Shown: positions 1 through 64,000 of the stretch, in pieces
How the letters are laid out: each line of letters begins with the position of its first letter
Numbering within the stretch: position 1 is the first letter of the stretch
Assembly: GCF_052425735.1 (NCBI RefSeq)
Contig: NC_135760.1
Coordinates: forward strand, 4,774,001 to 4,838,000
Origin: Oculina patagonica
Lineage: Eukaryota
Direction of reading: 5' to 3'
Length of the DNA stretch: 64,000 nucleotides
Position numbers and translations under genes: made by a program
Notes under the pieces: generated by a model
Told to the model about the DNA's origin: nothing
The model's input: the letters and a program-made list of their open reading frames with translations, nothing else
Databases searched by the model: none

Positions 1-324
1 GTGTCAGACTTACGTGAACACTGTATCAAAGTGTTCAGTAGGGATGGGAATTTTCTGTACAAATTTGGAAAGAATGGGAAGGGAGTCGGAGAGTTCAATT
101 ACCCTGGTTACTTGTCAGTTAACAAAGCAGGACACCTGATGGTCTGTGATACAGACAATCACAGGGTTCAGGTCTTCGAACTGAACGGAAAGTTTGTAAC
201 AAAGTTTGGAACAAAAGGGAGCGGGATAGGAGAGTTTAATAAGCCATGCTCTACAGCAGTTCTTAGTGATGGTAGGATAGTTGTGTCTGACTGGCATAAT
301 CATCGAATTCAGATACTTCAGTAG
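1..324 (+). CDS. TRIM-NHL E3 ligase paralog 1, 3' end only (NHL blades 4-6; start lies upstream of the window)
   Basis: Open frame to TAG at 322-324; co-linear with the C-termini of the 24297 and 51013 copies. AATAAA at 883-888 is conserved in the paralog flanks. Confidence 0.9.
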   Translation: MSDLREHCIKVFSRDGNFLYKFGKNGKGVGEFNYPGYLSVNKAGHLMVCDTDNHRVQVFELNGKFVTKFGTKGSGIGEFNKPCSTAVLSDGRIVVSDWHNHRIQILQ

Positions 325-3299
325 CTTTGATATCCACTCACCTGTGAAGTAATTTCTTGAGTGATTCACATTTGCCATCAGTTAAATCTAGTGAAACGAT
401 TTTGAACTACTTGTCAACTTTTAGCCGTTTTGGGGGACTATGTCTATCTATAGTAAGTTACAAATTTGGAATGAAAGCTCCCAACCAAAAGTTTTTTTGA
501 AGTGTCAGAGATTTAAGACAGAAAACTGAGTTCTTTTGAATTGAAATGCCAGGGGGTTCTAAACAATGTTTTACCTAATTGTAGTAGATTAATTACTTGT
601 CACCGAGGTAATCTGTTTTAACTCGTAAGCCGAACAGTTAAAATTAAGTAAATTTTTGTAAATTTTTGTAAATTTAGTTTAGACCACTTGTCACAGAAAT
701 ATCTATGCATTGTAACCTATGTTTTGATCTGTATTTTTCAAAACAAAGTTTCAAAACATAAATTTGTTGCAAATAAGTAGTTTTATATGTTGTGACGTTA
801 ATTAATAATCTGCGTGACATTTACTGATCATGAGTTAAGAAAACCTGATCAATTGTAAGATTCGAAAAGGAAATGAAATGTGAATAAAATGTAGTTTTTT
901 CCAGAGGTTTAACTGGTGACCATGTTATTCTTGGGAGCAGTTTGTAAGGGGAGCTATATGATTACTTTTTAATTGGTTTGAAACAGAATCTTATCACCTA
1001 GCTAGATGATAAGCTCTTGATTTAAAACGATATCATGTACTGGATTGTACTGGATATAACCTGAGTATACTAGAGTCAATGAGCTATTTTAAAACAAGTT
1101 TGGATACTATTTTTCTAAAATTCATTCAATTTCCTAAAATCGAAATGGAAATTATTGGATGATTGAATTTCAGAAATTTGTTTGTAAATTTCAATATTTA
1201 TTGCTGCAGTGTGCTCTAAACAAAAAGTGCGTGACGCAGTTGATCGAGTGGAAACGTTGCCAGTAAACTTATTTTCTCACCACTTTAACCTTGAGAGAGA
1301 TTAAAAACTTAAATGACCAAGGTGTGTTAATTTTTGGCCAGTTTCGGGGTACCTCCGGATCTAATTCGTTATTCGTCAGTTGATACCAAAATACTGGAGA
1401 ATCCTGTACCAGTTGTTGTCACCTAGAGTAATAAGAGTATTATTCAAAATTTGCCTTAACTGAAATTAAGAATAAGGCCAAAAAAATTAACTATTACCTT
1501 ACTAGCTTACTAGGTTATCACAATTTTTTAGAATGAGATAAGAAGGCTAATTTACTTACCATGAAATTGCAAATCATGAGTAACATGTCCTTCTCTTCGC
1601 TTCATCTCGTTGGTCGAGGCCAGCGCGTGTCACGTTAGCCGATCGATAGGCATTGTGGGATGTTTATCGGTTTCATCGCCACTAACTAAGTTACACTGGC
1701 TGCCAATTTTATGCAGAATTGAGTTCAAAATACTTTTTATTAGTTTTTGGATTCTTTCAGTTTTGAGACTGGGACAAAATTATCCATTATCAGTGGTGGA
1801 TCTAGGGGAGGAGTCCGGGGGGTCCGCGCACCCATTTAATTTTATAGGGCAAACTGCAGTCCGAAAGGGTCGAGAAAAATTAATTTCGAGAGTGCCTCAC
1901 CCCTTATTTCAGGATGTGGATGACCCTTCCCACTTTAATCAATGGTCTCGATTTTACTTTTTGGTGGCGTGACAGTGAAAACCGGCAATACCAAAACACG
2001 AAACTTGCTTCTCAAACCTTTATTATTAATCACAACTTAAAGGTATCAGTGTTATCAATACAGAAATTAAAAGCACCCTGCCCGCTTGTACTAAATAAAG
2101 TTATTTTAAAGTTCTATTAATTCCACTTTGTCTTCGTGCAGCATAACAGCTAATCACTGGACCAGAATGTACCCCATGGCTTTGATATGTTTGTCTCCAT
2201 TATCCGGACCAATGGCAGCCTCGTTGCCACACGTGTTGGAGTCGTCCGTCGACCCTCCGGTCCCAAACCCGATCCTGGAGTCACAGCTATTGCAATCATT
2301 TTCTTGATTTCCAAGTATGTCAATTCTTGCTTTAGCGCACTGTTTACACCCACCGATAGAATTGAACCCTTCTTGGTTGCAGTTGGTTTGCAGTGAAGCC
2401 TCTGCGCCAATCAGAGTCTTCCATTTGTCTCGACCCAGGAACGTATCGCGATGCTCTCCGTCAGCAATCAGCGAGTACAGGGAGTTCGCGCTCTCTTCGA
2501 TAACGATAAAATTCCGTTGTCCGTTGACCTCCATACCAAGGCAGATCTTGGTGAAGGGCGTGTTCCAGTAAGTCGGTACCTTGACTTCGTTTGTTTCAAG
2601 TGCCATTGCCCCTACTGGGAGTCCGTAGTAGTTTTTGTCGCTCCAGTAGGACGAATCGTAATGAAACGTGTTCTGCGTAAAAGAGAAAAAACAAGAAATT
2701 AACCAGACTGAAAAGGATATATTGCATAGATCTTTGTCGAGATACCTTTCTTTTTCCTTTTTTTATTTACACCTTTTGCCGACCGGCCTTTCACTCACTC
2801 GCGCTGTTCTTTTAAACAACGCGCAAACCCTCACCTTTATCAATTAAGAAAACGTTCACTCCTCGTTTTCCTGGCAGCCGACGTGGCAGCCTCGCTCCTG
2901 ACCTCTCTCCAGTTTTTTCCTCGCGCACCAAATCCAACATGGCTTTCTTTTCCCTAGTCTCCCTTTGCGGCTTCACCGCTCGAGTGTCGCGGCTTCGCAG
3001 CTTGCTTGCTCGCTGGCCAGCACAGATTCCATCTTTAGAAAGAAACTCATCTTTACCGTGCTTACGGCATTTTGAAGCTGTTTTGAAACTAGATATTGCG
3101 CCTTCTCTGTTTAAGATTAACAATTAGAGCATTTCGCTAACAAATAACCGAATGTTTTACTGAAACAAAAAAAAATCCTACACAGAACCCGTAAAGGATC
3201 CATTAGGCATCCTGCCTTCATTTAAGAATCCTGTATCCCCCACCCCCTTCAATTACACCCCACGGTTTATTTAGGTAAAAACAACAGGACTGCAATCTT

Positions 3300-4093
3300 T
3301 TTGATGAAAAAACTACTTTCAACTGGGAACAAGCGTACCTCATGGCACCAAGTTATACCAAAAGCACCAAACTGATCGAGTTCCAGTTTAAACTTTTGCA
3401 TAGGCGCATACCAACAAACAAGTTCCTATTTAAAATAGAAAGAAAAGAAAACGAAAATTGCACTTTTTGTCACAGTGCCTCAGAATCATTAATCTACCAT
3501 TTTTGGTCGTGTAGCGTTACATCCTCCTTTTGGAAAAGAGTGACTGACTGGCTTCAGGAAAACCTCTCGATAACAGGCGAATTCACTTTATTGAATACAA
3601 CAGCATTGGGCCTGAGGCCAGAACCTCATTCAAAATATGCGCTTCAATTGAACTATGCTTTGTTGCTAGCGCGGTATCACATATGGAAAGTCAAATTAGA
3701 GGAAACCACACCAAATTTCGCACCTTTTCTACGTCTTGTAAAATCAAGATATGTATTAGAGACAAAAGCGGGTGACACAAAAAAATGGATGCCTTTTGCA
3801 GAATGTTTATAAAGAGTTTATCTCCTGTCCCCCTGACTAAAGGACTGTTATCTTTTTAGCAAAGCTGTAAACGCTCTTGTATTCATATATAGAAACTATC
3901 TCCCCTCCCCCCTGACTGACTAACTCATTGTAATTTTTCTAATGTATTTAAACCATTGTAATTAGGATTACCTACCTTTTATTTTTGCTGTATTTTACGT
4001 GCTTTAGTGTTTGTACTGTATACGTTATTTGTTTCTTTTTTGTGTTTGCAAGTGATCAATAAAAAAAATAAAAAAAAAAATAAAATAAAAAAA
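3300..4093 (+). mobile_element. L1/Tx1-type LINE, 3' fragment (C-terminal zinc knuckle, 3'UTR, A-rich tail) in a USOMP5-like intron
   Basis: ORF 3342-3812 contains FQFKLLHRRIPTN...CTFCHSASESLIYHFWSC; A-rich tail at 4058-4093. Confidence 0.85.
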
Positions 4094-4351
4094 GAGCAAC
4101 AGATAAATGACCGTTTAGATGCAATTCGTGTTTATTTGGATAAAAGTCAGATCGCGAGACCTTTTTACTCTTTAGAGCACACTGCATCTTCCTTTGAGCC
4201 ATCTCTCCCACCTCCGCCCCTTCTTGAGCCATCCGCTTTACATCTGCCCCCTCAAAAGTGCCTACGGGATAGAAAGGGCTCTCATGGGCTATTTAACATG
4301 GTACCCCGGCATGGAACTAGCCGGACGACCAGCCCTCCTCATCTTTACATA

Positions 4352-4865
4352 CAGTCGAAGCTCTCGTAAGCGGACACCCTCGGGACGCGAAAAAAGTGTC
4401 CGCAACTGGAGCTGGCCGCTTACGAGAGTGGTTCTCGTAAGCGGCCACTTGAGGTGTAGGGGATAAATGGCCGCTTACGGGAGCTTGCCCAACTAACATA
4501 ATGCTAATATGTATGTAAGTGGTGTTTCGAAATGTAACTGGACGTGGATGACGACAAAACAAACACTGTAATATGGTACTGTAAAATCATTGTGACGAAC
4601 GGTGATGTGCGGTTGATTGATAAAAACAAGATACAAAGGTTGTTAATAGGATTTTCTTTGGGGTGTCCGTTTACGGGAGGCTTAAAAACAAAGAAAAAGT
4701 CTAAGTCGTAATCTCTGAAAGTGTCCGCGGCCGCCTACGGGAATGTCCGCTTACGAGAATGTAAAAATACAGAGTTTGTATGGGAGCTAAAATGGGGTTT
4801 CAAAAAATGCGGCCGTAAATAGAGCTGTCCGCTTACGAGAGTGTCCGTTAAGAGAGCTTCGACTG
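4352..4865. mobile_element. Tc1/mariner (pogo-like) MITE
   Basis: Terminal inverted repeat (TIR) CAGTCGAAGCTCTC...GAGAGCTTCGACTG with TA on both sides; absent from the paralogous intron (~29290). Confidence 0.85.
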
Positions 4866-5094
4866 TACTCACTAACTTTGTCCTCTCTTCCCGTAGTTCA
4901 TCAAAGAAGATGAAAACAACAACATCAACAAAAACAGAAAAGCAACATAAAAAAACTGGAGAGGAGGGGACAGAGGGAAAAGAGAGACCGTTCGTAGTCT
5001 ATTATGTATGTTACCTGGAAGCCGTTTATCTTCATCACCAGTGTCCATCCTCCACCACCGCATTCACCAAGGCCGGCGTCACTCATGTGACAAT

Positions 5095-5323
5095 AGGGAC
5101 CTTCAGATCGGAGTACGAGTACGAGATTGAGTACGAGTACGAATTTTCAAGCTGGTGTTTACGCATTTGATTATCACATTTCACACTAATCTTGTACCAA
5201 TATTCTTTATTTCAACTGGTCGGAAACAGGGAGGAGTGAGGGCTCTACGAACCTAACCGGATTGAAATTCGGAAGTCGTACTTGTAGTCGAATTTGTACT
5301 CGTAGTCAAATCTGAAGGTCGCT
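5095..5323. mobile_element. MITE with 3-bp AAT TSD (PIF/Harbinger-related type) inserted in a coding exon
   Basis: Imperfect ~30-bp TIR AGGGACCTTCAGAT/ATCTGAAGGTCGCT; AAT at 5092-5094 and 5324-5326. Removing it restores the frame (KISVNCHM). Confidence 0.9.
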
Positions 5324-6324
5324 AATTTACAGAGATTTTTCCAACATCCTGCATCGTCAGATTGTAAGGTTGATCCTTTTGAGCCCTGAAAGATCGTCAA
5401 TAAAAACCGATTTGACTTGGCTACAAAAAATTCTATACGTTAAAATTATTTCATACGAAAGGTGAATGAACTGAAGATGCGAAGCCTAGTCGCTAGGAAC
5501 TTTTCTTTATCGTATTTTATGACAGCGCAGAAGTGAAGTAACCGCTTATGATAAAGTCCAAACTCCCTCAGTTCCCTGAGCCAAGAACGCTAAGGCGTCC
5601 AAGACTCTAGTTAATTTGGAGGCAAGTCCATGTGGCAATTAAAAATGACAAAGATAGAAAAAAGGCAAGAACATAATGTGTGCGTTGAACACATTTTTAG
5701 AACTCCTCACACTATTTCAATTAAGAAAAGGTAAGAACAGTCTGCGGCAGACTTGAAGATCAAACTATTTAACAACCTGCTAAGAAAGAACCCTGAGACT
5801 TCAACAGTTGGGTAAAATTTTAACGTTCTGACTGATGAATTTAAAAATGAGCCCCTACAAATAACACACTTATGCAATTATGGCACACTTATAAACCGTT
5901 ATCTTAAATAAACTTTTTTTTAGGGGGAGGGGGAGAGGGGAGGTAGGGAACAGGTCGATCAGACTAACGCCCTTCTTTTGTTAATCATAGAACCATTAAT
6001 CGAAAAAACGGGAAGTTGGTTCAAAACAAGTAAAAGTCAGCAAAACTTACTTAGACTTGTCATAAATCTCTTTGTATGTAGCTGCTGGTTCTGGTGAACC
6101 TCCCTCACAGGGGGAGAGCTAGACCACTAAATGGACTCTGGTACCTGTCAGGGCTTTCAAAACGGCCGACCTGCATTGCCAGAGTGTTCTAAGCAAATGA
6201 TTTGAACAATCTTTGGGCTGACTTGTTTTGTTCGGCGGCCACGCATCACCAGTTTAAAAAAGATGGTTAATTACTGGCCCATGCCCCTACCGCTGGGGAT
6301 TTGTTTTGTATCGTTTGGTTTTGT

Positions 6325-6749
6325 CCCGGGGGGGGGGGGTACTCCCATACATGGGCTATATAAGTATGTGCCGCGGGACAGGGTATGGTTTTTGAGGTTC
6401 TTACTCCTTATTCCTTATATGGGGTATCATTTCTGCTCCTTTTAGCATTGTGTTCCCACCTAAATTCTATCAGCTAAAACAAACGCCCAGCTAAACGAAA
6501 AAAACTGAACTATCCGTTCAAATATTAGTAAAGCGATTTAATAAAGATTTGTGTTTTGCCGGGCCCAGTTAGCCGTTATTTGGGTCGTCACGGAACGCTT
6601 CTCCTCCCCTTGAAAAGGGTGTCATTTTTCGGTTTTGGGCCTTATAGCTTAAGAAGGGTATCAATTTTTTGCTTTCTTTATCCGGCTTTAAGTACCTTTG
6701 CGGCACCCCCCGTCCGAAATTTATGGGAGTATTCCCCATCCCCGGGGGG
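6325..6749. mobile_element. MITE with CCCGGG(G)nTACTCCC-type ends
   Basis: Inverted ends CCCGGGGGGGGGGGGTACTCCCATA / TATGGGAGTATTCCCCATCCCCGGG; absent from the paralogous site at ~50540. Confidence 0.75.
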
Positions 6750-7046
6750 CGTTTGTTTCGTTTTCGGTCAAGTTTAACCGGTTAAACTGGGATCGTGCGA
6801 ACCTGCACGGTGTAATCATTTGTGAATATTTCAGAGAACATAAGCAGCATCTTTTTGCTTTCAAATGCGTTTATGCTACGTTTTTAACCTCTCTTCTAAT
6901 TCTACTTGGTTTATGTTTTATATTATGAAAAAGGCAAGGACTGAAACTGTGTGATTATCCATGCGAAAGGAGGACTGGTTATGCAGATTATGTTTCAGTG
7001 TTTTGCATTCTTTGAAGCTGCAAAGGTCACGCTATTTTGATCACAA

Positions 7047-7089
7047 TTCTTAGAAATCTTGGCAGTCAGTCTGTAAACAATTCTTAGAA
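7047..7089. promoter_or_regulatory. Tandem GAS/STAT-type sites (TTCTTAGAA x2) with a forkhead-like GTAAACA between them
   Basis: TTCTTAGAA at 7047-7055 and 7081-7089; the same pair lies upstream of the other two TRIM 5' regions. Confidence 0.5.
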
Positions 7090-7281
7090 GTCAGACAGTG
7101 CCTCTCGTCAAACCTCTTGTGAAGCCTTTTTAGAACGAAGTCCAAGCGCTGAGATCGTGCAGAAACTCGCAATAAACACAATCATCTTTCAGAAAGGAGT
7201 CGGCGATGAACAAGAAGAAGTGGATCGGACTGTGACCTTCAAGTCCTTCGTCAATTCATTTTCGTACAAATTAAAACATTA

Positions 7282-8475
7282 ATGGAGAAAGCAGAAACTG
7301 ATAGAATCGGCTCTTTCAAAACATTCATTAGCAAAACTGAAGCTCAGCAATCAAGTGCCGAAGGAAAAGGAATCAGTGAGGCGACTGTTGGACTTGAAAC
7401 ACAGTTGGTGTTGATAACAAGAAATGCTAAAGGAGAACAATGTTACGAAGAACGTGACTCGGTAACAGTGGACATTAGAAATCAAGGCCATGACTGTACA
7501 ACGAAAGTGCGAGTCCAAGATAACAGGGATGGCACCTACAAGATCAGCTATTTTGGCAAAGAAACCGGAAAATGCGACGTATCAGTGAAGGTAAATGATG
7601 AACACATCCGCGGCAGCCCTTTTGATGTTCAAGTGAAACCCAGACAGTACAGACTCGTGTTATCTTTTGGACAATACGGTTCGTCTGCTGGAATGCTTTT
7701 TGGTCCTCGGGGGCTGGCAGTGAATGAACGCGACGAAATTGCAGTGACTGGGATTGGTAACGACAGTGTTCAGGTATTCAATAGCGATGGGACTCACTTG
7801 AGGTCGTTTGGTAGAAAAGGTGGCAGACAGGACGAACTTAACTGGCCTTTCGGCATAGCTTTTTATACAAATAGTAATATTATAGTAGCGGACACTGGTA
7901 GACACCAAATCAAAGTTTTTAGTGAGCAGGGTGAGTACCTGAACCAGTTTGGTGAACAAGGAAGTCTTGATCACCAGTTTAAGTATCCTTTTGGTTTATC
8001 CGTTGACAGCGATGGCAATATTATTGTTGCTGATTCAGATAACAAATTGATCAAGATATTTTCTCCTAGCGGCCAGTTTTTGCGTAAAATTGGTGGTAAA
8101 GGCTCTTTCACCCATCCCATTCACTGTGTCGAATATGACAAGTATCTTATAGTGTCAGACAGGGATGAACACTGTATCAAAGTGTTCAGTAGGGATGGGA
8201 ATTTTCTGTACAAATTTGGAAAGAAGGGAGAGCGAGATGGAGAGTTCAAATTCCCTTGTTACTTGTCAGTTAACGAAGCAGGACACCTGATGGTCTGTGA
8301 TTCATGCAATCACAGGGTTCAGGTTTTCGAACTGAGTGGAAAGCTTGTAACAAAGTTTGGAACAGAAGGTAGCGCGTTAGGAGAGTTTAATAATCCATGC
8401 TCTACAGCTGTTCTTAGTGATGGTAGGATAGCTGTGTCTGACACGTTTAATGATCGAATTCAGATATTTCAGTAA
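7282..8475 (+). CDS. TRIM-NHL paralog 2, N-terminally deleted (filamin domain plus 6 NHL repeats; possibly a pseudogene)
   Basis: 397-aa open frame. Upstream, promoter sequence joins directly at 7120-7122 to a frameshifted coiled-coil remnant, so ~1 kb including the start codon, RING and B-boxes is missing. Confidence 0.7.
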   Translation: MEKAETDRIGSFKTFISKTEAQQSSAEGKGISEATVGLETQLVLITRNAKGEQCYEERDSVTVDIRNQGHDCTTKVRVQDNRDGTYKISYFGKETGKCDVSVKVNDEHIRGSPFDVQVKPRQYRLVLSFGQYGSSAGMLFGPRGLAVNERDEIAVTGIGNDSVQVFNSDGTHLRSFGRKGGRQDELNWPFGIAFYTNSNIIVADTGRHQIKVFSEQGEYLNQFGEQGSLDHQFKYPFGLSVDSDGNIIVADSDNKLIKIFSPSGQFLRKIGGKGSFTHPIHCVEYDKYLIVSDRDEHCIKVFSRDGNFLYKFGKKGERDGEFKFPCYLSVNEAGHLMVCDSCNHRVQVFELSGKLVTKFGTEGSALGEFNNPCSTAVLSDGRIAVSDTFNDRIQIFQ

Positions 8476-8640
8476 CTATGATATCCACGAATCAATTTTG
8501 ATACATATTTGCAATCAGTTAAATTGAGAGAAAGGCTATTTTAACTGTCTTGTCAACAAATTTCAGCTATTTTGAAAGTATTTTGCAGGGAGTTAAGACT
8601 AAAATCTGAGAAAACCAGGAATTCATCTTGAAGTTTGTTT

Positions 8641-11600
8641 GAGTTTCTAAAGTCCAATGGCAGGTCGATAGTACTTAAGGTGAGAATAAAAGACAAAAAT
8701 TATTTATTAGTAAATATTTATGGTCCAAATAAAGATGCAGAGGCAGTTCGATTTTATCAAAATCTGTCGGCAACATTGCGAGAAATGGATCCTGACAGTG
8801 ATGACAATATCATCATAGGCGGAGATTTCAACTGTCCTTTAAATCCAACCTTGACAAAAAGGGTGGAATACTAATTCCACGCCAACATGTGATCAATTCA
8901 ATAGAAAACATTCAAAATGAATTTAGTCTTCATGATATATGGCGTATTAAAAATCCGAACACTTGTAGCTTCACATGGAGCAAAAGCCACCCTTTCATCT
9001 TTTGCAGACTTGACTACTGGTTAATTTCAGACAAGTTAAATGACTTAGTTACGCATGTTGATATTCAAGCTTCAATAAAAACTGACCACTCGTCCATAAT
9101 ATTAGAACTAGAAGATATTAAAGATAGTCAACGGGGACCAGGTTTCTGGAAACTAAACACTTCCCTGCTGGCCAGGCCTGATTATGTTGAGATGATAAGT
9201 AAAGAATTACCCAATTGGCTGGAAGATGCAAGAGATCTGTCAGACAAGCGAGCAAAATGGGACTGGCTTAAATTTAAAATCAAAACTAGCTCAATTATTT
9301 ATTCAAAGCAGCTGTCAAAAGACCGACAGAGAAGGGAGGAAGAACTTAACGCCAGGCATCAAGACATGCTCTATAGTAAACAAAAAGTAAATCTAAACGG
9401 TGATGAAGCTAATTTCTTCTTTCAAAATCCAAATTTAAAAAGACTCTCCGAGGAATTAAGCACAAATTGTGAGGGAGAAATAACTCTTCAGGAATGCGAA
9501 AATATATTAGGCTCTTTTCACACGGGCAAAACGCCCGGGAACGATGGAATTCCAATAGAATTTTATAAAGCATTCTGGCCTTTATTAGGCAAATTTATGG
9601 TTGATTCATTTAATGAGGCTTTTTACAAAAAGGAAATGTCTCACTCACAGAAACAAGCTGTTATAACACTTATTGAAAAGAAAGGAAAAGAAAGAAACTA
9701 TCTTGAAAACTGGAGACCAATATCATTGACTAATGTAGACGCGAAAATTGCATCTAAAGTAATTGCAGCTAGAGTTATTAAAGTCCTACCGGAAATAATT
9801 CACTGCAATCAGACCGGTTATGTAAAGGGTAGGTTCATTGGCGAAGCAGCAAGATCAATTATAGATATTATGGACTATACAAAGAAGCAAAATATACCAG
9901 GTATATTACTTTTTATTGACTTCGAAAAGGCATTTGATAGCATCGATTGGGAATTCATGTTAAAGTGCTTAGACGTGTTTGGTTTTGGACCTAGTTTTAA
10001 AGGATGGGTAGAAACATTTTATAAAAATATATCTAGCTGTGTGATAAATAATGGGATGTGCACATCTTACTTCGATGTACAGAGAGGAGTCAGGCAGGGC
10101 GACCCATTATCACCATATCTCTTTATTATTGCAGCTGAAATTTTAGCTACTGCGATTCGAAGTAAAACAGAAATTCAAGGACTTAAAATAGGGCGAGAGG
10201 AATTTAAATTCGTACAATATGCTGACGACCTCACTGTGTTTGTGCCAAATCTTGATTGTGTACAACGTACCTTTCATTTGCTAGATCAATTTGAAACTTG
10301 TTCGGGTTTAAAGGTCAATTATACCAAAACTGAAGCTATGTGGATTGGCTCTTGTCGAAATAATACAGCGGCACCTTTGGGACTTAAATGGGTAAATACA
10401 GTGAAGGCACTTGGAATAGTTTTTACATATAACGAAACTGAACAATTGCAGAAAAACTTTTGTGAAAAACTAAAAGATATTAAGTTGCACACGCGGTTAT
10501 GGCGTTGCAGAGGTCTCTCACTGCTTGGAAAAGTTACAATAATTAAATCCTTTTTGCTTTCGAAGATGATATATGTATTCTCAGTTCTCCCAACTCCACA
10601 AGATTTCATCAAGCAGATTAACACTATTATATATAACTTCCTATGGAATGGGCCTGACAAAATAGCACGAGCAGCAACAATTAATGACATTAAATTTGGA
10701 GGGCTAAGGCTGATAGATGTAGAAACTTCAATTAAATCTTTAAGATTAGCCTGGCTTGGTAGAATATTTTCTGAGGGCTCTGCACCATGGAAAGCTTATA
10801 TTAATCAAATGCTTGACAGTTACGGTGGCACTTTTCTATTGAGATGTAATTATGATGTTAACGATTACAACTTTCAATGCCCTTTCTATAGCGAATTTCT
10901 CCAATGGTGGGCTGACTTTAGAAATGATTCCTCTACCAGGCCTCTTATATCTGAGCGTATAATCTGGAACAATAAGCTAATTAAAATAGATGGTAAGAGT
11001 ATATATTTTGACAATTACGTTAAAGCTGGAATCATTCTAACCAATCAGATGCAATTTAATAAGGATAACGTGGAATCATATAATAGGGCAAAAAATGAAG
11101 GGTTGAGACACACAAATTTTTTAACGTGGTCAGGGATTCGATGTGCAATTCCCACCCACTTAAAAGCCTTAGATGGAAATGAAAGTGAAATAGATTCACT
11201 AACATTTCATTTTAATGAAAAGCTACTTGACCCAGTAACTTGTAAAAGTAAGCAATTCTATGAACTGCTACTCTCAAAAAGGGCAACGGTATCGAGGGGT
11301 TTTAATAAACTTAAAGAAGATTTTGGATTAGATGATACAACTGTGTCAAAGGCTTTTCTTAATTTAAAGTCTATTTTATCGGAAACCTTTGTTAGAAGTT
11401 TTCAATTTAAACTGTTAAATGATATTACATTCACTAATACGCGGTTAGCAAAAATCGGTTATGTTCCAAATGATACTTGTACATTTTGTAAAAACGAGTC
11501 AGAAACAGTATATCATTTATTCTACCACTGCTCTTTGACACATCTCTTTTGGGAACACTTTAAAAATTCCTGGTTTGTATTAACAGGCCAACAGGAGGAA

Positions 11601-12007
11601 CTTACGCTAAAAGACGTGTTCATTGGGAAAATAGAAAAAAGTGATTTGTTGAATTATTTTTTAATTCTAGCAAAATTGCATATCTGGTTGAGTCGAAAAC
11701 ATTCAAAAATCCCAAATATTGATGTATTTAAAGAACTAGTTGATCTAAAATATAGAACTGAGAAGTATATAGCAGTAAAAAATAATATGCAGAGCAAATT
11801 TCAGACTAGATGGCATTTATATATAAGTAATAATAGCTAAATCATAAGTTCTTACGAGTAAGATAATGGTAAATAGATAAGATAGTACATAGGTATATTG
11901 TAACGGTGTCATTGGTATATATGCACCGCAAATTTATATATGAGACTGTAAAATTGTAAAATTTCTGTTTGCAAAACAATGGCAATAAATATGTGGAAAA
12001 AAAAAAA
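8641..12007 (+). mobile_element. 5'-truncated L1/Tx1-clade LINE (APE endonuclease C-terminal part, RT, zinc knuckle)
   Basis: Motifs GGDFN, RLDY, TDH, PGNDG, QGDPLSP, YADD and CTFC..ETVYHLFYHC; AATAAA at 11984 plus poly(A); 16-bp TSD ATCTTGAAGTTTGTTT at 8625-8640 and 12008-12023; 1-nt frameshift at ~8853. Confidence 0.95.
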
Positions 12008-13164
12008 ATCTTGAAGTTTGTTTAGTCGGGCATTGTACTTTTGAATTTGCCTTAGTAAATAATGAAACATATTCTGCTTCTTATTAAGTTAACTTGTCTT
12101 TCTAGATCTCTAAAATTTATTCGATTTCCTAAAATCGAAATGGAAATTCTTGGATGATTGATTTTCAGAAATTTGGTTTTAATATATTTCGCTGCAGTGT
12201 GCTCTGTCTGCTCTAAACAAAAGGTACCTGACACATTTAATAGAGTGGAAACGTTTCCTAATCTTATTTCCCCCACCACCACCCCCCTGCCGAGGCAAAC
12301 TCGTGTTAATTTGTGGCCTGCTAAGACTTTGGGGTTTATCGGGATCTAATTCTTTATTCGACGGCCGACCAAACGCGGAAATTCCCGTTTCATTTGTTGT
12401 GCGCCACCATCTAGTGCTGCCACAACCCTTCCCCTCCTCGCCCCCTGGGTCGGCCGAAATAATAAACTAAAGGACAAAACGCGTTATATAAACGGTCGAA
12501 TGAAAACAAAACTAGTTTTAGTTGTCATGGGGTTCTCGGGAACGTCACGCCATCTACCGTCGGGGAGGAGCGCGTTACAGGCCTAAAGAACGTTTGCCTC
12601 AGGTGTCTTTTCCTGTTTGTTGGATGATTTTGGAAAATCTTTCCTGTTTCAGCGTCTTCCTGTAGTTGATCCGGCATCCCGATTGTGAAGCACATGTTAC
12701 AAGATCTTTAGGTATCTACCTAAGCATAACAGTTTCAAGTTCCCAACGACCTAATGGGCGGAGGGGGGTGGGGGGGGGGGGTGGGAGGTGTCCATCAACT
12801 CTTCCCCTACCGGCTCTTCTACATTTGCAGGGTGTGAGCTGCTATGCTTTCAAAAGCATTTTTCCCTCAAAACAATTCGCTAACTCGGTTCTCCCACATC
12901 CCCTTCATTTCTGTTTTGTTCAAGTCTCAGAGGATTGAGTATTTTACTCAGATTAATGTGATACAATGGTCGCGATACAATAGAAAGCAGCGAAAGGACC
13001 TGTGTTTAAAACTAGCACTTTCAGTAAGAACGATCACTGTTTAATGGGATATCCCAGGACATTAATCTGTCAAATCTCGCAGGTAACAACTGCGATGAAA
13101 ACGATGTGAAACGCACTAAAGTTTTGGAAGAGGAAAATACTCATATAGTCTAGTTATAAATAAC

Positions 13165-13402
13165 ATAATAAATGACTTTATTTAAAGAAGAAGCCACTTC
13201 AGCTTTAGCTGGTTTACGTGCAGATCCTTTATCCAGATCCAGTTGGAATGAGGGAGGAAAACCGGAGAACCCGGAGAAAAACCCTGGGGCAGGGACAAGA
13301 ACCAACAACAAACACAACCCACCTATGGCTCCTGACCGGAATCGAACCTGGGCCACATTGACAGGAGGCGAGCGCATTCGCAACTGCTCCATCCCTGCTC
13401 CC
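13165..13402 (-). mobile_element. tRNA-derived SINE (V-domain-like core), degenerate
   Basis: Reverse complement resembles the SINE at 15240 (B box GGTTCGATTCC; TTTTCTCCGGGTTCTCCGGTTTTCCTCC). Confidence 0.75.
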
Positions 13403-13616
13403 CTATTCAATACAGCAAATTCGAGAAAAGCTGTCGGAAAAAAGCACAAAAGTGAATAGAATTCACATTCAACCCTTCTTGGTTGCAGTTGATTTGCAGC
13501 GAAGTCTTTGCGCCAATCAGAGTCTTCCATTTGTCTCGACCCAAGGACGTCGGCAATCAGCGAGTAAAGGGAGCAGGTGCTTTCTTCGATGACGAGGAAA
13601 TTCCGTTGTCCGTTTA

Positions 13617-14385
13617 GTTTAGTTTATTTGTCGCACACATTTATATTTACAAGAAAAAAAAATAATAGCAAGAAAAAAAAAAGAAACAAAAAACCGTGCT
13701 ACAAGAGACAGAAACAGGGGAAAGCTGCAATTGAAGGGGTATCAAATGGTCTTTGCGAGCATTTGCGAGCATGCGAGCACAGCGTTTTTCTTTGCGAGCA
13801 CGAGCATTGACAAAAATTAGCCTTGTGAGCAACGAGCACTTTTCAAAAACCTACCTCCACTAAAAACCGAGCATGCGAGCACTTGTAAAAATAAGCGAGC
13901 ACGAGCAAACGAGCATCCACTAAAATTTTGCGTGCATTGCGAGCACTGCGACATTTTGAGGGACCATTCATGACCCCTTAACTGAGACAAGAATCAAAAA
14001 GGGATAAAAATATTTCACACTTCGAGAAGACAGAAAGAAAGAAAAAAACGTTGAAAAAATTATTGCGGCTGATATAGACTAAGCTAATCTATTATCTTAT
14101 TAATAAGATTCTTAAATTGAGTAATTGTAGAGCTATTCTTAATTACACTGGGTAGATTGCAATTTTTAACAGTCCTAGGAAAGTATGAGTTCGAAAAGTA
14201 TGACTGGTGGTGGGAAGTACTGAGAAGGAAATTACCTGGATCAAAGTTACGTCTAGAATAAGAGCAAGTTGCAGGTTGTAAGAAATTACCAAAATTTGCA
14301 TTAACTAATCCAATCTTATATTTAAGTAAAAGAGTCAAGTCATGTATTTCTCTACGATATTCTAACGGTACGCAATTCCAGCTGT
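13617..14385 (-). mobile_element. CR1/L2-type LINE 3' fragment
   Basis: PLEYRREIHDLTLLLKYKIG...FSNSYFPRTVK..LP (RT C-terminus) with a (TAAAC)n-like tail; paralogous fragment at ~55878-57200. Confidence 0.65.
13734..13979. mobile_element. MITE nested in the LINE fragment
   Basis: TIR AAGGGGTATCAAATGGTC / GACCATTCATGACCCCTT; internal GCGAGCA repeats; absent from the paralog. Confidence 0.7.
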
Positions 14386-14699
14386 ATTAAGCTATAATAT
14401 AATAATATAATAATAAAGACTTTATTTAACGAGGGTAACATAATTTACTGGTGGCCCAGTAGTTTGCAATATGGCCCTCCCTCCCTCTTGGGGGATAGTT
14501 GACCTCCATACCAAGGCAGTTTTTGGTAAAGGGCGTGTTCCAGTATGTTGGTACCCTGACTTCATCCATATCGAGTACCGTTGCCCCTGCCTCGTGTGCG
14601 TATTCTGTGTTGTTGCTTTAGTAGAGCGAATTGTAATGAAACGTTTCCTGCGTAGAAAAGAAACAAAGACGTATTAGCCAGACTGGCTGATCTTTGTTG

Positions 14700-16143
14700 A
14701 GACACGATGTGGCATTGTTGAAGCTGAACAGGGCCCTGAGATACAACAACAGAGAGTGAGACCAGTCTGTCTTTCAGAATCAAACTTTCCTTCTCTTAAA
14801 ATCTGTTTCGTTACTGGATGGGGAACAAACGAGAAGAGTAAACAAAATCAATCCCAGGTATGTACCTCTGCTAATTCAGGAAAGAAAACAATGTGTTAGT
14901 TGTATTACAGGCCCATACACACTGTAATGAGCGCCAAGGACAGCGGAGAAGAAAAAGCCGAGGCAATTATTTGTATGTACGTGTATGTACTTAGGCGCTT
15001 AAATTCTCGGTTTGTTATTAACTATCAGCAGTTTGTGTTTTGTACCACAAATCCCTTGTATTCAGTTTTCATTTCTTACTGCAATGCCTTCAGAAAGCAG
15101 GAGCAGATCTCTTTACATAGCTTGTCGCATGATTTGTAACTGAATTCGCTGGAGCTGAGCTCTCATTCAGGTTATCCTGGGCCGGAGAAGGGTCGGAGAA
15201 CGCTCTCCGCGACTTGCATAGCTCACCGATAGGGGGATAGGGGGAGCAGGGATGGCACAGTGGCGAGAGCGCTCGCCTCCCACCAATGTGGCCCGGGTTC
15301 GATTCCCGGACTCGGCGTCATATGTGGGTTGAGTTTGTTGTTGGTTCTCGTCCTTGCTCCGAGGGTTTTTCTCCGGGTTCTCCGGTTTCCTCCCTCCACA
15401 AAAACCAACACTTCCAAATTCCAATTCGATCGGGAATACACGGCCCCACAAGCTTATAGCTTTAAACCTCACCGTGTCTTAATAAAGGTAATTTATTTAT
15501 TTATTTATTTACCGATTCCCTCTCTCCTTTCTCAATGCAACATGTTTCCATTTCTTTCCTAGCATAAGAATAAATACAATTAAACTTTACTTAATCATGG
15601 TTAAAACGCCAGTTAAAAAATGATACAAAATGATACGTGTTTGCCGTGTGGGTGCCCGTTGAGGCGTTGAAGTCATTGATTCCCTTTCAAAACCTTGCTA
15701 TGGTTAATGGCTTACGTAGATTAGACGGCAGTTCATTCCAAACAACAGCCCCAGATTAAACAAAACTGTGATTAAGATAATTAGTTCTTGGTTTAGGTAC
15801 TTGAAAAATGTTCTCAGAGTTGCGGATACTGTAGAAGCTTGCGAGCGGAGAACAGATCTTGCATGTATGGGGGCGTTAAATTGCATATTCGTGTAGGGCA
15901 TGACGCGATACTAATGTTTATATTGTTGAACTCCCCCTTGTCCCACGTGGCACTTGTCAGAGAAGCAATAACTTGAGGGGTTTTGGATTCTGCGTCACAA
16001 CTAGCAAACCGCATGCGCTGTGCAGGTTACGCTCAAAGCGGAATTGACGCATGTCCAGTTGATAGTGGAGGACCTCTGGTATGTGAGAGGAACAGCAAGT
16101 GGCATCTAATGGGCGTGGCCAGCTGGGGTGCTGGGTGTGCTCT
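14700..16143 (+). pseudogene. Trypsin-like protease pseudogene (remnants of the second and third catalytic exons)
   Basis: [10 protein letters not shown]...VCL...CFVTGWG at 14700-14857 and [23 protein letters not shown]...WGAGCA at 15930-16143; frameshifted and truncated. Confidence 0.85.
15240..15510 (+). mobile_element. tRNA-derived SINE with V-domain-like core and (ATTT)n tail
   Basis: A box TGGCACAGTGG, B box GGTTCGATTCC; near-identical copy at 57927-58190. Confidence 0.85.
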
Positions 16144-18089
16144 GTAGTAACTTTAGGCTAGTAGTACTATTGAAGTTTTGATTGGGTTAACTGCAAATCA
16201 AAGCTGTCGAGAATTCTTAAATCAAACAAAGCTTTGATAGTTCAGTTTCAGTATGAGTCAGTTTTGGACAACTTAGTAGTGAAATCAATTATGTATTATT
16301 ACAAAGGAGCTATTATTGTCCAATAGATAGGATCTTGCCCGTTTCGTTTTTGCCATAAATGTTTACTACATTGTACAATTAATAAAACTTGTTTAATAAC
16401 TTTGCTACTGAACCGACAATACAACAAGCTATTTTCCACTTTGTCCCCAGGGTCCTCTCGGTAGTAGGCGAAATGTTGGGGAAGACCCAGGGACTTGGCT
16501 TGACTACCCCTTCATAAAAATGGGCTCAAAACATAAAAGTTATACTCCCGAAATTCCTTCAAAGATGCCAAGGCACATCAACTTACTTTTTGATTTTCCG
16601 TTCGAGCTACGTGAACGGTAATCCGTTGCCTGAATATTGCGAATTTGAAAATGTTTACTATGTGTTTTATACAACAACATGCATGGCCGCGACCTTGGAA
16701 ATAGATCGATTCTGTATGTTTTAAGTGGCTTAGGGTTTTGGTACTGCTTGCAGCTGTTGTATTTCAAAATTTTCCCAGTTGCTATATTTATACTATGGCA
16801 CCTCTAAAGGGTTCACGAAAACAGGAATTAGTTGTCAAGAAATAAAATTGACATTTAATTGACCTCTTTTGTTTGCTAGGACGTGGATTAATTATGGCCT
16901 GTTAAGTTTTTGGAATTTGCAACTTAAGAGTTTGAAACCCACATGAGAGCTACACCTCAAAAAATTATTTCTATAGGTTTAAAGGGCTTACTAAATTTTA
17001 TATGATGGGATTTAGTAGATTTAGTAGACATAAATTTTTTAATTTCTAGAAGATACAGGGCCGCTGTGAGCAAGAGACCGTTTGACCTTTCTCGCAGCTT
17101 AAAAGCTAGCTCCCGCGTATCGTATGTCCTTTATCGCAGGTCACGCTATAATATAACGTAATCTTTGTTGAGTCAACATAGGGAAATCTAAAAAAATATA
17201 TATAAAATAAAATATTACTGTTGTACAATTGAGTAACTGTGATCTACGAAGAAAATGTATTTTTAACTTTGCATCCTTGAGCTGTGAATTCATAACTACT
17301 GTATTTATTTGAATTCCATCAGATCTTAAGTATTCTTTTTATACAATCACTAACATTGCTTGTTAGGTTTAAAAAAATGTAAGCTGCAGTTGGATAACAG
17401 TCTTAAAAGACCCCTTGTGAAACGTCATCGCTTCTGCATGTATTACATGCCGTTTATTTTTTAATGGCAGTTTCTTCTCAATATATGGCGAGGTTGTAGT
17501 CCAAAGCTTGACCGTGGCGCAAAAATTAGTAATTTTCTGCTCTTGGATTCTACCCAGTCTTTGCGCGCTCTTTCATTGGCGAGCACAAAGCACGAGAAAG
17601 ATCCTGGGAGGGAGTGATTCCCCGCCTCTGTTCGCAAAATTTTGACGTCACGGGCTACACGAAAATGACGTTGGTTACTAGGCCGCAACCTTGAAAAAGA
17701 AGCCATTTTTTTTTTTTTCCGAGGGGGGTGGGAGGTCTTTCTAGGGACTGGAATCTTAACTCCTGACCCTTGGCATTCTCAACTTAATTTAATAAATTTG
17801 TATTTAGCACATACTATACTGGGCACACCAAATCTGTCTGCATGTATAAATACTGTTTTACATTTAATTTTTGTAGCGTTGTGTTGTACACACAAAAGTG
17901 ATTGACCAGGGTTTTTTTTTTTTGGAAACACTTAAAATACTGTGGGAGAATTTGATAGTGTTTATATAAATGTTGCGTTTCAATTTTTACCCTTCGTAAA
18001 ATCTGGTATTTCCTTTTTTTTTACCATTTTTTTTTTATTTTTTACCATTTACCAGAACAAAGGAAAACACCAAATGATGCCAAAGGTAA

Positions 18090-18264
18090 AATAGACCATA
18101 TTCGTATTCTCGGTATTGAACTGGAACTAGCTTGCAATGGAGGCTAATGCGGGAATCATTTCAAATGCAAATGACATGAAGCTCTTTTTAATGATATTTC
18201 CTCGCATCAGCCCCCATTGTAAGCTAGTTCCAGTCTTATACCGAGAATACGAATATGGTCTATT
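18090..18264. mobile_element. Palindromic MITE
   Basis: AATAGACCATATTCGTATTCTCGGTAT / ATACCGAGAATACGAATATGGTCTATT; copy at 60776-60952. Confidence 0.8.
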
Positions 18265-18652
18265 GAACCATAACATTAAACCTCGCCTATGACTCACTCG
18301 GATTTAAATAAACTTTAAAAACTCGTTAAAAATTTTCGTGTTAAAATCCGAACCGTGACGATGGTTTTTTGGCTATGTGATCCTAATTAGCATATATTTT
18401 TACGATTTTATTCCGTTTTTTTTTTCTCGTAGTTTTAGTTTTGAATAAGAAGTACTATCTGATAAATGAGGGCGAGTGTTTCATCACATCTCCAAACACC
18501 TAAACAAATACTCCGCTGGGCATCGTATTTTCAATTCTCTAGCTTCTCGGTGTTGTGAAATTCGATGCAGAGTTTCATTTCATACTTCCAACAGGTTATT
18601 TAGAAAACGACGGCCATTGTTTATTTCTAAAATATGTTATTTTCACACTCAG

Positions 18653-21161
18653 ACAGTTCACAAGGGCCAAATAAGTGTGACACTGCATTCCAGTCCCACA
18701 AGAACAAAGTCACTGTAAGCTGGTTAATCAACGTCGGATTGCTGACACCTGATACCTACAAGGAGATATGCTTTGGAAAAGTCTTCAAGGGAATACCATT
18801 CACAATCCTGTGCTGGAACAAAGTAACAAACGCCTTTGCCTTTTCAAAATGCGATGGATCGTTATCCACGTGGTGTAAGACCAATGTCAAGAATCCCAGA
18901 GCAAGGAAACCCCGTGATGGTTCTATCATTGTGTCAGTGGAGATGAACATGAAAGGCAATTTTGGCCAGTTGGTATACTGGGAGATACTCTGGGCTGGCA
19001 TACACAACAGGGTTATTGATGAGATGCTCTACTGCACCTATAGAGTTGGTATGTAGTATTGTTATGATAACGCATAACAGTGTTCTCGAGACTGAAATTA
19101 TCAAAAAATGACAAAAAACGAAATTATTGTTTTTAAAAACTTCTTTTCTCCAGTTTTAATACCGAGGGCTCCTGTTCAACAAACAGTCTATGAGCCTGAG
19201 TTTCTATGAGTCAATAGGCGCAGCCGAGTTGATCTTATTATAGGAATACAGTATAACAAAGAATTTTAACAACGCGAACAAAATCTACGCGTTATAAAAT
19301 GTACGCCAATTTTCGAAAAGTTATTTTTACTTGCATAAAATTAACACAAACGGAACCGGCGCGTGTCTCCTGATGCTTGCAAAGATTACTGATGTTTTAC
19401 GAATCCCATAGAATTTCTTACAGCAAAAAGATACAAAAGATACGAAGCAGTTTTGTACGTACCAAAGAGAAACTATCAAAAGTGCTATTTGACTCATTTC
19501 AAAATTTGTTATTTGATTTTCTTCTCTTCCATAGAAAGTTTTGATTGTGGTAAAAAGCCACCCCGTTCTAGGATATATGGGGGCACCAACACTCGTCCAG
19601 GGGCGTGGCCCTGGCAAGTGTCATTAAAACATCGATACAAGGCACATCTGTGTGGAGGATCAGTGATTGGTCCACAGTGGATCTTAACAGCGGCTCACTG
19701 CTTTGATGGCTTTAATCCAAACGATTTCACCATTATTGCAGGTAATCCTAATTGACTTTTTCACTAAAAAAGGGTCACTACAAAGAAACTGGTAGCACTG
19801 TTGCGAAGGCTTACAGCTCTGTTATTTAAACACTTCTTAAGTCCCGGCTAAACGATTAAATATTTTCATCTTACTTCGAGCTGCAACGACATCGTTTAAC
19901 GTTCACTGGGCTGGCTTACTTCCAATCAAACAATGGTCACAATTTGTTCCTTACGCGAAATGCTAGTCTATAAGTTTGAGTTATTAACGAGCAAACATAT
20001 TTCACCCAGAACGACGTTTAATTGTTTAGTTCACTAGGAAACTCATTCCAAATAAAAGCGAAAGTTTTTCAAGTTAGCTGGACAATTTTTTCCAGCTGTT
20101 TTAAACACTCACAGGCCCATTTCTTAAGCAATAAAAACAAGTTTGATTGTATTTTAATTTCATTTTTTAATTGCTTTATTTATTCAAACCAGGGGAGCAT
20201 CATCTCTTGACAGTAGATGGTTTCGAGCAAGAGGTTGCCATCGAAAAGCTCTTCATACATCCTCGGTATAACATGACCTGTAGGTACAACAACGATGTGG
20301 CGTTGTTGAAGCTGAACAGGACTCTGAAATTCAACAACAGAGTAGGACCAGTCTGTCTTCCAGACTCGGAGTTTGCATCTGGCTCCATCTGTCACATCAC
20401 TGGGTGGGGGACAAATGGCAACAGCGGTAAAAGGCGTCCAAAGGTACATAAGATTAATAATTGGGCTAACTTAAGTATGCCGAGGAGCGCTAAAAAGAGC
20501 CTTGTTAGAGAAAGTTTTCAACAAATGACTTTTCGACTTTCTCATTTATCTTATAACGGAGGGAATTTCCTAGCGGTCCTTCATTCTAAAACACAACTTT
20601 TACTACCCTTCTGGATACTAAATGCAAGCTTTTGATACTCTGTTAAAGACCACAATAACTTTTACTAACCTTAACCCATCCTCCCTTCCCTATATAAAAA
20701 TGACAACGGTCATCCTTTTCCCTACCCCGATGATTTAGGACAACAATTCACAATTATTCCTACAAACCTACACTACAAAAACTCACCATGCGGGCTCGGA
20801 AGTCACTAATAATTTGCGAAAACTAATCTTCATGAAACTATTTCGCCTTATTTATCAGACCTTGAAGCAAGCTAAACTTCCTCTTGTGTCACGTGACACT
20901 TGCAAGAGAAGCTACAAGGACTACCGGTCTTCTGGCTACTGCGTCACAAAACGCATGCGCTGTGCAGGGTACGCTAGAGGTGGTGTTGACGCCTGTAGAG
21001 GTGATAGCGGAGGACCGCTGGTCTGTCAGCGGAACAGGAAGTGGCATGTCATGGGCGTGGTCAGTTGGGGTGCCGGGTGCGGACAAAGGGGACGCTATGG
21101 AGTCTATGCTGATGTGTTGCAGCTCAAGCAATGGATACAAGAAACGATACAAGATTCATGA
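18653..21161 (+). CDS. Trypsin-like S1A serine protease A; exons 18653-19048 (accessory domain), 19535-19741, 20193-20443, 20859-21161; first (signal) exon not identified
   Basis: GT-AG sites with consistent phases 1/1/0; activation site R|IYGG; triad motifs [14 protein letters not shown] and GDSGGPL; S1-pocket Asp (VDAC). Confidence 0.85.
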
Positions 21162-22314
21162 TGAGGAATCTTAATTGATTGTGGATAAATGATTTATTCA
21201 CCTTCCTTGTGATTTTCATTACAGTACTAGTTAACCCAACCTATATTGTAAAATTGTTTCTAAAATATGGTCACGACCATCTCAATATTAGTTGTCCTCG
21301 TTTTTGTTCTCTGTATACTTCACAGGATTCCAATTTTATGTTATGTACCTCACTTCGGTGTTTTTTATGTCTACCTGCGATTTTGTTTTTTCGTTCTCCG
21401 CCTTCTAGCTTCGTTTCCATTTTCTTGGTATTTTGACTCGCCCCACTCGCCCGGCCTGTGTGACTGATCCAAACTCACGAATGAGATCGCACGCGGAGAG
21501 AGCACCAGCAACACTACATGCTGTCTTAGGAGACGTCGCTGCAAAAAATAAATAAATTAAATTAATCTGATAACTATATTAAAAGTTGTACTTGTATTTG
21601 GTGAAAAGTATTTCTGTAATGAATGCTTTTAGCATTCCATCACTCTATTTTCTTCTTTTTCTTCGTCGCCCCGTTGACTCCCAATTCACCTTCAACAGTT
21701 TACCAGTTCATTTACCCAGCTTTTATAGTAAAATTTAGATTATACTATAGGCCTTGCGAAATTAATACCCCGAAATAAGCCCCCAGACCTGAACGCAAAA
21801 CCCCTCCAGTAACACCCACCCTCGTCCCCCACCACCCGAATGCATATATAATCCGTGGGCTTATATTTAAATTCAAATCTAACGAGAAGTTTAAAACTTC
21901 TTCAAATTATAAGCAGCCCTCTCTTATAGACATTGTTTTGTAATTGTTTTGATTATTTTAGAATCGTTTTTCGTATGTCATCTTTGTACGTAACATGATG
22001 CAACAGCACACTATTACCGTTTTGATGGTCAACAGACCGCCAAAGGTTTCATAGTATCACTAACATTTCCGTCGCATTGTTTCATTTGCTATCAAATTTT
22101 TGCATGCTCGAGAGGGAGGATACCAAACGCCTGAAAAGGATTGGAATATGAATTTCATATTCCTGTTGATTGTTGCGTCTCACAGTTGTGTGGTATTCGC
22201 TCATTCAGGTATCGATTCTTTTGATTCAGGTTAGAACCAGCCCTGTTATATGTCTACTGTGGGAAGAGAACCAATCAACACTGCTGAAACAAGCACGTAA
22301 ACATAGACAAATTA

Positions 22315-22503
22315 ATGAAGATGAAGTGTTCAACATGACTCGAGCATGGGCAAAGAAAAATTCTGAGTCCCCGACGGGAATCGAACCCATGGCCTCCCAG
22401 ATACCGGTTCGGCGCTCTAACCAAACTTATCAACCGTAGCTCAGTTGGTTAGAGCGCCCAACCGGTATCTTCACATCAAATTTACCATCTTTATTATTTA
22501 CTA
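22315..22503. mobile_element. tRNA-derived retro-insertion with internal inversion (same family as 56047-56991)
   Basis: tRNA-like segment on -, then a + strand GTAGCTCAGTTGGTTAGAGCG piece and the tail ACCATCTTTATTATTTAC; flanked by ATAGACAAATTA / ATAGAGAAATTA. Confidence 0.75.
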
Positions 22504-23254
22504 ATAGAGAAATTAGTTCCCACCTTTGAACCAAAGTACATCAAATCACCTGAAGAGAGACATTACCACCTTCAATAAGATTTATCTCCTGAAGTTGTGA
22601 CCCCGGCGAATAAACGACCGAACAAGCAGTTATGAAAAGTACTGGGCTATTTCTTTAATTCTATTCTTTTTAGGATAAAACGGATAGGCTTCTGGTTAGT
22701 TTAAGGTGCTCAGCTAAGAGGGTCTGAATGGGGTTTAAAGTTTAGTGTTATTTGCTCATAATTTTCAGTGTTTTTACATTGGTCAATTTTTTAATGTTAA
22801 ATGTTTTCCGTAGTGTTTGGAAGGTTTTTCGTGAAAGATTTAAGCATTGTAGATTCTTATCTGCCCTTCAAAAATCGGATTAAATCACTCATGCACTTAG
22901 AGAAATTTTCGAATTTCTCCTCGAAAATCTCCGTTAGCCTTCGGACATCTTCGGCAGTCTTGGAAAATTTTCGACAATATTCGTAAGTCTTCGGAAATCT
23001 TCCGAAATGATCGGAAATCGTCGGAAAATGGCCGAAAACGGCTTCATATACTAAACAAAATAATATTGGCCTTTTGGATCCGTTTTTGTTTCCTTCTGTA
23101 TAAAATTTACTGTTACAGTGAATTTTTTACTGTTAGTGTTAAAATGCCTTAAATTTAACTGTTTCATGTTACAGAGCCCAAAAATTAAGTGTTTAGTGTT
23201 ATCAAGGTACCCCCATTCAGATCCTCATTTCAGCACTGCGTAGCCTGCGTAGCT

Positions 23255-23388
23255 AGCCTGCGACTCGGCTGCGAGTACAGCCGCCTCTCACGCTCCGATC
23301 CGCTTGCTGCGTTCGTGACATTAAAACTCTCCTCTCCGAACGCAACAAGCGGATCGGAGCGTGAGAGGCAGCTGTATTCGCAGGCTAC
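23255..23388. mobile_element. Short palindromic MITE
   Basis: TAGCCTGCGA...CTCTCACGCTCCGATCCGCTTG / CAAGCGGATCGGAGCGTGAGAG...TCGCAGGCTA. Confidence 0.7.
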
Positions 23389-24108
23389 TAGGACGTGGAT
23401 TTTGGCTTTCGCGCATTGGCCAAGAATTTGAAATTTGCATCTCATAGATTCTACGCAAATAATTCAGGACGTAACAAATCCATCGAAATCGAGCATCGGA
23501 AAGCTAATCGATTTATCGATACTACTCGAAAGTGATCGATGCTTGTCGATTGATAAGTTAATTTATACGCCAATCAGAATTCAGGAAAGACGTTGTATAT
23601 TCGACGGTATATTTTCAACTCAACCTTCCCATCGTGCGCTGCGATCTTATCATCTCGACGAAATTTATATATAAAAAAAGTTACACAACACTTTCTCGTG
23701 GTATACTATGGAATACAAGTGACTCGTAGGATATTCCACAGTATACCACTCGAAAGCGTTGCATAACTAGTATTTAATCGATCGAAATCGATAATAACAA
23801 AATTCCGACTTAAATGGTTAACATAACATCGATTAAAAGAAATGAAACACTATAACTCAAGCAGCTCAAGCAACTTTAAAACTTACCTTTAAAGCTGAGA
23901 TAACTACTCTTCTCTCTAGTCGTCTATTTTCCTACTAAATTTTTCAATATTTTTCCTCCAGGGCCTCTACAGACAAGACTATGTTGAAAATGTTTAGCTG
24001 GTTGACCACGCATCACCTGTTTCGATATGATTTACTGACGCTGATTATGCAGATTATGTGTTTTGCAATCTTTTCTAAGCTGCAAAGGTCACGCTATTTT
24101 GGTCACAA

Positions 24109-24151
24109 TTCTTAGAAATCTTGGCAATCAGTCTGTAAACAATTCTTAGAA
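24109..24151. promoter_or_regulatory. Tandem GAS/STAT-type sites upstream of TRIM-NHL paralog 3
   Basis: TTCTTAGAA at 24109-24117 and 24143-24151; palindromic ATTGGCCAAT at ~24179; the sites lie ~150-190 bp before the ATG. Confidence 0.55.
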
Positions 24152-24296
24152 GTTAGACAGCATGACAAACCTCTTGTGATTGGCCAATGATATCAGTGGT
24201 CAACAGTATGATAAATACGGTATTTGATCACAAGACTTCATTGTTAGCTGCGGAGGCGTTTTAAACTCCAAAGCTTCGTTGTTGTCCGCCTTTATC

Positions 24297-26552
24297 ATGG
24301 ATATACAAACCTTGCTAAACAATCTTCATGAAGAAGTATCCTGTCCTGTGTGTATGACAACGTTCACGGAACCAAAGCAGCTGCCCTGTTTACATAGTTT
24401 TTGTCTTCATTGCTTGGAAGGAATTCAACGAACGAGCGGACGCCGTGATATCATAGCATGCCCAGAATGCAGGAGAGAGATTAGACTCCCCACAAGTGGA
24501 AATCTTAACGATCTACCCACTAACTTTCGAATCAACAGTTTGCTGGATGTGTTGGCTATCAGAGAGTGCAGTACAGATGGCGTCAAATGCGGAAATTGCG
24601 ACAAAAAAAGCGCACAGAGCTCATACTGTTTCCAGTGCCTTGGATTCTGGTGTAGTCATTGTATTACAGCTCATAACATAATCCGCACTAACAGAGAGCA
24701 TAAACTGCTAGCGCTTAAAGACTTTCAAGATCAAGACATCGATGAGGTGTTAAAGCGACCAGCATTTTGTCCAAGGCCAGGCCACGAAAAGAAAGAATTG
24801 GAATTCTTTTGTGAAAAATGCGAAGTTCCCATTTGCAACGCCTGTGCTCTGACAAGTCATGAAGGTCACGCCAAGAAACTCTTGGAAGAAGCTGCAAATG
24901 AACGAAAGTTACAAATCAATTCTATGATTGAATTGCAAAAGGAAAAAGTGCAACAGAAGAGAAACAGAATCGCCAAACTTGACGAAAACTGCGTTCAGAT
25001 TGAAGCAAAGGCCGCTGCCGCGAAGCAAAACGTAAACAGGTTTGTTGAAAATCTGACGGCAGTTATCGAAGCGAAGAGGAGGGAAATATTAAACAAAGTG
25101 GAAATTCAAATGAAGGAATCTGTCGAGCGTCTGCGAACTCAACAATGCAAGGAAGACAATCAAGTGAAACTGATCGAGACAGAAATCGCGAAAACTAAAA
25201 CGCTTTTAAAGCGAGGTCCAAGCGCTGAGATTGTACAACTAGATAAACTCGCAATAAACACAATCTTTCAAGAAGGAGTCGGCGATGAAGGAGACGAAGT
25301 CTACTGTGACGTTGAAGACCTTTGTCAATTCATTTTCGTACAAAATGAAACATTAATGGAGAAAGCAATCACTGAAGGAATCGGCTCATTCAAAACATTC
25401 CTCAGCAAGACTGAAGCGCAGCAATCGAGCGCCGAAGGAAAAGAAATCAGTGAAGCAACTGTTGGACTTGAAGCAAACTTTGTTTTGACGACAAGAAATG
25501 CTGAAGGAGAACAATGTTACGAAGAGCGTGACTCGGTAACAGTGGACATTAGAAATCATCAAGGCCATGACTGTGCGACGAAAGCGCGAGTCCAAGATAA
25601 CAAGGATGGCAGCTACAATATCAGCTATTTTGCCAACGAAACTGGAAAATGCGACGTATCAGTGAAGGTAAATGATGAACACATCCGCGGTAGCCCTTAC
25701 AATGTTCAAGTGAAACCCAGACAGTACAGAACCGTGTTGTCTTTTGGAGAATACGGTTCGTCTGCTGGAATGCTTTGCTATCCTTGGGAGCTGGCAGTGA
25801 ATGAACGCAATGAAATCGCAGTTGCTGAGACTAGTAACCACAGGGTTTCAGTTTTTAGTAGTGATGGGACTCACTTACGATCGTTCGGTAGAAAGGGTGA
25901 TAAACAGGGAGAGTTCAAATTCCCTTGCGGCGTGGCTTTTGATAAGAATAGTAATATTATAGTAGCGGACAGGAATAACCACCGAGTCCAAGTTTTTAGT
26001 GAGCAGGGTGAGTACCTGAACCAGTTTGGTGGCCAAGGAAGTCTTGATCACCAGCTTATGTATCCTCATGGTTTATCTGTTGACAGTGACGGAAATGTTA
26101 TTGTTGCTGATTCAAATAACAAACTAATCAAGATATTTTCTCCTAGCGGTCAGTTTTTTCGTAAAATTGGCGGTGAAGGCTCTTTCACCTATCCCTATCA
26201 CTGTGTCGAATATGACAAGTATCTTATAGTGTCAGACAATCATGAACACTGTATCAAAGTGTTCAGTAGGGATGGGAATTTTCTGTACAAATTTGGAAAG
26301 AAGGGGGAGGGAGAAGGGGAATTCAATGACCCTGGTTACTTGTCAGTTAACAAGGCAGGACACCTGATGGTCTGTGATTCATACAATCACAGGGTTCAGG
26401 TTGTCGAACTGAGTGGAAAGATTGTAACAAAGTTTGGAACAAAAGGGAGCGGGATAGGAGAGTTTAATCAGCCATTCTCTACAGTAGTTCTTAGTGATGG
26501 TAGAATAGTTGTGTCTGACTTTCGTAATCATCGAATTCAGATGTTTCAGTAG
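24297..26552 (+). CDS. Intronless TRIM-NHL E3 ligase (TRIM71/TRIM2/3-like): RING, 2 B-boxes, coiled coil, filamin, 6 NHL; 751 aa
   Basis: RING CPVC..LPCLHSFCLHCL..CPEC; B-box Cys/His motifs; filamin DNKDGSY..HIRGSPY; NHL repeats F..P.G...D..NHR(V/I)Q; ATG in ATCATGG context. Confidence 0.95.
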   Translation: MDIQTLLNNLHEEVSCPVCMTTFTEPKQLPCLHSFCLHCLEGIQRTSGRRDIIACPECRREIRLPTSGNLNDLPTNFRINSLLDVLAIRECSTDGVKCGNCDKKSAQSSYCFQCLGFWCSHCITAHNIIRTNREHKLLALKDFQDQDIDEVLKRPAFCPRPGHEKKELEFFCEKCEVPICNACALTSHEGHAKKLLEEAANERKLQINSMIELQKEKVQQKRNRIAKLDENCVQIEAKAAAAKQNVNRFVENLTAVIEAKRREILNKVEIQMKESVERLRTQQCKEDNQVKLIETEIAKTKTLLKRGPSAEIVQLDKLAINTIFQEGVGDEGDEVYCDVEDLCQFIFVQNETLMEKAITEGIGSFKTFLSKTEAQQSSAEGKEISEATVGLEANFVLTTRNAEGEQCYEERDSVTVDIRNHQGHDCATKARVQDNKDGSYNISYFANETGKCDVSVKVNDEHIRGSPYNVQVKPRQYRTVLSFGEYGSSAGMLCYPWELAVNERNEIAVAETSNHRVSVFSSDGTHLRSFGRKGDKQGEFKFPCGVAFDKNSNIIVADRNNHRVQVFSEQGEYLNQFGGQGSLDHQLMYPHGLSVDSDGNVIVADSNNKLIKIFSPSGQFFRKIGGEGSFTYPYHCVEYDKYLIVSDNHEHCIKVFSRDGNFLYKFGKKGEGEGEFNDPGYLSVNKAGHLMVCDSYNHRVQVVELSGKIVTKFGTKGSGIGEFNQPFSTVVLSDGRIVVSDFRNHRIQMFQ

Positions 26553-28429
26553 CTTTGATATCAACTAACCTGTGACCTAATTAGTGAAACGATTTTGAAC
26601 TACTTGTCAACTTGTACCGTCGTTTTGGGGGACTATGTCTGTCTATAGTAAGTTACAAATTTGGAATGAAAGCTGCCAACCAAAATTTCTTTTTTAAGTG
26701 TGAGAGATTTAAGACAGAAAACTGAGATCTTTTAAATTTAAATGCCAGGGGGCTATAAACAATGTATTACCTAATTGTAGTAGATTAATTACTTGTCACC
26801 GAGGTAATCTGTTTTGAACTCGTAAGCCGAACGGTTGTAAATATCAGTTTACTAAAACTACTTAAAATTTTTTAAGGAATTTATATTGAAGTTTATTTAG
26901 CAAATATTGTTTCCTTGGATTTTCTGTAAATAAATAGTGAAACACGCTTTCCCTAAAATTAAGTAAATTTTTGTAAATTTAGCTACCAACAACTATTCTT
27001 AACTGTAGCCAGTTTAGATCACTTGTCATAGAAATAACTACACATTGTAACCTGTATTTTGATCTGTACCTTTTAAAACAAATTTTCAAAACATAAATTT
27101 GTTGTAAATAAGTAGTATTATATTTTGTGACATAAATAATCTGCGTGACATTTACTGATCATGACTTACGAAAACCTGATCAATACATCCTTGTAAGATG
27201 CGAAAAGGTAATGAAATGTGAATAAAATGAAGTTTTTTCCAGAGTTTAAACTGGTGACCATGTCATTATTGGGAGCAGTTTGTAGGGGCGTGATATGATT
27301 ACTTTTTAATTGGTTTGAAACAGAAGCTTATCACCTAGCGAGATGATAAGCTCTTGATTTGAAATGATATCATGTACTGGATTGTACTGGATATAACCTG
27401 AGTATACTAGAGTCAATAAGCTATTAACAAGGTTGGATATTGTTTTTCAAAAATTCATTCAATTTCCTAAAATCGAAATGGAAATTATTAGATGATTGAT
27501 TTTCAGAAATTTGTTTTTAAATTTGAATATTTATTGCTGCAGTGTGCTCTAAGCAAAAAGTGAGTGACGCATTTGATCGAGTGGAAACGTTGCCAGTAAA
27601 CAAATTTTCCCCACCACTTTAATCTCGAGAGAGATCATTCTCGATCCCAGGGCTTTTCCCTTGAGATTAAAAACTTGAATGACCAAGGTGTGTTAATTTT
27701 TGGCCAGTTTCGGGGTACCTCCGGATCTAATTCGTTATTCGTCGGTTGATACGAAATCCCGGAAAATCCCGTACCATTTGCTGTGTGCCATCACCTAGAG
27801 TATTATTCAAATTTTGCCTAAACTGAAATTAAGAATAAGGCCAAAAAAAATTAAATATTATCTTACTAGGTTATTACAGTTAGTTTTATAGAATGAGATA
27901 AGAGGGCTTCTTTACTTATCATGAAATCGCAAATCATGAGTAAAATGTCCTTCTACTCGCTTGAACTGCTTGTCAAAGCCAGCGCGTGTCACGTTGGCCG
28001 ATCGATAGGCATTGTGGGATGTTTCCTCTCCCACTGGCTGCCAATTATAAATAGAATTGAGTTCAAAATAATTTTTATTAGTTTTTGGATTCTTTCAGAT
28101 CAGTGGTCGATCTAGGGGAGGAGTCCGGGGGGTCCGGGTCCTCATTTTATTTTTAGGTCAAACTGAGGTCCGAATGGCCGGAGGAAATGATTTTCGAGTG
28201 TGCCCCCCTTATTTCAGGGTCTGGATAATCGCCCTCCCCCACATTAATCAATCCTGGCGTGACAGTGAAAACCAGTAATACCAAAACATCCCAAACCTTT
28301 ATTATTAATCACAAATTCAAGGTATCGGTGTTACCAATACAGAAATTATAAGCACTATGCCCGCTTGTAGTAAATAAAGTTATTTTAAAGTTCTTATTTC
28401 CCATTGTCTCCGTGCAGTGTAACAGAAGA

Positions 28430-31400
28430 TCATTGGACCAGTATGTACCCCATGGCTTTGATGTGTTTGTTGCCATTATCCGGGCTAAAGGCAGCCTCGT
28501 TGCCACACGTGTTTGTGTCGTCATGCGACCCTCCGGTCCCAAACCCGATCCTGGAGTCGCAGCTATTGCAATCATTTTCTTGATTGCCAATTATGCCAAT
28601 TCTTGCTTTAGCGCCATTGGGATTTCCTCCGATAGAATTGAACCCTTCTTGGTTGCAGTTGGTTTGAAGCGATGCCTCTGAACCAATCAGAGTCTTCCAT
28701 TTGTCTCGACCCAGGAACGTATCGCGATGCTCTCCATCGGCAATCAGCGAGTAAAGGGAGTTCGCGCTCTCTTCGAAAACGATAAAATTCCGTTGTCCGT
28801 TGGCCTCCATACCAAGGCAGATCTTGGTGAAGGGCGTGTTCCAGTATGACGGTAACTTGACTTCATTTGTGTCGAGTGCTGTTGCCCCTACCGGGAGTCC
28901 GTAGTCATTTTTGTCACTCCAGTAGGACGAATCGTAATGAAACGTGTTCTGCGTAGAAGAGAAAAAAAAAAGAAATTAACCAGACTAAAAGGATATGTTG
29001 CATGGATCTTTGTCAAGATACCTGATTTTACTTATTTGTTTACACCTCTTGCCCACCGGCCTTTCACTCGCGCGCTGTTCTTTTGAACAACGAGCAAACT
29101 CTCACCATTTAAGAGATTAAATAAAGATTTGCTACAAAATAAAATTTAAAATGTGCTCAAGCTACCCCTGCGTGAATATTCTTATGAGCCAGGACTTCCA
29201 CTTGCGCCTCCCCTTTCCACCTTCCCCCTCAAAAGTCCCCACGGGATGAATAGACCTCTCCTGGACTATTCAACAGTCACCCTCATCTTTAGAAACTACT
29301 ACATTTGTCCTTTCTTCCCGTATATAGTTCGTCAAAGGAGTATCAAAAATAAAAATAAAATTAAATTAAAAAAAGCAGAGAAACAACATAAACACGCTAA
29401 AAAGTGTCGAGAAAACGAGTGAAAAGAGAGAGTGCTTGTAGTCTACTATGTATTGTACCTTAGAGCCGTCTATCTTCATCACCAGTGTCCATCCTCCACC
29501 GCCGCATTCACCGAGGCCGGCGTCACTCATGTGACAGTAAACAGATATTTTTCCAACATCCTGCATCGTCAAATCGTAAGGTTGGTCTTCCTGTGCCCTG
29601 AAAGATCGTAAGTAACCGATTTGACTTCGTTCTAAAAAATTCTGAATATTATCTCATACGAAAGGCGAATGAACCATAGCTGAAAATGCGACAGCCTAGT
29701 CGCTAAGAATTCTCTCTTTCTTGTTTTATGACCACTTTCGGTGACGTCACTGCTCACGATAGAGTCCAGACTCTACTCAGCTCCCTGAGCCGTGAACGCG
29801 CGGCCTAACGCCTAGGAACTAGGTTGGCGGTGAGACGGGTCAGTGAGACCCAAGTAAGATTAAAAATGACAGATAGAAAACAAAGCAAAACAATAATGTG
29901 TGAGAAGCAAGCCAGCTGAGTAAGGTCAGGATATTTAAGAACATCCTAAGAACCCACCCGAGTCTAAATTTTGGTAAAAACTTCGACAATAAAAATGTAG
30001 TCCTTTTAGGAGGAGGGGAGAGGGTGGAGGCGGTGAAGAGATTAGATCAACGCCCTTCTTCTGTAAGGCAATAGAGCCATTTTGAACTGAAAAACGGGAA
30101 GTTGGCTTAAAAGAAGTAACAGTCAGCAATACTTACTTGGACTTGTCATAAATCTCTTTGCACGAAGCTGCTGGTTCTGGTGACCCGGAACCTATTTCAA
30201 CAACAAAAAAGAAACGTAAGTTTGCTAATCTCCGTTAAATTACTTATGATTAATTAGAGCAGTTTTCAATTGAGTGTTTGTAAAACCAAAACCAAAGTAA
30301 TTACTCCGGCCAATCACAACGTGTCCTTGAAGGACACAGACAATCCAGTGAACCAATCAAAACTCGAAGCAAATACATGTAGCTGGCACGAAGCGCGGGA
30401 AAACGTGCGCGAGCGAGTCACGATTGGTTTTGGTTTTAGTTCTGATTGGCTGAGAGCCTGAGAAAGTGGCGCGAGATTTTTAGCCAATCATTGAGCATAG
30501 TAATGCAAAACCAAAGCAAACGCAATTTACTTTCGACACTCAAGTGAAAACCGCTCTAACGAGATAAACCGGAACCTATTAAAACAAAAAATCGGTCCGC
30601 GATGCGTACGTGTGGGGGCTTGATAATTTCAAATTTGATTCTTCTTTTTTGTGAATTCATTTAGTACATTCAATAACTTTAAGGCTGCTATTTATTGCGG
30701 CAAATAATCTTTGCGATTTTCAGCAAATCGCCAAATTTAGTAGCCACAGTAATTTCTACTCGCGAGATTTACCCTGTTTTGCAGTTTAAGCAAGATCAAA
30801 AAACAAGATCAAGGAGCTCTTCGAGCCACGACTGACTTTTTTGCCAAGTTAAAAAGTTCAGTTTTCATTCCTTGAAAATTTATGTGCAACAGTGATTCAA
30901 ACATTGATAGCGGAATGTCTATTACATTGATATAACATATTTTCACCTAACTTTAAAAGTATAATTGAGAGGCGCACTCGGGTAGGCATCTTACTGGGAA
31001 ACGATAGTTCGCGAGAGGTCCCGAGTTCGAACCCCAGAGGAGACAATTTTTTTTTCTTTTTTCCTTTTTTTTTCCTTTTTTAACCAGTAGCACTAAAATG
31101 GTTTGTTTATTATATCGCTGCATTGCAGAATAATTAACATATATCAGAACATATAGCCATATAGACTGATTCAAGTACAAATGTATTAAATTGTCCTGTT
31201 TCATCTGAAAAGCTCTTCCTTTTATTCCCAACAACTGGCAGCCACGCACGCGATTTTAGCCAACGCTCTGGTTACTAGATAGATCCATCGTTAATGAAGC
31301 TTATGTGAAACCCGATTTAGTTTTCGAATATTCCTACATAGGCCGTTTTACGGATATTGACTTTGCCCCTTCGCATCCTATAATATATATTTTTCTTTTA

Positions 31401-31799
31401 TTATGGTAATTGCGGAATTATCACAATAAAAAAATAAATCATTTTAATAAGCATTATAGGATTCGAAGGGGGCAAAATGCCGTATCCGTAAAACGGCCTA
31501 TGTACGACGCTAGCTGGACATATACGAAAGAGATCGATTATTACATCGCTTTTCGTAAGCGTAAAAGCTCCTCTTGAATTGATGTGCAACCTGCACAGAC
31601 TTCCAGCCAAACGAAATGTTGGCTAGTATGACTTCGTGAGCTGCTGTAATGACGAGCAACTACAGGAACAGCTGAAATTAAAGAAACCACACAAAACGAC
31701 ACGCCAAAATCCAATATAGCCTACTCGACACGCACCGCCGACCTCATCCCCAGGCTCTCTCGCAGAAGACCACGTGACGCAAGCAAACCCACGCACAAA

Positions 31800-31834
<35 letters not shown>

Positions 31835-32678
31835 ATCCCTCAGTCGATGCCAATGTGGAGGCTTTGCCCCCACAAAAAACGAAACGTAAGTTTGCTAATC
31901 TCCGTTAAATTACTTATGATTAATTATGATTTTGGGGAAGTGACGAGAAGTCGGGATTCTACTGTGAATATGAACGAGCTCAAAGAATTAAGTGAGTCGG
32001 CTGTGTGTCACATAACACAATATTAAAAACCATTTATTGATGCCCTCCCGCGTTTAAATTTTGGTTAAAAGCATTCCGGATTTCTTTTGCGTTTCTCTAC
32101 AGTTTCAAGTCAAAACCACAGGGTTTTGTGTTGTTATAAGTCCAGTTTATATGCAATGCAATAGAATGATCTTAAATTGCACCGTGGCGTACCCTCTTTA
32201 AATCAAGAAACAAAAAGACGCGAGCAAACTGTATTATAAAAATTTGTCTGAATTTTTTTTCGGAATTTGCATTCATATCATAGCTTATATTATTACGTGG
32301 GTGAAAGAAACACCGCCTTTCTTTAATGAGACGAAAACAGTCGTAAAGACGTTTTATAAAGCTACAAAAACGCACATACATTTCCATTGCTTTTTCTATG
32401 CTAAAATTGACGTTTTCACACTTCATCTAACTTTGAAGAACAGAATGAGTAAACTTACCTGACGAAGAACCACTTCCACTAGTCCCTCCACTCGCCAACA
32501 GCTTGGCTAACGTGGCATTTATCTGGTCTAACTTCGCATCTATCTGCTGGAGGTCAGCTAACTTCGCATTTATCTTCTGGAGTTCATTACAAGCACGGCA
32601 TCTTTTACCTTTTACGACAACATGGAATATGCTTGTAAAATTAAGCAACAGAAGAACTATTGCCGTGGACAGCTTCAT
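28430..32678 (-). CDS. Intact secreted USOMP5-like protein, 310 aa; exons 32678-32459, 30191-30137, 29597-29459, 28948-28430
   Basis: All junctions are GT-AG, phases 1/2/0, total 933 nt with no internal stop. MKLSTAIVLLLL signal peptide, heptad coiled coil, GS linker, then SCKEI..VYCHM..GGGWTLVMKIDG..KAMGYILVQ. Confidence 0.9.
30256..30557. mobile_element. MITE (AGAGCAGTTTTCAATTGAGTGT family)
   Basis: TIR AGAGCAGTTTTCA / TGAAAACCGCTCT; second copy at 40222-40504. Confidence 0.85.
31339..31500. mobile_element. Palindromic MITE
   Basis: TAGGCCGTTTTACGGATA / TATCCGTAAAACGGCCTA. Confidence 0.75.
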
Positions 32679-33079
32679 TCTCCAATTCTTCGAGAAAAAC
32701 CTCAAGAGATAAACTGAGCTTCGACTTTAACTTCGACGACGTGTTCTTCTTGTATATGGGCTGCTTAACTGGCCTGGTCAGTTTCTATGAACATGTTTCT
32801 GCTCGCAAAATGAACAACTGAGAATTAGTGACAGTTGTTTCCTAGGATAATTTCAGCTATCTGAGCGGAGAATTTCTGCCTTGTCGATCAAGTAAACAAA
32901 CTCAAACCCTTAACCAATTCCAAATCTCTATTAACCCTAAAACCTAACACAAACATTCATCTCTAACCCTAAATCTTATCCTTATTCCTACCATAATTCA
33001 AAACCTAACCCTTAATACCCTAAAACAAAATTCACGTCTGAGAAAATAGTGACAGATGGTACCTTAATGCCGGAATTAA

Positions 33080-33235
33080 ATAGGCTTCTTTCGACGTATT
33101 AAAATTTAGCTTAGTGGCGAGGCCTAGAGCACACGAACAAAAGAAATTTTACAAGCATGTTTGTTCATTTCTTTTGTTTGTGTCCTCTAGGCCTCGCTAC
33201 CAAGCTGAATTTTAATACAATCAAAATAAACCTAT
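33080..33235. mobile_element. Palindromic MITE upstream of the USOMP5-like gene
   Basis: GTATTAAAATTTAGCTTAGTGGCGAGGCCTAGAG / CTCTAGGCCTCGCTACCAAGCTGAATTTTAATAC. Confidence 0.7.
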
Positions 33236-34252
33236 TTCAGCTAACGGGTAGAATTTTTGCCTTCATTTGTCGATCAGATAAATACATTTCAAAGATCCAT
33301 CGAGGAATTTAGAGAGTATTTCTGATCATGATTCATTGCTAGAAACCAAGGCTACAATTAAGGGTGGGAAGTATGTTTTCCTGTGTAAGAGGGCAGATTT
33401 CAGATCAGAGTTTGAATAAGTTCGGTCTCTTTAACATTCTCAAAAATGTGGACGTGGGAAAGCCTCAAATGTGTTGAAATTTAGAAAAATATAGTAGTAA
33501 GCATTTTGTCAAGGCATATTCCCAGTTTTGTGCTGCCGGGTCATTTCAGAGTAATCCAATGAAATGAAAAAGATTCTTCTCTCATTTCGTAGTCATTTGC
33601 ATTCATTACCTTTCCGTATTATATACCATGAATGCGGCATACTTTATGATCACATCTTTATTCCCACGCCACAATTTCTAACCCCGGAGTAACTGGTGAT
33701 AAAATGCAGAATAAGTTGGTATATACTGGCTGTAAACTTAGTAAAACTCAACAAAAATCTCAACCCTTTATTAACAATCTTCCACGCGCACCCCCACGCA
33801 GCCCATCCCTCATTTTTTCACAGTTGACGCACCACGGAGAACCTGCTCTCTTACGCAGAAAAGTCATATCACAACCGGTTATTATCGCACTGGTTTTTTG
33901 TCAAAAAATGTCTTAACAATTTTGTCCCCCAAGGCTTCCAAAAAATGCTGATTAACTGAACTTTAATGACGTGTTCTCCTCGCGTGCGCTGCCTAACCAA
34001 CCTAGTCTTTTTATGAGCATTTCTTCTGCAGTCGCAAAATCGACATCCGAGAACTGGTAATATATGCTACCTAGGAAAATTCAGCCAACTGGAAGAATTT
34101 CTGCCTTGTCGATCAGGTGACTAAAATATACATTAGCAGTCTTTTAGCTTGCCAGAGGAATTAAGAGGGTATTTCTGGTCCGTATTTATTCCATATTTCG
34201 ACTTATCTTTACCTTTTTCCCACGTCCAAACTTAAGAATGGCACTCCTGTGT

Positions 34253-35107
34253 GGGCGTGTTTAAAACACGAAATGGCGAAATGGCGAAATGGCGAAACGG
34301 CGAAATGGCGAAATGATACTGAAGATAAAAGCCAAAGTTATACGATATTACCGTTGTACTGGAATTTTCATATGTTGCCGAATTCATCCTTGTAGATAAG
34401 TCCCGAAAAATAAAAGAAACTGCAATCACAAATTCTCCGTCACGTAGACCCGTCACGAACCTAACACGAACCTATGGGTAATTTGGATTCCAGTCTCTCC
34501 CTGTTAACAGGGCGCTGTTTGATACGCCTAGGACATTCTTGATCGAGATGTCGGCATTTCGTTTAGACATTGGAAGAAAATGATTTGTTTATCTCGTATT
34601 TACCACCGAGTCTCGGCTATGAAGTAATGCTTTGAGCTCCAACATTCAAAAGAAATGGATTAACAAAACCAAACCTACTTTGCGATAAAGTTCCGGGTAA
34701 AGTTCATACACGATATCAGTGGCAAACGTTCTTTGTACAGAAACGGAGTAACGTTCGATGTCTATATCAGTCCTTCGATACAATGTAAGCTCTGTAGTGC
34801 AGTGCAGATACTGATAGGCAACTTGGCAAGTGCTAAATGAAAAAAATATCCTGGTTTGCTGCGACCTTTCAGCATTGTGATAAGTGACAAGTATTCATTA
34901 TATTTCTGGGCCAGAACATTGAAATGTTCCCTTGAAATAATTCAGTCTAGACATGTAAACAGAACTACCTTGAAGTTCAAAAGGAAACCAAACTATATTA
35001 TTCACGTGTATTTATCTTAACATTTCGCCATTTCGTCATTTCGCCATTTCGCCATTTCGCCGTTTCGCCATTTCGCCATTTCGCCATTTCGTGTTTTAAA
35101 CACGCCC
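34253..35107. mobile_element. Non-autonomous Mutator-like element with subterminal (GAAATGGC)n arrays
   Basis: TIR GGGCGTGTTTAAAACACGAAATGGCG; 9-bp TSD CTCCTGTGT at 34244-34252 and 35108-35116. Confidence 0.9.
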
Positions 35108-36253
35108 CTCCTGTGTTAAAGACCAAACTGTTTCGAACTTTCTCAAACATGGTGTTAACATACTGACAGCCAATCTTATCATCTTATCCCAAGGGAATAT
35201 TCTCTTTCTTATCCTTATCTGCACTATAACACAAGAAAGATATACTTCCGACCTTGTAGGCTTAGTTCCTTGAATATAAAAGCACTTAGAATTTTTAGCG
35301 TACTTTCCCAGCTTCACGTGCACTTACGGATCATGTCAGAGTGAGTTTCTGCTCTCGTGTCGTAGTCATTTGCATTCGTTAACTTTCCGAGTTTTATACC
35401 GAGGATGCGTGCATACTGCATTATTTCTCCCATATTGTGATAATATGCAGAATTCTTTGAGAACTAAACCTTAAACATGCTGTAACTGAACTCCTTTCGT
35501 TTTCTGTAATTAAAATATGGAATAATACTCCTGTGAGGGAATAAAATATAGCTGAATTTGGGAAGAATAAAAAAATATAAAAGCCAACGTAGAAAATATT
35601 TGTTTTTCTGAGTTTTCAGTTTAGCAAGTTCTGTCTACTGTTCTTGTCGTCTCCGAAGATTTGTTTGCTGTAAAAGATCCCAGCCTTCCGGCAGCCAGCA
35701 AATTTCCCCAGGAATAGCAGAGTTTCTACAGGTTTTTATAACAGGCTTCCCCAGGTCAAAAATCTGTTATCTCACTCCAACATAACGAAAACTTCGAGAA
35801 AGAAAATAAGGCAGAACAATTTTGATATATGCTGATTTGCGTTGTCGGTGTCAGTTTTGCGTGTATATCAAAACCCATTCGCTTTAATAACGTTACCCGG
35901 ATGGTCTAAAGGCTGGTTTTTATTGGGCATAAGCACAACTATAAGCGCAAGCCGCATAAGCATAACCGCATAAGTAGAACGAATATATTCGAGAAAGGTT
36001 GTTGGGAAAAAGCGCAAAAGTGCACGCGACAAGACCGAAAGGTGGTTTGGGTTTTCACTTGAATTTTGCATATTGGCCTAGAAGAAATGTACAAGTTTGT
36101 ATTTTTGCACGTGAAAATTTTGTTTGGCCTCTCACACCTTTTTCTGTAGCTTTGCTTTTTCTGTCGCATGTCTTTGAGTTTTTATAATTCTTCTAAAATT
36201 CAGCGTGGCTCAAAGTACCTTGTTTCCACATGTCTGAAGAGAACATGCAGATA

Positions 36254-36690
36254 CCGTATTTATTCGATTAAGCGCCCAACCTCGAATAAGCGCCCACCTC
36301 GAATAAGCGCCCATCCTGTAGGTAGGAAAGGTATATTATATTTAAAAAAAAGCGCCCAGCCTCGAATAAGCGCCCACCCCCCTAAAATGAGGGCAAAAGA
36401 GGAATTTTGATTATTGTTGAAGTTGAGATTAAAATTGACTAAGTACTACTAAGAGACTATACCGAAGACCGAGTTTTTTAGTATTTTTTACTGAAACGTT
36501 CAATGAACATTTAAAATTCAGCTTTCGTATACCTTCACGTTTAGTTAATATACATGGTTTAATTGTAAAAAGAAACGTACTGCTTGCTTCAAATGGTGAA
36601 AATTTAATAAGCGTCCATCCTCGAATAAGCGCCCACCTCGAATAAGCGCCCACCCTCAAGGTCCAAAAATTTAATAAGCGCCCAGGGTAT
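36254..36690. mobile_element. Tc1/mariner-type MITE remnant
   Basis: TA|CCGTATTTATTCGATTAAGCGCC left end and repeated GAATAAGCGCCCACC motifs; right TIR missing. Confidence 0.65.
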
Positions 36691-38777
36691 GTGTCCTCAT
36701 TAATAAAATTTCACAAAAGCACACCAAATTCTGTCAAATATGAAGTAAAGCTAAGTAATATGGAAATGTCAAACAACACAGTCAAACATGAAGTACTCAT
36801 TAAACAATACCTGCGTTCAATTCTGGACATAAATACACTTCTATCCATACCACCTGTCGATCTTGTCTCGTGCACTTTTTCCGACAACCTTTTTTCGAAT
36901 TGGCTGTATACATTCTTCTAATGCCGTACTCACTAGAAATCACCGCGACATAAACATAAGCACAACCACACGAAGAACACACAATTTTATTGTTATGCTC
37001 ATGCTTATGCCACGATGACTCCTAGTGAGAACAGAAAAAAAAGAATCGGTGTCTTCGTTCTTCTTACGCGGCTATTCATGTGCGTGTACTTATGTCCAGT
37101 GCAAACAAGCCTTAAAGGCCCCGTCCACACTAAAGGCCTGGCAAAACGAGGAATCGTGTTTTCAGAAACACTCCTAGCGCGCATGTTTCCCCAATGTTCC
37201 CAGTTTTGCCATATGGGAAGCATTGTTTCCAGCGTCAATTTTGGTTTCCAAGAAGCAAAATTTGCTTCTGCTACACCGCAGAAACATTCTGTGTTTCCGC
37301 GCGACATGGCACCATGGTAAAACGAGAAAGCAATTATGGAAACATGTTCCCTGTTTTGAAGGTCCATTATGCGTTTTCGTTAATGGGTTATCGCCCATCT
37401 TCTACACTGATACGCTCGGAAATGCTCATCGTTATATCAAAACACATTTGTTAACGTTGTGCAGAATGGGGACATTTGAAAACGGAGCCCTATTGTATCA
37501 GTGTCAGATGATAGGCGAAAACGCATCCCCCTGATCGACGGAGACGCATTAGTGTGGACGGAGCATAAAAAGCTCAGACCCAATCATTATACGTCGCGTT
37601 TTAAAAATTTTATTACCGTAAAAATCGATCGAAAACAAATCGTTCTGAACTCAAAACAAACAGTGGATACAGAATAGTGCGCTATTTTATTATTATTATT
37701 TTTTTAATTATTGGAATATAGCGTTTTATTTTTTCAAAAATACCTTCGAATTAGGTTACCCGGATTTTGACCCTGGTAGTTCTTAGCCTGGTTCAAGTTT
37801 TGATTGACTCACTGGGCTTTTTGTGGCCGTTGTTCCAAAACCACTTTAAAATAGTATAAAATAAAAAGGATTACTTTTGCATGTGCTTGTCAGGTGAGAG
37901 TAATTTTACGAGGTACTATTTGACTTTTAACTGGCCCTTGGGCTGTTTACACGAAACTTTACATGACAAAGCATCCCTCCCACTTAGACCTGACGATCTA
38001 ATTTATTAGTTTATGTCAAAACTAAACTACAATATAAAGGAATAAGTTACAATTTAGATCTGAATAATTTCTCATTTTTGATGACGAGCCATTATAAATT
38101 TTAGGTGCTACCGCTGTATAAACAAACGGACAAGCACAATACATCTGCGTTTTCCTTAAAGGAAAATGTCATTAAAGATTCCTAAGAAGTTCTAGAAAAT
38201 GCTAATTATTGTCTTTAATCGTCTAAATAATTGAAGCGTACAATACAAATTTTCTGTCTTCTCGTTGATGATCGAAAACTTCGACAAAACAGTTCAAATT
38301 GAAATTGCCATTTCGCGATCTGTTGATATAAACGGTGACATTTTACGTTTAACCACAGAAAAATGGCAGTTTAAGCTCATTTCGCTATGAATAATTATAT
38401 TAAATGGTTCATGTATTACATATACAAATCCACAACATTCTCCAACAATCTAATGGCCTAAGGCACTTCGCAAACTCGACGTAAAAACGTATATACGATA
38501 AATAATCGCAATTAAATCGGTTAAACAAAAAACAAGTCATTGTTGTATTTTTGCTTTTGAAAAACTAACTCCCTTAATCAATTAAACATGTTATGCTATC
38601 GATATTTACAGCCAAAATAATGCAATCAACAGAAAGACATTGAAAAATATTTATAAATAGCTATTTTAAATATAAATATGAAAATGTTCTACTGCCAGAA
38701 ACAAGTTGTCATTCTTTTTTCAGACGAATCTCCTACAAGAAAAAAATCAATGTGGCCGTATTTTTAATTTGTTATCT

Positions 38778-39899
38778 CTAAATGCCGACAACTGCGATGG
38801 CATAAGCATTTCTTCCCTGCGGTAATTCCAAATAGCTTTCCCATCTGTTTAGTTCAAAATCAAAGGCGTAAGCGGTATTTTCACCGCCATCAGCTCCAAA
38901 AACAACCATCATGTTTTGCACAATTTCAGCCCGGCACAAGGAATATCCCACGGGTATGGGAGGCAAATCAAGCCAAACATGGCCTTCCAAATCGAACGCT
39001 TCAACGTCCAAGACATCGGTCCCATTCTTATCGCACCCTCCGACGACAATCAGTTTTTTCTTCCACGCCACGGCTGTGCAACCGTAACGTTTTCGCCTCA
39101 TGGGAGGCAATTTTGTCCATTTTCCTTGCTCCCCGTCGAAAATTTCGGCAGAGTTCTTTGCGCTGTTGAAGTAGAAGCCAGAACCACCCCCGGCTACCAG
39201 CAGTTTGCGCCCGATGATTCTCCCTCCAAAGTTGCAACGAGGTTCCAGCATCGGTGGCAGTGTAAACCATTCTTTCTTCTTTACGTTGTATAGCTCGACG
39301 CTGTTAAGCACACTGCCTTGATCGCAGCCTCCAGCCACTAGAATTCCGTGCTCTGTTCCCGAGGCAAAACAGCCCCATCGCCGTTTTCTCATGTGCTTGA
39401 GTACCTGCCACTCGCCGGTCACCCAGTCGTACATCTGCACGGTGTTCAGCGCCTTCCATCCACCAAACCCGCCAACTACAACGAGCGCGGGAACACCTGT
39501 GACTGCTGTAGCATAGCATGCTGTGGTTTTCACTGGCAAAGGAGCGATTTGTCGCCATTCTTCATTCGTGCAGTCGTACACTTCGACAGTCGAAGTGGGT
39601 TCGCTTCCCTGCCCTTCAGCCGCCCCTCCAATGGCGAATATGTGCTCATGTAACTCGATGATGTCATATTCGCGATCGAAGTCAATTTCCTTTATACCGG
39701 ATCTGGTCTCTTCCGTGTCCAATGTATCGACGTAGGCAGCTGTGTCTCGCAGAAATTTCGCTTGAAACCTTTTTTGTAGTTCTGTAGGAATAGCGATCAC
39801 CGAGTCAAATTTTTCTCGAAGTTTCTCTCGCGCCTTCGCGAAATCAAACTCATCATATTTTGGTTTCTTCTTCTCGAATAACTCTGTTTCGAGGAAAAT
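38778..39899 (-). CDS. Kelch-repeat (6-blade) protein, terminal exon of 373 codons; upstream exons not found in the window
   Basis: Acceptor CCATAG| at 39900-39901; open frame IFLETELFEKKKPKYDEF...; GG doublets and Y/F-D...W Kelch motifs; TAG at 38778. Confidence 0.85.
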   Translation of the reverse strand: MFLETELFEKKKPKYDEFDFAKAREKLREKFDSVIAIPTELQKRFQAKFLRDTAAYVDTLDTEETRSGIKEIDFDREYDIIELHEHIFAIGGAAEGQGSEPTSTVEVYDCTNEEWRQIAPLPVKTTACYATAVTGVPALVVVGGFGGWKALNTVQMYDWVTGEWQVLKHMRKRRWGCFASGTEHGILVAGGCDQGSVLNSVELYNVKKKEWFTLPPMLEPRCNFGGRIIGRKLLVAGGGSGFYFNSAKNSAEIFDGEQGKWTKLPPMRRKRYGCTAVAWKKKLIVVGGCDKNGTDVLDVEAFDLEGHVWLDLPPIPVGYSLCRAEIVQNMMVVFGADGGENTAYAFDFELNRWESYLELPQGRNAYAIAVVGI

Positions 39900-40221
39900 C
39901 TATGGTCCTTTCGTTTTGGACCAAACAGCTTCAGGACTATTAATGCTTTATGTGTTGGACATGAGATGGAGGGTGGGCCGGGAGGGGGGGCATTGTGATG
40001 ATCTGGCGTTTAATTCAAAACAGAGCAAAAAACTCGCCTTTCGTTACTCGATCTATAAAATCGGCAGAATTTGGTATTTCAAGTATTTGTTTTTAGGCGA
40101 TCAGCTTAGAAATGAATGAATCTGTGTAATGCACGTGCAGGCTAGAGTTATTTTTCTTCTAATTTAATGTTTCATTCAGCCGTTGCCTACTGTTGCTAAA
40201 GAGTAAGGTTTTTGACTATAT

Positions 40222-40504
40222 AGAGCAGTTTTCAATTGAGTGTCGTAAAACCAAAACCAAAGTAATTACTCTGTCCAATCACAAAGGACACAGACAATCC
40301 AGTGAACCAATCAAAACTCGAAGCAAATACATGTAGCTGGCACGAAGCGCGTGAAAACGTGCGCGAGCGAGTCACGATTGGTTTTGGTTTTACTCCTGAT
40401 TGGCTGAGAAAGTGGCGCGAGATTTTTAAGCCAATCACTTAGCGTAGTAGTGCAAAACCAAAGCAAACGCAGTTTACTTTGGACACTCAAGTGAAAACTG
40501 CTCT
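40222..40504. mobile_element. MITE, same family as 30256-30557
   Basis: TIR AGAGCAGTTTTCA / TGAAAACTGCTCT. Confidence 0.85.
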
Positions 40505-42168
40505 ATATACAATTGCCACAACACTAAAACCACATTCACCATGTTAGCGAATAACGAACCTAGTATAACCACGATAAGTGGCGGCACGCTCGGAAAGAAT
40601 TGGCTCGTTTTGTACTTCATTAGCCGGTAGAAATGAATCATGTCTATGCTGATTTGTTGAAAAAAAAAATGATGCAAGTTTCAGAGCTCAGCTTAAGCTT
40701 AATGAAAGTAAACACATTTTGTCGAAAGTAATTTTTGAGGGTACTTGAAGTTTATTTTACTCTTTTGTTTTGCAGTTTTTTTCATTTTATGCTGGCATGA
40801 CATCGTCATGCTTTATTACGAATGTCAGTTTTCTAATCCATAGGAGACAATGAGTTCTGGGGAAAAATTTCCTTTTTCCGTCCCGGAAGATTTCGGAACA
40901 CGACCTCTATTTCTTTGGGCGTGGCCCTGTCAAGTGTCATTGAAACATCAATATGAAGGACATGTGTGTGGAGGGTCAGTGATTGACCCTCGATGGATCC
41001 TTACCACGGCTCACTGTCTGAAACCAGATGACTATTATACAAATTATACAGTTGTTGCAGGTAATTATCACGGTGTGTAGGCTGGATAAAAAGCCCATGG
41101 GTGACCGCCGAGGTCAGGGGAAAAGGAAAGTCACGGCAAATATTTGTATAAACTGAATGCGACTATCCAGACGTGTAAAATCATCTTTAATTCGTTTGCA
41201 ATGATTGCTGCACAGCAAGCGAATTAACAAGCAGCTGTGGTCTTACTTTAATGAGGGGCACAAATTCTCGATTCGTTAACTTTCAGCAGTTTGTGTTTTT
41301 TAACTAAATCCCTTGCGTTCGGATTTCATTTCTTACTGCAAAGACTGAAGCAGGAGCGGATCTCTATGAATAAATAGTCTCAACTAGACACTGACTAGAT
41401 TTACTGTGGCTCCTTTAATTCGAGACTCTATCAGTGTCTCATACTGTTTGCATCTGAATTCACTAGAGCTGAGCTCGCACAAAAAAATCTGCCATCGCAT
41501 CTTTACTCACTCACATCACTGGCATTTACTCCAATCTCAATTAAATCAGTAATTTCTACTCCAGTCATTCTAGGTAGAAGATCTTGAAGGAAAGGCTACA
41601 CTATCTGATTTTGCTTTTTGATTCGCTCCACTTCTACGGCGCCCTACTCAGCTCAGTCAACAATCTAGCCGCCCCCCCCCCCCCCCTCCCCTCCAATACA
41701 CTAATAGATTAAGCTGTTCGAAAGCTACTCAAACCAGTTCAACCTTTATTATTTATAAGAGAGAAAAGTATAATTTTACATTCCATTCCTTATCTTGTAG
41801 AACATGAATTCGACGCTAATGTATAAATATAAATTATTCGGCGTTTATTAAATTTTTGTGATTTGAGTGCGGCGTTTATTCGAGGGCGTCGTTTATTTAA
41901 AATTCAACTAATTAATCGGGCGTGGCCGATTTAAGGTTTACCCTTTGGTCGTCCTAGAGCGTAGTCTCCTGGCGCGGCCAAAAAGACGGGGATAGCTCGG
42001 GGTTGCTACAAAACCGCTACGGGTGACGCATACCGCAATGGTTTTCATTTTAGTTTTGACAGGAAATCGTTGCAGGCACACTTGGTCGACTTTTGGGTTA
42101 ATGTGTAATCAGGTTGTGTTTTTTTGCTTCGGCGGAAGGACAGAGAAAAAAGCTTACGGGGCAAAGTA

Positions 42169-43591
42169 CAGTATGGGGCCCAGTTCTCGGCCACTTTTGA
42201 CGTAAACTTGTATTTCTTACCTCAGAAGAATCGCAGGAACTTAAAATTTCTCCCAGAGCTAGCTACATTATTCAGCTTTTTGGTGTAAAGCTATCGACCG
42301 GTCAAAAATTAATTTGCCCGAGCAATAATAAAAATAAAAGCTCCATTTGTGGGCCCAGTTCTCGGCCACCTTGGCCCAGTTCTCGGCCACTTTTGACGTA
42401 AACTTGTATTTCTTACCTCAGAAGAACCGCAGGAACTTAAAATTTCTCCCAGAGCTAGCTACATTATTCAGCTTTTTGTTGTAAAGCTATCGACCGGTCA
42501 AAAATTAATTTGCCCGAGCAATAATAAAAATAAAAGCTCCATTTGTGGGCCCAGTTCTCGGCCACCTTGGCCCAGTTCTCGGCCACTTTTGACGTAAACT
42601 TGTATTTCTTACCTCAGAAGAACTGCAGGAACTTGAAATTTCTCCCAGAGCTAGCTACATTATTCAGCTTTTTGGTGTAAAGCTATCGACCGGTCAAAAA
42701 TTAATTTGCCCGAGCAATAATAAAAATAAAAGCTCCATTTGTGGGCCCAGTTCTCGGCAACCTTGGCCCAGTTCTCGGCCACTAAAAAGCTTGTCCGTAA
42801 TTATCTGTAAAAAATGCTCAATTAATTTTCACAGTCATAAAATCACTCTGTAAACCTATTTATACTATATCGATCCCAAATTATTTTTATGATGCTTTGT
42901 TTTACTTTAGAAAAGAAGGATTTTAACGCGCCTAGTTGCCTATGTGCAGGTTCTGGCAAAACCGCATTGTGTGACCCGTGCATTTAGATGGTTTATTTTG
43001 CAGTGAAAAGGTCTTGAAAGATTTAGGTGTTGTAGAAATAATAGACAAGACAAGAGTCAGCTCAAAACTTAGAGATAAGATTGAACTTTATTTTTAAAAC
43101 ATTTATTTCTTTCATTCTGGCAGCAGCAGATGAAATTATATTAAAAACGAAGCGCTAAGCTGTGATAGCGAGCAGGGTGGCCGAGAACTGGCAAATACGC
43201 AAACGTCGCAAGAAAAAATTTCGAAGTAAATTAAGACCAAAAAATACAACGGTTCAACGAAGAGTTAACTAAAGCAGAAAGCTGAATTATTCTACGTTTC
43301 ACATGCCAAAAATTAGCTCGTATGGTGGGGGCTTTTGGATAAAATACGAATTTAACTACATCCATGAATTTGGAGCTGTAAACAAACAACTTTTTTGGGA
43401 ATGCAAATTCACCTACCTCCGCGTAAACTCGACGTGTGAGCTTTCTATATCGAATTGAACGATCAAACTCAAGATACTTAAAGCACATGAATCAGTCTAT
43501 CGTTTGAAGGAAATACCTTTTTCTTTTGATTCAACTGGAGTGTGAAAAAACGCGTTAAACACAAAGTGGCCGAGAACTGGGCCCCATACTG
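42169..43591. mobile_element. Non-autonomous TA-flanked TIR element (Tc1/mariner-pogo type) with an internal 196-bp tandem repeat (~3 units, 42177-42783)
   Basis: Perfect TIR CAGTATGGGGCCCAGTTCTCGGCCACTTT with TA on both sides; units start at 42195, 42391 and 42587. Confidence 0.9.
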
Positions 43592-45194
43592 TACTGATAT
43601 TCACCATTGTGAAATTGCACTTACTTTGACAAGTTAAAGTTATTTTTGTAAATGAAAAAGGTAACGTCATTGATGTCACGCAGTGTTTTTTTTTTAGCAA
43701 ACTAGATGGTTTGCTGGTTTCTGACTATGAATGGGGGTGTGATCTTGCGGTATATTTTTTGAGCCTGACTCCGCCGTAAAACTTTTTTTTTATTTAGCAA
43801 GAACTGTGTCGATTTTCATTTCTGAACAATTGGTCGTCAAGTCGTTTGTCACAAAGAGTAGAATGTTTGTACAGCATGTTTTGGAATTATTTTAGATTTG
43901 GTTAGTAAGACGCTTCTGAAGACCTGAGCAAAACATTGGGAATGTACAGTATTAATAGGAACTTGAATGGAATTTTTCACAAGTTGGATAAAGGTATCAA
44001 CTGAAAAAAATGGAATTCAAAATGAGAACTTGGATTTTGTTGTAATTAAATTTTATCGCGGATTGGATGCATAATATCACGGCTTTGAAAGTCTTCAAAT
44101 AATTAGAAAGGTTCCTTTCTTCCTTTTGATCTTATTGTTATTTTCATGTATTGATTATTCGAAAGTGGTTTTCGTTGATACGAAAAAAAAAAACGGGTTT
44201 TCACTGAATTGCTTGAAGTATTTTTAGACGTGATAATATTGGCTTAATCAAATTACATTGTGCACGAAATATTTGTTATTCTTTTGTCTTGAAACTTTGA
44301 GGAAATTGAAATTTTTGTTTGACAGTAGTGTATGAAAGGCATTTTATAGAACTGAATAAAAAATTAGAAACTTTGATAAAGGTTATTTCAAAGATTTATT
44401 TTGCCTGATTTTGAAGGGTTTCAGGAGTTTTAAAGAGTGCTGGTAAACGGCTGTATGTTGTTTGTGATTACGGATCTTATTTAGTTTCGAACGCTCTAAT
44501 TTTTGAAAGGTTAAAACAGGTTAAAACCGGGCGGTTTCATGAGTTTTTTGGGTAGAAAGGTACGGTGGTGGTCAAAAAAAAAATGTTTAGAAAGGAATGA
44601 CTGTAGTAGCACGTAAGTCGGAGGTTTGCGTGAGTCACGGGGTATAGTATGCGTGAGCTGGATTTCCGGCGTCACAACGGCATGTTTTGTTTACTGAAAG
44701 ATACACTCGACGTTTAGTTAGCTTAGTCGGCTTGGGAAACTATTTTAAAAATGAATGTTGTAATAGTTAATTAATAGTAATCTAGAATTAACCCACTCTC
44801 GATTGGAGTCTGTTCTGGATTCGCGCTACCTTTTCGCCGCGAAGGAATTTTGTAAAATTTCGCTAGTGGAAAGAGGTACTGTAAGAACAGTATCAATAAC
44901 TCAAAAGGAGGAACTTCTTTGTAGCTCTGAATTAAGACGTATGATAAAATTTTAGAATAAGAAACTTTCGATATATGGTTTTCATATTGTTTTTGTCAAT
45001 TTCCTTTTGTGGCAGATTTTTTGAGAATCAGCTTTTCTTTCGTGTGATGACAGACACAGGACAGAACGAGAGGTGGATGAGAAAGATGCCGAAGATGAAT
45101 ATATAGGCACCGAAAAACGACAAGAACCGTCAAGGACTTATCTTTAGAGGGCGGGGAGTTTTGGCATACTGTATTTTGAGGACTGGACTGGACT

Positions 45195-45440
45195 AGTAAA
45201 ACGCGGACTAGTAAAACGCGGAATTGTAAAACGCGGACTAGTATAACGCGGACTAGTAAAACGCGGACTTGTAAAACGCGGACTAGTAAAACGCGGACTC
45301 AGGTAAAACGCGGACTTGTAAAAGGCGGACTAGTAAAACGCGGACTAGTAAAACGCGGACTTGTAAAACGCGGACTTGTAAAACGAGGGCTTGTTAAGCA
45401 CGGACTTGTAGAGCGCGGACTTGTAAAACAAACGCTTGTA
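45195..45440. repeat. 15-bp minisatellite (GTAAAACGCGGACTW)n
   Basis: Roughly 15 tandem units, degenerating toward the right. Confidence 0.9.
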
Positions 45441-46706
45441 AATCGGATAAAACTAAACGGTTTAGCGAGCGAAACAATTTGTGTTTGAAGCTCTTGTGTG
45501 TTTCTTCGACGGCATATTTCTAGCTTTTTTGAGCACTCTATGGTCTGTTTTAGCGTGGAGATGTTTTTGCAGTATAGCACATGTTCGTTCTGCAAACCCC
45601 TACTAAAACAACGGGATTGATGCTATGAGTTGTGTGCATATGTTTCTTTCTTTCCACTACTTGACGTCTGTTGAGTGCAGTCGTTTTTATTGCTCGCACG
45701 AGGTAGAACGGGGCCCGTCCAGAAATCAACAGTCAATCGTAAATAAAGGTGACGGGCCTACACGACTCCTACGTTCGTGACATTAGAATATTTGCCGTTA
45801 AATGTTTAAATTCGGTCTTTCGACCTTATACATAGATACATGGGATGAGTGAAGTTTCCTTGGATTCCTTGAAACACCAACAAGATATTTCCGTTTAAGG
45901 TGGCTGATAATGGGTTTCAGTATTTCCCAGTCCTTATACTTTGGTTCAGGACTAAAAGCCTTCATCAATTGCTATTACAGTAATGGTATGAAACAAATGT
46001 TCAATCATTCATCAACAAGTTGTGATCATTTTCTTGACAATAGTAGTTCCCCGGTAAACAGTTGTAGTACTGTCCCATCAAAGTGCAATGCCTGGAAAAT
46101 ACCGAAAAGCACACGACCGTCAGGTGAAACCGCACCTTACAGTATTACCAATACACTGCACTTTGCTAAGTCTTAAAACTTTACATTGTCTATTCGTCTA
46201 CTTCAATCGTTTATTTGTATTGTGTGAGATACATTTATAAATTGAAACCATCATGTCTTTAAGTAATAATGCAATCTCGACAACGTTCTAGATATTATAT
46301 TATGCACACTAATACAGCTCATGCAAGCCCTGTGACTTACACAAACACAGTCGGACTGAGTGCTTAACTTAAGTAACTGCTTCGTGGTTTCTGCTGTACT
46401 GAACCCTGCCTTTCAAGGCAAAGCGCCCGATTTTAAGCTTCTCAAGCTTCTCAATGTTCTTGTTTCTTGCAAATAATAGCATGGTAACTGGGCATTTGAA
46501 CATTAAAAAACAGGAACATCTTGTCTCAAAAGTCATTTTCAATATCTTTAAACATTGTTAAAATCAAGGAAAATATTTATTTCAGGCTTGCTCAAGCTTA
46601 ATAATTACTGGATTTGCTTATAAAGTCTATTATTCGAATAATGATGCGGCGTTCATTCGAGGGCGATGCTTATTAAGAAGGACTTTAAATAAAAACCGCG
46701 CTTGCA

Positions 46707-48305
46707 CTGGCAGAAAATTGAAAAATCAAATTCCTTCATTTTTTTGCTCATTAATAACTTTTAGGTAGATAAGAAACCTGATGTATTTTGATCCCCCCAG
46801 AAGTCTTCTAATTTCGAGAAAAAACCCAAAGTCAGTTTTCGTGATCGGAGCCTCAAAAGTGACACAATTTTCAACCCGAAATTCGCTATCGTTAACTCTC
46901 GTCGCGTTCACAAACAAAGCCACATTGAGAACTTTGGATGCTTTCTATCAACAGAGACACTCTTTTCCATTCGCTAAAATATAATTTCAGGGCTTAAGCA
47001 AAACTCTTCGAACTGAAATAATTAAAAAGGTGGGGAATACTTTTCACGATACTAGAAAGTCGAATTAAACGGCAGTTTTCAACGGAATTATTTAATATGT
47101 GGTATAACTCCAAATTTTCTCAATTGTCGTTTAAACACACATGAAAATGTTTATCTAAGACATACCTGAGGATTGGCTCGGGTTGTTGAAGGCAGCATAT
47201 TTACCAATGCATCGTAGTCCCACAAAATGTTGTGATATCGATCAAAATAGCCTAACTGACAGCTACACATTTCTTGGCTCCAAAATACAACAAAGCAACT
47301 GTTAAGCGCGAAATTCCTTTTGCATCTTCATCCTTAGCAATTTTCCTTCATCGTGGTTCTTTTCTCTTGACGAAAGTGTGTACAGAACTCCAGAACGATC
47401 AATTTGCTTCCTCAAACTGCGTTGGCGGTGCTGGAGAATTGTTTTGCGTTATTTTAACTCCGTGACATTCTCGACCCCAGAGCTCTTACTGCGCAGACTC
47501 ACTTACGTCACAATATCGTGTTTCATGTCACGTGTATTATGTCACGTAAGTCACAAATGTAATCTTGTGGGATCTTGTGGCAAAATGGCGAAGAGGTTTT
47601 GCGATCAAAATGGACCTCGGTTGGCTTTTTTATCTCACTCTTCCGTTGAAAAGGGAATTTCGCAATGGAACATTCGGCAAGAAGAAGGAAAGACGAGCAT
47701 TTGGGGTTAAAACATTCATTATCGTGGCGTTTGGCAATTAGAAGTATTTACACAGTCGATACACAGTTTACGGTCATGCTGCGAAAATTTGCCGAAGTTT
47801 GATGCCCTCTAAGTGAGAATCTTTCCAATAACCCGAGCCAATTCTCAGGTATGTTTAATAAGAATATCTGTATGCACGTTTGAGCAAGAATTGAAAAAAA
47901 TTAATGTTATACCACATGCTAAATACTGCCGTTGAAAATTACTATTTCATTCAAATTTTTGTTATCGTAAAAAGCATTCCTCGTCAGTTCATTTTTTCAG
48001 TTGGAAGAGTTGCGCCAAAGCCCTGAAATTATATTCTAGCGAAAGAAAAAGAGCTTTTATGTTGATAGGAAGTGACCAAATTTCTCTGCGCGGTTTTATA
48101 AGCGAACGCGAGTAGTGTTCATAATAGCTTATTTCGGGTTTAAAAGTTAGGAAATTTGTGACTTCGACCACCGAAATCGATTTTCTTTGTTTTCTTAAAA
48201 TTAGAAGACCTCTAGGGGAAACAAACTACATCAGGTTTCTTATCTACCTTACAGCTAATAATGAGCAAAAAACGAAGAAAAATCGATTTTCCAATTTCTG
48301 CCAGG
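46707..48305. mobile_element. Foldback-like element with ~500-bp diverged inverted arms
   Basis: For example AGGTAGATAAGAAACCTGATGTA (46765) pairs with TACATCAGGTTTCTTATCTACCT (48227), and CATACCTGAGGATTGGCTCGGGTT (47161) pairs with AACCCGAGCCAATTCTCAGGTATG (47830). Confidence 0.75.
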
Positions 48306-49249
48306 AAATCAAATTCTTGCTCGGCCGTTCGTAAAAGTCACTCTTAATATTTTTGCTCTAAAATGTGGCGTTTATTCAAGGACGGCGTTTAATCGAATAA
48401 ATACGGTATTGTATATATTGTTAACCGGACAGGTTTTAAAAGAAGCTAAACTTCCCCTTGTCCCACGTGGCACTTGTCAGAGAAGCAATGACTTGAGGGA
48501 TTTAGGATTCAGCGTCACAAACCGCATGCGCTGTGCGGGTGACGGTAAAGGCGGGATTGACGATGTCCAGTTGATAGTGGAGGACCGCTGGTCTGTGAGA
48601 GAAACAGCAAGTGGCATCTGATGGGCGTGGCAAGCTGGGATGCAAGGTGTGGGCAAAAGGGTCAGCTCAAGAAATGGATAAAAAGAATAATGCTGCACCT
48701 TTTGTAATAGGATTTCTACTGACTGTTTAGTTCGTTTTGCTAAGTTCTCGGTAGGAATTTAATTTTGTTTACGTTGTAATTTTAAATTTTCGGACCGTTT
48801 TATCTTTTATAATAGCACTGGTCCTGAAGAAGACTAGTAGTAATATTGAAATATTGGCCAATTAAAAGTGTCCTTCGCCGTAGTGCCTACAATTTAATTG
48901 CGCTGTCATGAATTTATAGCTGTCATGAATTTGTAAAACAAACAATCCAGTTTTAGCCAACAATATAGTGAAGAAATTAATCATTCATTTTTTTTGCAAA
49001 GGATCAGTTTCCTATTTAGCTACGCAAACGGTGATCCGTTGCCTAAATATTGCAAATTTGAAGATTTTTACTACGTGTTTTACACAACAACAGGCATGGC
49101 GGCGATCTTGGTATTTTAGAACCATCCTGGTGCTCTGTATGTTTTTAAGGGTTTAGGAATTGAAAATTCTGTTTTGGTACCGCTCGCGACTGTTCTATTT
49201 CAAAATTTCCAAGTTGCTACATTTATATTATGGTACCTCTACAGAGTTT

Positions 49250-49386
49250 GGATCAATTTAGGTTTCTGGGAAACTGCTCATCTACCCCTCCCCAAACCTA
49301 ACATTAACCCTTACTTATCGCTTTGGGCAAAATGTTAGGTTTGGGGAAGAGTAGGTGAGCAGTTTCCCAGAAACCTAAATTGATCC
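49250..49386. mobile_element. Palindromic MITE with 8-bp TSD (hAT-like)
   Basis: TIR GGATCAATTTAGGTTTCTGGGAAACTGCTCA; TSD CAGAGTTT at 49242-49249 and 49387-49394. Confidence 0.9.
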
Positions 49387-49598
49387 CAGAGTTTGATAAT
49401 AACTAAAATAATAATAAATAAACAGCAACTACAGATGAGCCTCTCTAATAAGGACACCAAAGGGACAAAGCAAAGTGTCTCTATAAGAGGGGTGTCCGTA
49501 TTTTAGAGACCACCACTATGACGGCCTGGCAGCTTCAAAGTATTTAATATCTCGAAATTTTCAGAAACGCAATGCTGCATTAAAAAAATGAACATTAA

Positions 49599-50369
49599 GG
49601 AGGCTCGATGTAGTTTTTTTAGCCGAAGGGTGGTTGTATTGAAAACTAAAATTATCAAGGAAGCCAATGCTCGATTTTTGCCAAAATACACCATAATGAT
49701 CAAATATGACCAAATTTTTATTTTTTTACCCATCACTTAATCACAAAAGGTTACCATAGCAACCACTGACGTTTTCTTTTGTTCTCAAACAAGCTTGATT
49801 TTCTCGAAATCTAGACTGACTCTTGGTATTCATTTTTTGATATGTTCAAGTATAGTAGATTGACTACCTGTACACAAAATTTTAGGAAAATCTGTAAGAG
49901 CGTTTTCAAGTAAATCAAGAATATAAATTAAAGCAAAAACTCTTTCGCTTTTAGTAAATGGTCTTTGATGGTGTAAGTATTCATATTTCAGTGAGAGTAA
50001 CTGCGCTTAAATAATACGAAACAATTTAAAAGCGCCTATTTTAGATTAAAATGGGGTTTTTCTGAAAATTTCATTCTTGATTTAAAATTTTGTCAAGAGT
50101 TAGTAAATCTACTAAACTTTAACATTTAAAAAAATAAACAACAAGAGTCAATCTAGATTTCGAGAAAATCAAGCTTGTTTGAGAACAAAAGAAACGGTCA
50201 ATGGTTGCTATGGTAACCTTTCTGACAAAATGACCCGTAAAAAATTAAGATTTGGTCATAATTGATCCTTATGGTGTATTTTGGCAAAAATTGAACATTG
50301 GCTTGCCAGAGAATTTTAATTTTCAAAACAACCACCCTTCGGCTAAAAAAAAAACTACATCGAGCCTCC
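49599..50369. mobile_element. TTAA-target MITE with ~230-bp TIRs (Kolobok/piggyBac-like)
   Basis: TTAA|GGAGGCTCGATGTAG...CTACATCGAGCCTCC|TTAA. Confidence 0.85.
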
Positions 50370-61927: not shown

Positions 61928-63715
61928 AAAGTTTTGATTGTGGTAAAAAGCCACCCCGTTCTAGGATATATGGGGGCACCAACACACGTCCAGGGGCGTG
62001 GCCTTGGCAAGTGTCATTAAAACATCGATACAAGGCACATCTGTGTGGAGGGTCAGTGATTGGTCCAAAGTGGATCTTAACAGCGGCTCACTGCTTTGAT
62101 GGCTTTAATCCAAACGATTTCACCATTATTGCAGGTAATCCTAATTAACTTTTCACTAAAAAAGGGTCGCTACAAAGAAACTGGTAGCACTGTTATCGAG
62201 GGTTACAGCTATGTTATTTAAACAATTCATAAGTCCCGGCTAAACGATTAAATATTTTCATTTTACTTCGTGCTGCAACGACATCGTTTAACGTTCACTG
62301 GGCTGGCTTACTTCCAATCAAATAATGGTCAAACGCGAAAAGCGAAAAGCTAGTCTATAAGTTTATAAAAGAGCAAGTTATTAAAGAGCAAACACTTTTC
62401 ACCCAGAATGTAATTGTTTAGTTTTGGCTTCATTAGGTCACTAGGAAACTCATTCCAAATAAAAGCGAACGTTTTTCAAGTTAGCCGGACAACTTTTCCA
62501 AGCTGTATAAAACAGACACAGGCCCATTTCTTAAGCAACAAATACAAGTTTGATTGTATTTTAATTTCATTTTTTAATTGCTTTATTTATTCAAACCAGG
62601 GGAGCATCATCTCTTGAGAGCAGATGGCTTCGAGCAAGAGGTTGCCATCGAAAAGCTCTTCAAACATCCTCGGTACAACATGACCTGTAGGTACAACAAC
62701 GATGTGGCATTGTTGAAGCTGAACAGAACCCTGAAGTTCAACAACAGAGTGGGACCAGTCTGTCTTCCTGACTCGGAGTTTTCATCTGGTTCCATCTGTC
62801 ACATCACTGGGTGGGGAACAAATGGCAACAGCGGTAAAAGGCGTCCAAAGGTACATAAGATTAATAATTGGGCTAACTTAGGTATGCCAAAAAGCGCTAA
62901 AAGGATCATTCTTAGAGAACGTTTTAGCATAGAAATGACTTTCGACTTTCTCATTTAGCTTATTACGAAGGGAATTTCCTAGCGGTTTGTCCTACCCTTT
63001 TGGAGACTAAATGCAAACTTTCGCTACTGTGTTAAAGATCATAATAACTTTTACTATATTAGTCCTTGGACAACGGTCACCCTTTTCCTTACCCCGATGA
63101 TTTAAGACAACAATTCACACTTATTCCTACAAACCTACAATAAAACAACTCACCATGCGTGTAAGTTTTGTTACAATTGTGGATGCTTTCTCAATACCTT
63201 TTAAATTGGAAATAAGGATTATAGCAATATAATTCATCTTAGAATTAAGAAAATCATGAACTTGATAATGCTGCAATTCATTTTCGACAGTTACTTGTCT
63301 GGAAGAGAATTTAGGGGCATCTTGTTTCGGTTGGGGAAAAATACAGGGACTCGCAGTCACTAAAAAGTTGCGAAAACTAATCTTCATGAAACTATTTCGT
63401 CTTATTTATCAGACCTTGAAGCAAGCTAAACTTCCTCTTGTGTCACGTGACACTTGCAAGAGAAGCTACAAGGACTACCGGTCTTCTGGCTACTGCGTCA
63501 CAAAATGCATGCGCTGTGCAGGGTACGCTAGAGGTGGTGTCGACGCCTGTAGAGGTGATAGTGGAGGACCGCTCGTCTGTCAGCGGAACAGGAAGTGGTA
63601 TGTCATGGGCGTGGTCAGCTGGGGAGCTGGGTGCGGACAAAGGGGACGATATGGAGTCTATGCTGATGTGTTGAAGCTCAAGCAATGGATACAAGAAACG
63701 ATACAAGATTCATGA
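61928..63715 (+). CDS. Trypsin-like S1A serine protease B; exons 61928-62134, 62600-62850, 63413-63715; upstream exon(s) not identified
   Basis: Near-identical to protease A with intact triad and splice sites; lacks the accessory exon. Confidence 0.8.
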
Positions 63716-64000
63716 TGAAGAATCAAAATTGATTGTGGATAAATGATTTATTCGCCTTCCTTGTTATTTTCATTACAGTACTAGTTATTAAACCCAACCT
63801 AAATTGTAAAATTGTTTCTAAAATGTGGTCACGACCATCTCAATATTAGTTGTCCTCGTTTTTGTTCTCTGTATACTTCACAGGATTCCAATTTAATTTT
63901 ATGTACCTCACTTCGGTGTTTTTTTATGTCTACCTGCGATTTTGTTTTTTCGTTCTCCGCCTTTTAGCTTCGGCGCCATTTGCGTATACAGTAGAACCCC

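Follow-up and report, generated by a model that had tools for sequence, protein, structure and literature searches.

The DNA analysed here (the window) is a 64,000-nucleotide stretch of Oculina patagonica scaffold C3 (4774001-4838000), and it lies in the central part of a cluster of about 233 kb (C3:4661307-4894424) that is restricted to this lineage and contains, counting fragments, at least eight TRIM-NHL, nine USOMP5-like and 13 trypsin-like copies. We re-derived the gene order by tblastn, ORF listing and self-blastn, and every element listed in an earlier note on this DNA was recovered. Downstream of each of the four TRIM genes in the window, at a distance of 1.8-5 kb, lies a convergent USOMP5 copy, as that note had described. 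Two of the four TRIM, one of the four USOMP5 and two of the five protease copies are open, decay being heavy and uneven.

The window begins with the 3' end of a plus-strand TRIM-NHL gene (1-324; an ORF of the last 107 codons, covering NHL blades, tblastn 83% to the intact TRIM), the whole copy of which starts upstream of the window (C3:4772051-4774321) and contains one in-frame TAA. It is followed on the minus strand by a USOMP5 pseudogene (2157-6100), traced exon by exon with blastn against the intact copy. Exon 4 (2157-2705) is open and exon 2 is found at 6032-6100, but exon 3 is interrupted by 233 bp of inserted sequence (its pieces are at 4995-5095 and 5329-5403), the signal-peptide exon 1 is missing, and a retroelement fragment lies in an intron. 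A plus-strand remnant of a TRIM 5' region (6749-7098) has both GAS-like TTCTTAGAA sites; beyond it a deletion has removed the part with CCAAT and GATAA as well as TRIM codons 1-306, and the truncated TRIM that comes next (7121-8475, plus strand) retains only Filamin and NHL (residues 307-757, with a 397-aa ORF from 7282). Between this copy and its USOMP5 remnant, which consists of exon 4 pieces only (13464-14680, minus strand; tblastn and blastn), a 983-aa reverse-transcriptase ORF of a non-LTR (LINE) retrotransposon has been inserted (8889-11840, plus strand; YADD-type motifs recognised by eye in the translation). A protease pseudogene (14706-16147, plus strand) comprises a frameshifted exon 2 piece and an exon 3 piece with VDSGGP. 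In the second half of the window lie a minus-strand Kelch-repeat exon (38781-39800), plus-strand protease remnants (40844-48692, by tblastn, with an exon 1 piece at 40844-41065 and a frameshifted exon 3 at 48421-48692), a further USOMP5 pseudogene (55692-57303, minus strand; tblastn and blastn) and a trypsin-like pseudogene (57465-58821, plus strand; tblastn).

Two TRIM-NHL genes are intact, both on the plus strand. The first is a single exon encoding 757 aa (24279-26552; likely initiator ATG at 24297) behind a promoter block (24041-24278) with TTCTTAGAA sites at 24109 and 24143, a CCAAT box and a GATAA motif, while the second, together with its promoter block, spans 50757-53268 (coding 50995-53268; GAS-like sites at 50828 and 50860). 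Pfam profiles detect a RING (PF13445, 33.1 bits against a cut-off of 25.2; PF00097, 29.1 bits against 21; residues 22-64), a B-box (PF00643, 37.6 bits; residues 162-198), a Filamin/ABP280 repeat (PF00630, 73.3 bits) and a C-terminal NHL propeller (PF01436, 139.3 bits in five scored stretches; PF17170, 60.4 bits), and a helical heptad-rich stretch at 200-340 probably forms the coiled coil. The RING, B-box, Filamin and NHL domains, all above Pfam thresholds, are those of the class VII TRIM-NHL proteins TRIM2, TRIM3 and TRIM71/LIN-41, and paralogues are named TRIM71-like or TRIM45-like in public annotation. Unlike the class VII genes, however, the coral genes are intronless and massively expanded (576 candidate TRIM-NHL loci in the O. 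patagonica genome), and they have a compact promoter with two GAS-like sites. The motif TTCTTAGAA occurs six times in the window, always in TRIM promoters, and the GAS-like pair is absent from the USOMP5 and protease genes of the window. The block with both sites is conserved among paralogues and in other corals, and hence offers a handle on the regulation of this subfamily. The NHL region evolves faster (omega 0.51-0.83) than the N-terminal half (0.28-0.39). The first intact gene and its 3' flank to about 27248 are covered by RNA-type contigs (from runs presumed to be RNA), which may have originated from a paralogue.

The single USOMP5 copy that the earlier note regarded as intact (28433-32678, minus strand; exons 32678-32459, 30191-30137, 29597-29459 and 28948-28433) is truly so, and its GT-AG introns appear as splice joints in contigs of three runs presumed to be RNA. 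The 309 aa it encodes comprise a signal peptide, a heptad coiled coil, a Gly/Ser linker and an X-lectin-like head, and by these features the product is probably oligomeric and secreted. The suggestion of a secreted fibrinogen-related protein thus holds, with the more exact placement in the X-lectin/intelectin branch. We modelled the head of P0013, a canonical O. patagonica member rather than a cluster copy (pLDDT 97.2), and its best structural matches were intelectins, a group that includes human ITLN1, Xenopus XEEL and lamprey LSVL (5zc0, 4wmq, 7e1e, 4wmo and 6usc; Z 14.2-14.5, rmsd 3.4-3.6 A, 200-206 of 223 residues aligned; Foldseek E 4.6e-4 to 1.6e-3 for the intelectin-type fold). The FReD fold is recognisable too, but the matches to ficolins, angiopoietins and fibrinogen gamma were clearly weaker (Z 8.2-8.8 over 150-180 residues). 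On this predicted structure the USOMP5-like head is of the X-type lectin (intelectin) fold, although it shares only 13-16% identity with intelectins, is about 55 residues shorter, and would oligomerise through the N-terminal coiled coil. The N-terminal fibrinogen-like segment also matches intelectins in profile searches (E 2e-7 to 1e-5). The Fibrinogen_C profile PF00147 gave no match or 16.6 bits (cut-off 22) in six full-length coral USOMP5 homologues, four of them annotated in the O. patagonica genome and none from the cluster, and the exon 4 ORFs of the cluster have no Pfam match at E 0.01; distant representatives of the family do exceed the PF00147 cut-off (51-108 bits), but their alignments are limited to positions 2-71 of the 221-position profile.

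Among AlphaFold/Swiss-Prot entries, P0013 is matched best by Acropora millepora USOMP5 (B8VIU6, 69% identity), which has the same architecture, and the short-FReD 'intelectins' of placozoans also resemble the USOMP5-type arrangement (PMC6321704). Unlike canonical USOMP5 of the B8VIU6 type, the cluster copies form a subfamily of their own (86-100% mutual identity, at most 73% to other copies in the genome) in which the first strand region is slightly longer. Selection on exon 4 is purifying rather than diversifying (omega 0.16-0.28). The coral 'USOMP5' family numbers hundreds of copies per genome and lacks a Pfam domain; its modelled fold now allows it to be assigned, within the fibrinogen superfamily, to the intelectin/X-lectin branch, and this suggests glycan binding for a skeletal-matrix and egg protein family.

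Protease A (18653-21161, plus strand; exons 18653-19048, 19535-19741, 20193-20443 and 20859-21161) is open across every junction and matches PF00089 on all three catalytic exons. Its spliced translation contains TAAHC, NNDVALL and GDSGGP, corresponding to the His57/Asp102/Ser195 triad, with Asp189 six residues before Ser195 and an activation site R|IYGG; the zymogen protease of the earlier note is an activatable trypsin-type S1 enzyme. The first exon encodes a 131-aa six-Cys domain of unclassified family that has no Pfam match and no usable Atlas match, so that the private protease of the cluster carries an unclassified domain; the 5' signal-peptide exon or exons were not found. Protease B (61928-63715, plus strand; exons 61928-62134, 62600-62850 and 63413-63715) keeps its splice motifs and is without this upstream exon. 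No CUB, EGF or CCP modules were found in the protease exons identified, nor was a module of these types seen in the ORFs of 16100-19460, which were inspected by reading rather than with Pfam. The catalytic domain is nearest to factor XI/plasma kallikrein (105 bits, versus 82 bits for MASP-1).

Long blocks that include introns, spacers, pseudogenes and the Kelch gene can be aligned with one another. By self-blastn of the window, positions 1-2838 match 26229-29109 with 83-87% alignment identity, 7120-21422 match 51912-63981 with 70-96%, and 24041-27329 match 50757-54094 with 92% over TRIM and 69% in the downstream flank. Paired TRIM and USOMP5 copies show a common history, since T1-T6 (98.5%) go with U1-U7 (99.4%) and T2-T4 (92%) with U3-U5 (90%). 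The Kelch gene, unrelated to the other three families, occurs exactly twice in the whole genome, each time within the duplicated block; the second copy lies in a duplicate 81 kb downstream, and retroelements were duplicated along with the trio and Kelch. The units are therefore repeated by descent rather than chance, the cluster is a product of nested tandem and inverted segmental duplication, and the majority of its copies are broken. The alignable blocks and decayed copies bear out the proposal that the three families were copied jointly, as a single stretch of DNA, and are subject to birth-and-death evolution.

None of the three subfamilies extends beyond the edge of the cluster in the O. 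patagonica genome, their nearest outside relatives being 77% (TRIM), 73% (USOMP5) and 44% (trypsin) identical. More than 30 TRIMs of sister arrays have only coding sequence in common with the cluster, and the TRIM-USOMP5 spacer with none of them. Elsewhere in this genome, TRIM-NHL arrays and the very large USOMP5 arrays each consist of one family, and canonical USOMP5 genes form such arrays on C13 and in another coral. Linkage restricted to this one locus and species would have told against the reading of the earlier note. Within O. patagonica it is indeed confined to this locus, but a second coral has, on two scaffolds (dS 0.40-0.54), the protease-then-TRIM adjacency as well as that of TRIM with convergent USOMP5. 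On one of these (L032) a trypsin exon 3 sits 2.6 kb upstream of a full TRIM, and on the other (L034) a four-exon USOMP5 is convergent with a TRIM-NHL 3' fragment. Because both adjacencies recur there, the unit predates O. patagonica. In a nearer coral, no USOMP5 or trypsin was found within 10 kb of seven co-orthologous TRIM genes at six loci, and the remaining coral scaffolds found were too short for linkage to be judged.

We regard passive co-amplification of neighbouring genes as the best reading of the cluster, at a probability of about 0.68, and there is no sign of selection for a working trio. An ancestral unit of about 25 kb, in which a trypsin-like protease gene is followed by that of a TRIM-NHL E3 ligase in the same orientation and then by a convergent USOMP5-like gene, has been multiplied by repeated tandem and inverted segmental duplication, with patchy exchange between copies, transposon insertion and deletions. 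Most copies are by now pseudogenes. The three families recur together because all of them lie inside the same duplicated DNA block, and each gene may act alone: the TRIM, under a STAT-type promoter, as a ligase of the cytosol whose NHL face changes rapidly, the lectin-like protein as a secreted oligomer and the protease as a secreted zymogen. Vertebrate TRIM genes near the MHC and invertebrate NLR or lectin genes form comparable birth-and-death clusters, with tandem and inverted duplicons, many pseudogenes, exchange between copies and faster change in the putative ligand-binding domain (here NHL, omega up to 0.83). In contrast to such clusters, the unit here combines three unrelated families whose order and orientation are fixed, while each of the further TRIM-NHL and USOMP5 arrays examined in O. 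patagonica and other corals is of one family. If the linkage is passive, the locus illustrates cleanly that segmental duplication can make unrelated genes resemble a designed cassette, and it cautions that a gene order repeated within one duplicon family need not reflect function. However, several observations weigh against passive co-amplification. Both adjacencies survive in the second coral at the divergence given above, the subfamilies are private to the cluster, as a co-adapted set would also look, open copies of every family persist in the window, and contigs of the same three runs (presumed RNA) cover both TRIM and USOMP5, though the TRIM coverage possibly stems from a paralogue.

The retained adjacencies and the private subfamilies also favour the idea that the three families work as a joint immune system, which we nevertheless consider unlikely. 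An X-lectin-like oligomer would recognise microbial glycans, the linked protease would be its dedicated zymogen and TRIM-NHL the intracellular arm, with selection keeping the linkage and duplicating the set. Intelectins do bind microbial glycans, and the predicted lectin head resembles them (Z up to 14.5); the signal peptide and coiled coil suggest that it is secreted as an oligomer, the protease is intact, has an activation site and carries one further conserved domain, the TRIM promoter has two conserved GAS-like sites, and NHL evolves faster than the N-terminal half. We found no evidence, however, of the three acting together. The TRIM promoter element is not common to USOMP5 or protease, USOMP5 exon 4 is under purifying selection, the majority of copies are dead, Kelch and transposons were copied as well, TRIM co-orthologues expand without partners in another coral, and a cytosolic ligase has no obvious compartment in common with two secreted proteins. 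The analogy with ficolin-MASP also fails on its defining parts. The likeness lies in two neighbouring genes, one for a secreted protein with a fibrinogen-superfamily head and an oligomerising stalk, the other for a trypsin-type zymogen (Asp189, Arg activation site). Unlike ficolins, the 309-aa USOMP5 product contains no collagen-like Gly-X-Y repeats, and unlike MASP, the protease has the six-Cys domain, no CUB, EGF or CCP module found in its identified exons, and a catalytic domain nearer factor XI/kallikrein; the known mode of lectin-protease docking therefore appears to be absent. It is still less probable that the cluster represents a co-adapted module older than the species, in which a coiled-coil X-lectin oligomer would both recruit and activate its neighbour zymogen via the six-Cys domain, as a collagen-free and CUB-free counterpart of ficolin-MASP, with a STAT-driven, fast-evolving TRIM-NHL as linked intracellular arm, modules being duplicated and discarded as pathogens change. 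If functional, the linkage would represent a novel type of lectin-protease pair, and one from an animal lineage that branched early.

A role in reproduction or extracellular matrix instead of immunity, with turnover reflecting gamete or matrix biology, seems improbable. Proteins of the USOMP5 type occur in egg/yolk and in the skeletal matrix, X-lectins (the fold predicted for the USOMP5 head) include the frog egg cortical-granule lectin Xenopus XL35, and many TRIM-NHL proteins regulate germline mRNAs, TRIM71/LIN-41 having a germline role. In line with this, an 'egg protein' transcript annotated as USOMP5 is up-regulated in mature ovaries of Euphyllia ancora (PMC7579821), and USOMP5 isoforms change during skeletal regeneration (PMC12019164). 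However, nothing ties the cluster's own subfamily to gonads or skeleton, and the linkage poses the same problem as for immunity.

An assembly artefact, through uncollapsed haplotypes or mis-joined contigs, is very improbable: the block pair 81 kb apart is 97.3% identical, with USOMP5 exon 4 copies at 99.2%, but copies in the window differ by 4-30%, far above allelic divergence, identity is mosaic (TRIMs at 92% beside flanks at 97%), transposon insertions and deletions differ among copies, and contigs from independent runs match the window copy exactly over the splice joints.

ORF listing, Pfam, self-blastn and tblastn reproduce exactly the gene order proposed in the earlier note. The 3' end of a TRIM-NHL E3 ligase gene (1-324) is followed by a pseudogene of the secreted X-lectin-type protein USOMP5 (minus strand, 2157-6100), a truncated TRIM (7121-8475), a LINE ORF (8889-11840), another USOMP5 pseudogene (minus strand, 13464-14680), a pseudogene of a trypsin-like S1 protease (14706-16147) and protease A (18653-21161). 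Beyond these lie an intact TRIM (24279-26552), an intact USOMP5 (minus strand, 28433-32678), an unrelated Kelch gene (minus strand, 38781-39800), protease pseudogene remnants (40844-41065 and 48421-48692), an intact TRIM (50995-53268), a USOMP5 pseudogene (minus strand, 55692-57303), a protease pseudogene (57465-58821) and protease B (61928-63715). Every TRIM in the window does precede a convergent USOMP5 copy, which lies 1.8-5 kb past the stop codon.

The repeats extend into non-coding DNA and can be aligned as blocks. In self-blastn, 1-2838 aligns with 26229-29109 at 83-87% identity, 7120-21422 with 51912-63981 at 70-96% in patches, and 24041-27329 with 50757-54094, where the TRIM is 92% and its downstream flank 69% identical. 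The window can therefore be read as a super-unit present twice, composed of TRIM and USOMP5 (with Kelch and a protease pseudogene) and then TRIM, USOMP5 pseudogene, protease pseudogene and protease. In the first copy, the Kelch stretch and codons 1-306 of the second TRIM have been lost and the LINE has been gained. This truncated TRIM lacks the RING, the B-box and most of the coiled coil, as well as the portion of its promoter with CCAAT and GATAA; it retains both GAS-like sites and an open 397-aa Filamin-NHL frame (7282-8475), and is either a dead copy or a ligase-less decoy. Self-comparison also detects an internal tandem repeat at 56048-56951, within the second USOMP5 pseudogene region (period of about 260 bp, 98-99% identity).

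The co-duplicated cassette is thus confirmed, and its extent exceeds what was first described. The window occupies C3:4774001-4838000. On this scaffold, which carries Oculina patagonica annotations, family mapping over 264 kb around the window finds 8 TRIM, 9 USOMP5 and 13 trypsin copies or fragments at C3:4661307-4894424. The cluster contains inverted units, and TRIM 3' ends face a USOMP5 copy in seven of seven cases. Identities of the two families run parallel (98.5% for the TRIM pair T1 and T6 and 99.4% for the USOMP5 pair U1 and U7; 92% for T2 and T4 and 90% for U3 and U5), indicating that the copy pairs share their history. The identity is also mosaic: a block of 7.7 kb shares 97.3% identity with its duplicate in a match that begins directly after the TRIM stop codon, whereas the two TRIMs (window 24279-26552 and C3:4879174-4881707) are 92% identical, and in self-blastn protease exons 1-2 show 87% identity amid flanks of 95-96%. 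This pattern points to recombination or gene conversion acting at the repeated genes, for which the TRIM genes seem to be the cluster's hot spots. Kelch has two copies genome-wide, both within the duplicated block; thus unrelated genes have been carried along too. The best explanation, to which we give a probability of roughly 0.68, is that three neighbours inside one duplicon were passively amplified together and then evolved by birth and death.

Within the genome, members of the trypsin subfamily are at least 61% identical inside the cluster and 44% outside, and those of the TRIM subfamily at least 86% inside and 77% outside. The USOMP5 subfamily shows 86-100% inside and at most 73% outside, except for a lone 93% copy at C3:4455609 with no detectable TRIM flank. 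We found 576 TRIM candidates, in arrays on C3, C14 and C11, and at least 363 USOMP5 candidates, mostly in single-family arrays on C13; the latter make up an X-lectin-like family of very large size that is for the most part unannotated. At C13:16-32 Mb, USOMP5-like last exons number in the hundreds, and many of them contain one in-frame TAG. A genome DNA search shows no similarity to the TRIM-USOMP5 spacer in more than 30 sister TRIMs, the match stopping at the stop codon, and in the part of the candidates that was scored, top-scoring members of any two of the three families outside the cluster are never closer together than about 45 kb.

For other corals, the view of neighbouring genes covers at most 10 kb or a short scaffold. 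The cluster TRIMs group in the tree with TRIMs of the ENA assembly ERZ25067872 and of one Tara scaffold, and the nearest other O. patagonica TRIM array falls outside this group. The seven TRIMs at six loci of ERZ25067872 (dS 0.31-0.37) share with the window both the promoter and roughly 1 kb of 3' flanking DNA, and no USOMP5 or trypsin is found within 10 kb of them. Both adjacencies are present, on two scaffolds, in the Tara sample ERZ28654993 (dS to the window 0.40-0.54): a trypsin exon 3 (83% aa) lies 2.6 kb upstream of a full TRIM, and a complete four-exon USOMP5 (71-87% aa) is convergent with a TRIM-NHL 3' fragment. Two further coral scaffolds with trypsin orthologues (L025 and L026, 9 kb) stop about 200 bp before the expected TRIM start and are uninformative on linkage. 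The recurrence of the adjacencies shows that the duplicated unit predates the species. Its retained synteny is the neutral expectation at dS 0.40-0.54, because intergenic DNA still aligns at this distance. TRIM copies cluster by species in the tree, with a within-cluster dS of 0.11-0.26, so each lineage amplified or homogenised them independently.

A functional immune cassette, as the earlier note envisaged by analogy with ficolins and MASPs, seems unlikely to us. Ficolins have a collagen stalk, which the cluster lectin lacks, and there the analogy fails. The CUB, EGF and CCP modules of MASPs were not found in the protease exons identified. A cytosolic ligase and two secreted proteins have no obvious common compartment. 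A reproductive or matrix role of the cluster is somewhat less likely still. The literature links USOMP5-type proteins with skeleton and eggs: USOMP5 is the annotation given to an 'egg protein' of E. ancora (PMC7579821), and regeneration is accompanied by changes in USOMP5 isoforms (PMC12019164). We reject an assembly artefact as very improbable.

The intact USOMP5-like gene has four minus-strand exons (32678-32459, 30191-30137, 29597-29459 and 28948-28433), and its open 309-aa product comprises a signal peptide, a heptad coiled coil, a Gly/Ser linker and a globular head. Contigs from three public runs of three studies skip both GT-AG introns exactly and continue into exon 1, and in the same runs the spacer 27249-28436 is nearly empty while the TRIM and its 3' flank are covered to about 27248; this shows that the window USOMP5 gene is transcribed and its transcript spliced. 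Transcription of the TRIM is only likely, since its coverage is rich in mismatches and may partly stem from paralogues. A frameshift of the window USOMP5 in an A-run was considered and rejected, as spliced contigs and the family alignment put this copy in frame. The otherwise near-identical paralogue 81 kb downstream (P0001, ACROYT_G008838) is missing one A from the exon 3 A-run (C3:4884640-4884840), and its public model restores the frame via an upstream acceptor. Transcripts do not use this acceptor, so the annotation is probably wrong or the gene broken. The first USOMP5 copy of the window, which has lost exon 1 and carries a 233-bp interruption in exon 3, is a true pseudogene.

The earlier label 'fibrinogen-related-type' holds for USOMP5 at the superfamily level. 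Pfam gives no significant match for the cluster exon-4 ORFs or six full-length coral homologues, and a shallow profile finds none in the PDB. A search of 1.84 billion representatives yielded 2156 relatives, and a profile of 58 diverse family members hits intelectins and other, related X-lectins (E 2e-7 to 1e-5) ahead of angiopoietin-like, tenascin and ficolin fibrinogen domains (E 0.006-0.2), all matches being confined to the first 55-88 residues. In distant multidomain relatives, this N-terminal segment scores above the Pfam cut-offs for Fibrinogen_C and COLFI. An AlphaFold model of P0001 from a shallow alignment was discarded (pLDDT 51); exon 3 of P0001 is moreover read in a frame that lacks transcript support. 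With a diverse alignment, the canonical O. patagonica member P0013, which is not a cluster copy, reaches pLDDT 97.2, and 200-206 of the 223 residues of its model superpose on the X-type lectins Xenopus XEEL, human intelectin-1 and lamprey LSVL with Z 14.2-14.5, against just Z 8.2-8.8 for classical fibrinogen-related domains. X-type lectin is therefore the closer label for the head, which agrees with the description of placozoan short-FReD 'intelectins' (PMC6321704); we found no paper placing coral USOMP5 among X-type lectins or intelectins. USOMP5-type heads also end multidomain proteins of 900-1900 aa (P0250-P0399), where their N-terminal part scores as Fibrinogen_C or fibrillar-collagen C-propeptide; these proteins also carry disintegrin, laminin-G-like and MopE-type metal-binding repeats.

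For the TRIMs, dN/dS without the stop-containing, misaligned copy T2 gives an overall omega of 0.40-0.56; the N-terminal part has 0.28-0.39 and the NHL part 0.51-0.83. USOMP5 exon 4 is under purifying selection (omega 0.16-0.28). A TRIM promoter some 230 bp long has been conserved between paralogues and across species, at window 24041-24278, 50757-50994 and 6749-7098 and upstream of TRIMs on the coral scaffolds L021-L024, L032 and L033. It contains two TTCTTAGAA sites (TTCNNNGAA, STAT/GAS-like) 34 bp apart, followed by a CCAAT box and a GATAA motif. The six exact TTCTTAGAA matches in the window (1.3 expected) are all TRIM promoter sites, none being near USOMP5 or protease genes.

The reading frame of protease A stays open through exons 18653-19048, 19535-19741, 20193-20443 and 20859-21161, and its spliced translation has the His/Asp/Ser triad, Asp189 and an R|IYGG activation site. 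The catalytic part is closest to factor XI and plasma kallikrein (105 bits), with MASP-1 farther (82 bits). A signal-peptide exon was looked for and not found; the first known exon (18653-19048, phase 1-1) codes for a six-Cys domain of 131 aa that has no match in Pfam and no usable one in the Atlas. This exon is absent from protease B and conserved in another coral (L025:1990-2307), where two cysteines have been lost together, the pattern expected for a disulfide pair.

Follow-up and report, generated by a model that had tools for sequence, protein, structure and literature searches.

In textbook accounts, TRIM-NHL proteins exemplify conserved developmental regulators encoded by few gene copies, and rapidly evolving TRIM proteins have hitherto been regarded as a vertebrate phenomenon of the B30.2/SPRY type. 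In TRIM5alpha and TRIM22 of primates, and in the finTRIM and btr proteins of teleosts, a conserved RING/B-box/coiled-coil part precedes a C-terminal B30.2/PRY-SPRY recognition domain with positively selected surface loops, and the genes lie in tandem clusters with turnover (PMC2657112; PMC3845644). The known TRIM-NHL members are developmental regulators whose genes are single-copy and evolve slowly, and TRIM71/LIN-41, TRIM2, TRIM3 and Thin/TRIM32 have in common RING, B-boxes, coiled coil, Filamin and six NHL repeats, in this order. In corals, NHL-repeat and B-box orthogroups are reported to be expanded in merulinids, and both an NHL-domain gene and a TRIM71-like group show a whole-gene Ka/Ks above 1 in Acropora and Montipora (PMC11639872; PMC7783167; PMC9145168); these are entries in lists from genome-wide screens, which do not deal with site-level selection, mapping to a propeller face, a constant E3 joined to a variable face, or the promoter. 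Our literature search found no description, in cnidarians or any other invertebrates, of selection on individual sites of NHL faces, although papers outside the search may exist. Here, we describe a family that has the domain order of the TRIM-NHL proteins but, unlike its known members, comprises dozens of tandemly arranged, intronless copies that are under positive selection.

A tandem TRIM-NHL family in Oculina patagonica

The stretch of Oculina patagonica DNA analyzed (64 kb; hereafter, the window) carries four intronless copies of a RING/B-box/coiled-coil/Filamin/NHL gene. Two are intact; of the other two, one is represented by its 3' end only and one lacks the RING, the B-boxes and the coiled coil, or most of it. 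The copies and the domains of the third are as follows:

1..324, + strand: paralog 1, last 107 codons and stop, from the end of blade 4 to blade 6
7121..8475, + strand: paralog 2, without RING, B-boxes and most of the coiled coil
24297..26552, + strand: paralog 3, intact intronless CDS, 751 aa
~24342-24470, + strand: RING of paralog 3
~24588-24869, + strand: B-boxes 1 and 2 of paralog 3
~24894-25391, + strand: putative coiled coil of paralog 3
~25410-25703, + strand: Filamin domain of paralog 3
25720-26549, + strand: NHL propeller of paralog 3
51013..53268, + strand: paralog 4, intact intronless CDS, 751 aa

The whole gene of paralog 1 (locus L003) extends beyond the start of the window, and is a probable pseudogene because it has one in-frame TAA. 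Paralog 2 keeps an intact Filamin plus NHL ORF of 397 aa (7282-8475); a non-LTR reverse-transcriptase ORF is found downstream of it (8889-11840). The ORF of paralog 3 spans 24279-26552, with the true ATG at 24297, and its product is 88-89% identical to that of paralog 4; a segmental duplication with a period of ~26.7 kb runs across the window. A search of the genome returned at least 61 matches (578 first-look candidates), arranged in tandem clusters on contigs C3, C11 and C14, and nine of the 30 best loci (~30%) are broken or truncated. The clusters, the broken loci and the segmental duplication mark the genes as a tandem multigene family subject to birth and death.

By its domain content the family is TRIM class VII (TRIM-NHL, subfamily C of PMC3503706), lineage-expanded and tandemly duplicated in this scleractinian coral, with predicted E3 ligase activity. 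Pfam places zf-RING_UBOX and zf-C3HC4 at the N-terminus, as in class VII, followed by zf-B_box (E 2.4e-9) and by the Filamin (E 3e-20) and NHL (E 1e-41) domains of the class VII C-terminus; B30.2/PRY-SPRY was absent from the Pfam matches, and neither a signal peptide nor a transmembrane segment was found in the paralog ORFs. The RING zinc ligands (C16, C19, C31, H33, C36, C39, C55 and C58) are kept in 20-21 of 21 paralogs, the 16 ligands of two B-box Cys/His clusters (aa 98-135 and 158-191) are conserved, and all 24 are retained in 20-21 of the 21 full genes. A putative coiled-coil region of ~170 aa (aa ~200-370) evolves with an omega of 0.5 and without positive selection. An AlphaFold model of the NHL domain (pLDDT 95.9, pTM 0.92) has six four-stranded blades and finds its best Foldseek matches in the NHL domains of Thin, TRIM71, TRIM3 and TRIM2; identity to those of TRIM71/LIN-41, TRIM2, TRIM3 and Thin/TRIM32 is 37-40% and TM 0.93-0.94, the superpositions on Thin and TRIM71/LIN-41 (also TM 0.93-0.94) having an rmsd of 1.3-1.7 A. 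Since the recognition domain is an NHL beta-propeller preceded by Filamin, and not SPRY, this cnidarian family is to be seen as an analogue of the TRIM5/finTRIM repertoire and not as a member of it, in spite of the conserved RBCC part, selected surface loops and tandem clusters with turnover that they have in common.

Positive selection restricted to the NHL propeller

The initial annotation had singled out positions 25720-26552 as an NHL region hypervariable at the same positions of each blade. This is the propeller of the third TRIM-NHL copy, and the residues listed were found exactly in the four copies: HPI/YPY/FPF and SD-LR/RD/NH/NH in blade 4, YPG/FPC/DPG/YPR and D-TD/SC/SY/SD in blade 5, and KPC/NPC/QPF/KPH and SD-WH/TF/FR/WF in blade 6. 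Nucleotide divergence is 0.346 in the D+1/D+2 codon pair, compared with 0.075 for the five codons to either side of it. Across 35 genome paralogs, the variation is focused on five positions in each blade, three around a conserved Pro (P-2, P-1 and P+1) and two after a conserved Asp (D+1 and D+2); among 116 database homologs, these motif positions make up 25 of the 30 NHL columns with the highest variability (p 4e-26). Face signatures are distinct in 34 of the 35 paralogs, with a median difference of 23 of 30 residues, and the same face residues reappear by homoplasy in closely related paralogs. In two very young pairs (dS ~0.08), the faces have not diverged.

Site models were fitted to the 35 paralogs with our own GY94-F3x4 implementation, whose M0 lnL is identical to that of IQ-TREE, with branch lengths fixed up to one scale factor. 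Neutrality was rejected (2dlnL 256 for M1a/M2a, 305 for M7/M8 and 208 for M8a/M8) in favor of a class with omega 3.1-3.7 comprising 6-7% of the codons, although recombination is evident among the paralogs and may inflate such tests, an effect that the tree-free and sub-alignment tests given below offset only partly. A dN/dS>1 class, for which an M7/M8 comparison had been proposed as the check, is thus present. An M8 posterior above 0.95, our definition of a selected codon (n=18), was reached by 17 of the 30 motif codons defined a priori and by one of the 252 others (Fisher p 3e-18), so that 17 of the 18 fall on the same positions of the blades, as had been claimed. In paralog 3, their first bases are:

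25752..26525, + strand: selected codons at 25752, 25776, 25779, 25971, 25974, 26061, 26067, 26112, 26115, 26190, 26238, 26328, 26379, 26382, 26469, 26475, 26520 and 26523

The signal was also obtained from the local seven-gene clade alone (2dlnL 86.5, omega 13) and from half-domains, each with its own tree (2dlnL 71 and 191). A tree-free comparison of 13 sister pairs gave a dN(motif)/dS of 1.35-5.2 in 11 of them, whereas dN/dS in the non-motif part of the NHL domain of the same pairs was 0.18-0.63 (motif versus remaining domain: Fisher odds ratio 5.1, p 8e-25). Region by region, in the 21 full genes, 2dlnL was 0 for RING/B-box, 0 for the coiled coil, 11.6 for Filamin and 222 for NHL. The RING and B-boxes, described as constant in the initial annotation, are under purifying selection (dN/dS 0.05-0.24; region-wise omega 0.09-0.2) with their zinc ligands kept, and the dN/dS>1 class is confined to NHL. 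Selection in surface loops of the C-terminal domain next to a conserved RBCC part is the pattern of repertoires of the TRIM5/finTRIM type.

Exchange among the paralogs has left traces elsewhere in the gene. A GENECONV-like test of run length finds, in 40 of 210 pairs, shared tracts exceeding those of all 200 permutations; most lie in the B-box and coiled-coil region. This result is suggestive of gene conversion, with the reservation that regional rate differences confound the test; RING and NHL give discordant dS values.

Ligand face, RNA contacts and promoter

In the model, the selected sites fall in the D-A and B-C loops, predicted to lie on the same propeller face, an assignment based on strand topology, superposition on TRIM71 and published contacts; this agrees with the clustering on one face that had been expected. 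The equivalence with the RNA-binding positions of LIN-41/TRIM71 was likewise upheld, as all 14 RNA contacts of DrLIN41/HsTRIM71 (taken from PMC5908797) align to motif positions; that is, the positions by which LIN-41 contacts RNA are those that vary in the coral family. The basic pocket of TRIM71 (Hs R608, R625, R655, K672, R720, R751, R796 and R814) is, however, not kept in the 35 paralogs, which retain 0-3 of the eight basic contacts as R/K (none in 14 paralogs, one in 13, two in seven and three in one). The face is near neutral (net charge -3 to +4) and rich in aromatic residues. Since a basic pocket of the LIN-41 type is not conserved, RNA binding by the coral NHL domains cannot be assumed.

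The promoter is conserved across clades and contains paired STAT-like (GAS-like) TTCNNNGAA palindromes. At least two GAS-like sites are present in 14 of 21 genes, as compared with a background of 0.24 per 350 nt. In the window, the elements are:

7047..7089, + strand: GAS-like pair directly upstream of the truncated paralog 2, TTCTTAGAA, 25 nt, TTCTTAGAA (0 matches in 100 shuffles)
24109..24217, + strand: promoter of paralog 3, with GAS-like palindromes at 24109-24117 and 24143-24151, ATTGGCCAAT at 24179-24188 and ATAAATA at 24211-24217
50828..50868, + strand: GAS-like pair upstream of the paralog 4 ATG (-185 and -153)

These sites are matches to a consensus, at which STAT binding is predicted; the paired TTCNNNGAA sites may make transcription inducible by STAT, and a STAT/interferon-type promoter logic is possibly common to the coral family and the finTRIM/TRIM5-type genes. 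Two polyA single-end runs labelled O. patagonica gave zero reads over 23900-26800. In two further runs, which may or may not be RNA, short contigs of at least 97% identity cover the ORF only, and may stem from cross-mapping of paralogs.

Constant E3 part, variable face and possible ligands

We consider it fairly probable that, in this tandem TRIM-NHL family, a conserved E3 part is joined to a diversifying ligand face with an immune or non-self role. Each paralog combines a constant, predicted catalytic and oligomerization part with ~20-30 residues of its own on the upper face of the propeller, where the ligand is predicted to bind. In every blade, these residues occupy the B-C loop and the D-A loop directly preceding strand A, and diversifying selection pushes them apart. 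The repertoire would be maintained by birth and death of genes, by conversion of their N-terminal half and, possibly, by exchange of face residues in short tracts. Each paralog may bind a different intracellular ligand and then ubiquitinate it or signal from it, and the ligands would probably be fast-evolving non-self, either RNA or protein, from viruses, transposons, pathogens or symbionts. The receptor repertoire with a constant E3 proposed in the initial annotation thus stands as regards selection, its location on one face and the constancy of RING and B-boxes; pathogen or non-self ligands we infer from the analogy with TRIM5/finTRIM, from gene turnover and from the STAT-like promoter motif.

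Alternatively, the paralogs could serve many endogenous targets, as substrate-specific E3s or as mRNA regulators of particular cell types or stages. All characterized TRIM-NHL proteins act on host mRNAs or proteins (PMC5908797; PMC3503706), LIN-41, Brat and TRIM2/3/32 being the canonical precedents, and purifying selection on the scaffold, the RING and the promoter is in line with such a role. One-off subfunctionalization, however, should lead to later purifying selection, whereas the youngest clade still shows an omega of 3-13, nearly all faces are unique, broken or truncated copies make up ~30% of the best loci and face residues are homoplastic. Since an arms race or balancing selection fits these four features better, we regard endogenous targets as unlikely.

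Far less likely is a repertoire for colony allorecognition or gamete compatibility rather than for defense against pathogens. Tandem arrays under diversifying selection are typical of allorecognition and reproductive genes too, and histocompatibility exists in corals, but the cnidarian allorecognition genes known so far code for surface proteins, whereas these are RING E3s of a cytoplasmic class, devoid of signal peptide and transmembrane segment. Moreover, the variation described here is between paralogs.

That the loops are merely unconstrained (omega ~1), with gene conversion homogenizing the remainder so that the patches only appear hypervariable, is scarcely credible. The mosaicism that it invokes is present, as are the discordant RING and NHL dS values, but relaxed constraint is rejected by M8a/M8, in which omega is fixed at 1 under M8a, and dN at the face is 1.35- to 5-fold above the dS of the immediately flanking codons; in addition, neutral loops of two to three codons within conversion tracts would be homogenized along with their flanks. 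A local mutational process at the face codons (targeted hypermutation or multi-nucleotide mutation), to which the excess of two- to three-base changes among differing codons (43% at the face, 16% elsewhere), i.e., the swapped codon pairs of the initial annotation, could point, is rejected, as the synonymous difference rate of same-residue codons is normal there (0.096, versus 0.101 elsewhere), single-base nonsynonymous differences are likewise in excess, and neither template repeats nor a diversity-generating element is evident.

To return to the reading as a constant E3 with a diversifying, probably non-self-directed face, a broader version of it is tentative: a germline repertoire of tens to hundreds of unique-face intracellular TRIM-NHL receptors in stony corals, based on a propeller fold that binds RNA in other proteins, shaped by selection and short-tract exchange and expressed from a STAT-responsive promoter, might sense viral, transposon, pathogen or symbiont molecules, as an independent, pre-bilaterian counterpart of the TRIM5/finTRIM strategy. 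If the coral NHL face is a diversifying module, the 'constant E3, variable receptor' design would have evolved independently, on another fold, in an early-branching animal. The family would then provide candidate intracellular receptors for research on coral immunology and symbiosis, with the specificity residues pinpointed to five per blade at the positions of the TRIM71 RNA contacts.

TRIM-NHL copies in the window and in the genome

A tblastn search with a 757-aa ORF as query identified four copies of one gene in the window, which is drawn from a 529-Mb assembly. RING, B-box, Filamin and NHL repeats were detected in the TRIM-NHL ORF (Pfam), and the NHL domain of copy 3 occupies positions 25720-26552.

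TRIM-NHL copies
1-321, forward strand: copy 1, last 107 codons only; the complete gene is locus L003
7121-8475, forward strand: copy 2, all parts up to the end of the coiled coil missing; 397-aa Filamin and NHL ORF intact
24279-26552, forward strand: copy 3, intact, intronless; real ATG at 24297, 18 nt inside the ORF
50995-53268, forward strand: copy 4, intact, intronless; real ATG at 51013, 18 nt inside the ORF

The whole copy 1 gene contains one in-frame TAA. In the genome, at least 61 family matches were found among 578 first-look candidates, with tandem clusters on contigs C3 (that of the window), C11 and C14; the best 30 loci comprise 21 intact full-length genes and nine broken or truncated ones. 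Further copies were added to these best loci to give 35 paralogs (at least 59% identity, intact NHL, 282 aligned codons, gap-free at the relevant positions).

Variability and selection on the propeller

The initial annotation had described an NHL domain hypervariable at equivalent positions of successive blades, and each of the residue strings that it quoted is present in copies 1-4. We chose a priori 30 motif (face) codons, five per blade: P-2, P-1 and P+1 around the conserved Pro, and D+1 and D+2 after the conserved Asp. Variability among the 35 paralogs is six-fold periodic, with 6-13 different residues per column at these positions and the remainder almost invariant. When NHL columns are ranked by entropy in a set of 116 database homologs, several of which belong to other coral species, motif positions account for 25 of the top 30 (hypergeometric p 4e-26), and these positions show an enrichment of Trp, Tyr, Asn and Thr. 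The swapping of whole codon pairs is likewise real: 2-3 base changes are found in 43% of differing motif codons versus 16% elsewhere, and the D+1/D+2 pair is 4.6-fold more diverged than flanking codons. The 30-residue signature is unique in 34 of the 35 paralogs (median, 23 differences).

Site models were fitted with a self-written GY94-F3x4 implementation with pruning, branch lengths being taken from the M0 tree apart from a single scale factor; its M0 likelihood (-13103.8999) matches that of IQ-TREE exactly. A site class with omega above 1, named beforehand as a test, was found in the 35 paralogs' NHL domain (M1a vs M2a, 2dlnL 256, omega2 3.7 at 6.3% of sites; M7 vs M8, 2dlnL 305, omega 3.1 at 7.4% of sites; M8a vs M8, 2dlnL 208). 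The posterior exceeded 0.95 at 18 codons, 17 of which are motif positions (Fisher p 3e-18); the remaining one is in the long D-A loop entering blade 1. Because the paralogs recombine (see below), sub-clade, half-domain and tree-free controls were added. The local seven-gene clade alone gave 2dlnL 86.5 (omega 13), and the half-domains, with separate trees, 71 and 191. In the tree-free test (Nei-Gojobori, 13 independent sister pairs, the 30 positions chosen by motif and not by variability), dN(motif)/dS was 1.35-5.2 in 11 of the 13 pairs, against 0.18-0.63 for the NHL outside the motif (Fisher odds ratio 5.1, p 8e-25 for motif versus rest). Local hypermutation of the face codons is ruled out, since synonymous differences among same-residue codons of sisters are as frequent at motif as at other codons (0.096 versus 0.101). 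We regard diversifying selection on the ligand face as highly likely.

Two young pairs (L010/L014 and L038/L040, dS about 0.08) show almost no face divergence, whereas L001/L004 and L002/L003, at similar dS, differ at 17-19 of the 30 face codons; either face divergence is episodic, or conversion has reset the scaffold dS in some pairs.

The ligand face and the conserved putative ligase part

An AlphaFold model of the NHL domain, from the 35-paralog alignment (pLDDT 95.9, pTM 0.92), has six four-stranded blades, in which the D-A loop finishes with P-2 and P-1, strand A begins at the Pro and D+1/D+2 make up the B-C loop; from propeller topology, both modelled loops open onto one face. Superposition of the model on the NHL domains of Thin, TRIM71 and zebrafish LIN-41 gives TM 0.93-0.94 and rmsd 1.3-1.7 A. 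A gap-free HMMER alignment to human TRIM71, read with the published contact list (Kumari et al., 2018; PMC5908797), places 14 of 14 RNA-contacting residues exactly on motif positions.

RNA contacts of TRIM71/LIN-41 at motif positions
Blade 1: P-2, P-1, D+1, D+2 (C607, R608, R625, S626)
Blade 2: P-1, D+1, D+2 (R655, K672, D673)
Blade 3: P-1, P+1, D+2 (Y702, W704, R720)
Blade 4: P+1, D+1 (R751, F766)
Blade 5: P-1, D+2 (R796, R814)

The RNA-contact surface is termed the 'upper surface' in PMC5908797 and lies on the side opposite the Filamin domain. With these contacts and the shared-face loops, the claim that the variable residues line the ligand face holds for the model; clustering of the selected sites on one face, also named beforehand as a test, was found as judged by topology, superposition and published contacts.

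The basic pocket of LIN-41 is absent, Arg or Lys occupying 0-3 of its eight basic contact positions in the 35 paralogs, and functional LIN-41 orthology is rejected for this reason. Net charge over the 30 face positions is -3 to +4, and aromatics are frequent (mean 6.7/30). The ligands may be RNA, through Brat-like base recognition, or proteins.

Region-wise M1a vs M2a comparison (21 full-length genes, separate tree per region)
RING/B-box: 2dlnL 0; 78% of sites at omega 0.09
Coiled coil: 2dlnL 0; about half of sites neutral
Filamin: 2dlnL 11.6; two sites
NHL: 2dlnL 222; 13 sites

The eight RING and 16 B-box zinc ligands are all kept in 20-21 of the 21 genes, and the predicted ligase part is, as proposed, conserved. 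The Filamin codons with M2a posterior above 0.95 lie at about 25476 and 25533 of the window (residues 394 and 413 in the protein of 751 aa).

Synonymous divergence is mosaic: 0.03 in RING/B-box and 0.31 in NHL for L006 versus L008, and 0.89 and 0.37 for L001 versus L006. Runs of shared polymorphic sites exceed all 200 permutations in 40 of 210 pairs, with the longest tracts in the B-box/coiled coil, and are suggestive of gene conversion, regional rate differences being a confounder of the permutation test. Among the four closest paralogs (L001-L004), 11 of 14 quartet-informative nucleotide sites lie in face codons and back all three conflicting groupings; among them is a shared codon difference of two bases (AGG/ACT in blade 2, D+1). 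In the local clade, 266 of 465 site pairs show four-gamete incompatibility. These conflicts reflect either parallel selection (homoplasy) or exchange of face codons in short tracts.

Promoter, neighbourhood and known systems

Upstream of the ATG, a stretch of about 230 nt is kept even across clades with coding dS of 0.4-0.9. This block holds a pair of TTCNNNGAA palindromes with a spacing of about 32 nt, a ATTGGCCAAT box and ATAAATA.

24109-24217, forward strand: conserved core promoter of copy 3, seen upstream of 19 of 21 paralog loci

At least two such palindromes occur within 350 nt in 14 of 21 paralogs (background 0.24); the half-sites are kept and the central triplets vary in some clades. 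Within the window the exact pair has just two occurrences, one ahead of copy 3 and the other immediately ahead of truncated copy 2 (0 of 100 shuffles). The palindromes match the GAS/STAT consensus, which is a vertebrate one, and are putative STAT sites. PolyA tag runs gave no reads on the copy 3 locus; in two further runs, of guessed type, coverage is confined to the ORF.

The RING, the B-boxes and the larger part of the coiled coil are missing from copy 2. The family promoter is retained, its paired GAS-like sites (7047-7089) lying about 190 nt upstream of the 397-aa ORF, and dN/dS of copy 2 against sister L005 is 0.33 in the scaffold and 2.29 in face codons. Rather than being a dead gene, copy 2 may encode a head-less NHL protein that is functional, as a decoy or competitor.

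The TRIM genes and a trypsin-like gene lie within the same segmental duplication, of period about 26.7 kb. One part of this flank (15175-18627 against 57862-61314) is 97.6% identical, above the 92.3% of the TRIM genes themselves.

Neighbouring features
3342-3812, forward strand: zf-RVT fragment
8889-11840, forward strand: non-LTR retrotransposon reverse-transcriptase ORF, 983 aa, directly after truncated copy 2
19453-21158, forward strand, duplicated at about 61843-63972: trypsin-like serine protease gene, three exons (Pfam Trypsin, profile positions 1-56, 55-152, 137-220)
38778-39800, reverse strand: Kelch ORF, 340 aa, five or six repeats (Pfam Kelch_1, E 7e-50), between TRIM copies; apparently one exon of a Kelch-propeller gene

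Domain architecture and modelled fold place the genes in the TRIM-NHL class, nearest to the TRIM2/3/71 and Thin group. In coral genome papers, NHL and B-box orthogroups are described as expanded, and an NHL gene and a TRIM71-like group as having whole-gene Ka/Ks above 1 (PMC11639872, PMC7783167, PMC9145168); our full-text literature search found no site-level or structural account of selection on the NHL face. The original observation of a hypervariable NHL face beside constant RING and B-boxes is, overall, confirmed. As in TRIM5alpha/TRIM22 and fish finTRIMs (PMC3845644, PMC2657112), a conserved RBCC part and tandem birth-and-death evolution accompany a recognition domain with surface loops under positive selection; this domain is an NHL propeller in the coral but B30.2 in those families. 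By analogy, non-self (immune) recognition as the driver of face diversity is close to an even call; we lean towards the fuller explanation, a coral TRIM-NHL family that would join a conserved ligase to a diversified face with presumed non-self ligands.
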